Assembly: GCA_047495785.1 (NCBI GenBank) | Contig: JBLDXI010000004.1 | Span: 1,426,001-1,490,000 of the forward strand | Direction: 5' to 3' | From: Lepidodermella squamata | Lineage: Eukaryota; Animalia; Gastrotricha | DNA: 64,000 bases | Shown here: piece by piece, positions 1 through 64,000 of the stretch | Numbering within the stretch: position 1 is the stretch's first letter | How the letters are laid out: the number at the start of each line of letters is the position of its first letter | Position numbers and translations under genes: made by a program | Notes under the pieces: model-generated | What the model was told of the DNA's origin: nothing | What the model saw: only the letters and a program-made list of their open reading frames with translations | Database searches by the model: none

Positions 1-714
1 CATGAGGCACCCATCCGCCTCAAAAAACGGACAACCCCAGAGACGCTCTGGAAAGTGGCATTGATTCACATTGTCGTGGAGACACTAGCTCGATCCCAAT
101 AAATGGCGAGATTCCTCACCTTATATTACCCTAAGGAATTTTGACAGCGCATAAAAAAACAGTAGCATTTATTTAATTGAATTGGGCAATATTAAGTAGC
201 GGGTGTGACTTTTCTCATCTGACCTATGTCTTATTTCATTCGACAGCCTAAAATGTGACTAAAATCGTCATGAAAAAATCGATTTTCTCGATTTTCCTTA
301 GTTCGATTTTTCCGTATGGAAATACCCCTTTTATGGCCTGAACTGGCATAACTTTAAATGAAAGATTTATGGCGATCCGAGTTGCATTGTGTTTGAGGTG
401 GTAAGTTGAAAAAAATCTGCACGCTGAAATAAGACAGTGGTCGGATTAAACAAGTTGTCCTCCAAGTAGTTTGGACGCGGAATTTTGGAATTGCCAGCAG
501 TTTTGCACCTTGAAAGCCATGAAAATAGAAAACTCGCTGGTGGCCGCAGCCTGGTAAGAATTGTGATGTTAGAATCGCCGAGGGTTAGGTGTTGAGAAGT
601 TTTGCTTCATGCCTATTTTATGTTTTATGCCTGCCGCCTTATTTCTTTAATAATTAAAAGAAAGTTGCTTTGACTTCAACAACGTCAAAAGTCAACCCCA
701 CTATACTGCCTGTT

Positions 715-860
715 TCCACTGTACGAAGTAGGATCCGGGAGCTGAGGTGTTTTCTGCGTGATTTCTGCAGAGTTCCAGAGGACTCCAACCAAACCCCTCT
801 GCTTGGAGTCCCGGGGCTGGGATGTCGCGACCCTGCCTGTTTCGCAAACATACACATTTT
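715..860 (+). repeat. Dispersed ~150-bp structured element (related copies at 47183-47329 and partial 56470-56510)
   Basis: Shared GAAGTAGG(A/T)TCCGGGAGCTGAG..TGTTTTCT head in all three copies and AGTCCCGG..GCT..TGTCGCGAC tail in the two long copies; self-complementary ends. Confidence 0.6.
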
Positions 861-1077
861 GTAATTGTTAACACTAATTTGTAAGTGAAGCATCTACCCC
901 GAGTTTTGACGATAGCACAACACGTTAACACGCTTTTATCTGTAACTTGTTAATATTAATATTAAAGCAGAAAAACACGAGAAAAAAATTAATAACATAC
1001 TCGAAAGCTATCGTCACATAACACGGAGCACAGGATAAATCGCAGGCATCACATTTTACTGCATGCTGAAACTCGTC

Positions 1078-4000
1078 ATGCGTATTCTCAAAGCTATCAC
1101 CTGTCTTAAGATAATTTCCTGCGTTGCAATTGCTCAAGAATGCGGTACTGTAATCTCCACTTCAACGGCGAAAGTAAAAGGCCCGGGCAGTCATCCAGTA
1201 GAAGCACATGAATACCCATGGCTGGTTTGTATAATTGAATGTGTTATTTTCTTATACCGGAAAATATGTTTTTTGAAGGTCTTTCTTGAAATTTATACCA
1301 GCCGCGAAACATCGGCCGCATATTGCGGAGCTTCTCTTATTTCCAGGGAATGGCTCATTACAGCTGCTCATTGCGTTTGGAATGATGGAGAGACTCCAAT
1401 TTTGTAAGGTTTTTTGTTTTATATTCTCATATCAGATGTTGGGAAACTTTTTTATTTACAGAATTAAAGCAATGATTGGGCGCCATAACATCAGTGTTGA
1501 AACAGAAACAGCCTCTCGCGAGTCCCTCGTGCTTCTGCCGCCTGTGATACATCCGCAATACAGTGGAAGTCGGAATTTCTACGACTTTGATTTCGCTCTC
1601 TTACGACTGTCGAGCCCGATTCCTAGATTCACACAGCAGATACGACCGATTTGTTTACCTGACGCGACTGCAATGTGCCGGTCCAACTCAATCACAGCAA
1701 ATTCGATCGATGGGTGCAATTCGGCGGTCGCAGTTGGCTGGGGTCATTTTGCACATAGTAGGTAATTTTTTGTACACTAGTGACGAGAGCAGAGCTTTGG
1801 ATTTGATTTGATTTGATATGCAGCTTAAATCACGGATCTTCCTCAATCAATCAAAATCAATCATTGTCCCACCTTCCAGAACTAAATCAATCAAATCAAA
1901 TCAACGACACCCATAAATCACAATAAATCGCAAACATTAGGATTTTCAAGAAGTTGGGGGCGTTGAAAATGCAAGCAATTGATAAAATAGTGTGAATTTG
2001 AAACCACCGTCCCTTTCTAAAGCAAATTTTCATCATAAAGGAGGAGAGATCATCGCGGCATCAACTTATTCGATTGCATCGCCAAGGGTAAATCAAAATC
2101 AATCAAATAAAAATTCTTCTCATCATAAATCAATCCTTTCAAATCTAAATAGGTGAAAATGGGGTATAAATCAGATCAAATCCAAAGCACTGGACGAGAG
2201 GATACCTGGAAATATTTTTCGAGGGTTTTTAATTCTTGCAAATGAATGGAGAAATATAATTATGAGACCTGTCAGAAAGCGCATTCCACCAGTCGCTGCA
2301 GTAGGAAACATTTTCAAAAAAGTAAATAACAAATAATGCGTAAATTAAAATGACCGATATTTGGATGTAGACACATCTCAGCTCTTAAACTTTGAACTGA
2401 AGAAGTAATGAAGGGGGGATGACACGAAGCCTAGTGGCTAACAGGGCTGCAAAAAGTGTTTTTCTTCCCACCACCGAGCTTAAATCTTCCCAAATCGCCT
2501 CCGCCTCATTTCAACCCATTTTAACGTGTTTCCACCACGCACCTTCATGTTGCGCGTTACTAGATTGAAAAATTTTGCGAGATTGCGAGCGCAGAAAATC
2601 AATGATAGCCACAGGTTGATCATTTGAGGACTTATTAACACCCAATAAAGCAGAAAATAATTGTCGAGCGCAGCGAGCCAAATTGGATAAAATTCTGGCA
2701 ATATTTCATGCTTTAAACACCCAGAATCACTATTTTTGAGTATTTATTCTTGATAATTCATGGGAAAACTCGTCAATTACCAAAAAACTAGTGTTTTTTA
2801 AAGACTGATATTGCCCAATTTACGATTTTACATAGTTATTACAACTCGGTAACTATCAGGAATTTGGGAAAACAAATTAGATATTCGGAATCAGCGCAAA
2901 AAATTAGGGTAGTCAGGAAATTTGCGCTCAGTTAGCAAGCAAAATCGGGAAGAAATAGGTCGTCAAACATTACGTGGATTGAAGTGCACGCACCCCGCAC
3001 ACGCGCGCGCTTTGGGTGTGTTTTATTATTCACCCCGAATTTTCGGGTCGCCCACTTCTGAAGCTCATCTTGAAATGAAAATTTGGAGCTGTGCAGAGAA
3101 CTTTATTACCCGTAAACCTCTGGTATTTACATCGAAAAATCTGTCATCCTGTGCCTACACCTGAGCTTCCCGTAATTCCGGGGTGAATAAAAAAACACAC
3201 CCTTTCAAAATGTGTGTGTGCGCGCACCAGCCTTCCACGTGCTCCACCGTGCACATTTGGCCACTGGCTAATTCTCAACTCCGTTCTGTCTAATCATCCT
3301 AGTTTTAATTAGCTCGCCGCCTCAATTTAAATGACATTAGGCTTCCAGGGGCGCGATGTATACGCTCCCATTTTTCATAGCTCTCTTAAAAGCTTCATCG
3401 CTTTTTTCCTTTAGCTAGGCTCTCTGAGATCCCGAGAAAGCTGGACCTTCGAGTTCGATCTTACCGAAATTGCTCGACGGAGTATTCCCAAGGCCGCTCA
3501 GATCCGGTCAACATCACCGACTCGAAGATGTGTTTAGCCGCTGTGAAAAGCGACGTTTGCTATGGAGATTCTGGAGGCCCACTCATGTGTATGGTATCAA
3601 GGCAGACTTACCTGTTAGGCATAATTTCGAACGGCGATGAGTCATGCAGCGGATACACTCCTGGCATCTACAGCCGAGTCTGCAAGGTTCTCGATTGGAT
3701 TTCGGAGAACATAGATGGTCGCAGCCAGACGAGCCCTCCCGAGCAGTCTTGTGTCATACCAAACATAACATCGGGAATTGTCACCCGAGTGGACCCGGAA
3801 ACTTCGGAAGATACTGGCGTAGTTCTAAGACCTGGAACGATCATAGAAATTGGCGAAACTGTCGGCATTAAATGCGACCCTGGTTTCACGTACTCCGCAT
3901 CTGTTTCAACCGCCTCTTGCTTGCCTCCATTCCTTCCAGGAATAAATGGAAGGTGTAACCGTACAGGTAAGTGAATACAGCGTTTCCCTTCATATGTGGC

Positions 4001-6559
4001 GCCATTTTTGCCTTCTAGGCTGTGGTGCCATTCAGGCTATACAAAACGGCTACGTAGCGCCTGGTCCATCGGGCGTTGGAGCCTCCCGGAACATTTCATG
4101 CAACCAAAATTTTGTGATTCATGGAAATGCTTCCATATTGTGCCTCTCGAATTTAACCTGGTCAACGCCTGGATCTTGCGTGTCGGCAAAGCGAAGACCT
4201 GTGAGTTTTCTACGAAGATTCACTTCATATTCCCAACAGTTTCTTTTTCCCGATAATTGTTTGGCACAGAAACAAAATGTTAATTAAAATTAATGTCATT
4301 TATTAATTTTATTTGCCTAAATTCCTTATGTGGAACAACACTTGACCCCGAGCGAAACAAAATAATGCGCTCAATTCCGGGCCCATATTAGTTCCGTCCG
4401 GCCCCCAAGCGTCGGTTGCGCAATTGGAGGGTAAAAGTGGACTTAGCGCAAAACGCCAAGTCGAAATTTTAAACAACATTTTGGCCGCGCGCGCTTATGT
4501 CAAAGGGCTATTTTCGAATATCCTAGCGGTTTTTATTCCAAAATGAAGCTTAAATAATTCTCTGCAAATGAATATGGGTTTCTTGCGAGAAAAATTTGAA
4601 TTAATAGGTTTACGAGCACTCCAACTTCATTTACGCGTGTGCACGTTCCTGGTCAACGCGCGGAATTTAGAGTGCACGTAAACCTTTTTATTTGTAAACC
4701 TGTGAGCGCGGTTTTAAATTTGTTAAAAATCAGGACTTGGCTTTTGCGCATAAGTTGAATTATTTTTAACAAATTTAAAACCACGCGCACAGATGCTAAA
4801 TGGTTACTTTCAAATATCGCGTCGGTTTTTATACCAAAAAAAATTCAGACAATTTTCTATCGATTGAATATGGGGTTCTCGCTCGAAAAATGTAAAATAA
4901 AAAAGTTTTACGTGCACTCCGCGCGTTGACCAGGAACGTGCACACGCGTAAATGAAAAGTTGGAGTGCCAGAAATTCTATAGAGAACTTTCTGAACTTTC
5001 TTTTGGTATAAAAACCGCCTAAATAATCATCGAAGAACTGCGCAGCAAAAAAAATCGATAATAATATTATTCATCCACTTATCAAAGTGTAATATACACA
5101 GCCATCAAAGTGTAATTTTCTATCCTATTAAAGTGTAATAAACCTATAAAACTTGCCCTTTGACTTTACCGCACGCGGCCTTGAAATTTCAAAAAATTTC
5201 GACTTATGCGCGTTATGCATTATAAGTCCACTTTTACCCTCCGACTGGACGGAACTAATGGGCCCGGAATTGAGCAAATAATGTCAGGGGCACCGTAGAA
5301 TACTTTCTGCCACAGAAAAATGTGAGAGCGGCAAATTCAATCAGTGTAATCAGTTGTCAATTGTGCTATGTCTTCATCTTTAGGCTCGTGAAGTGTACGA
5401 GCAATTGTGGAATGTAACATCATTGACGGGCGATGTGGCGCAGGTGCGGCGACTCGTCTCGGAGATCGACGAATCCACTGGCGGCAAGTTCGAGCCGAAC
5501 TGGCGCAACCCTAACGTTTCTTACTGCGATACTTGGACTACACAGAATGGCACCCTGCTTCATAGCGTTTGGCTGTGTTCAAATCGGAAATCGGGCCAAC
5601 GACTGGAAATTGTTCGGCTGCTGCTTGACCGCGGTGCTGATGTGAATGCGCAGGAGGGTGCCGCTGGCAAGACGGCGTTAATGGCAGCGGCATTTACTGA
5701 GGATTCAGATTCAGCTCGCCTGTTGCTGGATCGCAAAGCTGACATCGATGCTACAGATGATACTGGTTATACCGCGTTGATTTATGCGGCGAAGGCAGGG
5801 CAAATCGAGGCAGTACGGCTTTTACTTGATCGCAACGCTTCAATCGATGCCGGTGATATAGAAGGCGACACGGCGTTGATGGAAGCGGCTAAGAATGGCA
5901 AAATCGAAGTTGTACGGCTGTTACTGGATCGCAATGCTTCAATCGATGCCGGTGATATAGAAGGCGACACGGCGTTGATGGAAGCGGCTAAGAATGGCAA
6001 AATCGAAGTTGTACGGCTGTTACTGGATCGCAATGCTGCCATCAATGCCAAGGATGTAAATGGCTTGACGGTGTTGATGCATGCGGTTACGATCGGACAA
6101 ATTGAAACTTTTCGACTGATATTAGATCACAAGCCTGACATAGAGGCGAAGGATGCAGAAGGCGCGACGGCGCTTTTACATGCCTCTTTTAGTGGGGAGG
6201 TCGAAGTTATGCGCTTGTTGCTTGATCGGAACGCTTCCATCGAAGCTCGGAATAACAAAGGCGAAACAGGGTTGATGCGCGCGTCTCTAATTGGAAATCT
6301 TGCCGCTGTGCGCCTGTTACTGGATCGCAACGCTTCCATTGAGGCCAAGGATAACTATGGCGAAACAGCGCTGGCGTGTGCGGCTTTGGTGGGACACGTC
6401 GAAGCTATTCGGCTGTTACTAGATAGAGGGGCTAATATGAATGTCGTAAATAACTATGGCGTCTCGGCTCTAGATACTGCAGTTTGTTTTAAAAGAACTG
6501 CTGCGGTCGATCTGCTGAGGTCGCGAGGAGCCATTCGAACACAGTCGCCATGTATATAA
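1078..6559 (+). CDS. Multi-exon secreted S1 (trypsin-like) serine protease - CCP - CCP - ~10 ankyrin repeats
   Basis: Exons ~1078-1224, 1279-1403, 1462-1757 (or 1761), 3415 (or 3419)-3966, 4019-4200, 5384-6559, all GT-AG with consistent phases. Triad motifs TAAHC, DFDFALL and GDSGGP; Asp in SDVCYGDS is trypsin-like. Two sushi-like Cys patterns (CDPGF; C..GNASILCLSNLTWS). Phase-0 donor at 4201 matches the phase-0 acceptor at 5383. Confidence 0.8.
1790..2192. mobile_element. hAT-type MITE in protease intron
   Basis: TIRs CAG(A/T)GCTTTGGATTTGAT; 8-bp TSD GACGAGAG at 1782-1789 and 2193-2200. Confidence 0.85.
3013..3203. mobile_element. Small MITE
   Basis: Inverted ends GGGTGTGTTTT..TATTCACCCCG / CGGGGTGAATA..AAAACACACCC. 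Confidence 0.6.
4369..5275. mobile_element. Foldback, Mutator-like element between the CCP2 and ankyrin exons
   Basis: TIR GCTCAATTCCGGGCCCAT..TAGTTCCGTCC with nested inverted repeats along its length; near-perfect 9-bp TSD AAATAATGC/AAATAATGT. Confidence 0.75.
5384..6559 (+). CDS. Intronless ankyrin-repeat exon (terminal exon of the protease gene)
   Basis: Repeated G-x-TALM-x-AA..G..E-x-VRLLLDR-x-A-x-I motif about 10 times. No ATG start (the ORF track uses GTG), but a ctttag acceptor lies at 5383. Confidence 0.9.
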   Translation, partial: AREVYEQLWNVTSLTGDVAQVRRLVSEIDESTGGKFEPNWRNPNVSYCDTWTTQNGTLLHSVWLCSNRKSGQRLEIVRLLLDRGADVNAQEGAAGKTALMAAAFTEDSDSARLLLDRKADIDATDDTGYTALIYAAKAGQIEAVRLLLDRNASIDAGDIEGDTALMEAAKNGKIEVVRLLLDRNASIDAGDIEGDTALMEAAKNGKIEVVRLLLDRNAAINAKDVNGLTVLMHAVTIGQIETFRLILDHKPDIEAKDAEGATALLHASFSGEVEVMRLLLDRNASIEARNNKGETGLMRASLIGNLAAVRLLLDRNASIEAKDNYGETALACAALVGHVEAIRLLLDRGANMNVVNNYGVSALDTAVCFKRTAAVDLLRSRGAIRTQSPCI

Positions 6560-6733
6560 AATTGTCTACTTCCCTTACCTGCGTTCCATTTCCGATCTGG
6601 TGATTACACCCATGAATCATCGTTCTGAGCCTTCCATTGAAAATCGAATATTTAATATTAAAGTAGAAGCAAATGTTAATAAAACTCTTTAGAATTCAGC
6701 AAGTAGTCTATTCATTTATTTTTATATTCTTTG

Positions 6734-6829
6734 TTTGGCGGGGATACCTTGACCCCCAAACCTATCAGGTACGCGACCCTGGTACTACCCTCGTCGTCCC
6801 TGGCCTCCCTGGCGCTACTTACCTCTCTG
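6734..6829. mobile_element. Right-end fragment of the hAT MITE family seen at 39204-39890
   Basis: Near-identical to 39796-39890 (CCTTGACCC..CAAACCTA..CAGGTACGCG..CCCTGGTACTACCCTC). Confidence 0.7.
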
Positions 6830-7425
6830 TTTGGCTGCCGATTAGAGTCGCAGTTGGTATTTATGTTCCTGAACCTGGGTAAGACAGTTCGAATGGGAAA
6901 TGGGAATTTCGCTGGTGGGTGAATTGGTCTCACTGCGATAACAAAATAGCTGTACAAATTAATAATCAAAAATGCTTTGAACAACTTGGGGAGTTTGTTT
7001 TGGAATCTTTCAAATTTGAAGTTCCCGTGATTGTGAGCTTTTTTACTATTAGTTTAAAAATCATTTTTCAATTATTCATTCTCTTTGATCAAAACAGCTA
7101 CGCCCGATTCTCGCATTCTCGCATTCTCGCATCCGAAACCGCTGATATGCCGTTCGAGCTTAACAGGCCACGTTGACGGTGAAATGGAATTTCCAGCGAA
7201 TTTCACCTTCAAAACACGCCTTGCTTGCGAATCCCTCGTATCCTGGAACCAGGCTTCAGCTATGATTCCGGGTTACTCGCTTAGATTTTTTCTCGCATAG
7301 TTATAATCGCATAGTTATTTCATAATTTGCCAATTTCCTATTCATCTGTAAACTGTCCTGCAATTACATGTTTCACTTTCAAATTACCTCTTGTCAAGCT
7401 GCCCTCTTCTAGGCGTTAAAGCTTA

Positions 7426-7473
<48 letters not shown>

Positions 7474-7477
7474 AAAT
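7426..7477. repeat. (TAAA)n microsatellite
   Basis: About 12 tandem TAAA units. Confidence 0.95.
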
Positions 7478-8661
7478 TATACGTAGTACGAAGCTAAAGA
7501 AATATGTGAAGCAGAACACGGCCAGCTCGACATGTATCGAATCTCGCGGGATCTCAAACTGATCGTGCTGAACATTTGGCTTAGGCTGGTCAGGAGAAAC
7601 GGCACTTTTTGGCGGCGGATAGCTGGCGGCATTTTCAAGGAGATACCAGGCGTTATGTGCATTTATTGGACTTGGAGGAAGAAATATGTTGAAACCGAAC
7701 ATGTAAAAGTCTAGCCGTTGGCAAGGACGTTTTATGTGAGGTTACGGCTGATTGAACGAAGATCAGATTTCCACCAAGGTGGATCGAAAGGTTGTAGCAA
7801 AAGCCTTAACTGGGCCGCAGGCAAGCCATTCCGGGGTAGATGTTGTAGTGATAGCCTCCAGCAGCAGAGCTGTGGTATAGCGCTTCCGTTAGAAGCAAAA
7901 TAATTTCATAGATTTTATATCGTTTATTAAATATAATCACTGCAGAAACTAGGATGGCGCCCGTCTCCATTTTGTTGCTGGGATGGCTAACAAACAGGAA
8001 GAGGAAAAACGTTTTTTCAAGCCTAGTTTATTCTACTGGTGTTTCTTGCAGCAGCTCTCAAGTATGGTTAACATGCGAAGTACATTTTTAACAGTCATTT
8101 CAAAAGCTCAAAACGGCAGCCTCAATGTCGTATCACTCATTCAACATAGGTTTCGCACACTCCGTAGCCCAAACGATTGCCGCAAGGAAAAAAAGCCATC
8201 AAAGATTGAATGACCCCGCATTTAGTAACATCTTTCGGAGACTGGAACAGCGTTTGCCTACGAGTTTGTCCGGCGGTAAATAGGGCGTATTATAGCGCAA
8301 AAAACTGAAGTTCAGAAGTTCATTTTTCGCACAAGGTTATAGAGCCAAACAGTTCACGCTGCCTGGTATAAATTTTGTTTGAAGAAAATTTGAGTTATCA
8401 GCATAAGAAAAAGAAACGAGCCATAGCTTTTCTAGCTGCCCTACAACGGTGGTTTTAATCTGTTTACTAAATTGTGGGAATCTCAAAATCTCCAACACAA
8501 TTACGTTGTTAAAAAAAACCGAAATTCAATTACCAATCAAATCATACAAAATTACTAATAAACGGAAAATGGCTGATGATCCGTTTTAATTCATGGTACA
8601 TCAACACGCGTTGAATTTTTCAAATTTCGAAAACCTGAAATTTTCAAAGAAATAAACTCAC

Positions 8662-10006
8662 CGGAGGCGATATATCAGTCATGCATTTGTCGTGATTCAG
8701 CTGAAAGGTGACCAAGTTTGAGAACAGCTTAACCTGTTATAGAGAAGCAGTTGCTACCGGAAAATCCGTGCTTTTGGTTCAGCGTTACCTGAATTTGATT
8801 TAGGGGACAAGCGGCGTAGCAAGACAGGCGGTTAGATGAATCTTTGCACGAAACGGCATTCTGACAACCGAGAGTGAATGCCCCAACAGAAAACAGAAGA
8901 ATAACTACTTACTCCGAGCAGGCAAGCTGCGCGGTTGACGTAGACTTTGCTCGAGTATTGCTGAGTTTCATTGCTGGCGAAACAGCCAGGGCTCTGCGGT
9001 CGGCAGTCGTTGAACTTTTTCGTCGCAGAATCAAAGCACCGGATGTGCGGCTTTTCGCTGACTGGAACTGTGACTGAAATGAAAAAGGGGACTATTATCA
9101 ATTTCTACCCAGGTTTGTACCCAATTTTTAAAATGGGGAAATAATTAAAAAGTAGATTTTTTCAGTTGACATTCAATTGACAAAAATCGGCACGAACCAG
9201 TTCCATTGGTGCATGCTGCAAGAGTTGGATACAGAGTCGATTCAGTGACCTAAAAAAACCAGGAATCATCAAAGAATAAACACATCAACCCTTTCAAACC
9301 GCTCACCCAGTTGTTTGGGCAGGGGTACGGGTCCGGAACGCAGGTCACGATGACGTTGTTCGAGATGCAGCGCCTGAATTTTGAAGTCTGAAATTATAAA
9401 AATAGAAAGCATAATCTATAATTGCCTTTAGTTATCAGAATTCTCACCTCGAATGCAGTTTTCTTCTTCTCGCATTCGTTGAGGTTGAATTTCAAACTCA
9501 ACGTCGGTTTTTGATCATCGAACCAGAACGTCTGGAGGAGCAAAATAAAATGATAGTCTCATGCGTAATTATTGACTCATCGAACGAGGCTTACATTCAT
9601 GTCACCCTGGTTGTTACAGCCAATGTTACCTGGTACGCAAAACGGGGTAAGAGCCTCGTATTTGTAGCACATCCTGGCGTTCTATAAATATAACAGACAA
9701 CGATGAACATCAATTTAGCAGAGAAGTTAACAGACTCCGGTGTTGCAGACCCCGGCTGTTCGGAAGGTTGAGCCCAACTATCAATAGAGAAATATTTCTA
9801 TTGATTAGCTCTACGGAGAAATTTGACAGTAAAACCTGATATTCGGCGAGTGGATCACAGCCTTTAGCAGCTGATACGCAGCTGGTGAATTGGTTGCTGA
9901 ACTGCGAGAAGCACCGAACACTTGTCACAGCAACCTCTTTACCCAAAGCCTTGTCGCTTTGCGCTAGCATGAGGGCTAGCAGCAGAGCGTGGAAATGCGA
10001 AGCCAT
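8662..10006 (-). CDS. Paralog A1: signal peptide + five 4-Cys repeats (3' end not resolved)
   Basis: Nine exons: MASHFHALLLALMLA..RCFSQFSNQFTSC..GCDPLAEYQ | LGSTFRTAGVCNTG | NARMCYKYEALTPFCVPGNIGC.. | TFWF..NLNECEKKK | RRCISNNVIVTCVPDPYPCPNNW | VTESTLYPTLAACTNGT | ..HIRCFDSATKKFNDCRPQSPGC..ACLLG | NAVSCKDSSNRLSCYAACP | VKLFS..HDKCMTDISPP. No terminal repeat-6/CTL exon found downstream. Confidence 0.8.
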
Positions 10007-11035
10007 GTTATCGTGTTAACTTTGAAAACAAATAAGCTAAAAATTCACGTTATGAAAATTATAACTAAAGAACTGTGAATTACGGTGCCATACTTTATAT
10101 AGTGAATTTGAGCGACCTGAATTTGAAAAAAGTTTGGCACGCGACTACATTATTGATCAACCAGCGCTCTATCCGCCCATTAGCAAAGTTGACTATTTTA
10201 AAAAAATCGACAGACTAAAAATTCCCTTTTCCAATTATTTTAATTTCGGCTGAAAAATATTAGATTTCACGGTCTATCGAACGAGCTCAGGTCCATGTTA
10301 AAGGCTCGCATGATTAGTTTCCTAGAATTAGTTGAAAACAGCTGTTTAGCTGACTTTCGGCGAATCTGCCATTCTTCTGCCGCGGTTGGCTCTTCAGGAA
10401 ATTTTTTGAATATTCTAAGAAAATTAGTTTATCAATATTGAGAACTTAATGTATCAAACGATATAAAATTCGTCGGTTATATATTTTATTTTGATTTTCC
10501 GAGATTTTATGGTCGTACAAATTCGGCATTGAGTTCTTTTTGGGTCCCGTCGTTGTTGTTATGAACTGGCTGAAAAAAACTAATTATTTCGACGGAATCA
10601 GGCATTTCGAACTTGATTTCAATGCTCTTCGGGTGGCTGAGGTTTTTGCGAGGTGGAAAAGTCTGCTGATCGTGCCGAACGAGAACTTTTGGCTTTGACT
10701 GGTCAAGAAAAATGGCACTGGGATGATCTCTACCGCTTTTTGGCCAATCTTATTCCAGGCCTATGACCTATATTGTTAGGATTTTAACAATGATAGGTCT
10801 TCTCAATTATAGATAAATAAATAAAGGCTGATGATAAACTACAAACTACTAGCATTTATTCTCACGAATGAAATCATAATTAGCCGAATAAATAATAGCT
10901 CAATTCAGAATACGAGAATACGAGAATACGATAAAGAATACGACGTGGCTAGTCATTGTTTGAAGTAACGTCAGCAGTTATTCAATAACTAGCAGTCGTT
11001 TATGAAGATGGGCAACTGACTGGCGGCTTGTTAAC

Positions 11036-14000
11036 CTAATGCGTGCCAGTCGTGAAAGCGGCGCAGTTGATTTCGACGATTCGCATTTCTTCAAAACTCA
11101 GAACCTTGTTGAACAAGTTCAGGCAAGCCAAACTGCCCAATAGCTGGTCTTGCTGGCCTGACCATGAGCTGTCAAATGGAAGTGAATGAACTATGCGTAG
11201 GAACTATAAAATGATATGCTGAAACTAACCGCCCTAGGCTGAATTCCCCGCTAGCCGTGAGAGGGCGCGAGCTTCCAACCAATACACCCTCCGTTTGGAT
11301 ATAGAACCGCAGCTCATTGTTGTTGGCATTGTACGTTATCGTCAGAAACTGCCATGCCATTGATGATGGTGCCTGGATCGATTGAGAATAAAAAGAACTA
11401 CCATACGGCCGAATTTGAAAGAATCCGCCACTTTTCTGTAGTTCAAGTCCTGGCATACCTCCATCTGGGGCGAATTCGAATATCGAGCCGATCGAGCCGT
11501 CTGGACTAGTGGCTAGTAGAGTGATGGTGAAACTGCCCGTGCTTAGCTTGACTTTATCAGCAACCACGGCTATTAGCTCGGTTGAATTGAAATAGAAGGC
11601 CGTGCTCGGTACGCCGAACGGTCCGGTGATTCGTGGAAGAGGCGTGTTTGGTGCCGTCGCATCGGCTCTGGACTCGACCACGTCATTGAAATCAGAAACC
11701 AGAGGCCATAGGGCAGTGTTCTCAGGTATGATAGCTCTTAAATTCTCAGGAGCCCAAGTTTGCCCAGCGTGGATTTGTAAGCATCGTCTTCGAAGTATCC
11801 ACAACTGCTGGATTGATAGGGCTTTGTTGTATATCGATAAGCAAGACGCAAAGAGCGGGGCTTCGGCGATGGAAATTGCCCCAATATTCATTTTAGTGCT
11901 AGTAACTGGCACCTCTCCGCTCACCGTGTAGGCGAGGTTGTCGCAAACTGCTGTCAGTTGATTGGATGCACGGTCGTAGATGACAGCAACAAAAATCCAA
12001 GCTGGGAATTGACTCAAAGTCGAACATTGAAATTGTTCGAACCCTGACTGGGAATCTGTGAAAACAATTTGGTGAACTCCTACAAAGGTTGGAATATTGC
12101 AAAAGAGCCAAAATTAGGACAAGTTTACCTTAGGGGGCATCCATAAAGGACGTCCGGCTTTCGAGGGGGGAGGGGGTCGACCAAAGTGTGACTCGCGACT
12201 GAGGGGGGAGGGGGGTCGGGCGAGGTCGGACACGCGACATTATCAAAAAATTTTATTTAGCAATGTGTTTTATTTAGCAGTCACACTCGACGGATTTGCA
12301 CCACCTGTTTCAATATCAAGTCAAAATTACCGTACTGCCCGAAAAAAAAGCCAGCCTCAAATAAATGGCAGCCTCAAATAAATGTCAGAGGTTAGAGGTC
12401 GTTCGAGATAATAAATGTCAGGCCCGAAATAAATGTCAGGTCAATTGCAGGGAATATACTGAAGATCACTAATGAGGTCATTATAGCCATTCTGAATGGA
12501 GATAATTTCTACTCTTGGCTTATAGAAAGGTCAGGGACCAATTTTTGGGTAAAAATACGTAGATTCTCAGGAAAATATATGCCATTTTGGTACCCAGGCA
12601 AGTTACTAGTTGGTTCGAATAAATAAATGTCAGGCCCGAAATAAATGTCAGTCCCTTTTAAATGTCAGGGGTTCATCAGCGTTTGAAAAAAACAAATGTC
12701 ATGGTTTTTGTTCCGGGCAGTACGGTAGCCAATTTTCACCACTACTTAGAACTGTAAGTAGTACGAGGACACTGTTAAGTCGGTTTTAATCGTGTTTAGC
12801 AGCGGTATCGTCCTCGTTATAACCCACGCTCATTAAATTTTAGGTCAGGTGCAAGCTGCTGCTATTGACAATTTCAAATTAGTTTAATTTTGACGTCCCT
12901 ATTATTGTCACTCATGGCGCCATTTTCCACCTAAAAGTTCGCGAGCGCCGTTCAACTCGATAGTAATTTACCGCCGTTCTCGGTCTAGCTACGCGGTTCT
13001 ACCTACACCTGAGCGTGTGTAACTTTGGGTCACACAATGAAAACAATGAAAAAGAACAAGCGAAAAATAGCGTATTTTTTGTCACAAACAGGGGGGGGGG
13101 GTGAACCAGTTTGTGACATGCGAAAGAAGGGGAGCTCGGTAGATGTGACATCAAGGGGGGGGAGGGGGGTTGAAAAATACCATTTTGAACCGGACGTCCT
13201 TTATGGATGCCCCCTTAGTATACAAACAACATTAAGACTACTTTCGAACCCTAGCGTAAACATGAGGTTACCCAAGGTCATAACTTGACCATCCACAGTC
13301 CGAACAATTTGGTTACAATTTGTATCGTGTTTAAAGCTTAGGTAACAAAGGACATGAGCAAGCTCCAAAAGTGTCTTGGATGATCGTCTTTAAATCAGAG
13401 CTTTCATGGCAATTTTCATAATTAGGCCACTCGCGATCGAAGCGAGCCTTAGCTGACGGTTTTTCCGATTTTGAGTCCGAGAAAATGGGCCGAAAATGCA
13501 TAATTTCTTAAAGCTAAACGCATATCTGCTCTTCAAATTTCAGGAGGATATGGCTGAGAGAAACGCTGAGAGGATATTCAGAGAAACGCTGGCTTACCCG
13601 TGAATATGAGAAGCGTGTTGTTGGAAGATGCGTAAAAAATGCGAAATAATAATGCATCATCGTAAAACACAATGATCGGCGATAGAACGGTAGTTGCGTG
13701 ATAGAAGCCAGCATAAATCGAAATTGTGAAAGACGATTGGCTGAGATCCAGTTTGCTACTCTTGATTACCAGATAGCCGGAAGAACCCCCTATAGCAAGC
13801 CCAGTTTTTTCGAATGCGAACGGGCCAGATAGGAAAAGAGTAGCAGCATACGCATTTATACCATTGACGCCATTCCCGCTAATATCGTTCAGGTCATAAG
13901 TACTAGTCAACGGTAAATAAGCCAAATCATTCGGCAGCCCAAAAGGCATCTCTGAAAATGACAGCCTATGATTTCAAGTGCGAACATGCGACCAACTCAC

Positions 14001-17000
14001 GTTGCTCGCATAACTCCAAGGCGCTGAACAATAAACCATTAGATACCTATGCGATCAGCGATCAGTTTACGATGACAGGAAGATTTAAAATGCTTCTCAC
14101 GTAATTTTCAGGGCAGCTCTTATCAGAGGAAACACATTGATATAGCATCAGCAGTTGATTCGTGCACAAGATGTACTGTATATAGAAAATCAAAACATCA
14201 TCGTTAAGGTTCAGCTTGAAAGCAAGTCTTATAAAATTGATAGATCAAGTAGTACATCTGTAACTCTGTTCTCATAAAATTGTAAAAATTTCAAGAATTT
14301 GCGAAAATTTGAATTATGCAAAGAACAAGTGTCGAAGTTGTGTGTTCTTCAATATGTTTGATTGTTAATTTGAAATTGTTTGATTGTTTGATAAATACCG
14401 AATTGGAAGGACATTATGCAGGGATATAACAGACCTAAATAATTACCGTATATTACCAGAATCCATCATTGCCTCTATAAAACCTACCACGAAGTTTTCA
14501 CTTACGAATGATGCTCTGCAGGTGGCATAATTTTCGGAATATGTCCCAGTGGCGAAAACAGTTGTCTGAAAATGCCGAACTTGATAACGAAAAATGTGAA
14601 CAACGACAAACCGTGAGCTCTCCTTGCGGGCAACTGGGCGAATCCTGGCATGTTCTCGCAACGGCGCATCGATAGGCACTCTGAAAGACTGGATAATAAA
14701 AATGACGCGTGAAAGTGATCATCCATACCGCATTATTGCATGCAATCTCAGACGTATAAGTGACGCCTCCAACCTAATGAAAACGTTGAAGCACAGCCAA
14801 GCAGCGCAACGCTTTAACTAACGGAAATTGATGGGCTGGTACAAGATTGGAAACAGCCAGTGTAGGATTTGTCGCCAGCGTTGTAACAATGCACGTGAAT
14901 GGTTGCTGGTAACATCAAAAAGTCAGAGTCAGCAATCGAGGTTGAATATCAAAGACAAACTTATTTTGCAGATTGCGAACGAGTCAAAGCTAGCACCATC
15001 CAGGCTTGTGGTCTGAAAAGTAAAAAGTAATATTATCCAAATCGGAATTCTGTTGAGAGAAACGTACAGTAGATACTGGGCAGTCCGCGCTGATTGGGAC
15101 GCATACAGCGAGCGTATTCGAGTTCGGCCGGAAGCAACGTTTATGCTTCCCCTTGAGTAAAATTAAGGAGCTTAAAATAATCCGTGACGTCGATGGAAAT
15201 TGTATACCTGAGTTGCAGCAAGGCAGGTTTGGAAGCTGTTAACAAACGCCGTAGAACTTGATCCGACGATTCCAACCTACAACATTTTTTAGTTTAACAT
15301 AAAACAAGGATAAGACTAATGCTAATGCGGGGCATCACGTCATATTTCCCGGCGCCGCTCGGGCACGATTCAAGGCAACTGCCACCGCTTGAAGCATCGT
15401 AACACATTCTGATAGGCTGATAGGAAACTTTTCAGTCATGGCTTGATAATTGATGAAATAAGACTAAACCCCTGTTTCGCAAGCAGTTTTCGTCGTGAAG
15501 ATCGTTAGGCTTTGGAACTGTTTTCGGAAATAAAATATTCAGATGTCAAATAAAAAATGGGATCCTACAACGGATTCATCGCATGGCATCGGAGCGGGCT
15601 TGCATCCAGAAAAGGTTGACCCAGTTGGACCAAAACAACGTCGATGAGGAAAATAGGACCTTGGGGCTGTAATAGACACGATTAGACTCTGAAATATTGA
15701 TGTTAATTCGTCAACGAGCCAGATTCGCATTCGCCAAGGTTGTTGAATGTGACGCCAGTCGAAAATTGGCTTGTGCTACCAGCCGGGCAGGTTTGAGAGC
15801 CATCAGAAGGGATGCATTTAACTAGTTTGTAGATTTGCATATTCAGGCAAAATCGATGAGGTTTCTAAACGATGCATTTATTTTCATGTTATCAGGTGAT
15901 GAAAGTACCATGTAATTCGCTAGATAACCCAGGCACTGAGCGTAATTCGACTCGAAATCGTTCATGTCGCTGAAAGTCGCCATCTGAAGAAGAGTAACGG
16001 ATACAGAATCGACAATGCAATTAAAATAGCTCACCAGACTCATTGGCGATCGGCAAATGCTGCGGCAAACGAAGGTCGATGTGGATTTGCATAGCGTAGC
16101 AGGCTTCGGGAATGTAAAAGGGAATGAGCTATTTTCCCTAAAAAAAACCTCATCAAAATACCCCAGCAGAGCAATGTTTCTTATCAATGTAGATTCCACC
16201 GCTAAAAATCTTGAAACGAAATGATTATACTCTCAAATGTCCAATGTCTGAAAGCACTGAACCTGTGTTTGTGTGGTCGCGTTACATCCCGGTGTAGCTA
16301 ATCGGCAGCCAGCGAATGAGCGATCCGAGTTTGAGAAACACCGAACATGAGGCGAGTAGTCTGAACTCCTGACGGCTAAATTAATTCAAAATAGGTAATA
16401 TGTTCAACCAAATTGCGAGTTTTGAATTTTGAATCTTGTTTAATTAACATTCACTGCAATTATCATTATCTTCAATTGTCAATATTTTCTTGGAAATTGT
16501 TGAGAAAATTAAATGGTAACCAAAATGTCATTCTTCAATTTTAATGGATAATCTCGCAGCCGTAAAACATTTTTTGAGCGTCCAATATTTCTTCGATTAT
16601 TATTATTTGAATTTCAGAGTCTTTCGATAATAACGATAACAGTTCCAGTTTAGTTTCGCTTTTCTACTATTAGGGTGTAGGAATTTTGAATGCTGAAATA
16701 TAGGCGCGATTTAACCGTTTGAATTTTAGACTTCGTGGACTCAAACTGAATGAGTTTGATACGAACCTTGAATTTGCCTCAAACACTCGTTCAAGCTGGA
16801 TATCAGGCCCGATTCGCGCTGACACGAAACAGAAAAATCATTAACAATGTAAATTGCTGGAAATCTCACCCAGCCTGGCGGGCAATTGCAGTCGATAGGC
16901 ACGCAAGACATCGTTGAATTGACCCAGCATTTTCTCGCTGGTTTTTCCTGTGGAGCATTAAGAGGAAAAAACCAAGAGAAAATGGCCAAAAATACCATGT

Positions 17001-17494
17001 AGGACCGAGTAATGTTAATGCAGGTAGCATAACGCGGTTCGAACTTAAAACCCACAAATTCTAGATGCTATGAAATAAATGAAAAAATAAGATAATAATT
17101 TAATTATCGAAAAATACCGGAATTTCGTCCTTCGAACAAGGCACGAATTTAGGCAGACATCTCAGCGTGAACTGCTTCGGGCTGAAACAGCTATGTAACA
17201 ACGCCGGCTGAAATAAGAAATAACGTCAAGATATGATGAGATTCTTCAAATCGACTTACACTTTTCTTACATCCCGCATAATCGGGATATGTTGGGCCAA
17301 GAAGCTTTTCGTGATAAATGTTTCAAAGCTTTTGGGTGTTGGGGCAGCATAAATCTCACCTGAGTTTCTTCGAATAGAGAGCAATCGCCTTTGCAATCTA
17401 TGAAATCGTCGTTCCATCGCGATATACATCGCTTGTAGCAGTCAACGCCGCTAAAAGCGAAGACTAAGATTAAACTGGCCGTTATTAAATTCAT
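11036..17494 (-). CDS. Paralog B1: signal peptide + 12 four-Cys repeats (4 triplets) + 2 LamG/pentraxin-like domains
   Basis: About 26 exons, from MNLITASLILVFAFSGVDCYKRCISRWND to ..CAAFTTGTH* at 11036. C-terminal exons have Laminin_G_3-like motifs (DISGNG, FTISIY/FTITLL, WQFLTITY, LRFYI, FSLG, GSLACLNLFNKVL). One donor (~15719) is GC. Confidence 0.8.
12133..13214. mobile_element. PIF/Harbinger-type MITE in B1 intron
   Basis: TIR GGGGGCATCCATAAAGGACGTCCGG; 3-bp TSD TTA. Confidence 0.85.
12330..12725. mobile_element. Tc1/mariner-type MITE nested in the PIF MITE
   Basis: TIR CCGTACTGCCCG flanked by TA; internal AAATAAATGTCAG repeats. Confidence 0.7.
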
Positions 17495-18739
17495 CTATTC
17501 AATTGTGAGTGGAAAAACCAAATGAATAAAGAAGAAAAATGATAGCTCGGCTTCGGTTATTGTCCACCGCCGTCATTAGTGGTGAAACGTGGCGTTTCGA
17601 ACTCGCTCGTGCGAAATCACACAAAAACTGATGATGAAATTTTCCCATTTACTGCCGTTTTTTTTTGTGACGCTGTTTTGTCAAGTTCAAGGTCAACGAG
17701 AAGCAGACAATTTAACCGGACTGAACTAAAATAAAATAATAAGCGAAATGTGACTCTTTATCAATAGACAATTCTCCTACAAATAAATAGAATCGATGGA
17801 GAGCATTATTCGGCGACTGGTCGTTTCCAGTTAAAAAATGTCAGACCCGAGGACAAATCTTCGATAGCATACACAGCACGCGTTAATGCTGTTGAGTGGT
17901 CTCCATGAGGACCGCTCAAAAATGAGAATTTCCCGAAGTCTAATAAAATGAATATAAGGTCTTTTGGCATATAGATGCTAAGGACTTACTTAGGTCAAAC
18001 GCTAATCATTACATTTGGCATTCTCACACGTACGATGCGATGTACGGGGGGAATGAGGGGTATCGTGCCCCCCAGTTCGGCAGCCCTAGGTAGCAACCAC
18101 CAAAAGGACCTTAGGCCACAATTCAAGGAGTTCCTAGTTCTGCTCATACGAGTTTTTGGCCACTTTGTGCATTTTATGCGCGAGATATTCTGGTATCTGG
18201 TACGAAGAATCAAATGTGACCAAGAACGAGTTGCTAGCTGCAGTGTGCGACTTTCAGAGGGGGGGGGGGGGGGGGGGTGGGGGGATCATCCCCCCCCCCC
18301 AGCTCGACCGGGCTGGACAGCAAAATGAGAATCTATCCCACTGTTTCGTTAATTTTGAGAGGTTGTGGAGCTTGCTTTAGAGGAAAATCTTCAACATTTT
18401 CTCGCTTCGCTCGGTTATTCGCCGAAATGACCGAAATGACTAGTCATTTTGAGAAATACAGCAAAAAAAGTTTCCATCCCCGGCAGCTCCGGGATCGAAG
18501 ATCGCACCCTGGCTAGCTGTCCCGGCTGTGGAGTTTTTACGTGCGCAAGGTGGGGCCAGTTTAGCTCCGCAGGCCAACTGCTATATGAAACTTGATGCAG
18601 TTTTTGCACGGTGATAATATCGCTTCACTTTTATTCATTATATTATTACAAGATCGGGCCCGAATATTCAATATTCACATGTGATTTGTACTCTTCATTT
18701 CGCAACATTCATCCCACAGCTCTCAGAAACTAATCCTTT

Positions 18740-21174
18740 ACGCGTAACTCGCGCGGATCGGGACGCAGACAGCCAACGAATTTGTGTTGATATTAACACA
18801 GCGTTTATGCTTTCCCTGTAAATAAACGATATGAAAATAATCAGGGACAGTCATGCATTTTTTCTACGTTAATCGCAGCTAGGCAGGTTTGGAAATTGCT
18901 ATCAAGAGGAGTGCTGCTAGTTCCGACAAATCCCAGCTGTAAAATAACGGAAAACAATAATGAAGAATAGGCGTAAAAGTTGGATATTACGTAATATTTT
19001 CCGGCACGATTCAAGGCAGCTACCACCGTTCGAAGCATCATAACACATTCTGATAAACTGAAGCTTTTTTGACGCTTTTTTGTAGATGGTGAGATGTATA
19101 GAATAATGCCCAACCCCTGTTTCGCAAGCAGTTTTCGTCGCGAAGATCGTTTGGCTGGGGGTCTGTTTCACGAAAATACTCAAATTTAACTGGGAATTAT
19201 TAAAATAGAAGATCTAACATCAGTCCCGTCGCATGGCAACTGAGCAGTCCTGCATCCGGAGAATGTGGACCCGTTCGGACCAAAACAGCGGCGATGAGGG
19301 AAATAGGATTGCGAGGCTGTAAAAATCCCGAATAAACCCGAAATTTACAATATTTTTTAACCAACCATATTCGCAATCCCCACGGTTGGCGAATGTGACA
19401 CTGCTGGAAAATTGGCTAGTGCTACCAGCCGGACAGGTTTGTGTGCCATCAGTAGGGATGCACTTAACTAGAGCGTAGGTTTCCGAATTGAGGCAGGGTT
19501 GGTGAGGTTTCTAGACAGAAAGTTTCCCTAAAAACATTGATTGATCTTGACCATTTATTCAATTACCATATATGCCGCGAGATAGCTCAGGCATTGAGCG
19601 TAGTTCGTCCCAAAATCGTTCGCGTCGTTGAAAGTCGCCACCTGAAAAAGAGTAACGGTAACAAAATCGACTAGGGACATTGTGGGTGGTGTTTAGCATA
19701 GTGAACTCAGAGATGAAGATGTAGATTCCACTTACTGAAAGCCTGAAAACGAAATGATTGAACTCAAATACGAATGGTCCAACAACTATTGAACCTGTGT
19801 CAGCGTGGTATCGTTGCAACCCGGTGTAGCTAATCGGCAGCCAGCGAATGAGCGGCTCGGGGTCGAAAAACACCGAACATGAGGCGAGAAGTCTGAATTC
19901 CTGACGGCTGAAAAAATAAAAAGAAATAAACAATTCAGACGTCCAACGTTACTTAACCCCAATTCATCTCTCGATTTTGCTACTCGCATTCGATGCTTCA
20001 TGAGTTTCGAGTCACTATTTACTTTACGTTACAAGCATAAAACAATTCTGAACATGAAAGTCGATATTTTGGAGTGTCTGAGTACCGAATGTTGCAGCAT
20101 CGGATCGTTTAGCATTTTTGAGTTGATGTAATTAAATTCGATACTTAAGGCTAGATTCCCTAAATTAAATTTCAGATGTCGTCGTTTCAAGATTTTATAC
20201 AAACCTTTAATTTTTCTCAGGCACTTATTCAAGCTAGATATCGGACTCTGCCGCTGAAATAATGGGGAAAAATATGATTATTATTATTTATAAGTTATAG
20301 TCTCACCCAGCCAAGCGGACATGTGCTGTCAATGGGGACGCAAGTCATCGTCGAATTCATCGAACATTTCATCGCCGGATTTGCCAATAAAAGAGATAGT
20401 GAAATTAACATTTAAATGGAATCTTCAAATCGTAAATAGTACCATGTAGGGCTGAATTTGTTTGATGCAGTCATTGTAGCTCGGCCCCAGACGAAAATCA
20501 GTAGACCGAGAGCTCAGTAGATCGTACGTAGATCCAAAAGGCAAAATATTCGTCTGAAATAGCTGTTTTTCTGACCTATTGTCGATCTATTAGACTGGAT
20601 CTACGGGCATCAATCCTGTGTAGGTCCAAATTTTACCACTGGATCTATGTAGGGTCGAACCCATACGATCTATCCCAGTGTCAAATTTAGATCCACCCAT
20701 GGTCTACTTTTTTTCGACTGGGGCTTAAATGCCAAACCTGTGAAATCTCGGTGCTGTGAAAATCATTCGAAAAAAAATAAAATATATCCATGCTTTATTG
20801 AGGAAGGTACCGGAATTTCGTCATTCGAACAAGACGCGAATTGCGGCAGGCGAATTGCAAACGTGAACTGTTTAGTGTTATAACAGCTATGAGCCCACTG
20901 AGAATAGGTAATCGGTCAAACAGAAAAATAGTTTCGTTAAATCGACTTACGCCTTGCTTACAGCCTGCATAATCAGGAAATACTGGTCCAAGCTATTCGC
21001 GAGAATGAGTTTCAAAGCTGTAGAGCCAATTTTTACCTGAGTTTCTTCGAATAGAGAGCATTCGCCTTTGCAATCTATGAATTTGTCGTTCCATCGCGAT
21101 ATGCATCGCTTGTAGCAATTGCCGCCGCTAAAAGCCAATGCTAGGATTAAACTGGCTGTTAATTGTAAATTCAT
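18740..21174 (-). pseudogene. Paralog B2 pseudogene
   Basis: Exons homologous to B1 exons 1-16. Exon 4 is split by a MITE, exons 8-9 are largely deleted, exon 14 has a frameshifting deletion, exon 16 has indels, and no LamG exons follow. Confidence 0.8.
20486..20722. mobile_element. CCCAG-ended MITE (animal EnSpm/CACTA-like) inside B2 exon 4
   Basis: TIR CCCAG(A/T)CGAAAA..AGTAGACC; 2-bp TSD GC. Removing it restores HRDFTGLAFKPSYNDCIKQIQPYM. Confidence 0.75.
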
Positions 21175-22336
21175 CTGTAGATGCTTCAGTGGAAAAGCGA
21201 ATGATTTTCATAATTTTCACGTTTTGTTATTCGTTAATTTTTGTCCACCGCGGCGTTTCGGACTCGCGTGTGCAATCTCAAAAAGAAACTGATGATGTCA
21301 TGCCCGACTGAGATTGGTCAGCTGACTTTTTCAAGTTCAAAATGGCGCAGACAATTTCATTTTCGGGTTAAACGCGAACTGAAATGGAGTAATAACCGAA
21401 ATAACCCTTATCAATGGAATTTTTCGAATGAATTGAAACGTTTTGGAGGCGGAGCTTAGAGTTTTAACGATATATGATGGTTTTAGTATCCTCGATTTTT
21501 TGATTGGAGATTGGATGAAGATACTAAATAACATATAACCAATCATCCAACTCAGCGAATTAATTTTTTAATTTGTTTCTTCGAAGATTTGATGTGGAGT
21601 TAATAATATGTTGACTTGAAATTAGATTTTGTAGCAATTGGGCATTTTGACGTATTTATGAACGCGTGGTATTTTTGGAATCGCGTGCGCCAGGCGATTA
21701 ATCGATGCTAAGAAAGACGATTTTGGGGCGGGCGCCAGGATTGAAATTCGATTCTACTCAATCGCGATTGGCAAAAATCGGAGCGCATCACTACAGTGCA
21801 TATTGATAGCGGTTGTTTCGAAACATCAGAAAAAGGGAAGGAATCTCACGTGATCCTGCGAGGAAACCATACAGGCCAGCTGCTCTATTGGCCACCATAC
21901 AAACCAAATTTTCCATCGCCAATTTGCACCCACCTGCATAAAAGCCGATGTCCTGTGAGTATCACAGCTGCCTCGAATTCGGCTCTGCGTTTAAGCTCGA
22001 TTAACAAAATGTGATTGATCTTGTGTTATTTTTATTCTCATGTTATTCGTTGCACCATCAAGTGAGTCATCAATGGAGCTCTGTGATTAAATTCGATATA
22101 GATCTTTATTTGAGGTTTGAGGCAATGATATACGGTAATTTATTCACAAAATTGGTGAAACACTAACAATTTTGGTCTTTTTGTGCTTCTTCCGCTGGCG
22201 TGACTATAGTTCTCAGAGCTAAAATAACTGATTTCCGAGACTAATGCTCTATTGTTAAATTCAACCCTGAATCGCAATCACGCTAAACGAAATTAGGAAG
22301 AGTTTGAAGAGAAATAATGAATCCTGTCGATCTCGC

Positions 22337-25300
22337 TTAGTTGAGTTCATCGCCAAAAGATCTGTCGCACGCTATTTGGTACGTCTCCAAGTTGCAGTGT
22401 GCCATGTAGCCGGTACCTCCCTTGCCGAAAATACCTGGAAAAATGGCAAAAAGGTTAAAATCTGAACATAAGAAAAGCAAGGGATCTCAGCTGGTTAGGT
22501 TGCGATTAATCGTCAGTAAGTGCACTTTAATCCACTAGAGCAAACTAGAGCTTCAACTATAGCAGGACTTGAAACATGTTGGAATAAACCGAGAAACCGA
22601 CAATGTTCCACTCACACTGTTGGTTTGACGTAGTCCAGGGGAAAGATTCACCCGATCGCCAGTCGTGCAGGTGTAGAGGGTCAGCTCGAGCTTTCGCGTT
22701 GAGAAAAATGTTGCCCGCAGCTGGGAACTGCGCGGCGAGGCTCAGCATGGACGCCGAGTCGGCGGCGATCGGCAGCATCTTCAAGGCATCTTTGCACAAC
22801 GTATCCGCCTGAGTCCACGACTTGGCTGTACCACTGCTTTGCAACGTCACTACGCCCTGAAACGACGCGATAGATTTACTTTATAAAATATAAAATACAC
22901 TTGGCCAACACTTACCGAACTCGCATCAGCGCAATAGATGTTTGTCAGTGTGAATGTATCGCAGTCAACGTCATCGTAGCCATAAGACGATGCCGAGTCG
23001 ATGCGCAAAGCCACACCTGAAACCCAACAAAGATAAAATCATCAGCTATAGAGAATTCGAGTTTGGCAAAACTTGACTGGACGAAATCAGCTAAGATTAG
23101 CTACAACTTACAATCGCCGTCTCTGTTTGGTTCGCCTGGGAACCAGCTAACCGGCTGCAGTCCCCAGTCGAGAACCTGGCCGTCATCGAATGTGAATGAC
23201 TTGCCCCACGAGAGCCAGAAAGGCTGACCGGCAGCTAGTTCATTCACCACACTTTCCGCCGGGCTAAATTGGTATGACAGAGAGACCGGCTGCGCTCCTT
23301 GGGCCTGGCACGCCCGAATCGCCGCGACATAAGGCATTGGTTCGCCGGATGTGATGAACAACCGCACTTGGTTGGCGAAAATAATCGTTAATTAACTGCT
23401 TCGTGCTTCTAAAATTACCAGTTCCACACGTCGGTCCCATGTAGGCGAAAGTGCATGTGCAGACATTGGTTTCGAAACACGAACCGCCATTTTGGCACGG
23501 CGGATTGCAGGTTGCTGAAACAGTTGAAGCCTACTTATTCAAAGCATGCCATGATTAATGTTTTCAGTAATATTTTTATCGATTATTAGAAAGGGATCTG
23601 GAAGGACAACACTAAAATGAAACCTTAGTCTAGTGCGTCAAGTCTAGTCAGAGAGTGAATTCGGGCAGCGGAACTAGAATTCGGGCAGGGATTTACTGGA
23701 GTAGTAAACAATCTTCTGGTCGTGACGGGGCGGCTCTAAATTCTAAATTCTAAAAATGGCTAAAAATGGGCTTTTTTGTGGTCACAACGATATCCTGGCC
23801 AAATCTTAAAAATTGACAAGGGACCGCTTTTAAACGCTCTTCGATAGAAGTCAACCCTAATATAAACGGAAGGCAACTGCTAAATCGCATTTTTCGTAGT
23901 TCATCAATGAAGAATAAAGTTATGGCAAAAAATTATGGCGCATAGGCATAGTGTATCAAGCAAGTACCTGAAGGACGCTCGCACAGAGCCTTCAACGAAG
24001 TCGTACAGCTAACAGCGCACAGCGAACCATCCGGGGCCATTGCACCGCCTGTAGGATGGAATAAAATCATAGCACAAAAGAAGCTTGAAAAAGTCCGTCG
24101 CTCACATGATTTCGTGTCGCTGAAGGCTTTCACTCCGCCGATTCCATCTGGCAACGCGTCATTACTGCCGTACGGCTCTTTGTTCAGCCACGCGTAGTAC
24201 GGCGCAGTTCGGTCGCGTTTGAACCCACCCCACACCGCAATGTTGGCCACGTATTTGAATTGCAACAGATTAACAACTCGCGTGTACTCCATAGCATGCT
24301 TAATAGTCAACATGACCAAGCCTTTCGCCTCGCAAAACGATTTCGCCTGGTCAAAGCTGTTGCTCTGCGCGAACAGCTTCATTTTACGCTGCAAAACAGA
24401 TCAAGACATGAAAAATCTTCTCCTCGGCCGAAATCTCAGTTGGAAATAACCGTAGCTGCATCCTGGCAGACGATGTGGCTGACTTGGTCACTGCACGGGC
24501 GAAATTGCCACGTAATTGGGGTTTGAATGGTCGGCGAGCCGGCTAAATAAGGACCTAAAACAAAACCAATGCGATTCACATCTCAGGTCTAGTAGTAATG
24601 CCGACTTACAATCGCCTGAGCCTTCTGGTACCTTCATCGCAGGGTCGGGAAACGCCGGCAGCCCACTCATTATCGAGCTGTCATCGGAGACGAGGCGAAA
24701 CTTGGCTGTGAGGCCGATGTAAACGGATTCGCCAGCTGCGATTGCCTTCCCATCCGCAACGTCATCGGCTGTCGTCGGTTGCGCAAGCCGCCCGCCGTTA
24801 GCAAAGCAGTTGTAAGCCGACCACGAGTAATCAGCCGCGCTCGATACGAAATACTGCTTGACGGCTTCGCAAGCAGTTTTCGTCGCGAAGATCGTTTGGC
24901 CGGGTGTCTGTTATACAAAATTGGATTTTTATTATTCAACTGGGAAATAAGAACTCACATCAGTCCCGTCGCATGACAACTGAGCAGGCTTGCACCCGGA
25001 GAATGTGGACCTATTCAGACCATAACAGCGCCGATGGGGAAAATAGGATTTCGGGGCTGTAGAAATCCTGGATAGACTCAAATTTTAAAAATATTATAAA
25101 GTTCTCAACCAACCAGATTCGCATTCGCCAAGGTTGGCAAATGTGACGCCAGTCGAAAATTGACTTGTGCTACCAACCGGACAGGTTTGAGTTCCGTCAG
25201 TGGGGATGCATTTGACGAGAGTATAATGCAGTGAATTTAGGCAAAATTGATGCGGTTTCTGATGAAAAATGCGTTGCAACGGTAAAAATTGATATCAATA

Positions 25301-27165
25301 GCGTGGTTGAATAACCCGGAATTAGGCTTGTTTTACATCAGTTTCAATGTGGAAGGTGGCAAGTCATTGGTTTCGCCTCTTAATTCACGTAAAAACACCG
25401 CTTTTTACTTGTCATTTGTCACCTTGAAAGTGACGTAAACAAGTCTAAATCCGAGTTATTCAAAGACGCTAACGATATATCATCATGGTACCTTATTTGT
25501 GGCGAGATAGCTCAAGCATTGAGCGTGATTCGTCTCAAAAATGTTCGCGTTGTTGAAAGTCGCCAGCTGAAAAACGAGTAAAGAAAATCGAAAAGGGAAT
25601 TAATAGAACTCACTAGGCTCATAGGCGATCGGCAAATGCTGCGGCAAACGAAGGTCGATTCCGATTTGCATAGGGCAGCAGGCTTCAAAATGAAAAAAAA
25701 ACAGACAGAAAATGTTATATAATACAAAATAATACATAATAATAATAATACGAAAGACAGGAAGGGTATATATAATATGGGTTTATAATCGCCTGAGAGA
25801 TTATTTTTCGGCCTGAGGCGCAGCCGAAGCACCCCGAGCTCTGAAGGCGATTTCAAACCCGTATAACCTGAATGTCTTTCGTATATGTGTGTTATCCGGG
25901 TCGAATGGTAACGTTTTCAGGGTTACTAGTATTTTTATGGTTATGGTACACTTTCGCTGAATTTCTATTGGTTTAATTTGAAATTTCAAAATCCAACTTA
26001 AAAATATCAAGCAAAGTATTTCTTGCTCACTTTCTCATTTTACGAGTTTAGGGTTCGTTTTTCATATCGAATTTCCTGTTGTTTTTGCATGCTCAAAAAA
26101 TTGCTGGGGCTGGTGCTCGTGTCTAAATGCTGTTCGATTGGGGTGAATGCTGCTCGATTCGACACCTGGCGTGTGCAATTTCTCCCGAAATTCTGCCTAA
26201 TTTTTCGTGATTCTTCACACTGGCTCCTGGGTTTTTAAAAAAGGTGCACTCAGGATTCATCGCTCACTTTTTCGACTCCGGGCACCTCGCTGATCATTTC
26301 TAGCTATACTAAAAATTCCAATTCATCCCGGTTATCACGCAATCGTCAAATTTTGGCATACGCACATGTGGGTATATCGCGTGGAGGAGTGTGAATGGGA
26401 TTTCTAACCCTGAGGATTTTTTAGTTGTTAGATTTGTTAGATAATTCCCCCAAGTAAGGAAATTATCGATTTTGACAAATCGATACCGAATCTTCCGAAG
26501 CTGATGCTGTGATTTTGACTTCGGAATCGTACTCTGCGGCATTGGTTTGACTTATTTATGAAGATTCAGATCTCCTGGCCCTTATAGCTAGAAACTTCAC
26601 GTCCGATACACACACATGAGCGAATAATGATCACAATATCGTTAGCTCATACGCACCTGTGCGTATTCAGTTGCCAATGTGTTAATAAAATGGTTTTGGA
26701 GTGAAATTTTTTAGTTTTCTCATGTGTGTTTGACGAGTGATACTTTTTGGACAAGCTGGGATTTTTTATATATAAATTTCAAAAAATCCCAGCTTGGAAG
26801 AAGGTTTTATGCGTTACAGCTCGGCGAAGCTAATCGGCAGCCACCGAACGAGTGGTTCGATTTCGAAAAACATCGAACATGAGTTGAGAATTCCGAACTC
26901 CTAACGGCTGAAAAAAACAAAACAGGAATTTTTAGCGAATACACCTTTTCCATTTGCATTTTGCCGCTCTATTTTTAGCATGAACTTGTTCACGTGAAAA
27001 GCTGTCGGGGGTTGAGTCAATTTTTACCTGAGTTTCTTCGAATAGAGAGCATTCGCCTTTGCAATCTATGAAGTTGTCGTTCCACCGCGATATGCATCGC
27101 TTGTAGCAGTCACCGCCGCCACAAGAGAAGACTAGGATTAAACAGGCTGTTAATAGTGAATTCAT
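22337..27165 (-). CDS. Paralog B3: B-type signal and Cys repeats fused to CTL-CTL-EGF-CTL-CTL (5' half looks damaged)
   Basis: Exon 1 and exons 7, 9-13 are homologous to B1. Exon 13 runs on into a C-type lectin domain (CFANGGRLA..VYIGL). Further CTLs at 24388-23968, 23376-22915 (WFPGEPN) and 22858-22337. EGF exon ~23419-23516 (CNPPCQNGGSCFETNVCTCTFAYMGPTC). Exons 2-6 and 8 are missing and exon 7 is truncated by a stop. Confidence 0.72.
25299..25472. mobile_element. Palindromic MITE in B3 intron
   Basis: Long imperfect inverted repeat TAGCGT..TTGAATAAC..GGA..TTAG..CTTGTTT and its mirror at the other end. Confidence 0.6.
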
Positions 27166-28244
27166 CTATTAAAATGCGAGAAAAAAAGCAAATGATTTTA
27201 TTGTAAACATGATTTTCTAGCTTTGTTATTCGTTAATTATTGTCCACCGTGACGTTTCGGATTCGCGCGTGCAAACTAAAAAATAAACCGATGATGTCGT
27301 GCTCTACTCTAGAGATTGTCCCGCTGACTTCATCTTTTTGTCAAATAAATTCAAGTTCAACGTGGCGCAGACAATTTCATTTTCGGGTTAAAAAGCGAAC
27401 TTGAATGGACCAATAGACAATGGACTTTTTTCCAATGAATTCAAATATTTCAAAGAGATGTTTCAAATCCTCCGAGCGAATCCATTTTTAATCATTGATT
27501 GCTTCGAGGGTTCGTGAATATCGCTCAGTTGTTCACTCGGGTTTCATTTCGAATATCGACTGTTCACAAAATAGCAACTGCCTGTGCAATCGAGCTATTG
27601 AGAAAAATATGACGATTAACAGCCGAATGATTCAATATGTGGCTTGAAAGCAGCAACCAGCCACCAGCTTGATGAAGCCTCGATTACACGTGCTCAGTTG
27701 AACAGAATCACCAGATATATATCGTGTCTTCTTAGAATTAACATGAGACATTTTCTCCCAAAAGTGCATCTGATCAACTGATTTTTCGACGGTTTGACAT
27801 GTACTTCAGCGTTTGGATTAGATTTCCAGCTTCAAAATAATTTCCCAAGACTTGGCTGAGTTGGATGGTTATTTTCCATCTATTCATAATATTTTTTCCC
27901 CGCACTTGTTTCATATTATAACAGAATGACAGCCCGTTTGATTGTAATTCAGGTTCAAGACTAGCAACTAGCAAATCGCAAATCCCGCGTTATGAGCCAA
28001 ATCTGGAAATTGTTATCAGTGAAGGAACGAAACAAAAACAGAAAAACTACTTGACTTGAAATGAGATTACATTGTTGAGCATTTCAACAATGTTGACGTA
28101 TTTATGAATGCGTAGTATTTTTGGAATCGCGTGCGCTAAATAAATTGTGAATGAGAAATCGCGTTGAGCTTTTCTTCAAAGCCAAGGTGCAAAATACGAT
28201 GACGACCATCAGCATCTTTTTCAGAGTTCTCTATCTATCAATTT

Positions 28245-28775
28245 ATCTCTTAATTGAAAAACAACGACTTAATTACCTAGGACATATAATAAGGATGGAA
28301 ACGTATGTCGATGATAAAGGTGACCCGATACCCCCGGGGCCAGTATACGACCTTTACAGGTGGGTAGCGCCTAAGGAATGGCAGAGACCGGTGGGGAGAC
28401 CTCGAACTAGGTGGCTAGATTCGGTAGAAAGAAGTCTGAGAAGAGTGGGTCTTACAACCGAAAATATAATAAGGAAAAAAACTGACGGGTCCCGTGGCAG
28501 ACCTCGTAAAGATGGTAGCAATATAACCGAAATTATCGAAATAACTGTTGACTGGACATTGACCGAAACAACTGCACTAGATCGAGACGAATGGCGTAAA
28601 ATTGTTGAGACTTTGGAAAATTTTGAATTTTACAACAAAAGCAAGATACTTTCGGACGTGGGGGCAGGTGACTGATTCGTTTGGTTTGGTTTGCCTTCGC
28701 CTTCCTCAAAACCCGAAAGGGTATAGACACTCAGTCGCGGGGAAGAGAAACAAATAAATCATTTTCATTTTCATC
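28245..28775 (+). mobile_element. 5'-truncated RTE-like LINE 3' fragment
   Basis: RLNYLGHIIRM..RPVGRPRTRWLD..DRDEWRKIV matches the C-terminus of the 59.8-63.1 kb ORF2; 3' UTR, AATAAA and (TCATTT)n tail. Confidence 0.8.
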
Positions 28776-29021
28776 TCGGTGCAGGTCATGGACGATTCCA
28801 GCGTTGCTTCTCGCTATATAACGGCAATTTCACGCGATGCGCTGCGGTTAGCGAGATGGCTGCGACCCTTTAACAGAATCTACGGTAATAATGGCCGAAA
28901 GCAGTTATAATTTTCAATTTAATAACAGAAAATTTTTAAAGGGCGGAAATTACACAGCGCTCGACCTGCCGAAGAAGGGTTCGGCGATAATTAGTATATT
29001 AACCTCAAATTTTTAACAATT

Positions 29022-29340
29022 TTGTTGGGGCCCGAGTCCGAATTCGGCCCGTACGCCTTCGGGCCGGCCCGTATGCGGTCGGGTAACAGAACTTTGCCAC
29101 TCCGCGCTCAGGCCGGTCTGAAATGTGCCCGTTTACAGCATTTACTGCAAATTTAACGAATTTTAGCGAATCACGCTTCACCGCACACGGGCCGGCCATG
29201 GTGTTGGCCCGAGCACGGCGGAGAACAATGGGAACCAGCGCTATTGTTAGGCATTCGCGCGCGCCGCACCCGGGCCGCCGGGTTCGGGTCGGGACTCGAT
29301 ACAGTTATTGGGTCGGGCGTTGGTTGTAGGGTGGCCCAAG
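29022..29340. mobile_element. Partial copy of the TGTTG-ended element at 43095-43809
   Basis: Shares TGTTGG.GCCCGAG.CCGA.TTCGG and GAATCACGCTTCACCGCACACGGGCCGGCC. Confidence 0.6.
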
Positions 29341-29454
29341 CCTGGCTAATTAGCTCCTCGAATTAAAGCCCTGAAAATTCACAGGAAAGCCAGGTCCAGA
29401 TGTTAAAATAATTGCCCGACTCGAATCAAAGCCAAGTGATGAAAATAAGGTTGA

Positions 29455-29571
29455 AGCTTGGGAACTGCTGAACTGCAAGACTCAGCGAACCCAGTCGAGC
29501 TCTTTAACCTAAGCCACGTCGCTTGATGCCAGCAAGAGGGCTAGCAGCGGAGAGTAGAGATACAAAGCCAT
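29455..29571 (-). pseudogene. Paralog A2: exon-1 remnant
   Basis: MALYLYSPLLALLLASSDVA*VKELDWVR*VLQFSS aligns to A-family exon 1 (WVRCFSQFSN) with two stops. Confidence 0.7.
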
Positions 29572-29714
29572 GTGATCAGAGGAACCACTTCGGAAAAAAA
29601 ATCAGCTAAAATATGAGGCTATAAATTCTGTAAAAATTGTAAAGAATGAAATTTGTGCGTAGTTTTTGTAATCAGGTCAGTGTTTATCCTTTTTGGAGAG
29701 AAGCAGTGTTAAAA

Positions 29715-30310
29715 CAACTGCGCAGTAGCTTTTTCGCGTGTCGAAGAGTTCAACGTCGGAGTTTTATTATGTCAATGTATCGGGTTTAATTGTAATGCTT
29801 TTTTACAAGCAGTTTGAACCATCATGATGAATTATAACCAAGCACGTTCATGGTCAAAAAATAAAATCGAGCTGGTTGAATTTTCCTGTTAATACTACTG
29901 CGCAGTAACTTGTTCGCGTGTCGAAACGTCCAATTTCGGGTCGTTGTCTGGGGAATGGCGCCACTAGTTGATGCGAGAAATTAATCACGATCTCGCACAG
30001 GGTGTCGTGGTTTTTTTCAGGTCAGGGTTGTTCCTTTTTTGGCGAGACGCCCTGTGTCGGAGTTTTATTATGTCATTGATCTCAGTTTATCGCGGCGTTA
30101 GAGCACGTTCGTGGTCAAAAAAATAAAACCGAGACGCCTTGGTGACGTTTCGAAGAGTTAAATGTCGGGTCGTTGTCGGAGTTTTATTATGTCAAGTAAT
30201 GAGTTTAATTTGAACGATTTTGAACACATACAAGTACTTTTTGAACCAAAATGATGAATTATCACCAAGCACGTGCACGATCAAATAATATAACCGAGAT
30301 GGTTGAAATT
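29715..30310. repeat. Three imperfect tandem units between head-to-head A2 and A3
   Basis: GTCGGAGTTTTATTATGTCA and AGCACGT..G.TCAAA..ATA.AA.CGAG each occur three times. Confidence 0.7.
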
Positions 30311-30538
30311 TTTTTCTAGCGCCGTTTAACATAAAATAAATCCCCGACACTACGACATTAACTGATAATTATTTCGACGTAGTGATTGTGCGATTTTCAA
30401 ACGTCTATTATTATCACTAAGGAGTTGGTGGCGTTGTTCGTCATTCGCTAAAATTTCCTCCTAATTGAAAAGTGTATTTCCAGCTTTTTCGATTCGCCAA
30501 ATTTTTAGTTGATTTTTTGTTAAAGCTTGTCATATCAA

Positions 30539-31403
30539 ATGTTTGCCAAATTCAATCATCTGCTTTCGCTGCTGGTTATGCTGGTGTCTAGCGAGGTGGC
30601 TGCTGTTGGTAACAGGCCGTTGAACTGGGTTCGGTGCTTCTCGCAGTTCAGCAACCGATTCACCAATTGCGTGCCAGCTGCCGATGGCTGTGATCCACTC
30701 AATGAATACCAGGTTTGTTTCGTTTATAATCTGGTAATTTTGATGTTTTCCATTGATAGATGGGCCCGATTTTCGGAAAACCAGCCGCTTGTAGCCGCGG
30801 GGTGGGTTTATTGTCGCAATTTATTTTCGATTGTAAAACAAACTATGGTTATAGCATGGCCGAATGTGCTACAAATACGAGGCGCTGACCCCATTTTGCG
30901 TGCCTGGAAACATCGGCTGTAACAAGCAGGGTGAAATGACGGTAGGTCCGTTTCCATCCAAATTACAAAATTTATCTCTGATCCAATTTTTCAGTTGTTC
31001 TGGTTCGGAAATCCGAATCCACTGTTGAACCTGAGAGTCAACCTGAACGAATGCGAGAAGAAACGAGCTGTGTTCAACGTGAGAATTCTGAAACTTCGAA
31101 GTTATGCTCTATGTTTAATTTCTATTTTTTTGTAGAATTTGCAATTCACGCGTTGCACTTCAAACAACGTCATCAAAACTTGTGTGCCCTATCCTTACTC
31201 TTGCCCGAACAACTTGGTGAGTGAAATCTAGTTCATTTTCCACGCGGTGATGACATTTTGATTTCTCGCTTTCAGGTCACTGAATCAACTTTGTATTCCA
31301 ATCTCGCGTCTTGCATCAATGGATCTGGTGAGTTGAATTGAGCAAAGAATTGCTGCTATGTCTCAGTGTTATTGCAGTCGCTGTACCGGATAGCGAGAAG
31401 CCT
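30539..31403 (+). pseudogene. Paralog A3, 5' part (exons 1-7), broken by a LINE in exon 7
   Basis: Exons match A1 (WVRCFSQFSNRFTNCVPAADGCDPLNEYQ etc.). Exon 7 stops after VAVPDSEKP, where the LINE 3' tail begins. Confidence 0.8.
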
Positions 31404-34400
31404 CTAAATTTTTCTAAATTCAAATATTTATTGTTCATTGAGATCACATAAACAGGGGAGACAAAATAAGTAAAGATATCAATGACGCGGGGTCGCGAGA
31501 TTATATGCGCTTGCCGGCGGCAGTGCGCTGTGGACACAAGTGGGCGGGGTGATGGATGATTTATCGAAAGCAGACAGGCACGTAAACACAGCGAGGGAGA
31601 ATGGGAGGAAGAAGAAGGGAAGAGAGAAGAGAAAGCAAAGGATAGAGGGAGAGGAAGAGGCGGCAAGATCAGACATCGAAAGTGGGCAAAGGACCCCGAG
31701 GAAGCCTGCTGGCGATCAAGGCCAGCGGGGAACGGGGCACCGGGTTCGCGGAGAGGCGGAGTCGCTCAACTTCTTCTCTAAGAGGGAGGACGAACCGGAC
31801 TGCATTCGCAGCATAACGGCGCTGGGTCTGTTCGAAAAAGGCAGGCAGGCTCTTCACGCCACAGCGGCGTTCCAGCTCCGAGACACGGACCCGGTCATCG
31901 CGGCGGATGTTTAGCAGGCTGCGCAGACAGTCGTTCTGCAACACATCAAGCCGCTTCAGCTGCCTCTTGGGCGCGGTACAAAACACGACGTTGCCGTAAG
32001 TGGCGGCGGAGCGGACAAGGCTGAGGTAGGCGGTGCGACGCCAGCGGCGAGAGAGGCCAGGGGTGCAGGCAATACGGCGAAAGTGGGACAGGTTCCGGGT
32101 GCAGCGGTTGATGACCTGGTCGACGTGCGACTTCCAAGTCAGCTTGGCGTCAAGGTGCACGCCGAGGACACGAATCACGGCAACTTGAGGAATCATCGAG
32201 CCGTCGAGGTGCAGACGGGTCTGGTACGAGCGCCAGGCAAACGGCATTGCTTCGCTTTTCGACGCATTAAACTTCTGGCGCCACTCGCGGGCCCACTGCG
32301 AGATGCGATCGATCTCTGCCTGGATGCAGCGTTCGGCCTCCTCGCACCCTCGCCGACGACTGTGAGATCGTCAGCATAGGCGTCTAGGGAACAGCCGGGG
32401 GCAGTCGGCGCAGTTAGAAGGTCAGCAGTGTACACGATGTACAGCAGGGGCGACAGGGGCGACCCTTGCGGGACTCCGCAGTTCACAGTCCGCTGCTGGC
32501 TGAGGAAGCCGGCGACGCGCGCTTGAAGCTTCCGGTCGCCAGGCGGCCAGGCGGCCAGGCGGCCAGGTTTCGAGGTAGAGGCAGTTCGGCGAGTTTGAAG
32601 GCAAGGCCGGCACTCCACACGGAATCGTACGCCGCCTGCACGTCAAGGCCGACGACGATGACCTTACGGTTACGCGACCGGCCGAGGTGGACGCGGTGCG
32701 CGATTCGCAGCGGTACGTCCGGAGCGGATCGGTGAGCACGGAACGCGTACTGGTTGTCAGGTAGCAGGCTGAGATCCTCCAGGAACCCACCCAACCAGCG
32801 CGCGATGATCGATTCGAGTAGCTTGCCGTCAACTGGGAGCAGCGAGATCGGCCGCTGAGACGAGACGGCGCCATGCGGTTTACCGGCTTTAGGCACAGGG
32901 ATGACGGCAGCCTCCTTCCATTCCGGCAGAACGCATCGGGAGCCGAGGCTGAGGTTAAACAGATGGCGAAGGTGGCGCTGAAGCGGCGGCCCGCCCCATT
33001 TGTAGAATATAGGACTGATGCCGTCCAGCCCAGGCGCCTTAAACGGCTTGAGGCGCCCGACTGCATCAGCCACCATGCGCTGGCTACCAGGCCGGGTAGC
33101 TGCAGGGTATCGGTAAGCTGAAGATCAGGATCGGTGGAAACGAATCGCTCTATATCGGCCCAACGTTGTCTGGTCGCAGCATCGGCAGCCGGGTCTTCAT
33201 ACGGCGTCATCGGCTTGACGAACTGACTCAGGAGAGCATCTGCGAGCTCAGGCGATGGCGCTAAGACGCGGCCGTCATCCATGGGCCCAGCCGAACGCAG
33301 CGGCCTGTGTCGGTCGAGACGGCGGAGGCGCTCCCACGCCTCTCGGTAACGGTGCTGGGCAGATAGCGCTTCCACCATTCGAAGATTGGCGATGTCGCGA
33401 CGGAGAAGATGAGCGTGCTGCGCAGCGCGGAACCGGGCGTCGAGATCTTTGAGCCGGGCGCATAGCTCGCGGTCGACGTGGTTGCCCAGAGCACGTTCCA
33501 GAACCCGCTTCTCCTGAAGAAGCCTGCGCATCTCCAGGCTCATGGCGATGCGTCGCAGCTGCCCCGGCGCACAGACGGGCACGTGAAGGTCGCGGGACTC
33601 GGCGATAGCGCTGGTTACTTCTCGGCGATAGGCGGCAAGTCGTGGGAAGGGGTCCCCGGGAGCTGGCATCTGAATGGCAAGGAGCTTAGCAGTCAAGGTT
33701 CGGGAAAAACCGAGACGATCGGCGCGCGAGACGTCGTACCGCGGAAACGGATCCGGAGCGGGAGGGTCGACTGCAGGCAGCCGCCGGCCAACTGGGAAGG
33801 CGACAGCGACTGAGGTCACGAAATGGTCACTGGTATATCGATCGCCAACGTGAGCGCCGCCGCGCAGAAGGCGCATGGCAGCGTCGTTAAGCACCCATAC
33901 ATCGAGCGTGGATAGCGAACCGGAAGGGATGCAGATGAGTCGGCTTCGGAGACGGAAGGACGGTAAGACCGAGCCGAGTCGCGGCGTGGTGGAGGGAGAA
34001 GCCGTTGGCGTTCCAGAGGTCGCCCTTCCCCCACAGTAGTGATTTCGCGTTCAGGTCGCCGCCAAAGAAACACGGGACAGCCAGACGAGCAGCTTCAGCG
34101 AACTCCTCCTCAAACCAGCGCAGGTCGAGACAGTAGCCGGTAAACACACGTACTGCTTCACAACGGCGACCAGGCAGCAGGTCGAGGCGTATCCATTCGC
34201 TTCTCTTCGCCCCAGTCAAGGCCAGCTTCCGCTCGGAGACGACAACCGCCCCTTCGCGAACCAGGATCGCCATGCGCGTCACCTAGCAAGGCTTCTGCAG
34301 AGTCCTGTGCCCTATCACAACGAAAGATCGCGTACCCGTCGAGGGAGACAGAGGTAAGAGAATAGAAGAAAGACTCGTTAATCAAAAAAGCAACCGGATT

Positions 34401-36435
34401 AAAATCATCAGTAACACAATAAAATTCAAACGTTTTGTCATTACCACCACGGCAGTTCCATTGCGTCAGAAAGTCACAGTCTACCATGTTGATCCAGGCT
34501 CGGTCGGGGGCAACGCGGCAGCCGGGGACATATGAAACAGCAAGCCACGAGACGACCCGCGCGGGGCCGAGACGGGAGACGGCGGAGGAACTGAGGCAGG
34601 GGGCGGCGGGCCACCAGCCGCGCGAACGGGAGGCGCATGCACGACCGCCTTGACAAGGCCCGTGATCTCAACGAAGGCGTTCTCCAGCCGTAGAAGACGC
34701 TGGCCGTAGGCAACCTCCTTTTCCTCGAACTTCTTCAGGCGGGCGTCCATCATTTCGAACAAAGGAGCGCCGTCGAGCGTCTGGAACTGGTTACGGATAG
34801 CAGGGTTAACAGGCGGGAGTTGCGATGGTGGCGGCGGCGCGGAGCCGAGAAGATCGCGAGTGGCAACCCGGAAGACGCGGCCCGGAGGGGGCTGAGGCGG
34901 CGCGGTCGGTGGCGTGACCTACTTTTGTCGAGCGACACGAGCACGTCTCGCCTCGGCGCGGGCAGCACGGGACTCGGCCTCCTGCACTTTAGCGGCCTTG
35001 AACTGAGGACAGCCGCGCCACAGACTGGAGTGGCGAGGCGAGCCACCGTCCGGACAGTTGACGCAGGCGAGGGATTCGCGCGGCGCTTCGCACTGGGCGG
35101 TTTTGTGGTTCGGCGAGGCGCAGCGACCACACAGGAGGTCTTTCTCTGCCGCAGCACAGTCAACTTTGACGTGCCCAAACCGGGCGCAGCGCATATACCC
35201 CTAGGCCAAGTATATGTTAGGGCTATATGTAATTATATGTTTACATAATTTTACATATTGGACAGTTGATTTTCACATATTGGACAGTTGTCTATTGTTC
35301 AGACCCGTGAAACTCATGAAACCCAAGAAACCTGAGGAACCCAAAATAGCTTTATTATTCAAAATCTCTTGAAAAAGCTGGGGCGGCTCGAAAATCTGGC
35401 AGCATTCACCCATGATACCGAGAAAATCGCGCAGCATTCCTCTTTTGGATCCTAGAAATTGTTAATACGGCGCCGTATTCGTCTTGCATTTCCTACCATT
35501 CCATCAGCCTTCGTTCCTGGCTCGAATTAGTTCGACGACACGCTTCCTCGTACGGGATCGAAACCTTGATTGAGCTTGAGATCGACAATAACCAGATCGG
35601 CGAACTAGTTGCAATGAGCCGAGTTCAGTCGCCTGGTTGATTTGATGAGCCGACAGTTCAAATAGCTCGAGCCATTGTGCGATTCTTCATCGTAGCAGCG
35701 TGCCAGTTTGACGCGAAGATCCGGCGGCAAAAAAGCGAGTGAAAATCAAAACGAAAATCGACCGAATGAGCGTTTGATTTAAAACTGGCGAAAAGCTCAG
35801 TTTTTAATGAAAAATTAAGTTGGATGTTTTATTCTCCCATTTTCCATGATTTTTTAACCTTCGCAACGTGGGGGTAGGTATTTCAATGGAGCCCTGGCAA
35901 TCGGTAGATGCTACTATGCCTCGGGGTATATGCAAATATTGGACATAGAGTCGTAAATATGTTAAAAAACCTCACATAAAACGTCCTCGCCTGCGGCTCG
36001 GCCATTATATGTTCGGTTTTTCAACATATTTCCTCCTCTATGTCCAATATATACACATACACTTTGGCGGAAGGAGGCCGTCCTTGAGAGGGCGGCACTT
36101 GACACGGCGATTCAAGAACTCGAGGCCGAGGGTGAGAGCCTCGTCGCGTAACGCTTGTGTCTTGAGGACGATGACGCGGAGCGGGTCATCGCCGGGGGTG
36201 TGAACTGGCATGTCACGAATTTCGACGACGTTCATCAGGTGCTTCAGAAGCTGGTCGGTGGTATAGAACCCAGGCAGCCGGGCAGTGATCACCGAACGAC
36301 TGTCCTTGTCAGCTTGCTTGGACTTAGCAGCCTTAGGGTCTGGCTGGCCGGGGCGGTGGACGCGAAATGCGGAGCCACGAAAGGCCTCAGGAGCGAACCC
36401 ATCGCGGTCGAGAAGGCGCTGAGCATCAGCGGGGG
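31404..36435 (-). mobile_element. Degraded GC-rich non-LTR retrotransposon (Jockey/I-group-like)
   Basis: ORF1 with three CCHC-type knuckles (CMRCARFGHVKVDC, CGRCASPNHKTAQC, CVNC..H..C). APE start QWNCRG, GGDLNAKS..WG, SDHF. RT motifs KAPGLDGI, RPISLL, GVPQGSPLSPLLY, YADD, LGVHLD.KLTW. Several frameshifts. AATAAA near 31430. Confidence 0.9.
35196..36055. mobile_element. AT-rich non-autonomous element inserted in the LINE ORF1 zinc knuckle
   Basis: Removing it restores PPKCMRCARFGH. CATA is duplicated at both sides. Asymmetric IR CATATACCCC.AGGC (35192 vs ~35918-35932) plus a terminal hairpin. Its end recurs at ~7655-7745. Confidence 0.7.
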
Positions 36436-36461
36436 TTTTACAGATGATAGATTGCTCAAAC

Positions 36462-37212
36462 CAGCGGTTCCCAAAGTTTTTGTCTGGTAGGACACAGTAG
36501 TGTCCTATGAGAATGGCTCGTAGGACACCTCGCTAAAATGAATGAAATTTGGTTCGGAATGGGTAAAATTTTTCAGCTACAATGTGATCGCTTGGTTTTT
36601 GATGGCAACCTAACTCGAAATTGATAAAATCCCTGATAACATTTAAACTAAACGCGAGCGAAGCGAGAAAATTTTTAGAATTCGGCACTAAAAAACGACG
36701 TATAACATCTTAAAATTGAGGCTATGCCTTGAGGTTTTCCCAGAAATTTAATTTCATCAATTTTATGAAATTTCAATTAATTAATTAATTAATTTATTTA
36801 AAGAGCCATAACGCCCAGAAGAGGACAGCTCAGACAAGTGATCAATCATGTCGTAAGGTGCAATCTGTAACGTGCTTAAATAGCAAGGGATATGGATCAG
36901 TTTCAAAAATTGATTCTATCATTTATCGTCTCAGAGATTCAGCCAAACCACGCGGAAAGTACCGTCCAATCAGAGGTTTTCATAAAATATTTCATAAATA
37001 AGCGACTCGCGAGCGAAGCGAGCTTTAGCTGACGGTTTTTCCCCGATTTTGAGTCTGAAAATAGTCCAAAAATGCCTTGTTTCTTAGGTGTGGATCTACC
37101 TATTTTTGTCCTTCTATCATTTTGAGGCCCATAGGACACCAGTGTCCTACAGGACACTTGAAAGTTGGCGTAGTACACGAGTGTCCTATAGGACACGGTT
37201 TGGGAAACGCTG
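36462..37212. mobile_element. hAT-type MITE
   Basis: TIR CAGCG(G/T)TTCCCAAA; 8-bp TSD GCTCAAAC; subterminal TAGGACAC/GTGTCCTA repeats. Confidence 0.85.
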
Positions 37213-37451
37213 GCTCAAACCTTTCACCGGAACAAAATTAGCGGTAGCGGAATCAAGCTTGCATTTTGCCAAATGCCAACTGTCATTATTTGAACACTTC
37301 CACGAATTTCAGGCGAATTACGAGTTCTGAATCGAGAACTCTGTCCCATAAAGAATTTTATGCTGAATTTACTGGCGATTTCAATAGATTTATCGCGGCC
37401 AATCTTCTGAAGTTGGTTCCGCTAGATGAAATCTTGCTCCGCTTAAGCATA

Positions 37452-38960
37452 CCGTGATCCGGTACAACTTTGATCATTTCACGCAAATTGGCTTTTCTCT
37501 GAAACCATGGGGACCTGCCGCTTGGGAATGTTACTTGAGATCTAGCATTTCACCAAGTTTCATCAACTCAGCCCCCACAGTCTCTCCCTTGAAAATTCCC
37601 GAAAGAAAGAACGTTTTTAGTCCACTTTGAAATGTTGTCCTGCGATAACCGTAGCAGATATCTGCACGGTCCAACTTAGCGAAAAAGCCAAAAAGGCACG
37701 CACATCTATAAAGTGGATTTTGCGTGGCATGTGCCTAAAGTTGCAAGGGTAGCCGGTACAACTTTGAACACAATATGAAAATGTCTCAATATTATTCCAG
37801 ACTTTGTTCGCATTTACTGTACTCCACTATGCATGGATAGAGCCCTAGAGGATGCCAGGTTCAAGGAAAAACTCACATAATAAGACAAGGCGAGGCCTAA
37901 GCTTATTACGTGATTTTTCCGATTGTACATAGCATCCGGGAGGAAGCGGTTACCCTCTTTGTTTTACGTGGGTTTTTACCAAAAAATCACATAGCGAAGG
38001 GTGATTTCACAAAAATTAAAAAAAAATCCATCTTAAAACCAAAAAGCTCGAAATTCGCCTTCTGGCTATTCTGAACAACTTTGCCTTTGTTAACACCACA
38101 ATTTTCGGGAGTTTCCAAGCCGACTTCTGTGTCTGAAGCTGAAGCACGCCATAATCGAGCGAATGCTTGAGAATCATTCGGTTTATAGCTAATCTAAGCA
38201 ATTATTTTGGAGATTTCCACAAAATGCGTTTTCTTTGCAATTCTGGAATAGAAATTAAGATGAGTGTTGGACTTTTTCATGCTCGCGAGCTATTGACCTT
38301 GAAATGAACATCCTCAATTTAGCTTTGTTAGGGAAATAATCGGAATTTCACAGAAATATCTCATTTTTAATGAATTTTTTCGTTGAAAGGTGGGTCGCCG
38401 ATTTAAATGAATTTGTGTATGGAGAACGAGAATGCTTCGAACTACTTGAAACCCCAAAGGGGCGGGTCCGTATACGCAATAGCACATTTTTAGGATCTAT
38501 TCGAAGAAAACCTATTTTTCGTGATATTGCAACCATACTCTGAACAATCTCTTACTAAGTTTAACCATCTTTACCTTAGTGTAAGACTTTTGAAGTTCAA
38601 GACCATGCGTATTCACCAAATGACCATGAGACCATGAGTCCGGTTTGAAGTAGTAAAGCCGGAGAAAAGCTTTGCGGGAAATTGGTGGGTTTGCGCAAGA
38701 AAAGTGCGCTAAAAATTACGCGTATTTTGTAAAAAGATCCGGCTGTAAAAAAACCACTTCGAATTAATTTTTCAATCATAGAGAATAGAGTTACCTAACT
38801 CTATTCTCTATGGTTTCAAGTTTCCGGCGTGAGTTTCCTCTCTTATAATTCTGAACCATTTGAACTACGTTAAAAACAGGACCAAAATCGCATCTGTTGA
38901 ATTTACGCAGCACATTGAAGTTATCATGGACGTGGGTGTTCAAAGTTGTACCGGTTTGGT
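37452..38960. mobile_element. Probable non-autonomous DNA transposon
   Basis: CCGGTACAACTTTGA near the left end (twice) and its reverse complement TCAAAGTTGTACCGG at 38940-38954. It interrupts an intron segment that is duplicated at 42300-42540. Confidence 0.5.
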
Positions 38961-39067
38961 TCCGGGAAAAAAGAAAGTTAAATTTTCTTGTAGTCTAGAG
39001 TCTAGATGACATTATTTCTTAACATTTTCACGCTAGAATTTAATTTTGTTTAATTTTGCTCCTGCAG

Positions 39068-40275
39068 CCTGTCTATTTCCGTTGCGTTGACAAAAGCAGC
39101 GCGTCAGTTCGATGCCTGCTGGACACGGTTGGCTGCGATGCAAACACGGACGTTCGAATTCCGGCTGCTGGCACCTATCCGGACGAAGCCACATGCATTG
39201 GCACAGCGAGGAAAGTAGGCCGGCCAACCTACCAGGGACGCAGGTTATCTGTAAAAAAATTTGCCGCTCGCTCGCTCTGCTCGCTCGCGAACACCTACAC
39301 TTTTTCATATTATCGAGTATCGAGAACGCTGGTTTTCGAATTTTTTCCCCACAATTTTTTGTCCCCGATTAGCCTGAAATAGTCATTTGATTGAGAACTT
39401 CGGATTTTATTTCGTAACTGCATTTTGCGAGCGAAGCGAGCTATTTTAAGAGATTTTGCAGCAAGGATGGCCTGAAAATGCTCAAAATCTCATACAATTT
39501 TAAAAATAAACAACAAAATCGACCTTAATTCACCTCTAAAGGACTTGAAACTTGATGGAGAAAATTTAGTTTTCCAAGTTGGTTACGAATGAAGTTTTCA
39601 ACTCAAGTTAATACTTCTGTTCTACTCTGAAAGCCGAGCGCAAACTTCAAATTAGCCTGTGCTGTTGTTATAGCGAGCGAAGCGAGCTTAGCTGAAGACA
39701 TTTTGCCGTAATTAAGGCTGAAAATAGGATTTGCTACACTCATTTTGCGATACAACAACGCTCTACCAGCCAACCTACCGGGGATTTCAGCGTCCCTGGC
39801 GGGGACGCCTTGACCCTCAAACCTACCAGGTACGCGTCCCTGGTACTACCCTCATCGTCCCTGGCGTCCCTGGTGCTACTTTCCACGCTGCATTGGCATG
39901 CTCAAAGTTTACGATATAGTGACGTTGGGCGATGGTTGCAATAAAAAAGACGCAGAACAGGCATGCATCAATCACGGCGATTAGTTAGCTCAAATTAGGT
40001 CTAGCGACGAACTGGCGATGGCTACGTCAGCATTGGCGAAAGGCGTGTTGACGGCAACGTCATGGATCGCACTCACTCAGCAAGACAACGTGTTAAAATG
40101 GGATGATGGCTCCGATTTCGAATATATTCGTAATCAGTGGTTTGACGTGCTTGTTGATGGTTGCGTTGCCTTGTCTTATGTCGAGCTAGGGTTCAACAGA
40201 TATTTCTATATTCAACTTGAATGTGATGCGACTATTGGCCAAGCGCTATGCGAGGGATTTGTGCCAAGCGCTTGA
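39068..40275 (+). pseudogene. A-family terminal exon (repeat 6 + C-type lectin), copy 1
   Basis: PVYFRCVDKSSASVRCLLDTVGCDAN..ATC then a CTL (ACINHGD*LAQIRS..SWIAL..LKWDDGS..GCVAL..ECD..ALCE). One in-frame TAG and a MITE insertion. Confidence 0.8.
39204..39890. mobile_element. hAT-type MITE inside the repeat-6/CTL exon
   Basis: TIR CAGCG(A/T)GGAAAGTAG; 8-bp TSD CATTGGCA. Confidence 0.88.
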
Positions 40276-40589
40276 GCTATGAATGCTAATGTTCTGCTGA
40301 TGTTTTGCAGAAGAGTATGACATCACGAATTCAGAGCTATCAATAAAGATCGACTAAGTTTAATAATCCGACAGTTCAGTAATCTAAAGTAAATTAAAAT
40401 TTAACCAGAGATTTGTTAGCGGTCATTCTGTCGAATTCCTAGAATTTGTTTATGAGCGAAAGAACACTGGTGACTGTTGTTTTTTAGACGCCGCCCATGA
40501 TCGTGCGATCAACGGCGGAGACGTTGCGGGTCAGAAAACTCAATAATTGTCAAGTTGGCGAGAAACTTCGATAACGAACTTGTTATACC

Positions 40590-40659
40590 TTATAATAAAT
40601 TCCAATTCCATGAATTCCAACAGAATCATGACAAGTGTTTCAACGAAATATCGCCGCCT
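40590..40659 (+). pseudogene. Remnant of A-family repeat-5b exon
   Basis: FQQNHDKCFNEISPP|gt aligns with A1 FQLNHDKCMTDISPP|gt. Confidence 0.65.
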
Positions 40660-40698
40660 GTCATTCATTGTGGAACCACTAAAAAATTGAACTTTGAC

Positions 40699-40970
40699 GC
40701 GCACGCGGATTGGTCAATTGATCGTTGCTATGACCCCGGAATGAAACATTTCCGTCGTGCGATCCACTGATAAATTATGTTTTATTTATGTAAAAATGAC
40801 CTTGCCACACCCTCTGCACGGTTTCCATTGACCACGAGCGTAAACCCCATAATAATCGTGGAAAATGACTGCGGCAAAAAACACTTGTTGCAAAAAATCT
40901 TATGGATCGCACGACTAACTTGTTTCATCCGGGAGTCATAGCAACGATCGATTGACCAATCAGCGTGCGC
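40699..40970. repeat. ~68-bp inverted repeat pair (MITE-like)
   Basis: GCGCACGC.GATTGGTCAAT.GATCGTTGCTATGAC..GTCGTGCGATCCA and its reverse complement. Confidence 0.7.
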
Positions 40971-42542
40971 ATTAGATTGGACTTTTAAGTGGTCACACAA
41001 TGTTCCTGTTAGTTCAAAGCAGGACTTCTCTTGTAATTGAGACAACATTTTACAGGAAAAACATTTTTGTATTCCGAACCATCCAAGATCATGAGTTGTA
41101 GCTAGGACGCCGAACCTTGAATCCCGCCATACAAAGGTGCATGCTAGAATATTCTGAATACTTTTTGTAAAAATTTAATTTTCAGGGTTTACTAAAAATT
41201 ATCATTTCATTGAACCGTAAAAAAATTAAACCGTCGCTGGTTACGGAGCTAGAATCAGGTTCCGAAGCTCAAGGGTTTCAAAACATGAAATTTAGATCTC
41301 ATGTAGATAGCGAACGCAGGCAAATAGCAGCAGAAACATCCCGCATGGTTATTATTCCATTCGTCGCATTTACACTAGGCCGCACCCATGGTGCTAATTA
41401 TTCGGATTGTTTAACAATTTCCCCCCAAGAAAAGTAATGGACGTAGGGTGCGTTTCTTTATTACCAGCCATTTTTTATTTCAAAATTAAAATAAAACAGC
41501 GACATTTCTTTATTATTTTATATTTTAAAATAAAAAGAAATGTCATTTCTTTATTCGATTTTTTTTATTTTATTTTATAAAATAAAACGTCATTTCTTTA
41601 TCACATTTTTTTCATGATTTTAGAAAATAAAATGCGAATGAAACGACACGTGCTGTTTATAAACTACGCACCGATAAAGAAATTAAAAAAATGGTTTGAG
41701 CGTAGTTAGAAAGTATGAACGTTATCGCCCTAGGCCCATTAGGAGCATCCAAAAGAGCGTCCGGGGGAGGGGGGAGTGCCAATCTCGATTCTTCCAATCG
41801 ACGCATTACGCAAGTTTTAGGAAAGCTTAGTAGAACGTAGTTCAACGATGTCACATCAGCGGTGACGCTTGAGCAGGCGACACTCCAGCAACTGCCACTT
41901 CCGCAAAAGATTTGTAATAATATTTTTGGACAGTAGAAGTTTTCAACACTCGTCAATTTAAGGCTCCGAGACATTTCCGTCGATTGAGCTGAGCCAAGCG
42001 ACAAATTAGCCAGACATTCGCGACAACGGCAACTCTTATTCCAATTACACTTAATTATCAAGCGAAATAATTGAAATAAATTTAGCTGAGTTGTCGTTAT
42101 TATTCAAATATAATGGACTTTCAAAAAGCTATAGAGGTGGAGCTGGGCATGCTCGCTTAGCTCGCATAGCCAACTTTGTGTAGCAGAGCGAATTATCAAT
42201 TATCGATTGATCGCGGGAAATTTTAGCCTCAGTGTGCGACTTTTAGGGGGGATGGGGGATCAATACTTGCCAATACAAAGTCATTTTTGAACAATTATAC
42301 GAATTTCATGCGAATCGGGCACTCTGCCTCATAGGAAATGTTACGCTGAATTTACTGGTGATTTCTCTAGATTTCTTGCGGCCGATCTTGAACATATGGT
42401 TCCGCTGAAGCATATTTGGTTCCGGTTAAAGGAAGACACCTTTCCAAATTGCAGATTTTTTCTGCTTATATATAACGAAAAATCGCTTATTATTTTCACG
42501 TGAACGCTAGCATTCAATTACGTTTTATTTTGCCTTCTGCAG

Positions 42543-43033
42543 TCTGCTTATGTCCGCTGCGTTGACAAAAGAAACGCGTCAGTTCGATGCTTGCCCGACA
42601 CGGTTGGCTGCGATGCGAACACCGACGTTGGAATTCCGGCTGTTGGCACCTATCCGGACGAAGCCACCTGCAAGGGCCTGCGCAAAGTTTGCGATAAAAC
42701 GATTTTGGGCGAAGGCTACAATAAAAAAGACTGAGCACAGGCATGCATCAATCACGGCGATTAGTTAGCTCAAATTAGGACCAATGACGAACTGGCGATG
42801 GCTAGGTCAGCATTGCCGAGTGGCTGGAACACGTGGTCACTCAGCAAAACAACGTGTTAAAATGGGATCATGGCTCCGATTTCGAATATATTCCTGATCA
42901 GTGGCCTAACGCACCTGCTGATGGTTGCGTCATTTTGTCTTATGTCGAGCAAGGGAACGACCACTATTACTATTTTTCATTTGATTGTGATTGGACTGCT
43001 GACCAAGCTTTATGCGAGCGATTTGTGCTATGA
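42543..43033 (+). pseudogene. A-family terminal exon (repeat 6 + C-type lectin), copy 2
   Basis: Highly similar to 39068-40275. Has an extra TGA, the same TAG, and an internal deletion. Confidence 0.8.
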
Positions 43034-43094
43034 TGCTAATGCTAATGTTTTGCAGAAGAGTACATCGCTATTGAAATGCAATTAAGTATGACAT

Positions 43095-43809
43095 TGTTGG
43101 TGCCCGAGCCCGATTTCGGTCCGTACGCAGAGGAGTAGCATTGAATTTCCGCTCCGCGCTGGAACCGGTTTAAAACATGCCCGTATGCGACGTTTACTGT
43201 GAATTTTCAACATCGAAAGAATCACGCTTCACCGCACACGGGCCGGCCCAAACCTAAAACTATAGCGCTGGTTCCTATTGTTCTCCGTCGTGCTCAGGCG
43301 GACACCTTGGCCCTCCCGTACGTGAAGCCTGATTCTTTCGATTTTGCTAAATTCACAGTAGGCGTCGCATACGGGCACGTTTTGAACCGGTTCGAGCGCG
43401 GCAGTGCTTTGGATCTGATTTGATTTAGACCCTATTTTCACTGATTTAGATTTAAAAAGATTGATTTTCGCGGCGAAGCATTTTGATTTAGCCTTGGTGA
43501 TGCAATCGAAAAACTTGATACCGCGAAACCAAGATTACTCCTCCTTTTGATGAAAATTTGCTATGGAAAGGGACGGTTACATTAAATTCGCGTTATTTTA
43601 TTGATTTCTTGAAATTTCGAAGCCCCAGCTTCCTGAAAATCCCGATGTTTCGCGATTTATTGTGATTTAAGAAGGTTCGTGATTTAACCCGCAAATCAAA
43701 TCAAATCAAATCCAAAGCTCTGGAGCGCGGACTGATAAAGTGCAGTTACCCGACCTCATAAGGGCCTGCCCGAACGCGTTTGGGCCGAATTCTGACTCGG
43801 GCCTCAACA
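43095..43809. mobile_element. TGT...ACA-ended element (Ginger-like), non-autonomous
   Basis: TIR TGTTG..GCCCGAG..GA.TTCGG; 4-bp TSD ACAT. Confidence 0.7.
43402..43722. mobile_element. hAT MITE (same family as 1790-2192) nested in the Ginger-like element
   Basis: TIR CAG(T/A)GCTTTGGAT; 8-bp TSD GAGCGCGG. Confidence 0.88.
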
Positions 43810-45169
43810 ACATCACGGATTATTTAGATTTGACATAACGGATTCGGAGCTATCAATAAAGATTGACTTCGAGTAGGTTTTACCATCCGGCAGTTCACTA
43901 ATCGAAACTACAGTATTTACAGTCAAATATATACCCAGGGATTTTTCAGTGATCTTGGTCGTGCAATTTTTTTCGTTCAAAAGAAGACTCTCGACTGTTG
44001 CTTTCGAGACATCGCCTATAGTCATGCGGTCAATGGCTCTGAAGTAGCAGGTCAGAAAATTGAATTGCCAAGGTGCCGAGTAACTTTGATAAAGAACTTG
44101 CTACAGTCCCGCACGAAAAGCAAAGTCGGCAAATTAATTCGCCGTCGAAGTGCTACAAGGTTGCCATTACGCCATTACGCAAGACACTAATTCGCCCTTT
44201 TAACAAAAAAAGCTCGAAGTGCAATTAAGAAAATAAATATCATCGATGGATTGTACTATTTTTGATTATTATTGATTATCGATTATTGCATCCGTATTAA
44301 ATTCTCGGACTTTGATCGAAATTCCTCTTCCAATATTGGATGCAAACATGCCATTTTTAAAAATGGGAATTTTCAATTAAAACCTCAACATGCATTTTTG
44401 TTACCAATTTCTTCGCTCCATTCACAGTTTAACTAAAATTTCAGTAAAGTTTACCGAAGACACGGTCGACTTTTGAAACCCGCTTAATCTCGAATCTCGA
44501 AAATCTGCTGTTCACAAAACAACTGCCAGTGAAATCGAGCTATTGGCACTCCTTTTCCCTCTTCTTGGGCATTTAGCCGTTCTTATCCTTGACCTTATTC
44601 TTTGAGCTAGTTTTCTTTTTCCAATGGTTATTCGATGGTTATTTACACAATCTATTCACAGTATCTTATCATCGCATCATCTTATCCTATAGCAAACGTG
44701 CCGTCGCAAATCCGGTGGCCTGAGGCACAGGCGCTTAAAATTACCGCTGGTTCCTATTGTTCTCAGCCGTGCTCGGGCGCGGACACCTTGGCCGGGTCGA
44801 GCCCCAACAGCACTATGGCAAGTGCAAAGTTAGTAAAACGTAACTAGCAAAACAAGCGAAAATCCGCATGGATCCTGATTCTTCCAAGGAAGTGGATCCT
44901 GGTTGATGCCGTGGTATTATATCATTCGTTCATTGCCAAGGTCAGCGATATATAACTCAAATGAACAGATGCCCATGCTCATGCTGGCCCTACTAGCTAC
45001 TAACGATTTTATTACAGAGAAAAAAAATAGCATGGGAGAAAAACGTGTTCTCCAATAGCAATAATTCAAAGCATACGACATGTAATATCGGCGTGTAACT
45101 TGTAATTACAACACATAATTATCAATAGTTGAGGCATAGCAGTCATGAATGATAACCGACAGCTTTAAT

Positions 45170-48100
45170 CTAGTGCTTGCCAATGGTGAAAGCGGCGCAA
45201 TTGATTTCGACGATTCGCATTTGGCTGACAGTCAGAGCGGTGTTGAATATGCTCAAACACGACATGCTACCGAGAAGTTGGTCTTGCGGGTTTGCCCATG
45301 ACCTATCGAGTGGAACATTATTTTCATGGCAAAAACAAGGTCAAACATGAACTAACCGTCCCAAGGTGAATGCCCCACCTTTTGTAATAGGTCTTGGGTT
45401 GCTCCCTATGACCAGAGGCTTCTTTTGAATATATAACGATAGTTCACCTCTGCCCACATCAGACATAATCGAAACAAACTGCCAGTCCAATGGCGCAGGG
45501 CGCGAGTAAAATGTTGTTTCTGTGCCGTATGGCCGTATACCAAAACCGCCAGCCACATTCGCTACGACTTTGAGTCCCGCCGTCGACGCATCAGGGGCAA
45601 ATTCGAATAGCGGCGTGTTCGCCAGAGCTGATTTCGAGGCTAGCAGAGTTATGGTAAAACTGCCCGTGCTCAGCTTGACCTTATCGGCAGCCACGGTTAT
45701 AGCATCGGTTGAATTGAAATAAAACGCCGTGTTAGGTACGCCGAACGGTCCGGTAACTCGCTGGAGAGGCGTGGCTGGGGGCGTGGCACTGGCTGTGGGT
45801 GCGACTACGTCATTGAAATCAGAAATCAGAGGCCAGAGAGCTGTGTTCGACGGCAGGATAGCTTTCAAGTTCTCCGGGGCCCAGGTTGTTCCGAAGTGAA
45901 TTTGCAGACACCGCTTTCGAACTATCCACAACTGCTCGATAGTTAGAGCTTTGTCGTAAATCGATAAGCAAGACACGCCACCATAGAGGGTGCCACTGCC
46001 GTCATCGAAGTCCTTGGCGAGTTTCATCTTGGTACTGGTTTCCGGCGGTGATACGGTTGCAGTGTAAGTCACGCTGTCGCAAACAGCTGTCAGTTTATTT
46101 GAGGTACTGTCGTAGATTGCAGCGATGAACACGTAAGACAGGGAAAGCCCATTTAGCGATGTACAGTTGACTTGAGTGAATGGACTTGCTGAGTCTTTAG
46201 AAAATCAAGTAATTCAGGCGGGTAAAGCTACATACAACCTGAAACCTCACCGATGGATATTCGCATCGAGTCAGTAAGAAAATCGTAGAATATCCTGAAG
46301 AGTGCTTTCGAATCATAAAACATGATAATTGGTTGTGGAGAGCTCTGATATGTCCCAAAACAAGCGTAGAGAGAAATGGTAAAAGATGACTGGCTCAAAC
46401 TGAGCTTGCTACTTTGAACGTGTAGATAGCTTGCGGTGGTTATTAGCAGAGAATCTGGGGTACCGAAAGGACCATTCCAGAATGAAGCAGAGCCTCCAAT
46501 CACAGTTCCGTTGACGTTATTTCCGCTGATATCGCTTGTACTGTAGGTACTCGTTAGCGGGAAAAATGCCAAATTTCTTGGTAGACCGAATGGGCTCTCT
46601 GGAAAAATGCAACAGATAGCTTCCACATGTGAAACTTAACATTTTGATAATCTCACGTTGCTCGCATAATGCCAATGTACCAAAAGACAAACCAGTCGAA
46701 ACCTTTTATGCGGATTAATTCCATTACAAATGCTTTGGAGGCATAAAACATAATGCTCACGTAATTTAGAGAACAGCTGTTGGCAACGGGCACACATTCG
46801 GCTTTCATCAGCAGCTGATTTGTGCACAAGGCGTACTTGATGTAGGGAATACAAATGTGCATTTAGTAAGAAAGCTTTTTGACCAAAAAACCGCAGGCCT
46901 AGCTAATTTTGCCTAATTCGTAATTCGAAATTTCTCAAATTTATCCTGCAGCCAGTAGCCAGCATCCGCTAAGATAATATGTACGAGGTTATCTAATACA
47001 ATTCCATCTAATCTAATACAATCTAATACAATCTAATACAATCTAATACAATCTAATACAATTCCATATTTGTTCCATATTTTGTTCCATACTTGAGAAC
47101 TATTTCAAGGTGCTGGCTAAAGGGCAAACGAAATGGGACTGTCTTATTCTCGAAATGCTCTACATTCGTAAGCTTAAGCATTGTGCGAAGTAGGTTCCGG
47201 GAGCTGAGCTGTTTTCTAGGACCCAGCCGAAGAAATCAAAGGGTCCTCCCTGTGGGTTTCTCAGCCTTCCCCTGGTTCGAGTCCCGGAGCTGCGGTGTCG
47301 CGACAACCCAGCACCCCTGTACTTCGCACTTCGCTAAAGCCTAATTTCAACAAACAAAACGACTCATGACTGAAGTTACGCTAACCGAAAATAAGAACGC
47401 TATTGACCACAAGAAAAATGGGAAAGCCCCGGGGATCGACGAAATACGACCTGAAAAAATTAAAGCACTAAGCGACACGAATATTGAATGGCTCAGCGAG
47501 ATCCTAAATCAAGCCTGGATAAAAAGGGGGTCCCTGAAGAATGGTCAACTGCTATAATTACCCCTTCTATGATGAGGAACTAAATTATAGGATTTCCAAG
47601 GCAAGAAGTGTTTTCGGAGCCATGAATAAATTCATGTGCAATAAAAATCAGGTGTCTATTGCTAAGTTGAAAGTTCTGACCTGCGTTATTAGTTCACATG
47701 ACTACGACGAGGAAGGACTAATTAACAAAATTTATATTTGGACGCCTCCGTTGGGTTGGTTTACACTTAGAGGACGACCCCAAACTAGATGGATCCACGG
47801 AGTGCATAGAAGTTTGATCAAAGTAGGACTGGCTAAGGAATTGCGCCGGAAAAAGGAAACTAGCTCTAAGAATAAAGCCAAGGATAAGAACGGCAAAACG
47901 CCAAAGAACAGGGAAAAACCCGGCGAAACGGAGTTTGAGAGTAAAATTATACCTGATATTCAACTAGCTGAAATGGTATCTTTTGAAAAAGATGAATGGC
48001 GCAAGATTGTTAACTCGATTGAAAACTAGGTATTTTTCGGAAAAGCAGAATCTTCAACTGTGGGGGTGGGTGAGGATTTATTTTTGCCTGCGCGCCCTCT

Positions 48101-51100
48101 TCAAAACCGGAAACGGCAAAGACGCTTCAGTCAAGAATAGGTTTGAATAAAACTATTATTATATATTATATTATTATTATTATAAAACGACTCAATCAAA
48201 GCTTAGCTATTGATGGAGCCGATATTCCATGAGAGGTGTAAAAGAAGATGGAAAACTAGCCAGATTACAATTTCAAGATGCTTGAGATGGTTCTTCTGGG
48301 CGTCATGGCTCTTTAAATAAATAAATAAATAAACCTTAAAACATCCACCTCAATTCTTAACTTCACTTCAAATTTCGATTTAATTTCTTATACAATCCCT
48401 GAAGATGGTTATTAAGTATAACCGAAACGTTGGCATAGTGACGCCGAACTGCGTCGCAAGGTAAAATCGAACAATAGAGTAGCCTGCGGGAATAGGTCTT
48501 ACAGGCTGAATATCCAAAGATTTTGTATCCAAAGATGGTTTGGTAAATGGGGACAGTAGGCGAAAAATGAGCCGGTTTTGCTACAAGAACAGCGAGCTTT
48601 AATTTTCAGATTTTTCTTGAGACGCAATTTCGGCGTCCATTGGGAAAAAACGCGTTACGTTTTATGAACAAGATTTATTCGAAGAAACTTGTAATACGAA
48701 ATGTTATATTATATTACATCGTAAAATATCTAATTTGCATAGGTACTCGACCCATATTTTTAAGGTCATTTCTTTCTCTACGATTTTTAATGACTAATTT
48801 GATGAAAATGATGAAATCGACACCGTGCTACGATGACAATATTCGCTAAAGTTAAAATGACGTTAAGAGGACTTACAGCTGCTCTGCAGGCGGCGTAATT
48901 ATCGGAAAATGTCCCATTTGCGTAAACAACTGCCTATAACACGCAATTTCCTAATTTAAAATAAAAATTTGAGGATACTGGTCATACCGAAGGCTGTCCT
49001 TGCGTGCAACTTGGCGAATCTTGGCAACTTTGTCCGCAGAGATAGGCACTCTGAAAAAAAGCAAAAAATTTGAAAATGATACGTATTAAAGAACAGCCTC
49101 ACCGCAGTATTGCAAGCACTTTCAGACGTGTAGCTGACATTTCCAATCTATAATGGAACTTTTTGAAAGCAACGCAAAATCATAACTCGCATCAACTTAC
49201 GGCGGTGGATGGGCTCGAGCAAGACGGGAAGCAGCCATTGTATGATTTATCGCCAGCGTTGTAACAGTGCACGTAATTGACAACTGATTGATATGAAATG
49301 TTCATCGACTGAGATTATCCATCAAATCTATTTAAACCAACTTTTGCAAATCGCAAACGAGTCATAGGTGGCACCATCTTGGCTTGCGGCCTGGAAAAAA
49401 GAGTGTTGCAAAAATCAGAATCCCGCTGAGGTAAACTCACAGTGGACGTAGGGCAATTCGAGCTGATCGGGATGCAGACAGCGAGCAGATTTGTCTTTGG
49501 ATCGACGCAGCGTTTATGTTTCCCCTGAATCTAGCTAATTATAACCAGCAAAATCGCTGAACATCTCTTAATCACCTGAATCGCAGCAATACAGGCTTGG
49601 AAGTTGTCACCAAACGGCGTAGTGCTTGATCCGACAACTCCACCCTGTAATATTAAAGATTGAACTCAAAAATCAAATTTTAAGACTGAAGTAGGGTATC
49701 ACATCGTATTTCCCGGTACCGCTCGGGCACGAATCCAGGCAGCTACCACCGTTCGAAGCATCATAACACATGTTGACGGACTGATAGAAAAATAGTTCAC
49801 TGTATGGTATTATAATTGGTGGAATAACACTCAACCCCTGTTTCGCAAACAGGTTTCGAGGCGAAGATAGTTTGGCTGGGTGTCTGTTAAACGCAAATCG
49901 ATCAAGGCATGGAATCATTGAAAAAAGATCTCACATCTGTCCCGTCGCATGGCAACTGAGCAGGCTTGCATCCGGAGAACGTGGTACCGGTCGGACCAAA
50001 GCAGCGCCGATGGGGGAAATAGGACTGTGGGGCTGTGAAAATCTCAGATAGACTCAATAATTGTATTCCAAATGTTGTAACCGACCCGATTCGCATTCGC
50101 CAAGGTCGTTGAATGTGACGCCAGGTGAGAGGGCTCTCGTACTACCAGCCGGGCAGGTTTCACTTCCGTCAGTAAGGATGCACTTAACCAGAGCGTAGGT
50201 TTGTGAATTCAGGCAAAATTTGTGTGGTTTCTAGATAATTTGTTTCATCAAAAATGATTATTAACCATTAATTAAAGTACCGTATATGCCGCGAGATACC
50301 TCAGGCATTGAGCGTAATTCGCCCCGAAATCGGTTGCGGCATTGAAGGTCGCAACCTGAAAAGAGAAAATAAGGCATTTTCGATATTGAAACGATTTCAA
50401 CCCAATAAAGGAAGCTCACCAGACTCATGGGCGATCGGCAAATGCTACGGCAAACGAATGAAGATGCGGATTTGCAGAATGCTGCCGGCTTTAGAAAAAC
50501 GAAGAAAGTTAAATTAATCATTATGCTTATTCGAAAAATAACCTACCCCTGTAGAGCAATGTTTCTTGTCGATGTAGATTCCACCACTGGGAGCCTGCAA
50601 CAGAAATTGAGATATAAGATTGAGATGAACTGGAAGGGGGTAAAGGGGGTAAACAAACCCCCCTGGCGTTCGAAACTTTCTGAAGAACGTAAGTGTCCTC
50701 TCATTTGTTTGCAAATTTTGGGCTGAAAATGGCTCGATTGACCCTCCTCAGAGCTGGGTCACTGTTGAGATGCCGAATTTTTCAAAAGATTCACTGTACC
50801 TGTGTTTGCGCGGTAGCGTTACAGCCCGGCGAAGCCAATCGACAACCAGCAAAAGCAAATGAACTATCCGAATTAGAGAAACACCGAACATGAGGCGAGA
50901 AGTCTGGACTTCTGACGGCTAATATCAATAAATATTTAATCATCAGCGTGAAGTAATTATACGCTTCGATACAAACCTTGAATCTGTCCCAAGCACTCAG
51001 TCAAGCTGAAAATCGGGGTCGATTCACGCTGCAATAAATGAGAAGATGAATGATGTCGAGTGAAACTAATTTGAAGTTTACCCAGCCAGGCGGGCAATTG

Positions 51101-52360
51101 CAGTCGATAGGCACACAAGTCACCGCAGAATTGTTCGTGCACTTTTTCGCCGGGTTTTCCTATAGGTAAAGCAGAATAAAAAATAGTTTAAAGCATAGAC
51201 AACACTTTAACAGATAGGAAGAAAACTATCTTTCCATAGTGAATTTATTCGAGCTGAATTTGCAAAGAGTGCGGCATGAGACCACTGTTTTGATCACCCA
51301 TCCGCCCATAATAATTTTAAATAATTAAAAAATTAAAAAATCAGCAGATACCTTTTTCGAACATTTGGATTTTCTGCTCATAAATAAGCTCATAAGCAGC
51401 CCTCAATCTAATGATACCAGGTACACCTGGCGGTCCCTTATGGATTAGTTTCTAGCATTCGCTAAAAAGGGCTATATTGCGTGATTCTGTGCATAATAGC
51501 CATTCTTCTGCCATGGTAGGCTCGTCCGGTAATTTTTAAAAAATTTGAAAAAATTGGTTTATCCATGTTGAGTATTTTCTTTATCCGGCAATATAAAATT
51601 TGTCCATTAATTAATTAAAAAATTAAAATTAAAATTAATTAGCAAGGCCGAAAATAATTAATAATTTTAATTTTCCGATTATTTTCGGCCTTCCTACATA
51701 TGGACTTTGACTTCTCTCAAAGCGTTGCTTGTTATAGGGAAATTCTTAGAAATGATAATTTTGGAGCCCAGAAAAACTCGAAATAAATTATTTACCCTAC
51801 AAATTATATATCGCCAGATAAAGAAAATGGTTTAGAGGAACATGTTTTAAAAGAAATTGACCATGTATGGCCGAATAGCATTGATGCAGTCGTCGTAACG
51901 CGGCTTGAACGTCAGGCCCGTGAAATTGAGATGCTGCGGAAAATAATTGGTAAATAATACTTTGAGCATGATTAATTTAACCAAAAATTACCGGAATTTC
52001 ATCCTTCGAACACGCCACGGCTCGAGACAAGCATCTCAGGGTGAACTGCTTCACGTTGTAACAGCTACGGGCTGACTGAAATCAGAGCGATGGCGAAATG
52101 TTGACCAAAACGGTCGAAATCTACTTACGCCGTCCTTGCATGACGCAAAATCAGCAAACGTCGAGCCAAGCTGGATGCGAGAAATTTGTTATAGATCAGG
52201 GTTGATTGTTGATTGTATATCCAACCTGATTTTCTTCGAATACAGAGCAATCGTCTTTGCAGGCGATGAATTCATCGTTCCATCGGGATATGCATCGCTT
52301 GTAGCAGTCACCGAAGCGAAAAGCGATGACGAGTAGTAAATAGACTGTTAAAAAATTCAT
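45170..52360 (-). CDS. Paralog B4: signal peptide + 12 four-Cys repeats + 2 LamG/pentraxin-like domains (appears intact)
   Basis: Exon-for-exon homolog of B1, from MNFLTVYLLLVIAFRFGDCYKRCISRWND to ..CAAFTIGKH*. I found no stops in the exons I translated. Confidence 0.82.
46991..47062. repeat. (ATCTAATACA)n 10-bp tandem repeat
   Basis: About 6 copies. Confidence 0.9.
47366..48183 (+). mobile_element. Internally deleted RTE-like LINE remnant in B4 intron
   Basis: KNGKAPGIDEI, RISKARSVFGAM, RGRPQTRWI, KDEWRKIV; AATAAA and (ATT)n tail. Confidence 0.8.
48395..48436 (+). ncRNA. Minimal type-I hammerhead ribozyme motif (Penelope-like element remnant)
   Basis: CTGAAGA-t-GGTTAT-taagt-ATAACC-GAAA-CGTTGG: both core boxes and a perfect 6-bp stem II. 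Confidence 0.6.
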
Positions 52361-52534
52361 CTAAAAATTGTGGAGCAAAAAAAGCAAATGAATGAAAAAA
52401 ATTGGTTACGTCTTTGATATTGCACCAAGATCACGATCAACGTTCACACGAGGCGGTTTCAAATCGCGTGTAAAATCAAAAATAGAGAGTTACGTCATTC
52501 AACGCCGACACTAACTGTAGTTCAGCTGATAAAA

Positions 52535-52680
52535 AATAGGCAAATCGTGAAAAAAGCGAGATGTCGGTGGTAAATCAACGACCCAGGCGTTAAATAGTTC
52601 TATTTTTCAAACACTTGAAAAAATGGCTGCTCAGCTCGTTGATTTTCCACCGACATCTCGCTTTTATCACGAATTGACTT
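52535..52680. repeat. Inverted repeat upstream of B4
   Basis: TCGTGA.AAAAGCGAGATGTCGGTGG.AAATCAACGA and its reverse complement. Confidence 0.75.
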
Positions 52681-53757
52681 TTTAACCTGGCCGCTAACGT
52701 TATTTTTGTACGCGTTTTAACAGCTAAAGAGTTTAATAATGTTATGACTTTGATATCTCACCTTTTTTCACGACGTCGCGTTTTGAACACGTTTTTGCAA
52801 AAATGGAACAGGCAGCGATGTTGCCATTTCCGACGACATTTTTCAGCTTCGGCTCGGCCAGAAAATTGAAAATGAAAATTCAGCCCGATTTAATGTTGAT
52901 GTCAATAGGTTTTCGAAAAATCGTCAACATTTTCTCGCTTCGTTCGATTTATATTGAAATTAAAATTAATAGGGAAATATACAGCGAAGTGTTTTCATCA
53001 AGTGACTGCCAGCTGAAGCATTACAATGAAGTCTTGTGCATGCCCAACTGAAAAATAAATAGGTAGTTGAGAGCTAGTTGAGAAATAAAGTTTTATCAAC
53101 TTGAAAATATGCACAATGTGAGGCAGTAGTTTTCACCAAGGTTTACACAGGCGAGAAGTAAATGAACGACGATACCGGCTGCAAGACCACGAAATCGAGG
53201 AAATGATTTGAAATGAGCTATTTAACCTATTGATATCTGATATATTGTGTTAAAGCTTCGGGTGTTTCTGATTTGATTTCAATTTTCTCTAGATTTTGCC
53301 GTAAAACACAATCTAACTCGATCATCAGCTTTTTCTGCAATCTTTTACAGCCTTATTTTTCGTTATATTTCAACATATCATCAAATCAATATAAATATTT
53401 CAACGATTCATGCATTTATAGTATTTTTGCGTAGTCTTGATTAAATCGCGTGCGGAATATCATGAATGAAAAATCGTATTCAAGTTTTTTTTCAAATTGA
53501 GATGAAAATAATGAGTGTTAATTATGAGTGCGATTTTTCTCGCAGTATGCGATGGAGGTTTTCAGCATTGCTTTTCACAATATAGCAACGATTTTACGCG
53601 ATGCATGGGGGAATGAATGTTTTACATAGTTTCAGCGAAATTTAATTGTAATTGATTCGTGTTTTGAAATTTGTCCGATGGTTGCGCCATTATAAAAGTG
53701 TCCGACGGCTCTTACGTGTTCCAGACAGCCGACTCTTGCGATTTCATGACTTACGTG

Positions 53758-53808
53758 TTCATGCATACGTCTCACATAACACGGTGTTATGTGAGACGTA
53801 TGCATGAA
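53758..53808. repeat. Perfect hairpin
   Basis: TTCATGCATACGTCTCACATAACAC-g-GTGTTATGTGAGACGTATGCATGAA. Confidence 0.9.
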
Positions 53809-55991
53809 TCTAGCAAGCTTTTTGATCTCCACCAAGAAGCAAGAAACGAGGGCTATTAGTTTTTACCTGCTATTTTTGAGTAGCATACCTTAGATTAGTG
53901 CCCGTTTTGTACACAATAAAACAAGAAAATGTGCAAAAAAAAAGCAAGAAACGAGGTTTTCCTGATTAATTGTTTCGAAAGGATTAGGCTCACTTGGAAG
54001 GTGGTATGACTTTGGTTGGCGCAAAATAATGATCACTGAATCCTCCAAATGCCGCCCTGTCGCGATGAGATACGGAATATGTTTATTAAAACCAGGCGTT
54101 CTGATCTAGGTATTTGTTTAAAACGGAGAGAAACAAATTACTTTTACCTCTAAAAGAACGCTTTATTCTCAGGAAACATCTAATTTGACTTTAGCAGTAG
54201 TTATTGCTGTAATGCCCATCGCGTATCATCAAATCGAACTTCAGGAAGCGAAAAAGAGAATACATTTTTTCTTGAACCAAACACAGCCTCAAAGCTCATA
54301 ACAGGAAGCGAAAATCAACGTTACAAATACAGTGTGTCCGTCAAATAATATGAGGCTATTTATAGTCCAAAAGCAACAGCAAGCGTGGCGCGTGCCAGAT
54401 CTGGCGTCTCATTTTTTTCATAAGATGCAAAAAATAATACGTCAATGAAATCGAAAGCTTTATTTACTACTGCTAGTTAAAATTTGTATGCATCAGCTAG
54501 TGTTGATGATTAAACTTTCTTCGTCTTAATTCTTTCAGGTGATAGAGAAGGTGATGTTCTGACCATCAGGAATGCTAATATTTTCCTCTTAACGAGCCGC
54601 GCCTTTAAAAATTATCTTAATTATCAGGTTCATCTCCGTCATCACCATCTTCTCCCTGAGCCGTTTCAGTTTTTTGTTTTGCAAGGGCCATTTTGAATTC
54701 GGCCATGGCCAGTTTTACAAACCGCTTTTTTGGAATCGGGTTTCCCCTTTTTCGCGTACATCGACTTGCCCATCGACTTGGGTCTTCAACAGCCGCGGGA
54801 CATTTTCTAAATTTTTTCGTAATCTTACATGTCTAATTTAATAACTGCCGTTGAAGCATAAAATGCAACAAAAGCAACAAATGCAACAAATGCAATGAAA
54901 GCAACTAAAGCAGTTTCCATTACGACCTGGTAATCTGTTTGAAATGAGTTCCGCGTTTTGAAATAAAGGGGTAATGTCGCTTTCGCCAATTTGTGTAGCA
55001 TCCGGGCGCTATCGGCTAACCGTTATATACGTGAATTTCACATACCCGCAAGAATACGTCCAATGGCTAGTACAAACAGTTTTAACTGAATTGGATAAGA
55101 AAATTTGCTATTTAAATGGTTATATTTTTTCCAGATATTAGGTTGACATTGTTGCGCGTTTGATCTTATTGCATGAATATTCAGGGCAACTCGTTGTCCC
55201 CAAAACTTTAGCAATGTACAAAGCTTGCAGGTGAAAATCCCGAAGCTAATGCTTTCGTTCCGAAGAATGTTCTTTATCTTGATTAAATAATACAAATTTT
55301 GGCGGAGCAATAATTGATATTTTTCCAGCAATGAACAACAATAGCTGTACTATCATTCAGTGCTGCGTTTTTTTTGCCTCGTGCACGACTCGTGAACAGG
55401 CGCAATCAAAATGCTATATATAGGCTCATATTATTTGACGGACACACTGTAATAATAAAACTCGCATACTGCGATTCGATATTTCGAATCGTTACTGCAA
55501 TCATCGTCACTCATCAAAAAAGCAGAACCAGAGTAAGAAACGATCCCACATCGATTAGGATTCGGCGTATAACCAGGCATGAATAAAGTTGGATCATACG
55601 TGAAAGCCGAACCGTCCGCCCATTTTTGGACGCCGGACTGTGCTGGAGGCAGACCAATCCATGCCGTTTCTGTTTGCTGTAATTGGCCGTTCAGCTGGGC
55701 TGCTTCGCTAGCGGATTTAATTGATCCCATGATCCCCATATCCCAACATATATCGGCAGCATCCGTATAATTCCAAGTGCGATACGTGTTTTTACCGAGA
55801 TATAAAAACTTTTTAGCATTTTCACAATTCGATTTGCTGGCAAATTCTTGGCTAATAGGAATGCGCTTCTCCGAGTTGGCGTCACATCCAACAGTGCTTG
55901 GCCTGCAGGTTACTGAACCGTCAGCAGGTCGCAGGCATCGATGGTAAGTGATCTATCAGAATCAAAATTCAATTCAAAATTAGGATTGAAG

Positions 55992-56383
55992 CATAGAGAA
56001 AAAATGACCAGAGTAAGCACTCAAGCTAAAATGTCTTAATCTTCATTTTTATTCGAAGTTGACTTTCTCAAAACGCATGTCTTTGTTTTTCACCAAATTT
56101 TGTCTGCCTGCGAGCTGCTCTTTCACGTGGTATAGGATTTGAGGTGGGCAACCGAACCGTTGTTACGATACAAAAACCTCGTTTTCACTATGGCTTCCTT
56201 TATTTTGGTGAGATCAAGACTGAGCAGCAATTGCCCACCTCAAATCGTATACCACGTGAAAGAGCAGCTCGCGCTCTATAGGCATGCAAAAACGAAGATA
56301 TCCGCTTTGAGAAAGCAATTTTCAATAATGCAAATCAAAATTTTAGATTGAGTGTTTATACTCGGGTCATTTTTATCTCTATG
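55992..56383. mobile_element. Palindromic hAT-type MITE
   Basis: Long inverted arms CATAGAGA.AAAATGACC.GAGTA; 8-bp TSD GATTGAAG. Confidence 0.85.
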
Positions 56384-57031
56384 GATTGAAGATTTAATTC
56401 AATGGCAATTAATGATGCCTTGATAAATTATTTGATACTATGAGCTTTGAGCAAAAAGGGGAAACCCCAGTGTGCGAAGTAGGATCCGGGAGCTGAGGTG
56501 TTTTCTATTTGTTTTCTACGATTGCGAAAACAGCTTCTCCTGTCATTGAAACAGCTGATAACAAGAAAAAAGTGCAAGATTATGTGTTCAATGCCTGTGA
56601 TTGATCTTGTGGACAAGCTGCATAGCAAGACGTTCGATTTGATGAATCCGAGCATGAAACGGCATTCTGTTAAACGTTATAAAAAAAGTAATTGCTCGGT
56701 TGCAAATACATTATTGTGATAACTTACTCCGAGCAGGCAAGTAGCGCGGTTTGTGTAAACTCTGCTCGAGTATTGCTGGGTTTCATTGCTAGGCAAGCAG
56801 CCGGAGCTTTGCGGTCGGCAGTCGGTGAATTTGCCAGTTGTCGAATCAAAACAGCGGATGTGTGGCTTCTCGGTGATCGGAACGGTGACTAGGAAAAAAT
56901 AACATGAATCATGTTATCATCAGTGCTTTGGATTTGATTTGGTTTCATTTGATTTAGACCCTATTTTCAACGATTTAGATTTGAAATGATTGATTTAAGC
57001 GGGGAAGTATTCTGATTTGATTGATTTTGAT

Positions 57032-57439
57032 CGTAAAGAAAAAAGAACCAAAGTAAGCACTCAATCTAAAATGTCTAAATCTTCATTTCTATTCAAAGTT
57101 GGCTTTCACAAAACGGATATCTCCGTTTTTCACCAAATTTTGCATGCCTTTAGAACGCGAGCTGCTCTTTCTCGTGGTATAAGATGTGAGGTGGGCAACC
57201 CAACCATTGTTACGATAAATAAAACCTCGTTTTCACTATGGTTTCATTTATTTTGGTGAGATCAAGACTGAGCAGCAATTGCCCACCTCAAATCTTACAC
57301 CACGTGAAAGGGCAGCTCGCGTTCTATAGGCATGCAAAATTTGGTGAAAAACGGAGATATCCGTTTTGAGAAAGCACTACTATAATAATGCAGATCAAAA
57401 TGTTAGCTTGAGTGCTTACTCTGGTCATTTTTTTCTGTG
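57032..57439. mobile_element. Second copy of the palindromic MITE, nested in a CAGTGCTTTGG MITE starting at 56921
   Basis: Similar to 55992-56383; 8-bp TSD ATTTTGAT. Confidence 0.82.
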
Positions 57440-58640
57440 ATTTTGATATACCCTTGGAGATGCAATCGAAAAAATTGATACAGTCGAACTAGAATCTCTT
57501 CAATATTAGGCGCAGCGATGGTCGAAATAAAATTTGGGCGGTACCACGGGACATTCCATGCGAAAAACTGCATAGGTCGAGGTGTTACACGGCTAATTAT
57601 CTCATTCGGAACAAAAAATTCATTAGGTTGCAAGACAGTAATAAAAAAATTTATCTCCAATCAAAATTTTGAAAATGGATTTGGATCAGCCGCTAAAAGT
57701 TAACCCCGAGATTTCTGAGGTGGGTTTCAGATCCAAATTAAGTGGTTTTATTGGTCTTCTTTGAAATTTTCAACTCATGTTAAAAGCCGCCCGACCGGAA
57801 GCAAAGATTGATTTTGCGATAATTTCGTTATTATGATGCATGGTGCATGAAAATGTGTGTTTTAGGGTGAGGAATTATGGTAAAAAACTGCGAAATCCGC
57901 TGGAATCATTTTTTTTTAAATTAGGATCCCTCCTGTCTCATCACCTTTCAGATCCTTGTCAAAGTTATGTTTTATTCCTCATTCACGAAAATTCGACTCA
58001 CCCGCGACGTTGGTGCAGGACGTCAGGTTTGAGTACAGCGTCGATTCGGTGGCCTAGCAGGAAAAAGAGCATGAGTCTCACAAGCTAATTAAAAAAATAT
58101 TTTATATATTTGTTTGGTTGAACATGAGCAAAATGTTCATATCTGAACGGAGCTGAAGGCGAGTTAAGATGAGTAAATCGAGTACGGCGAGTTCAGATGT
58201 ATAAACGATTCATGAATATTATACCGTGAAATATCGAATTGGCCAAGCTACTCGACCTATATTTTTGGGGACAATTCTATATTTAATAATAATTTGTAAT
58301 TCGTGGGCACGCAGCAGCGAGGAAAGTAGCACCAGGGACGCCAGGGACGTCTCAAGCATATTAAGGAATTTTCAAATTTTCGAATTTTGATAATAAAAAT
58401 CGATCTCATCTGTCGGTAAATTCAAATGAATTCTTGAATTGGAATGATCAAAACTAACCCAGTTTTCCGGGCAAGTGTAAGGATCTGGAACGCAGGTTTT
58501 GATGGCGTTGTTCGAGGTGCAACGGCGGAATTTCAATGTCTACAATAATGGAGCAAAAATCAATCATTAGCTGCGACAGTAATTTGGGAGTTGCTCACAT
58601 CAAAAGCAACTGAAGAATATTAAATTTTCTGAGATTTTTT

Positions 58641-59786
58641 ATGAAAAATATTGAAATGATGGAGACGGAAGACGCGATTCACATCATGATTCAGTTGGTC
58701 AAAAACACCGACACGGCGATTCTTGAAGAACTCGGGACCGATGAGGCGAGTTTACTGGACGGAATCGAGGCAGTACGATCAAAACATCGGCGAGTTCTGG
58801 CAGAGCTGTCATCGCTGAAGGATGATCTGCTGGAATCGCGAGCTAATTGTCTCAAACTTCATGACGAATTGAAGGAGGCGGTGAAAACAGCCCAATGGGT
58901 GCCACCGGAGAAACGTTTTCAAGAAGTCGAAGCGAAGTTACATCTCGTTCAAAAAGAGAATGCCCGCGTGTCACTAGCTGTGTTCGGGAAAGACCGCCAG
59001 AGTGTGTACGACACCAAGCGCAAGCTGGAAGCGAGCGGCTTTGGAGTTGCCGATGTCGTATTTTTACCGCAGGGCAACGTTGCGAAATTCAAGTTCGTCA
59101 CTCGAGAACAAGCAGCCGCAGCCTTGAAAACCATGAAGGATAACAAGGTTAAGTGCGACTGGTGGGAGTCGAAACACGAACGGGAATTCCGGATCATATG
59201 CGATTCTTTTATCGACAGTCACCCGGAAAAATCGCAACTGAAACGCCGAGGGGCTGAAATTTTAAAAAATGGTAAGCCGTTCAAACGGTATGAGTCTTCG
59301 ATCAAACAAATCATCGACACGGAAGCCAAGGTGGAGAACGAGGATGAAGAGGATGATCCTCCGTCGATGATACGTGGCGGCCGGGGCAACGACACCCGGG
59401 CGTCGATAAAACCCCCGCCGGTCCCGGATGTCTCGGTAACGGGAACAACGGACAAGGATAACGAGGTCAAGAAAGGTCAAAGGCCAAGGGTCAAAGAGTG
59501 TCACGATTGCGGCGACACCCAACATCTGCGGCGTCATTGCCCGACGCGGCTCGCGACCATTCAATGCTACAGCTGTGAAGAGTTTGGCCATTACGCGAAC
59601 GAGTGCAAGTCCGAAGTGCAAAGGCGGTTTGACCACCAGGCACGGGGCCATCAGTCACGTGGGCATCAATCACGTGGCTACGTACCACAAGGATTTGAAT
59701 CACGTGACGGCGGGGCGCATGATCAGGCGCAGCTCGTGGCTCTGGTATGTGAACTGCTTCAAGGCGCAACCAGACGACAACGTTGA
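58641..59786 (+). CDS. LINE ORF1: coiled-coil region + two CCHC zinc knuckles
   Basis: CHDCGDTQHLRRHC and CYSCEEFGHYANEC; heptad-like N-terminal half; RGHQS repeats. Confidence 0.88.
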   Translation: MKNIEMMETEDAIHIMIQLVKNTDTAILEELGTDEASLLDGIEAVRSKHRRVLAELSSLKDDLLESRANCLKLHDELKEAVKTAQWVPPEKRFQEVEAKLHLVQKENARVSLAVFGKDRQSVYDTKRKLEASGFGVADVVFLPQGNVAKFKFVTREQAAAALKTMKDNKVKCDWWESKHEREFRIICDSFIDSHPEKSQLKRRGAEILKNGKPFKRYESSIKQIIDTEAKVENEDEEDDPPSMIRGGRGNDTRASIKPPPVPDVSVTGTTDKDNEVKKGQRPRVKECHDCGDTQHLRRHCPTRLATIQCYSCEEFGHYANECKSEVQRRFDHQARGHQSRGHQSRGYVPQGFESRDGGAHDQAQLVALVCELLQGATRRQR

Positions 59787-60053
59787 TGGGGCGGGCCTGA
59801 CTGCTTGAACTATAACCGGTTTGAAATTGTTGATAATGATGATATCCAAAACTTTGTAAATAGTAACTATGATGCCATTCTTGTTGAAAAAAATGAATTT
59901 TGTAAATATTTGTCTGATTTGCAGAATACGCAGTCAGGTCGAAATCATAACCAAAATCAAAGTCCGAAATTGGTGGGGAAAAAGAGAAGAAGGCGGAAGA
60001 ATCGAAAACATAAAAAACAATCGAAAAATCTTGATTTATTAGAGGCAATTTTT

Positions 60054-63000
60054 ATGCTGACTTACGGCTCGCAAAATTTATCAACGGGTAAAAACAAAAT
60101 TCCCTCTATTGCGGAGGAGATGAGGGAACGAAAAATTCATGTTCTTTTATTACAGGAATTTCGTAAGAAGGGCAAGGGTGAGAAGCACCAAGATGGCGTG
60201 ACTATTATTTATTCCGGGGTCGATGCGAGCAGCAAAGTTAACCGGGCTGGAGTAGCATTCTGTATTTTAGATGACCCAAACATCGTTATCACGAGCTACG
60301 AACAAATTGATGAACGAATAATAACACTTGAAATTAAGGTGGCTGGAAGAAAAATTTCGTTCGTAAATTTATATGCGCCAGCGTCAGCTGATGTAGACGA
60401 ATTAGATATTTATATTTCAAAAGTTGAGAGTGTACTTGAAAAAATCGAAAAATCACGGGCCGAGAATGATATTGTTTTGATTGGCGGCGATCTTAATGGA
60501 GTTGTTGAACGAAGTGACGATGGAAATAGCCAGACGGTGGGCAAGTATGCAGGGCTTAGCGGAAATACTAAAGGCGAAAGATGGTTCGATTTTGCATGCA
60601 GAAATCAGTTATATTTTGCCAACACTTTTTACCCGAACTGTGGTTTTACTTATTTTCGAAAAATGGAACCTAACAAGAAAAGGAAGAAGGTGGAAACTAA
60701 AAGCTATTTTTGCAGATCATTTATAGATTATCTACTAATTCCACAGTATGCGCGCAAATTTGTTGTAGATTCACATATCGCCGAAGAGGCATGTTTAGGA
60801 GTTGATCATCACCTAGTAGTGGCTAATTTAGCAATCAACGGGACGAAAGTCTTAGAAGAAAGCGAAGAAGTCACGCGGGTCGCTCATGAAAATTTGGTTA
60901 AAGGTAAAAACGCGCGCCGACTAAAACAGATAATGGCTGAAAAATTGAAGAGAATAACCTCCTCGACTGACGCTGAGCAAATTTGGCTCGAGTTCAAGAG
61001 CATTAATGAGGAAACAGAGAAGATTTGCGGGCGCAAGCGAGTTCGAAAAAAGGGGAAAAGAACCCGCTGGTGGAAAAATAAGGTGAAAAATAAAGTCAAG
61101 GAAAAGAAGCGCAAGTTCAAAACCTTCACTAAAGCTAGAAGGGTGGCGGAGGAAAAGGGGGATGTGGATAACGAGGAAGTCAAAGCGTTATACGACGAAT
61201 ATGCCTTATGCAGAGATGAAGAAAAAATTGTGGTTGAAAAGGCGAAAAAGAAAGCAAAAGTCGAGATTGCAGACGAATTTTATGCCTTAAAAGATAAACC
61301 GCAAGAGGCGCAACAGCTATTTTGGCGGATAGTTGAAAATGCTAGAAAAGGTTCGGGCAATTTGGAACAACGGTTGGTAATTGAAGGGGAGAACGGTGAA
61401 ATTTTGACGGAAGCAGAGAAAGTAGCGGGGAGATGGAGGCAGCATTTCATGGGAGTGGTAGATGGCGTTGAACTGACCACAAAAGTAGAAAATGAATCTC
61501 AGCAAGGTTTCAAAAATCAATGCGACGTAAATGAACCGGCACGAGCCATGGAAAACATCTCGCGCGACGAAATAGTAGAAGCCCTTAAAAAAGAAAAGCT
61601 TGGAAAATCACCGGGTCAAGACGAGGTGCGTAAAGAGATGCTAATGGCAATAGAGGAAATAGGAACAGAGTGGCTGTATGTACTGTTTAACAGAATTTGG
61701 ACGGAAAGGCGAGTTCCTGACGATTTTCTCAATCTAATTTTGATTCCGATACCCAAGAAAGGTGACTTGAAAAAATGTGCGAATTACCGAGGAATTAGCT
61801 TAATAAGCATAGTCGCGAAATGTTACGCTCGTATTTTGGAACGCAAACTTCGATTAAAAGTTCGGAAAATTTTAGAAGACAACCAGCACGGGTTCATGGA
61901 AGGTAAAGGCATAGGTGATTGTACCTTCATGCTAAAACAGCTAATAGAAAAATTTGTTGAGTTTGAGCAATTATTTTTTATTACTTTTATGGACTTGGAG
62001 AAAGCCTACGACTTTGTTGACCGCGAAGAAGTGTGGAAAGCGCTAGAGGGACTGGGAGTAGAACAAGATCTCATCGAAAACATAAAGGCCTTGTACAGAG
62101 ACAGCATAGCAACGGTTAGGGTTGGGGGTGTTGCTTGCGAGCCTTTCAGGGTCACAAAAGGGCTCAGACAGGGCTGCCCTTTATCACCGTTGTTATTTAT
62201 TTGCGTCTTCAACGTTGTATGCCAGAGAGTTAAGTTAGAAAAGTGCGGAGTACCGCTCACTGACGAAGAGTGGCTCAATATTTTAGCTTTTGCTGACGAT
62301 ACTGGGCTGTTAGCCATGCATAGAAACGACATGCAACTTCTTATCGATATTTTTGTTGAGGCTTGCCAGAGTCTAGGGCTGAAAATAAATGTACCAAAAA
62401 CCAAATTCATGGTTATTAACAAAGGAGATGAAATTGTTGAGCCTATTATTATTTACAACGAACGACTGGAAGAAGTTAGTAGCTTCACATATTTAGGCAG
62501 TATAATTACCTCAGATGGAGCTTCAAAAAGCGACATCAGGGCCAGAATAGAGAAAAGCTGCAAAGCTTTCGGTGCCTTGAAAAAATATATTTTTGGAAAT
62601 AAATCTATTCCTATTAGCGTAAAAATGAAGTGTCTTCGAGGTACAGTAGAACCGGTTGCGAAATTTGGGGGTGAAAATTGGACGATGACCAGTGAGGATG
62701 AGCGGCGACTGAACGTTTGTCAGATGCGGTGCCTACGTAGCATTTGCGGTGTCACTCTGAGGGACAGAGTTAGGAATGATTATATTAGAGAAAAATGTGA
62801 AACTCAAAAATTATCTTCGATAGTAGCAAGACATCAACTTAGGTGGTACGGCCATGTTGCTCGCATGGACCCCGAACGGCTAACCCACCGAGTACGGTAT
62901 TGGAACGTGCCGGAGGGGTGGAAACGGCCTAGAGGCAGACCTAAGCTAAGGTGGCTCGACTGTATTAAGAAAAATTTGGGGCGGGTGGGAATTCCAAATT

Positions 63001-63068
63001 TAGAGGATGCAGATGATCTAGCGAAGGACAGAAATGAGTGGAGGCTGAAAATTCATAGTCTGGGGTGA
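60054..63068 (+). CDS. LINE ORF2: AP endonuclease + reverse transcriptase
   Basis: LLLQE, NLYAP, GGDLNG, IDYLL, DHHLV (APE); KSPGQD, NYRGISL, QHGF, DLEKAYD, GLRQGCPLSPLLF, FADD, FTYLGS; RTE-type tail RWYGHVARM..RPRGRPKLRW. Frame is open from 59787; first ATG at 60054. Confidence 0.95.
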   Translation: MLTYGSQNLSTGKNKIPSIAEEMRERKIHVLLLQEFRKKGKGEKHQDGVTIIYSGVDASSKVNRAGVAFCILDDPNIVITSYEQIDERIITLEIKVAGRKISFVNLYAPASADVDELDIYISKVESVLEKIEKSRAENDIVLIGGDLNGVVERSDDGNSQTVGKYAGLSGNTKGERWFDFACRNQLYFANTFYPNCGFTYFRKMEPNKKRKKVETKSYFCRSFIDYLLIPQYARKFVVDSHIAEEACLGVDHHLVVANLAINGTKVLEESEEVTRVAHENLVKGKNARRLKQIMAEKLKRITSSTDAEQIWLEFKSINEETEKICGRKRVRKKGKRTRWWKNKVKNKVKEKKRKFKTFTKARRVAEEKGDVDNEEVKALYDEYALCRDEEKIVVEKAKKKAKVEIADEFYALKDKPQEAQQLFWRIVENARKGSGNLEQRLVIEGENGEILTEAEKVAGRWRQHFMGVVDGVELTTKVENESQQGFKNQCDVNEPARAMENISRDEIVEALKKEKLGKSPGQDEVRKEMLMAIEEIGTEWLYVLFNRIWTERRVPDDFLNLILIPIPKKGDLKKCANYRGISLISIVAKCYARILERKLRLKVRKILEDNQHGFMEGKGIGDCTFMLKQLIEKFVEFEQLFFITFMDLEKAYDFVDREEVWKALEGLGVEQDLIENIKALYRDSIATVRVGGVACEPFRVTKGLRQGCPLSPLLFICVFNVVCQRVKLEKCGVPLTDEEWLNILAFADDTGLLAMHRNDMQLLIDIFVEACQSLGLKINVPKTKFMVINKGDEIVEPIIIYNERLEEVSSFTYLGSIITSDGASKSDIRARIEKSCKAFGALKKYIFGNKSIPISVKMKCLRGTVEPVAKFGGENWTMTSEDERRLNVCQMRCLRSICGVTLRDRVRNDYIREKCETQKLSSIVARHQLRWYGHVARMDPERLTHRVRYWNVPEGWKRPRGRPKLRWLDCIKKNLGRVGIPNLEDADDLAKDRNEWRLKIHSLG

Positions 63069-64000
63069 TGAATATTATTCTTCTCGAGGGTTTTTGCATA
63101 TTTTGTATTACTGATGAAAAATGATTTCGGTTTGGCTAGGATCGGTCCCCTAGACTGGTCCTCCTCCGACACGCGCTCTGCTTGCCAGGTCACCCCCGTG
63201 ACCTGTCCGGCAGGGTGTGTACACCGGAGTGATTTTTATTCCTCAGCACGCCTTTTTGTTGTTTTTCTACTGTTGTTTTTTACTGTTCTTTTATAATCTC
63301 AAAGTGCTGAAGAATAAAGAAAATGTTATGTTATGTTATGTCACATCAAAAACAGCTCGCTGCTTCTCACATTCGTTGAGGTTGTATTTCAAGCTCAACT
63401 CCGGCGACTGATCGCCGAACCAGAACAACTGAAACACGTAAAACAGTGTTTTATTCATATGGAAAAAAATCACCAGAACTCAAGATACATTCATATCGCC
63501 TGGGTTGTTACAGCCAAAGTTTCCAGGTACGCAAAACGGGGTAAGAGCCTCGTATTTGTAACACATGCGGCCATTCTGAAAATTATCAATGAATTCATCA
63601 AAAAATGGGAAATAAAAAAAAGAAACATACCCCATTGTTGCAGACGCCAGTTGTTCGAAAATTCCGCCCCACTGGTTGGTGAAGATAAAATTAGAATCAG
63701 TTAGTCGTGTTGACTGTGGTAAACCTGATATTCTTTAAGGGGATCACAGCCATCGGCAGCTGGAACGCAGTTTGTGAATCGGTTGCTGAACTGCGAGAAG
63801 CACCGAACCCAGTTCAGCTGCTGCTTACCCACCGCCAAGCCACTCATCAGCAATAACAACGAAACTGTGTGATAAGCTGTCATTTTGTGAAATTAGTGAA
63901 TGTTTCAACCAGGGTTGCACTTGTATAAACAGACTGTTTAAACACACGTGTTTAAACACATGTTTAAACAGTATAAAGTCCAAGGAGTTTATACATATGT

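Follow-up and report, generated by a model that had tools for sequence, protein, structure and literature searches.

The 64-kb stretch of Lepidodermella squamata DNA analysed here (the window) carries a cluster that is confirmed as a set of tandem genes for predicted secreted proteins, in which a stalk of four-cysteine repeats is combined with a C-type-lectin-like or a LamG-like head. Comparison of the copies supports the view that the heads were exchanged on a homologous N-terminal stalk. Every architectural statement of the original prediction was reproduced, and the domain swapping it described is, judged from the sequence, real and lineage-specific, its functional side being predicted only. 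If the gene models are right, one head exchange is recorded at base-pair resolution, the same part of a repeat unit (b) being either fused to a C-type-lectin-like domain (CTLD) or ended by a splice donor ahead of a LamG-type tail, and an unrecognised repeat rich in disulfides serves the animal in building secreted lectin-like proteins.

Gene cluster and architecture

The models were built by hand from genomic sequence, and their junctions are predicted. Three genes are ORF-intact (B4, B1 and B3, all on the minus strand); only three or four of the approximately seven copies in the window look functional, and B2, A3 and A1 are each either a pseudogene or truncated. Introns measure 44-62 nt throughout the models and junctions are almost wholly GT-AG. 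The stalk unit comprises 45-50 aa with four Cys, three in an "a" part and one in a "b" part. A signal peptide opens all gene models and is the sole membrane- or signal-like hydrophobic window, the top-scoring internal window of B4 being rich in Cys, Pro and Ser. The original prediction that no transmembrane segment is present holds, and the description of the products as predicted secreted modular proteins is supported.

The layout is seen best in B4, the cleanest model and the only one without a blemish, with 20 of its 23 introns of 50-58 nt. B1 repeats it, apart from a GC donor instead of GT at the a+b exon 15864-15720.

45170-52360, minus strand: gene B4, 24 exons, 971 aa, stop TAG, all junctions GT-AG
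52360-46657, minus strand: B4 stalk exons, signal peptide and then 11 four-Cys a+b units
46598-46251, 46194-45357 and 45302-45170, minus strand: B4 head exons, two Laminin_G_3-like domains
11036-17494, minus strand: gene B1, 24 exons, 982 aa, layout as B4
17494-14001, minus strand: B1 stalk exons, 11 units
13951-13598, 12079-11230 and 11168-11036, minus strand: B1 head exons, two Laminin_G_3-like domains

B1 and B4 are 63% identical in the first, micro-exon-free models. Their dN/dS is 0.24 in the a exons, 0.26-0.40 in the b exons and 0.24 in the head, at a dS of about 0.7-1.5. The pair is under purifying selection, not diversification, in stalk and head alike (about 0.24). A hint of expression of the B4 head exons comes from run X2, possibly RNA, which contains 31% of the words sampled from 45170-46596. 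Sequence searches, 1.84 billion representatives included, found no whole-protein homologues, and therefore nothing can be transferred from characterised relatives.

The four-cysteine stalk unit

A bare cysteine triplet was rejected as the repeat; the true repeat is the four-Cys a+b pair, with the spacing C-x10-C-x6-C-x15-27-C, in which C-x10-C-x6-C is the a part. In most units the two parts lie on separate exons, that of b usually a micro-exon of 42-75 nt, and there are 11 units in B1, 11 in B4, about six in A4 and three in B3. A profile of the three-Cys unit gives 28 matches in the window at i-E <= 1e-4, most of them training members and six from outside the training set, against none in each of 10 shuffles. 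Seven b micro-exons were concealed inside seeming introns of about 150 nt and longer; their inclusion converts each "intron" of about 150 nt into two of about 50 nt, and both phase anomalies disappear. The b micro-exons are, by their conservation, coding: identity between B1 and B4 is 75.6% in them, compared with 51% in the flanking short introns, and their dN/dS is 0.40.

The unit chosen for folding was that of a single A4 exon.

56728-56886, minus strand: A4 a+b unit, one exon, 53 aa, four Cys

AlphaFold2, supplied with a 24-row paralogue alignment, modelled it with a mean pLDDT of 82.9 as a beta-hairpin, two short strands and a C-terminal helix, and in an independent run the a-unit adjoining the A4 CTLD reached about 80. 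On this one modelled unit, the a part would form the beta-hairpin and the b part would hold the fourth Cys, next to the short helix. From the secondary structure of the model, not from its coordinates, we infer that each unit has two disulfides, C1-C2 and C3-C4.

Pfam returned nothing credible for three stalk ORFs at E <= 1, and matches to the Frizzled membrane region (E 0.036) and hEGF (E 0.39) were set aside as chance-level. The A4 unit has no significant neighbour in the PDB by Foldseek (best E 1.4) or by PDB VIA wide (best Z 4.4, a generic MbtH-like fold), none among the AFDB clusters (best E 2.6), and by shape in the ESM Atlas only bacterial MbtH-like matches, none significant; by ESM Atlas features (best 0.61, recognition 1660) no described Cys-rich domain was matched. 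Support is given to the conclusion that the unit goes unrecognised by every library used (Pfam, PDB, AFDB clusters and ESM Atlas), as anticipated when a new stalk domain was proposed, the searches having taken separate unspliced ORFs or a single unit, so that a domain spanning several units could escape them.

Laminin_G_3-like heads

The C-termini of B1 and B4 contain two jelly-roll domains. A phmmer search of 1.84 billion representatives with the 282-aa head exon gave 11 matches (best E 8.2e-10), and all eight that were checked carry one to four Laminin_G_3 domains. hhalign places the exon on the C-terminal half of LamG_3 (E 2.7e-5, 74.6% probability), the end motif Y-N-x-A-L-S included. By ESM features the head scores 0.98 with PF13385 and at least 89 of 100 matches lie in PF13385 clusters; the clusters closest to it in the ESM Atlas come from bacteria or phages. 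On the head exons a direct Pfam match to PF13385 is absent and the only one obtained is SO2946-like_C (18.3 bits vs a cut-off of 27), scores being lower because introns split each domain.

The sole detectable relatives of this head are tandem Laminin_G_3 proteins (PF13385, ConA-like lectin/glucanase superfamily), unnamed proteins from environmental or genome assemblies with about 30% identity, none of which has a cysteine-repeat stalk. As in these proteins, two end-of-domain motifs (Y/F-N/D-x-x-L-S/T) mark two domains in B1 and B4. The expected ending in two LamG/pentraxin-like domains is upheld for LamG_3 by phmmer, hhalign and ESM features. The pentraxin identity is rejected: the signature H-x-C-x-S/T-W-x-S/T (PF00354) is absent from B1 and B4, and Pentaxin appears only as a weak secondary match in some LamG_3 relatives.

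C-type-lectin-like heads

B3 and A4 carry the second kind of head, and an A-type pseudogene, A3, retains a remnant of it.

22337-27165, minus strand: gene B3, open model of 13 exons and 670 aa, all junctions GT-AG
27165-27028, minus strand: B3 exon 1, signal peptide and a
26810-26917, minus strand: B3 broken a-unit exon, TAA (26810) two codons past the third Cys, no compatible donor, out of phase with exon 1
25566-25492, minus strand: B3 stalk exon, b
25258-25114, minus strand: B3 stalk exon, a+b
25056-24959, minus strand: B3 a, last a-unit shared with the B exons
24907-24610, minus strand: B3 16-codon b-unit fused to CTLD1 in one reading frame
24554-24451, minus strand: B3 exon after the b+CTLD1 exon
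24388-24106 and 24048-23968, minus strand: B3 CTLD2, Lectin_C 18.5 bits, E 0.0036
23514-23419, minus strand: B3 EGF, six Cys, phase 1-1 exon
23366-23112 and 23016-22916, minus strand: B3 CTLD3, keeps E-P-N
22856-22616 and 22434-22337, minus strand: B3 CTLD4, last head exons
55431-63883, minus strand: gene A4, 8 exons, 405 aa, in the order signal peptide + a, a, b, a, b, a+b, a, last exon
55431-55952, minus strand: A4 last exon, uninterrupted ORF of 173 codons with a-unit, b-unit and complete CTLD

B3 was predicted to share B exons and then to switch to CTLD-CTLD-EGF-CTLD-CTLD; sharing does extend through the a-unit 25056-24959 and the frame is open, with a head of 560 aa over 9 exons separated by introns mostly of about 51-62 nt. 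The gene is intact only with its broken exon skipped, since inclusion of that exon gives a premature stop, and it is without the B exons between the first a-unit and the broken one. The EGF domain, found in B3 only, shows the six-cysteine pattern (EGF_2, E 3.2e-4, 21.4 bits vs a cut-off of 22.1). A4 has two blemishes: behind exon 1, at about 63671-63631, the expected b micro-exon has 41 nt, one short of frame, and exon 56666-56595 has a GC donor.

The A4 CTLD matches Lectin_C (PF00059) at E 2e-4 (22.4 bits vs a cut-off of 22.6), the whole 173-aa exon giving no match. Its five best phmmer matches in the PDB are all C-type lectin folds (E 0.003-0.23), and by ESM features Lectin_C occurs in 91 of 100 matches (best 0.94). 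The AlphaFold2 model is poor (pLDDT about 30), its top Foldseek matches being CTLDs at E >= 0.5. The PF00059 Cys framework and core motif are present, with W-I-G-L at residue 330 and C...C / C...C...C in A4, and the B3 CTLDs end in ...C-x(5-8)-[IVLA]-[VYA]-C-[QEAD]. The framework is that of invertebrate CTLD (PF00059) proteins, multi-CTLD ones for example, in the A4 head and in all four of B3, where phase-1 introns split the domains after a conserved G-D-C and the EGF exon lies between them. Unlike known CTLD proteins, those of A4 and B3 are very divergent, have mostly lost the Ca2+/sugar motifs and are fused to an undescribed stalk. EPN or QPD plus WND defines lectin activity, not the CTLD fold. 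Positions being judged from the PDB phmmer alignment, T-P-N and S-D replace E-P-N and N-D in A4, and only B3 CTLD3 keeps E-P-N, followed by Y-D-D instead of W-N-D. The motifs of A4 being degenerate, "lectin" activity is not implied. That A3 and A4 each end in one such domain is true of A4; A3 is a dead copy, as are others.

18741-21174, minus strand: B2, truncated B-type pseudogene, homology ending after the unit at 18741
30527-40272, plus strand: A3, A-type pseudogene on the other strand, exons 1-5 at 30527-31323
42504-43030, plus strand: second A3 copy, tandem last a-unit and CTLD with the same TAG, a further stop and a frameshift
8786-10006, minus strand: A1, A-type, outside the span first described, exons 1-7 without the last a+b+CTLD exon

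In B2 the second Cys of unit 2 is gone, one b exon is interrupted by an insertion of about 230 bp, and a deletion has removed 11 bp from an a exon. In A3, exons 1-5 are followed by a GC-rich retroelement (about 31.3-36.5 kb) and exons are missing; a 690-bp insertion parts the last a-unit (39071-39157) from the CTLD (to 40272), and the in-frame TAG at 39982-39984 is common to the tandem copy at 42.5-43.1 kb. A1 retains an intact 42-nt b micro-exon.

Head exchange on a homologous stalk

The last exon of A4 is a direct physical link of stalk to lectin-like domain, and so is the b+CTLD1 exon of B3. In both genes the exon of the b-unit after the sixth a-unit runs on into the CTLD; the corresponding b-unit of B1, B2 and B4 stops at a splice donor, after which come five more units and two LamG-like domains. 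By blastn, DNA homology of B3 to B1, B2 and B4 stops at 24866, inside exon 24610-24907, and in the four-paralogue alignment the homologous 48 nt of that exon are a conserved phase 0-0 micro-exon of the other three. The A4 stalk is collinear with the first 290 aa or so of B1 and B4 (BLAST E 1e-19, micro-exon-free models), and the alignment reaches as far as the a-unit that precedes the switch in B3. The earlier claim of one and the same stalk under different heads is to be corrected: the stalks are homologous and collinear, but the A and B paralogues are 31% identical, with 20 of the 21 A4 Cys aligned.

Just past the b-CTLD junction A4 and B3 are still alike (C-E-N-A-K-K-F vs C-E-A-V-K-Q-Y-F), and for this reason the junction is probably ancestral and the LamG form derived. 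In the model that we propose, the family would have expanded as whole genes were duplicated in tandem and as unit exons, mostly of phase 0, were duplicated within them, and heads would have been exchanged at one point, just past the b-unit following the sixth a-unit.

Proposed function and alternatives

Our preferred reading, which we hold to be fairly probable, is that the genes form a lineage-specific family, duplicated in tandem, whose products are secreted modular proteins: the four-Cys units form a spacer or oligomerisation arm and the lectin-fold heads bind. The stalk would most likely be stiffened by disulfides, and the CTLD or Laminin_G_3-like heads would bind glycans or other extracellular ligands, which points to a role as soluble agglutinin, pattern-recognition or matrix-binding protein. 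The secreted recognition system first suggested is partly supported, its part in immunity, mucus/adhesion or gamete recognition being hypothetical.

Somewhat unlikely, the proteins may instead be structural components of matrix, cuticle, mucus or adhesive, the Cys rod bearing load or cross-linking and the LamG/CTLD ends docking to matrix partners. Protein-protein contacts in the matrix are a common task of LamG and CTLD domains; purifying rather than diversifying selection and the degenerate sugar site of A4 fit such components, and the odd Cys total of B4 (53) would permit intermolecular cross-links. Typical matrix modules, such as collagen, mucin-like or VWD ones, are, however, absent, and B3 CTLD3 has kept E-P-N; at the level of sequence the matrix and lectin readings are not separated.

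That the stalk-head joins are annotation artefacts, through separate adjacent genes or mis-assembly, is very improbable. The models are genomic predictions, and among the contigs of run X1 (Logan, about 250-540 nt, DNA-like) none has 31 nt on each side of 24866, the best reaching 218 + 30 nt. Against this, (i) the a+b+CTLD of A4 and the b+CTLD1 of B3 each form one exon and one ORF; (ii) the last b micro-exon of B1 and B4 ends in phase 1, and beyond an intron of 49-58 nt the first LamG exon has the canonical CAG acceptor that matches it; (iii) no head is preceded by a start codon or signal peptide, and (iv) at the B3 junction, checked for mis-assembly, depth is like that of the flanks and contig 24648-24895 crosses without mismatch. 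Hardly credible either is the decay of the whole cluster, with B1, B3, B4 and A4 recently inactivated too: B2, A1 and A3, the last with its duplicate, make at least three clearly dead copies, B1 and A4 have GC donors, A4 a frameshifted micro-exon and B3 a broken exon, but B4 shows no defect in 24 exons and 971 codons, the B1/B4 dN/dS is low at an appreciable dS, the B3 head is open throughout, and words of the B4 head occur in the putative RNA run.

Relation to known systems

The VIgL proteins of Biomphalaria (FREP, CREP and GREP) join N-terminal IgSF domains to alternative C-terminal fibrinogen-related, C-type lectin or galectin domains (PMC5433772). The present cluster resembles them in being multigene and in coding for predicted secreted proteins built of a common N-terminal module with alternative C-terminal lectin domains. 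It differs in having a four-Cys repeat N-terminus in place of one or two IgSF domains, a LamG_3-like head and no fibrinogen or galectin head, and no sign of diversifying selection. The analogy drawn earlier holds for architecture only: no Ig domain was matched by Pfam on any stalk ORF, and the unit model is a 53-aa hairpin plus helix, not an Ig sandwich. We regard it as unlikely, and offer it as speculation, that the a+b unit is a so far undescribed scaffold domain for extracellular proteins, belonging to this animal lineage, which pairs of micro-exons encode and which serves throughout the genome as an exchangeable stalk for various binding heads, the cluster being one arm of a head-swapping recognition repertoire with a logic comparable to that of the snail VIgL lectins.

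In its general design the stalk is like the rods of EGF, TNFR-type and furin-like repeats, which are small beta-hairpin units stabilised by disulfides, repeated head to tail in extracellular stalks and often encoded as one unit per symmetric exon. Unlike them it has four Cys with another spacing, and no Pfam, feature or fold match. Lectin families of modular build are common among invertebrates, as are lineage-specific cysteine repeats, and the cluster opens no long-standing question. It does carry a warning for annotation: half of each repeat lies in micro-exons of 42-75 nt between introns of about 50 nt, and gene finders skip them, producing odd Cys counts and phase errors.

Stalk Unit and Paralogous Genes

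The DNA of the window is eukaryotic, has a GC content of about 42% and contains short introns as well as several retroelement insertions. The three-cysteine motif, searched for with an ad hoc profile, recurs in it, every match lying within short open frames, and the matches cluster in gene-like runs on the minus strand, except for one run on the plus strand. A profile derived from an alignment of 24 units gave 28 matches in the window at i-E ≤ 1e-4 (mostly units used for training, six not) and none in ten shuffles. Self-comparison of the window showed that the runs are paralogues, with about 66-81% nucleotide identity including introns, and gene models were built by hand from the paralogue alignments. 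Besides the pseudogenes or truncated copies B2, A3 and A1, they comprise four genes with a cysteine-rich stalk and a C-terminal head:

17494-11036, minus strand: B1, two Laminin_G_3-like domains
52360-45170, minus strand: B4, two Laminin_G_3-like domains
27165-22337, minus strand: B3, four C-type-lectin-like domains (CTLDs) and an EGF domain
63883-55431, minus strand: A4, one CTLD

The repeat of the original prediction is real in the window, although it is not a bare cysteine triplet. It is a pair formed by part a, C-x10-C-x6-C, often preceded by P-H-x-R, and part b, of 14-28 residues with a single cysteine following an aromatic-rich stretch, so that the unit has four cysteines. The two parts are mostly encoded in separate exons, one unit of each type, B and A, having both in the same exon, and 11 units are present in each of B1 and B4. 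The a+b unit that A4 encodes in a single exon was modelled with AlphaFold2 on an alignment of 23 paralogous units; the mean pLDDT is 82.9, C1 and C2 lie in a β-hairpin, and the rest consists of two short strands and a helix at the C-terminus that carries C4. An independent AlphaFold run yielded a pLDDT of about 80 for the a-unit adjoining the A4 CTLD. According to the model, each unit would be closed by putative C1-C2 and C3-C4 disulfides.

The proposal that the stalk domain is new held against Pfam, the PDB, the AFDB clusters and the ESM Atlas for queries of contiguous, unspliced window sequence (ORFs or single units). Nothing credible was found in Pfam with three stalk ORFs at E ≤ 1 (a Frizzled membrane region at E 0.036, hEGF at E 0.39). 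With the unit as query, the best Foldseek E-values were 1.4 against the PDB and 2.6 against the AFDB clusters, and the best Z of VIA wide against the PDB was 4.4; the ESM Atlas returned only MbtH-like bacterial matches by shape and a best score of 0.61, of low recognition, by features. Chitin-binding peritrophin-A, whose spacing loosely resembles that of pairs of three-cysteine units, was dropped as a candidate, the unit being a+b with four cysteines and having no Pfam signal.

Micro-Exons and Selection in B1 and B4

The first models of B1 and B4, with 17 exons and lacking the b micro-exons, had an odd number of stalk cysteines (39) and two awkward junctions, one with weak donors and the other with a GAG acceptor, and were replaced. 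Alignment of "intron 9" of four B copies revealed a 48-nt block conserved far above its surroundings, flanked by AACAG| and |GTTGAG, which codes in phase 0-0 for a 16-residue segment with one cysteine. A reading of the block in B1, B2 and B4 as the remains of a CTLD exon was rejected, the block being a phase 0-0 b micro-exon. Every "intron" of about 150 nt, as well as one longer intron, of B1 and B4 contains a one-cysteine micro-exon of 42-69 nt. Including them resolves both phase anomalies and makes the number of stalk cysteines even; B4 then has 24 exons and 971 aa with all junctions GT-AG, and B1 24 exons and 982 aa with one GC donor. Intron size is 44-62 nt in 19 of the 23 introns of B1 and 20 of the 23 of B4.

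Between B1 and B4, identity is 75.6% in the micro-exons versus 51% in the flanking short introns. The dN/dS of the micro-exons is 0.40; the a exons and the head each have 0.24, at dS 0.7-1.5. Hence, both genes have been under purifying selection during most of their separate history. The introns of the two genes are strikingly uniform in size (44-62 nt) and their donors are weak past the GT (GTTGGT, GTCGGT, GTTCAG). Micro-exons of 42-52 nt are common in these models, and this small family has two GC donors.

Lectin-Like Heads

The B1 and B4 heads had been described as LamG/pentraxin-like; the LamG assignment stood, through Laminin_G_3 matches, while the pentraxin signature is absent. The 282-residue head exon encodes the last part of the first head domain together with the greater part of the second. 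A search of 1.84 billion representatives with it gave 11 proteins at E ≤ 1e-3 (best 8.2e-10), and all eight of those scanned have one to four Laminin_G_3 domains; no animal homologue of the head was detected among the representatives. By hhalign, the exon falls on the C-terminal half of the Laminin_G_3 domain, including its hallmark end motif, which occurs twice in B4, and its ESM features point to PF13385 clusters (0.98). Sequence and profile searches of the PDB with this exon returned nothing relevant. By their relatives, the hhalign placement, the twofold end motif and the ESM features, the heads are two tandem LamG_3-like jelly rolls, very divergent in sequence.

The last exon of A4 is a single ORF of 173 codons comprising a, b and the whole CTLD. 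Pfam gave almost no matches on raw ORFs; the A4 CTLD scored 22.4 bits for Lectin_C (cut-off 22.6). The five PDB sequences matched by the exon are all C-type lectin folds, and the ESM features of the CTLD also point to Lectin_C, while a word-based homologue search with the exon gave no matches. Since the AlphaFold model is poor over the CTLD, support for this fold comes from sequence.

The CTLD-CTLD-EGF-CTLD-CTLD order predicted for the B3 head was reproduced in an open frame with canonical splicing. In each CTLD a phase-1 intron follows the conserved G-D-C position; the phase of the EGF exon is 1-1 (EGF_2, E 3e-4). The sugar-site motifs of the CTLDs are mostly lost, E-P-N being kept only in the third CTLD of B3.

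Point of Head Exchange

The A4 stalk is collinear with the first ~290 residues of B1/B4 in the micro-exon-free models (31% identity, BLAST E 1e-19), and 20 of its 21 cysteines are matched. The match stops at the very a-unit beyond which B3 departs from the B pattern, and the b-unit next to it is homologous in all genes:

b-unit at the swap point
A4: I-P-I-S-Q-E-F-A-S-K-S-N-C-E
B3: T-P-G-Q-T-I-F-A-T-K-T-A-C-E
B4: T-P-S-Q-T-I-F-A-S-K-P-V-C-E

In A4 and B3 the frame continues from this b-unit into a CTLD, and the similarity between the two persists just past the junction. In B1, B2 and B4 the b-unit stops two codons later, at a splice donor. Nucleotide homology of B3 to the other B copies extends up to 24866, within the exon that joins b to the first CTLD. 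The b-CTLD junction would be ancestral and the LamG-type tail its replacement, a direction that we infer. Alternative splicing of one stalk to several heads was rejected, as every gene starts with an ATG and a signal-peptide exon of its own.

The junction was also checked for mis-assembly in the reads of sequencing run X1, which contains 88-100% of the sequence words. Its depth is even across introns and exons, so X1 is DNA, probably from the sample of the assembly itself. X1 contigs are short; one spans 24648-24895 and crosses the 24866 junction without mismatch, though it reaches only 30 nt beyond it on one of the sides. Depth at the junction is comparable to that of its flanks. Signs of mis-assembly at 24866 are thus absent, although this does not amount to independent proof against it. 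Over 24018-24311, nine substitutions occur in about 45% of X1 depth and cluster in the exons of the second B3 CTLD and their surroundings; their source is a divergent allele or else a near-identical paralogue. At 23044-23068, a B3 intron shows insertions of 7 nt and 3 nt in X1 reads. A second run, X2 (2015, labelled probable RNA and with a different organism label), contains 31% of the sampled words of the three head exons of B4.

Exon Loss, Decayed Copies and Transposons

In B3, a broken a-exon follows the first a-unit, and the exons that should lie between the two have been lost. The broken exon is in the wrong phase, has a TAA at 26810 and would lead to a premature stop if included. Without it, the gene reads cleanly as signal peptide, three a+b units and head (670 aa, 38 cysteines). 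In A4, the first b micro-exon has 41 nt, which is frameshifting, and the gene is open only when it is skipped; one donor is GC, and the b-unit profile found no b partner for the seventh exon.

A3 and A4 were both predicted to end in one CTLD, which was confirmed for the one-exon a+b+CTLD of A4, whereas the A3 copy is dead. A3, on the plus strand, is without units 6-7 and has a 690-bp insertion in its last exon and an in-frame TAG; a tandem duplicate with further defects has the same TAG. B2 is truncated, has lost one cysteine and carries an insertion of ~230 bp and a deletion of 11 bp. The last exon of A1 is missing, its CTLD exon not being found by the b-unit profile search. Retroelements and isolated half-units lie among the genes:

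~31300-36500, minus strand: retroelement after exon 5 of A3, 54-64% GC versus 42% for the genome, RT-like ORFs of ≤490 aa in several frames
58641-63068, plus strand: apparently intact non-LTR retrotransposon in A4 intron 3, antisense to A4; ORF1 of 381 aa with C-x2-C-x4-H-x4-C knuckles, ORF2 of 1087 aa with endonuclease/reverse-transcriptase
28151-28675, plus strand: retroelement tail fragment
47541-48029, plus strand: related tail fragment, within a 2-kb intron of B4; both end in ...D-E-W-R-K-I-V...
28799-28852, plus strand: half-unit upstream of B3
53566-53610, plus strand: half-unit upstream of B4

Both half-units are similar to the a-unit that comes first in A-type genes (F-Q-x-C-F-S-x-Y-x-x-x-F-T-R-C) and lie on the opposite strand, 1.2-1.6 kb upstream of the respective start codons of B3 and B4, which suggests a head-to-head A/B gene pair as the ancestral state of the duplicated block.

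Possible Function

In agreement with the original prediction, no convincing membrane segment was found in the stalk-plus-head proteins besides the signal peptides, and their C-termini, by reading of the sequences, do not look hydrophobic; the proteins are thus most likely secreted. In the simplest mechanism, extracellular ligands would meet one or more lectin-fold domains displayed on a disulfide-stiffened stalk. Candidate ligands may be microbial glycans, components of the matrix or the coats of gametes, which are indistinguishable from sequence. The picture of a rapidly diversifying immune lectin is opposed by the purifying selection (dN/dS of about 0.24 between B1 and B4) and the degenerate sugar sites. 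The parallel drawn with the snail lectin families FREP, CREP and GREP holds as an analogy of architecture, not as membership (PMC5433772). Near the start of the window, 1063-6559 on the plus strand encodes a trypsin-like serine protease that includes two sushi-like segments; an ankyrin-repeat ORF of 388 aa follows on the same strand.
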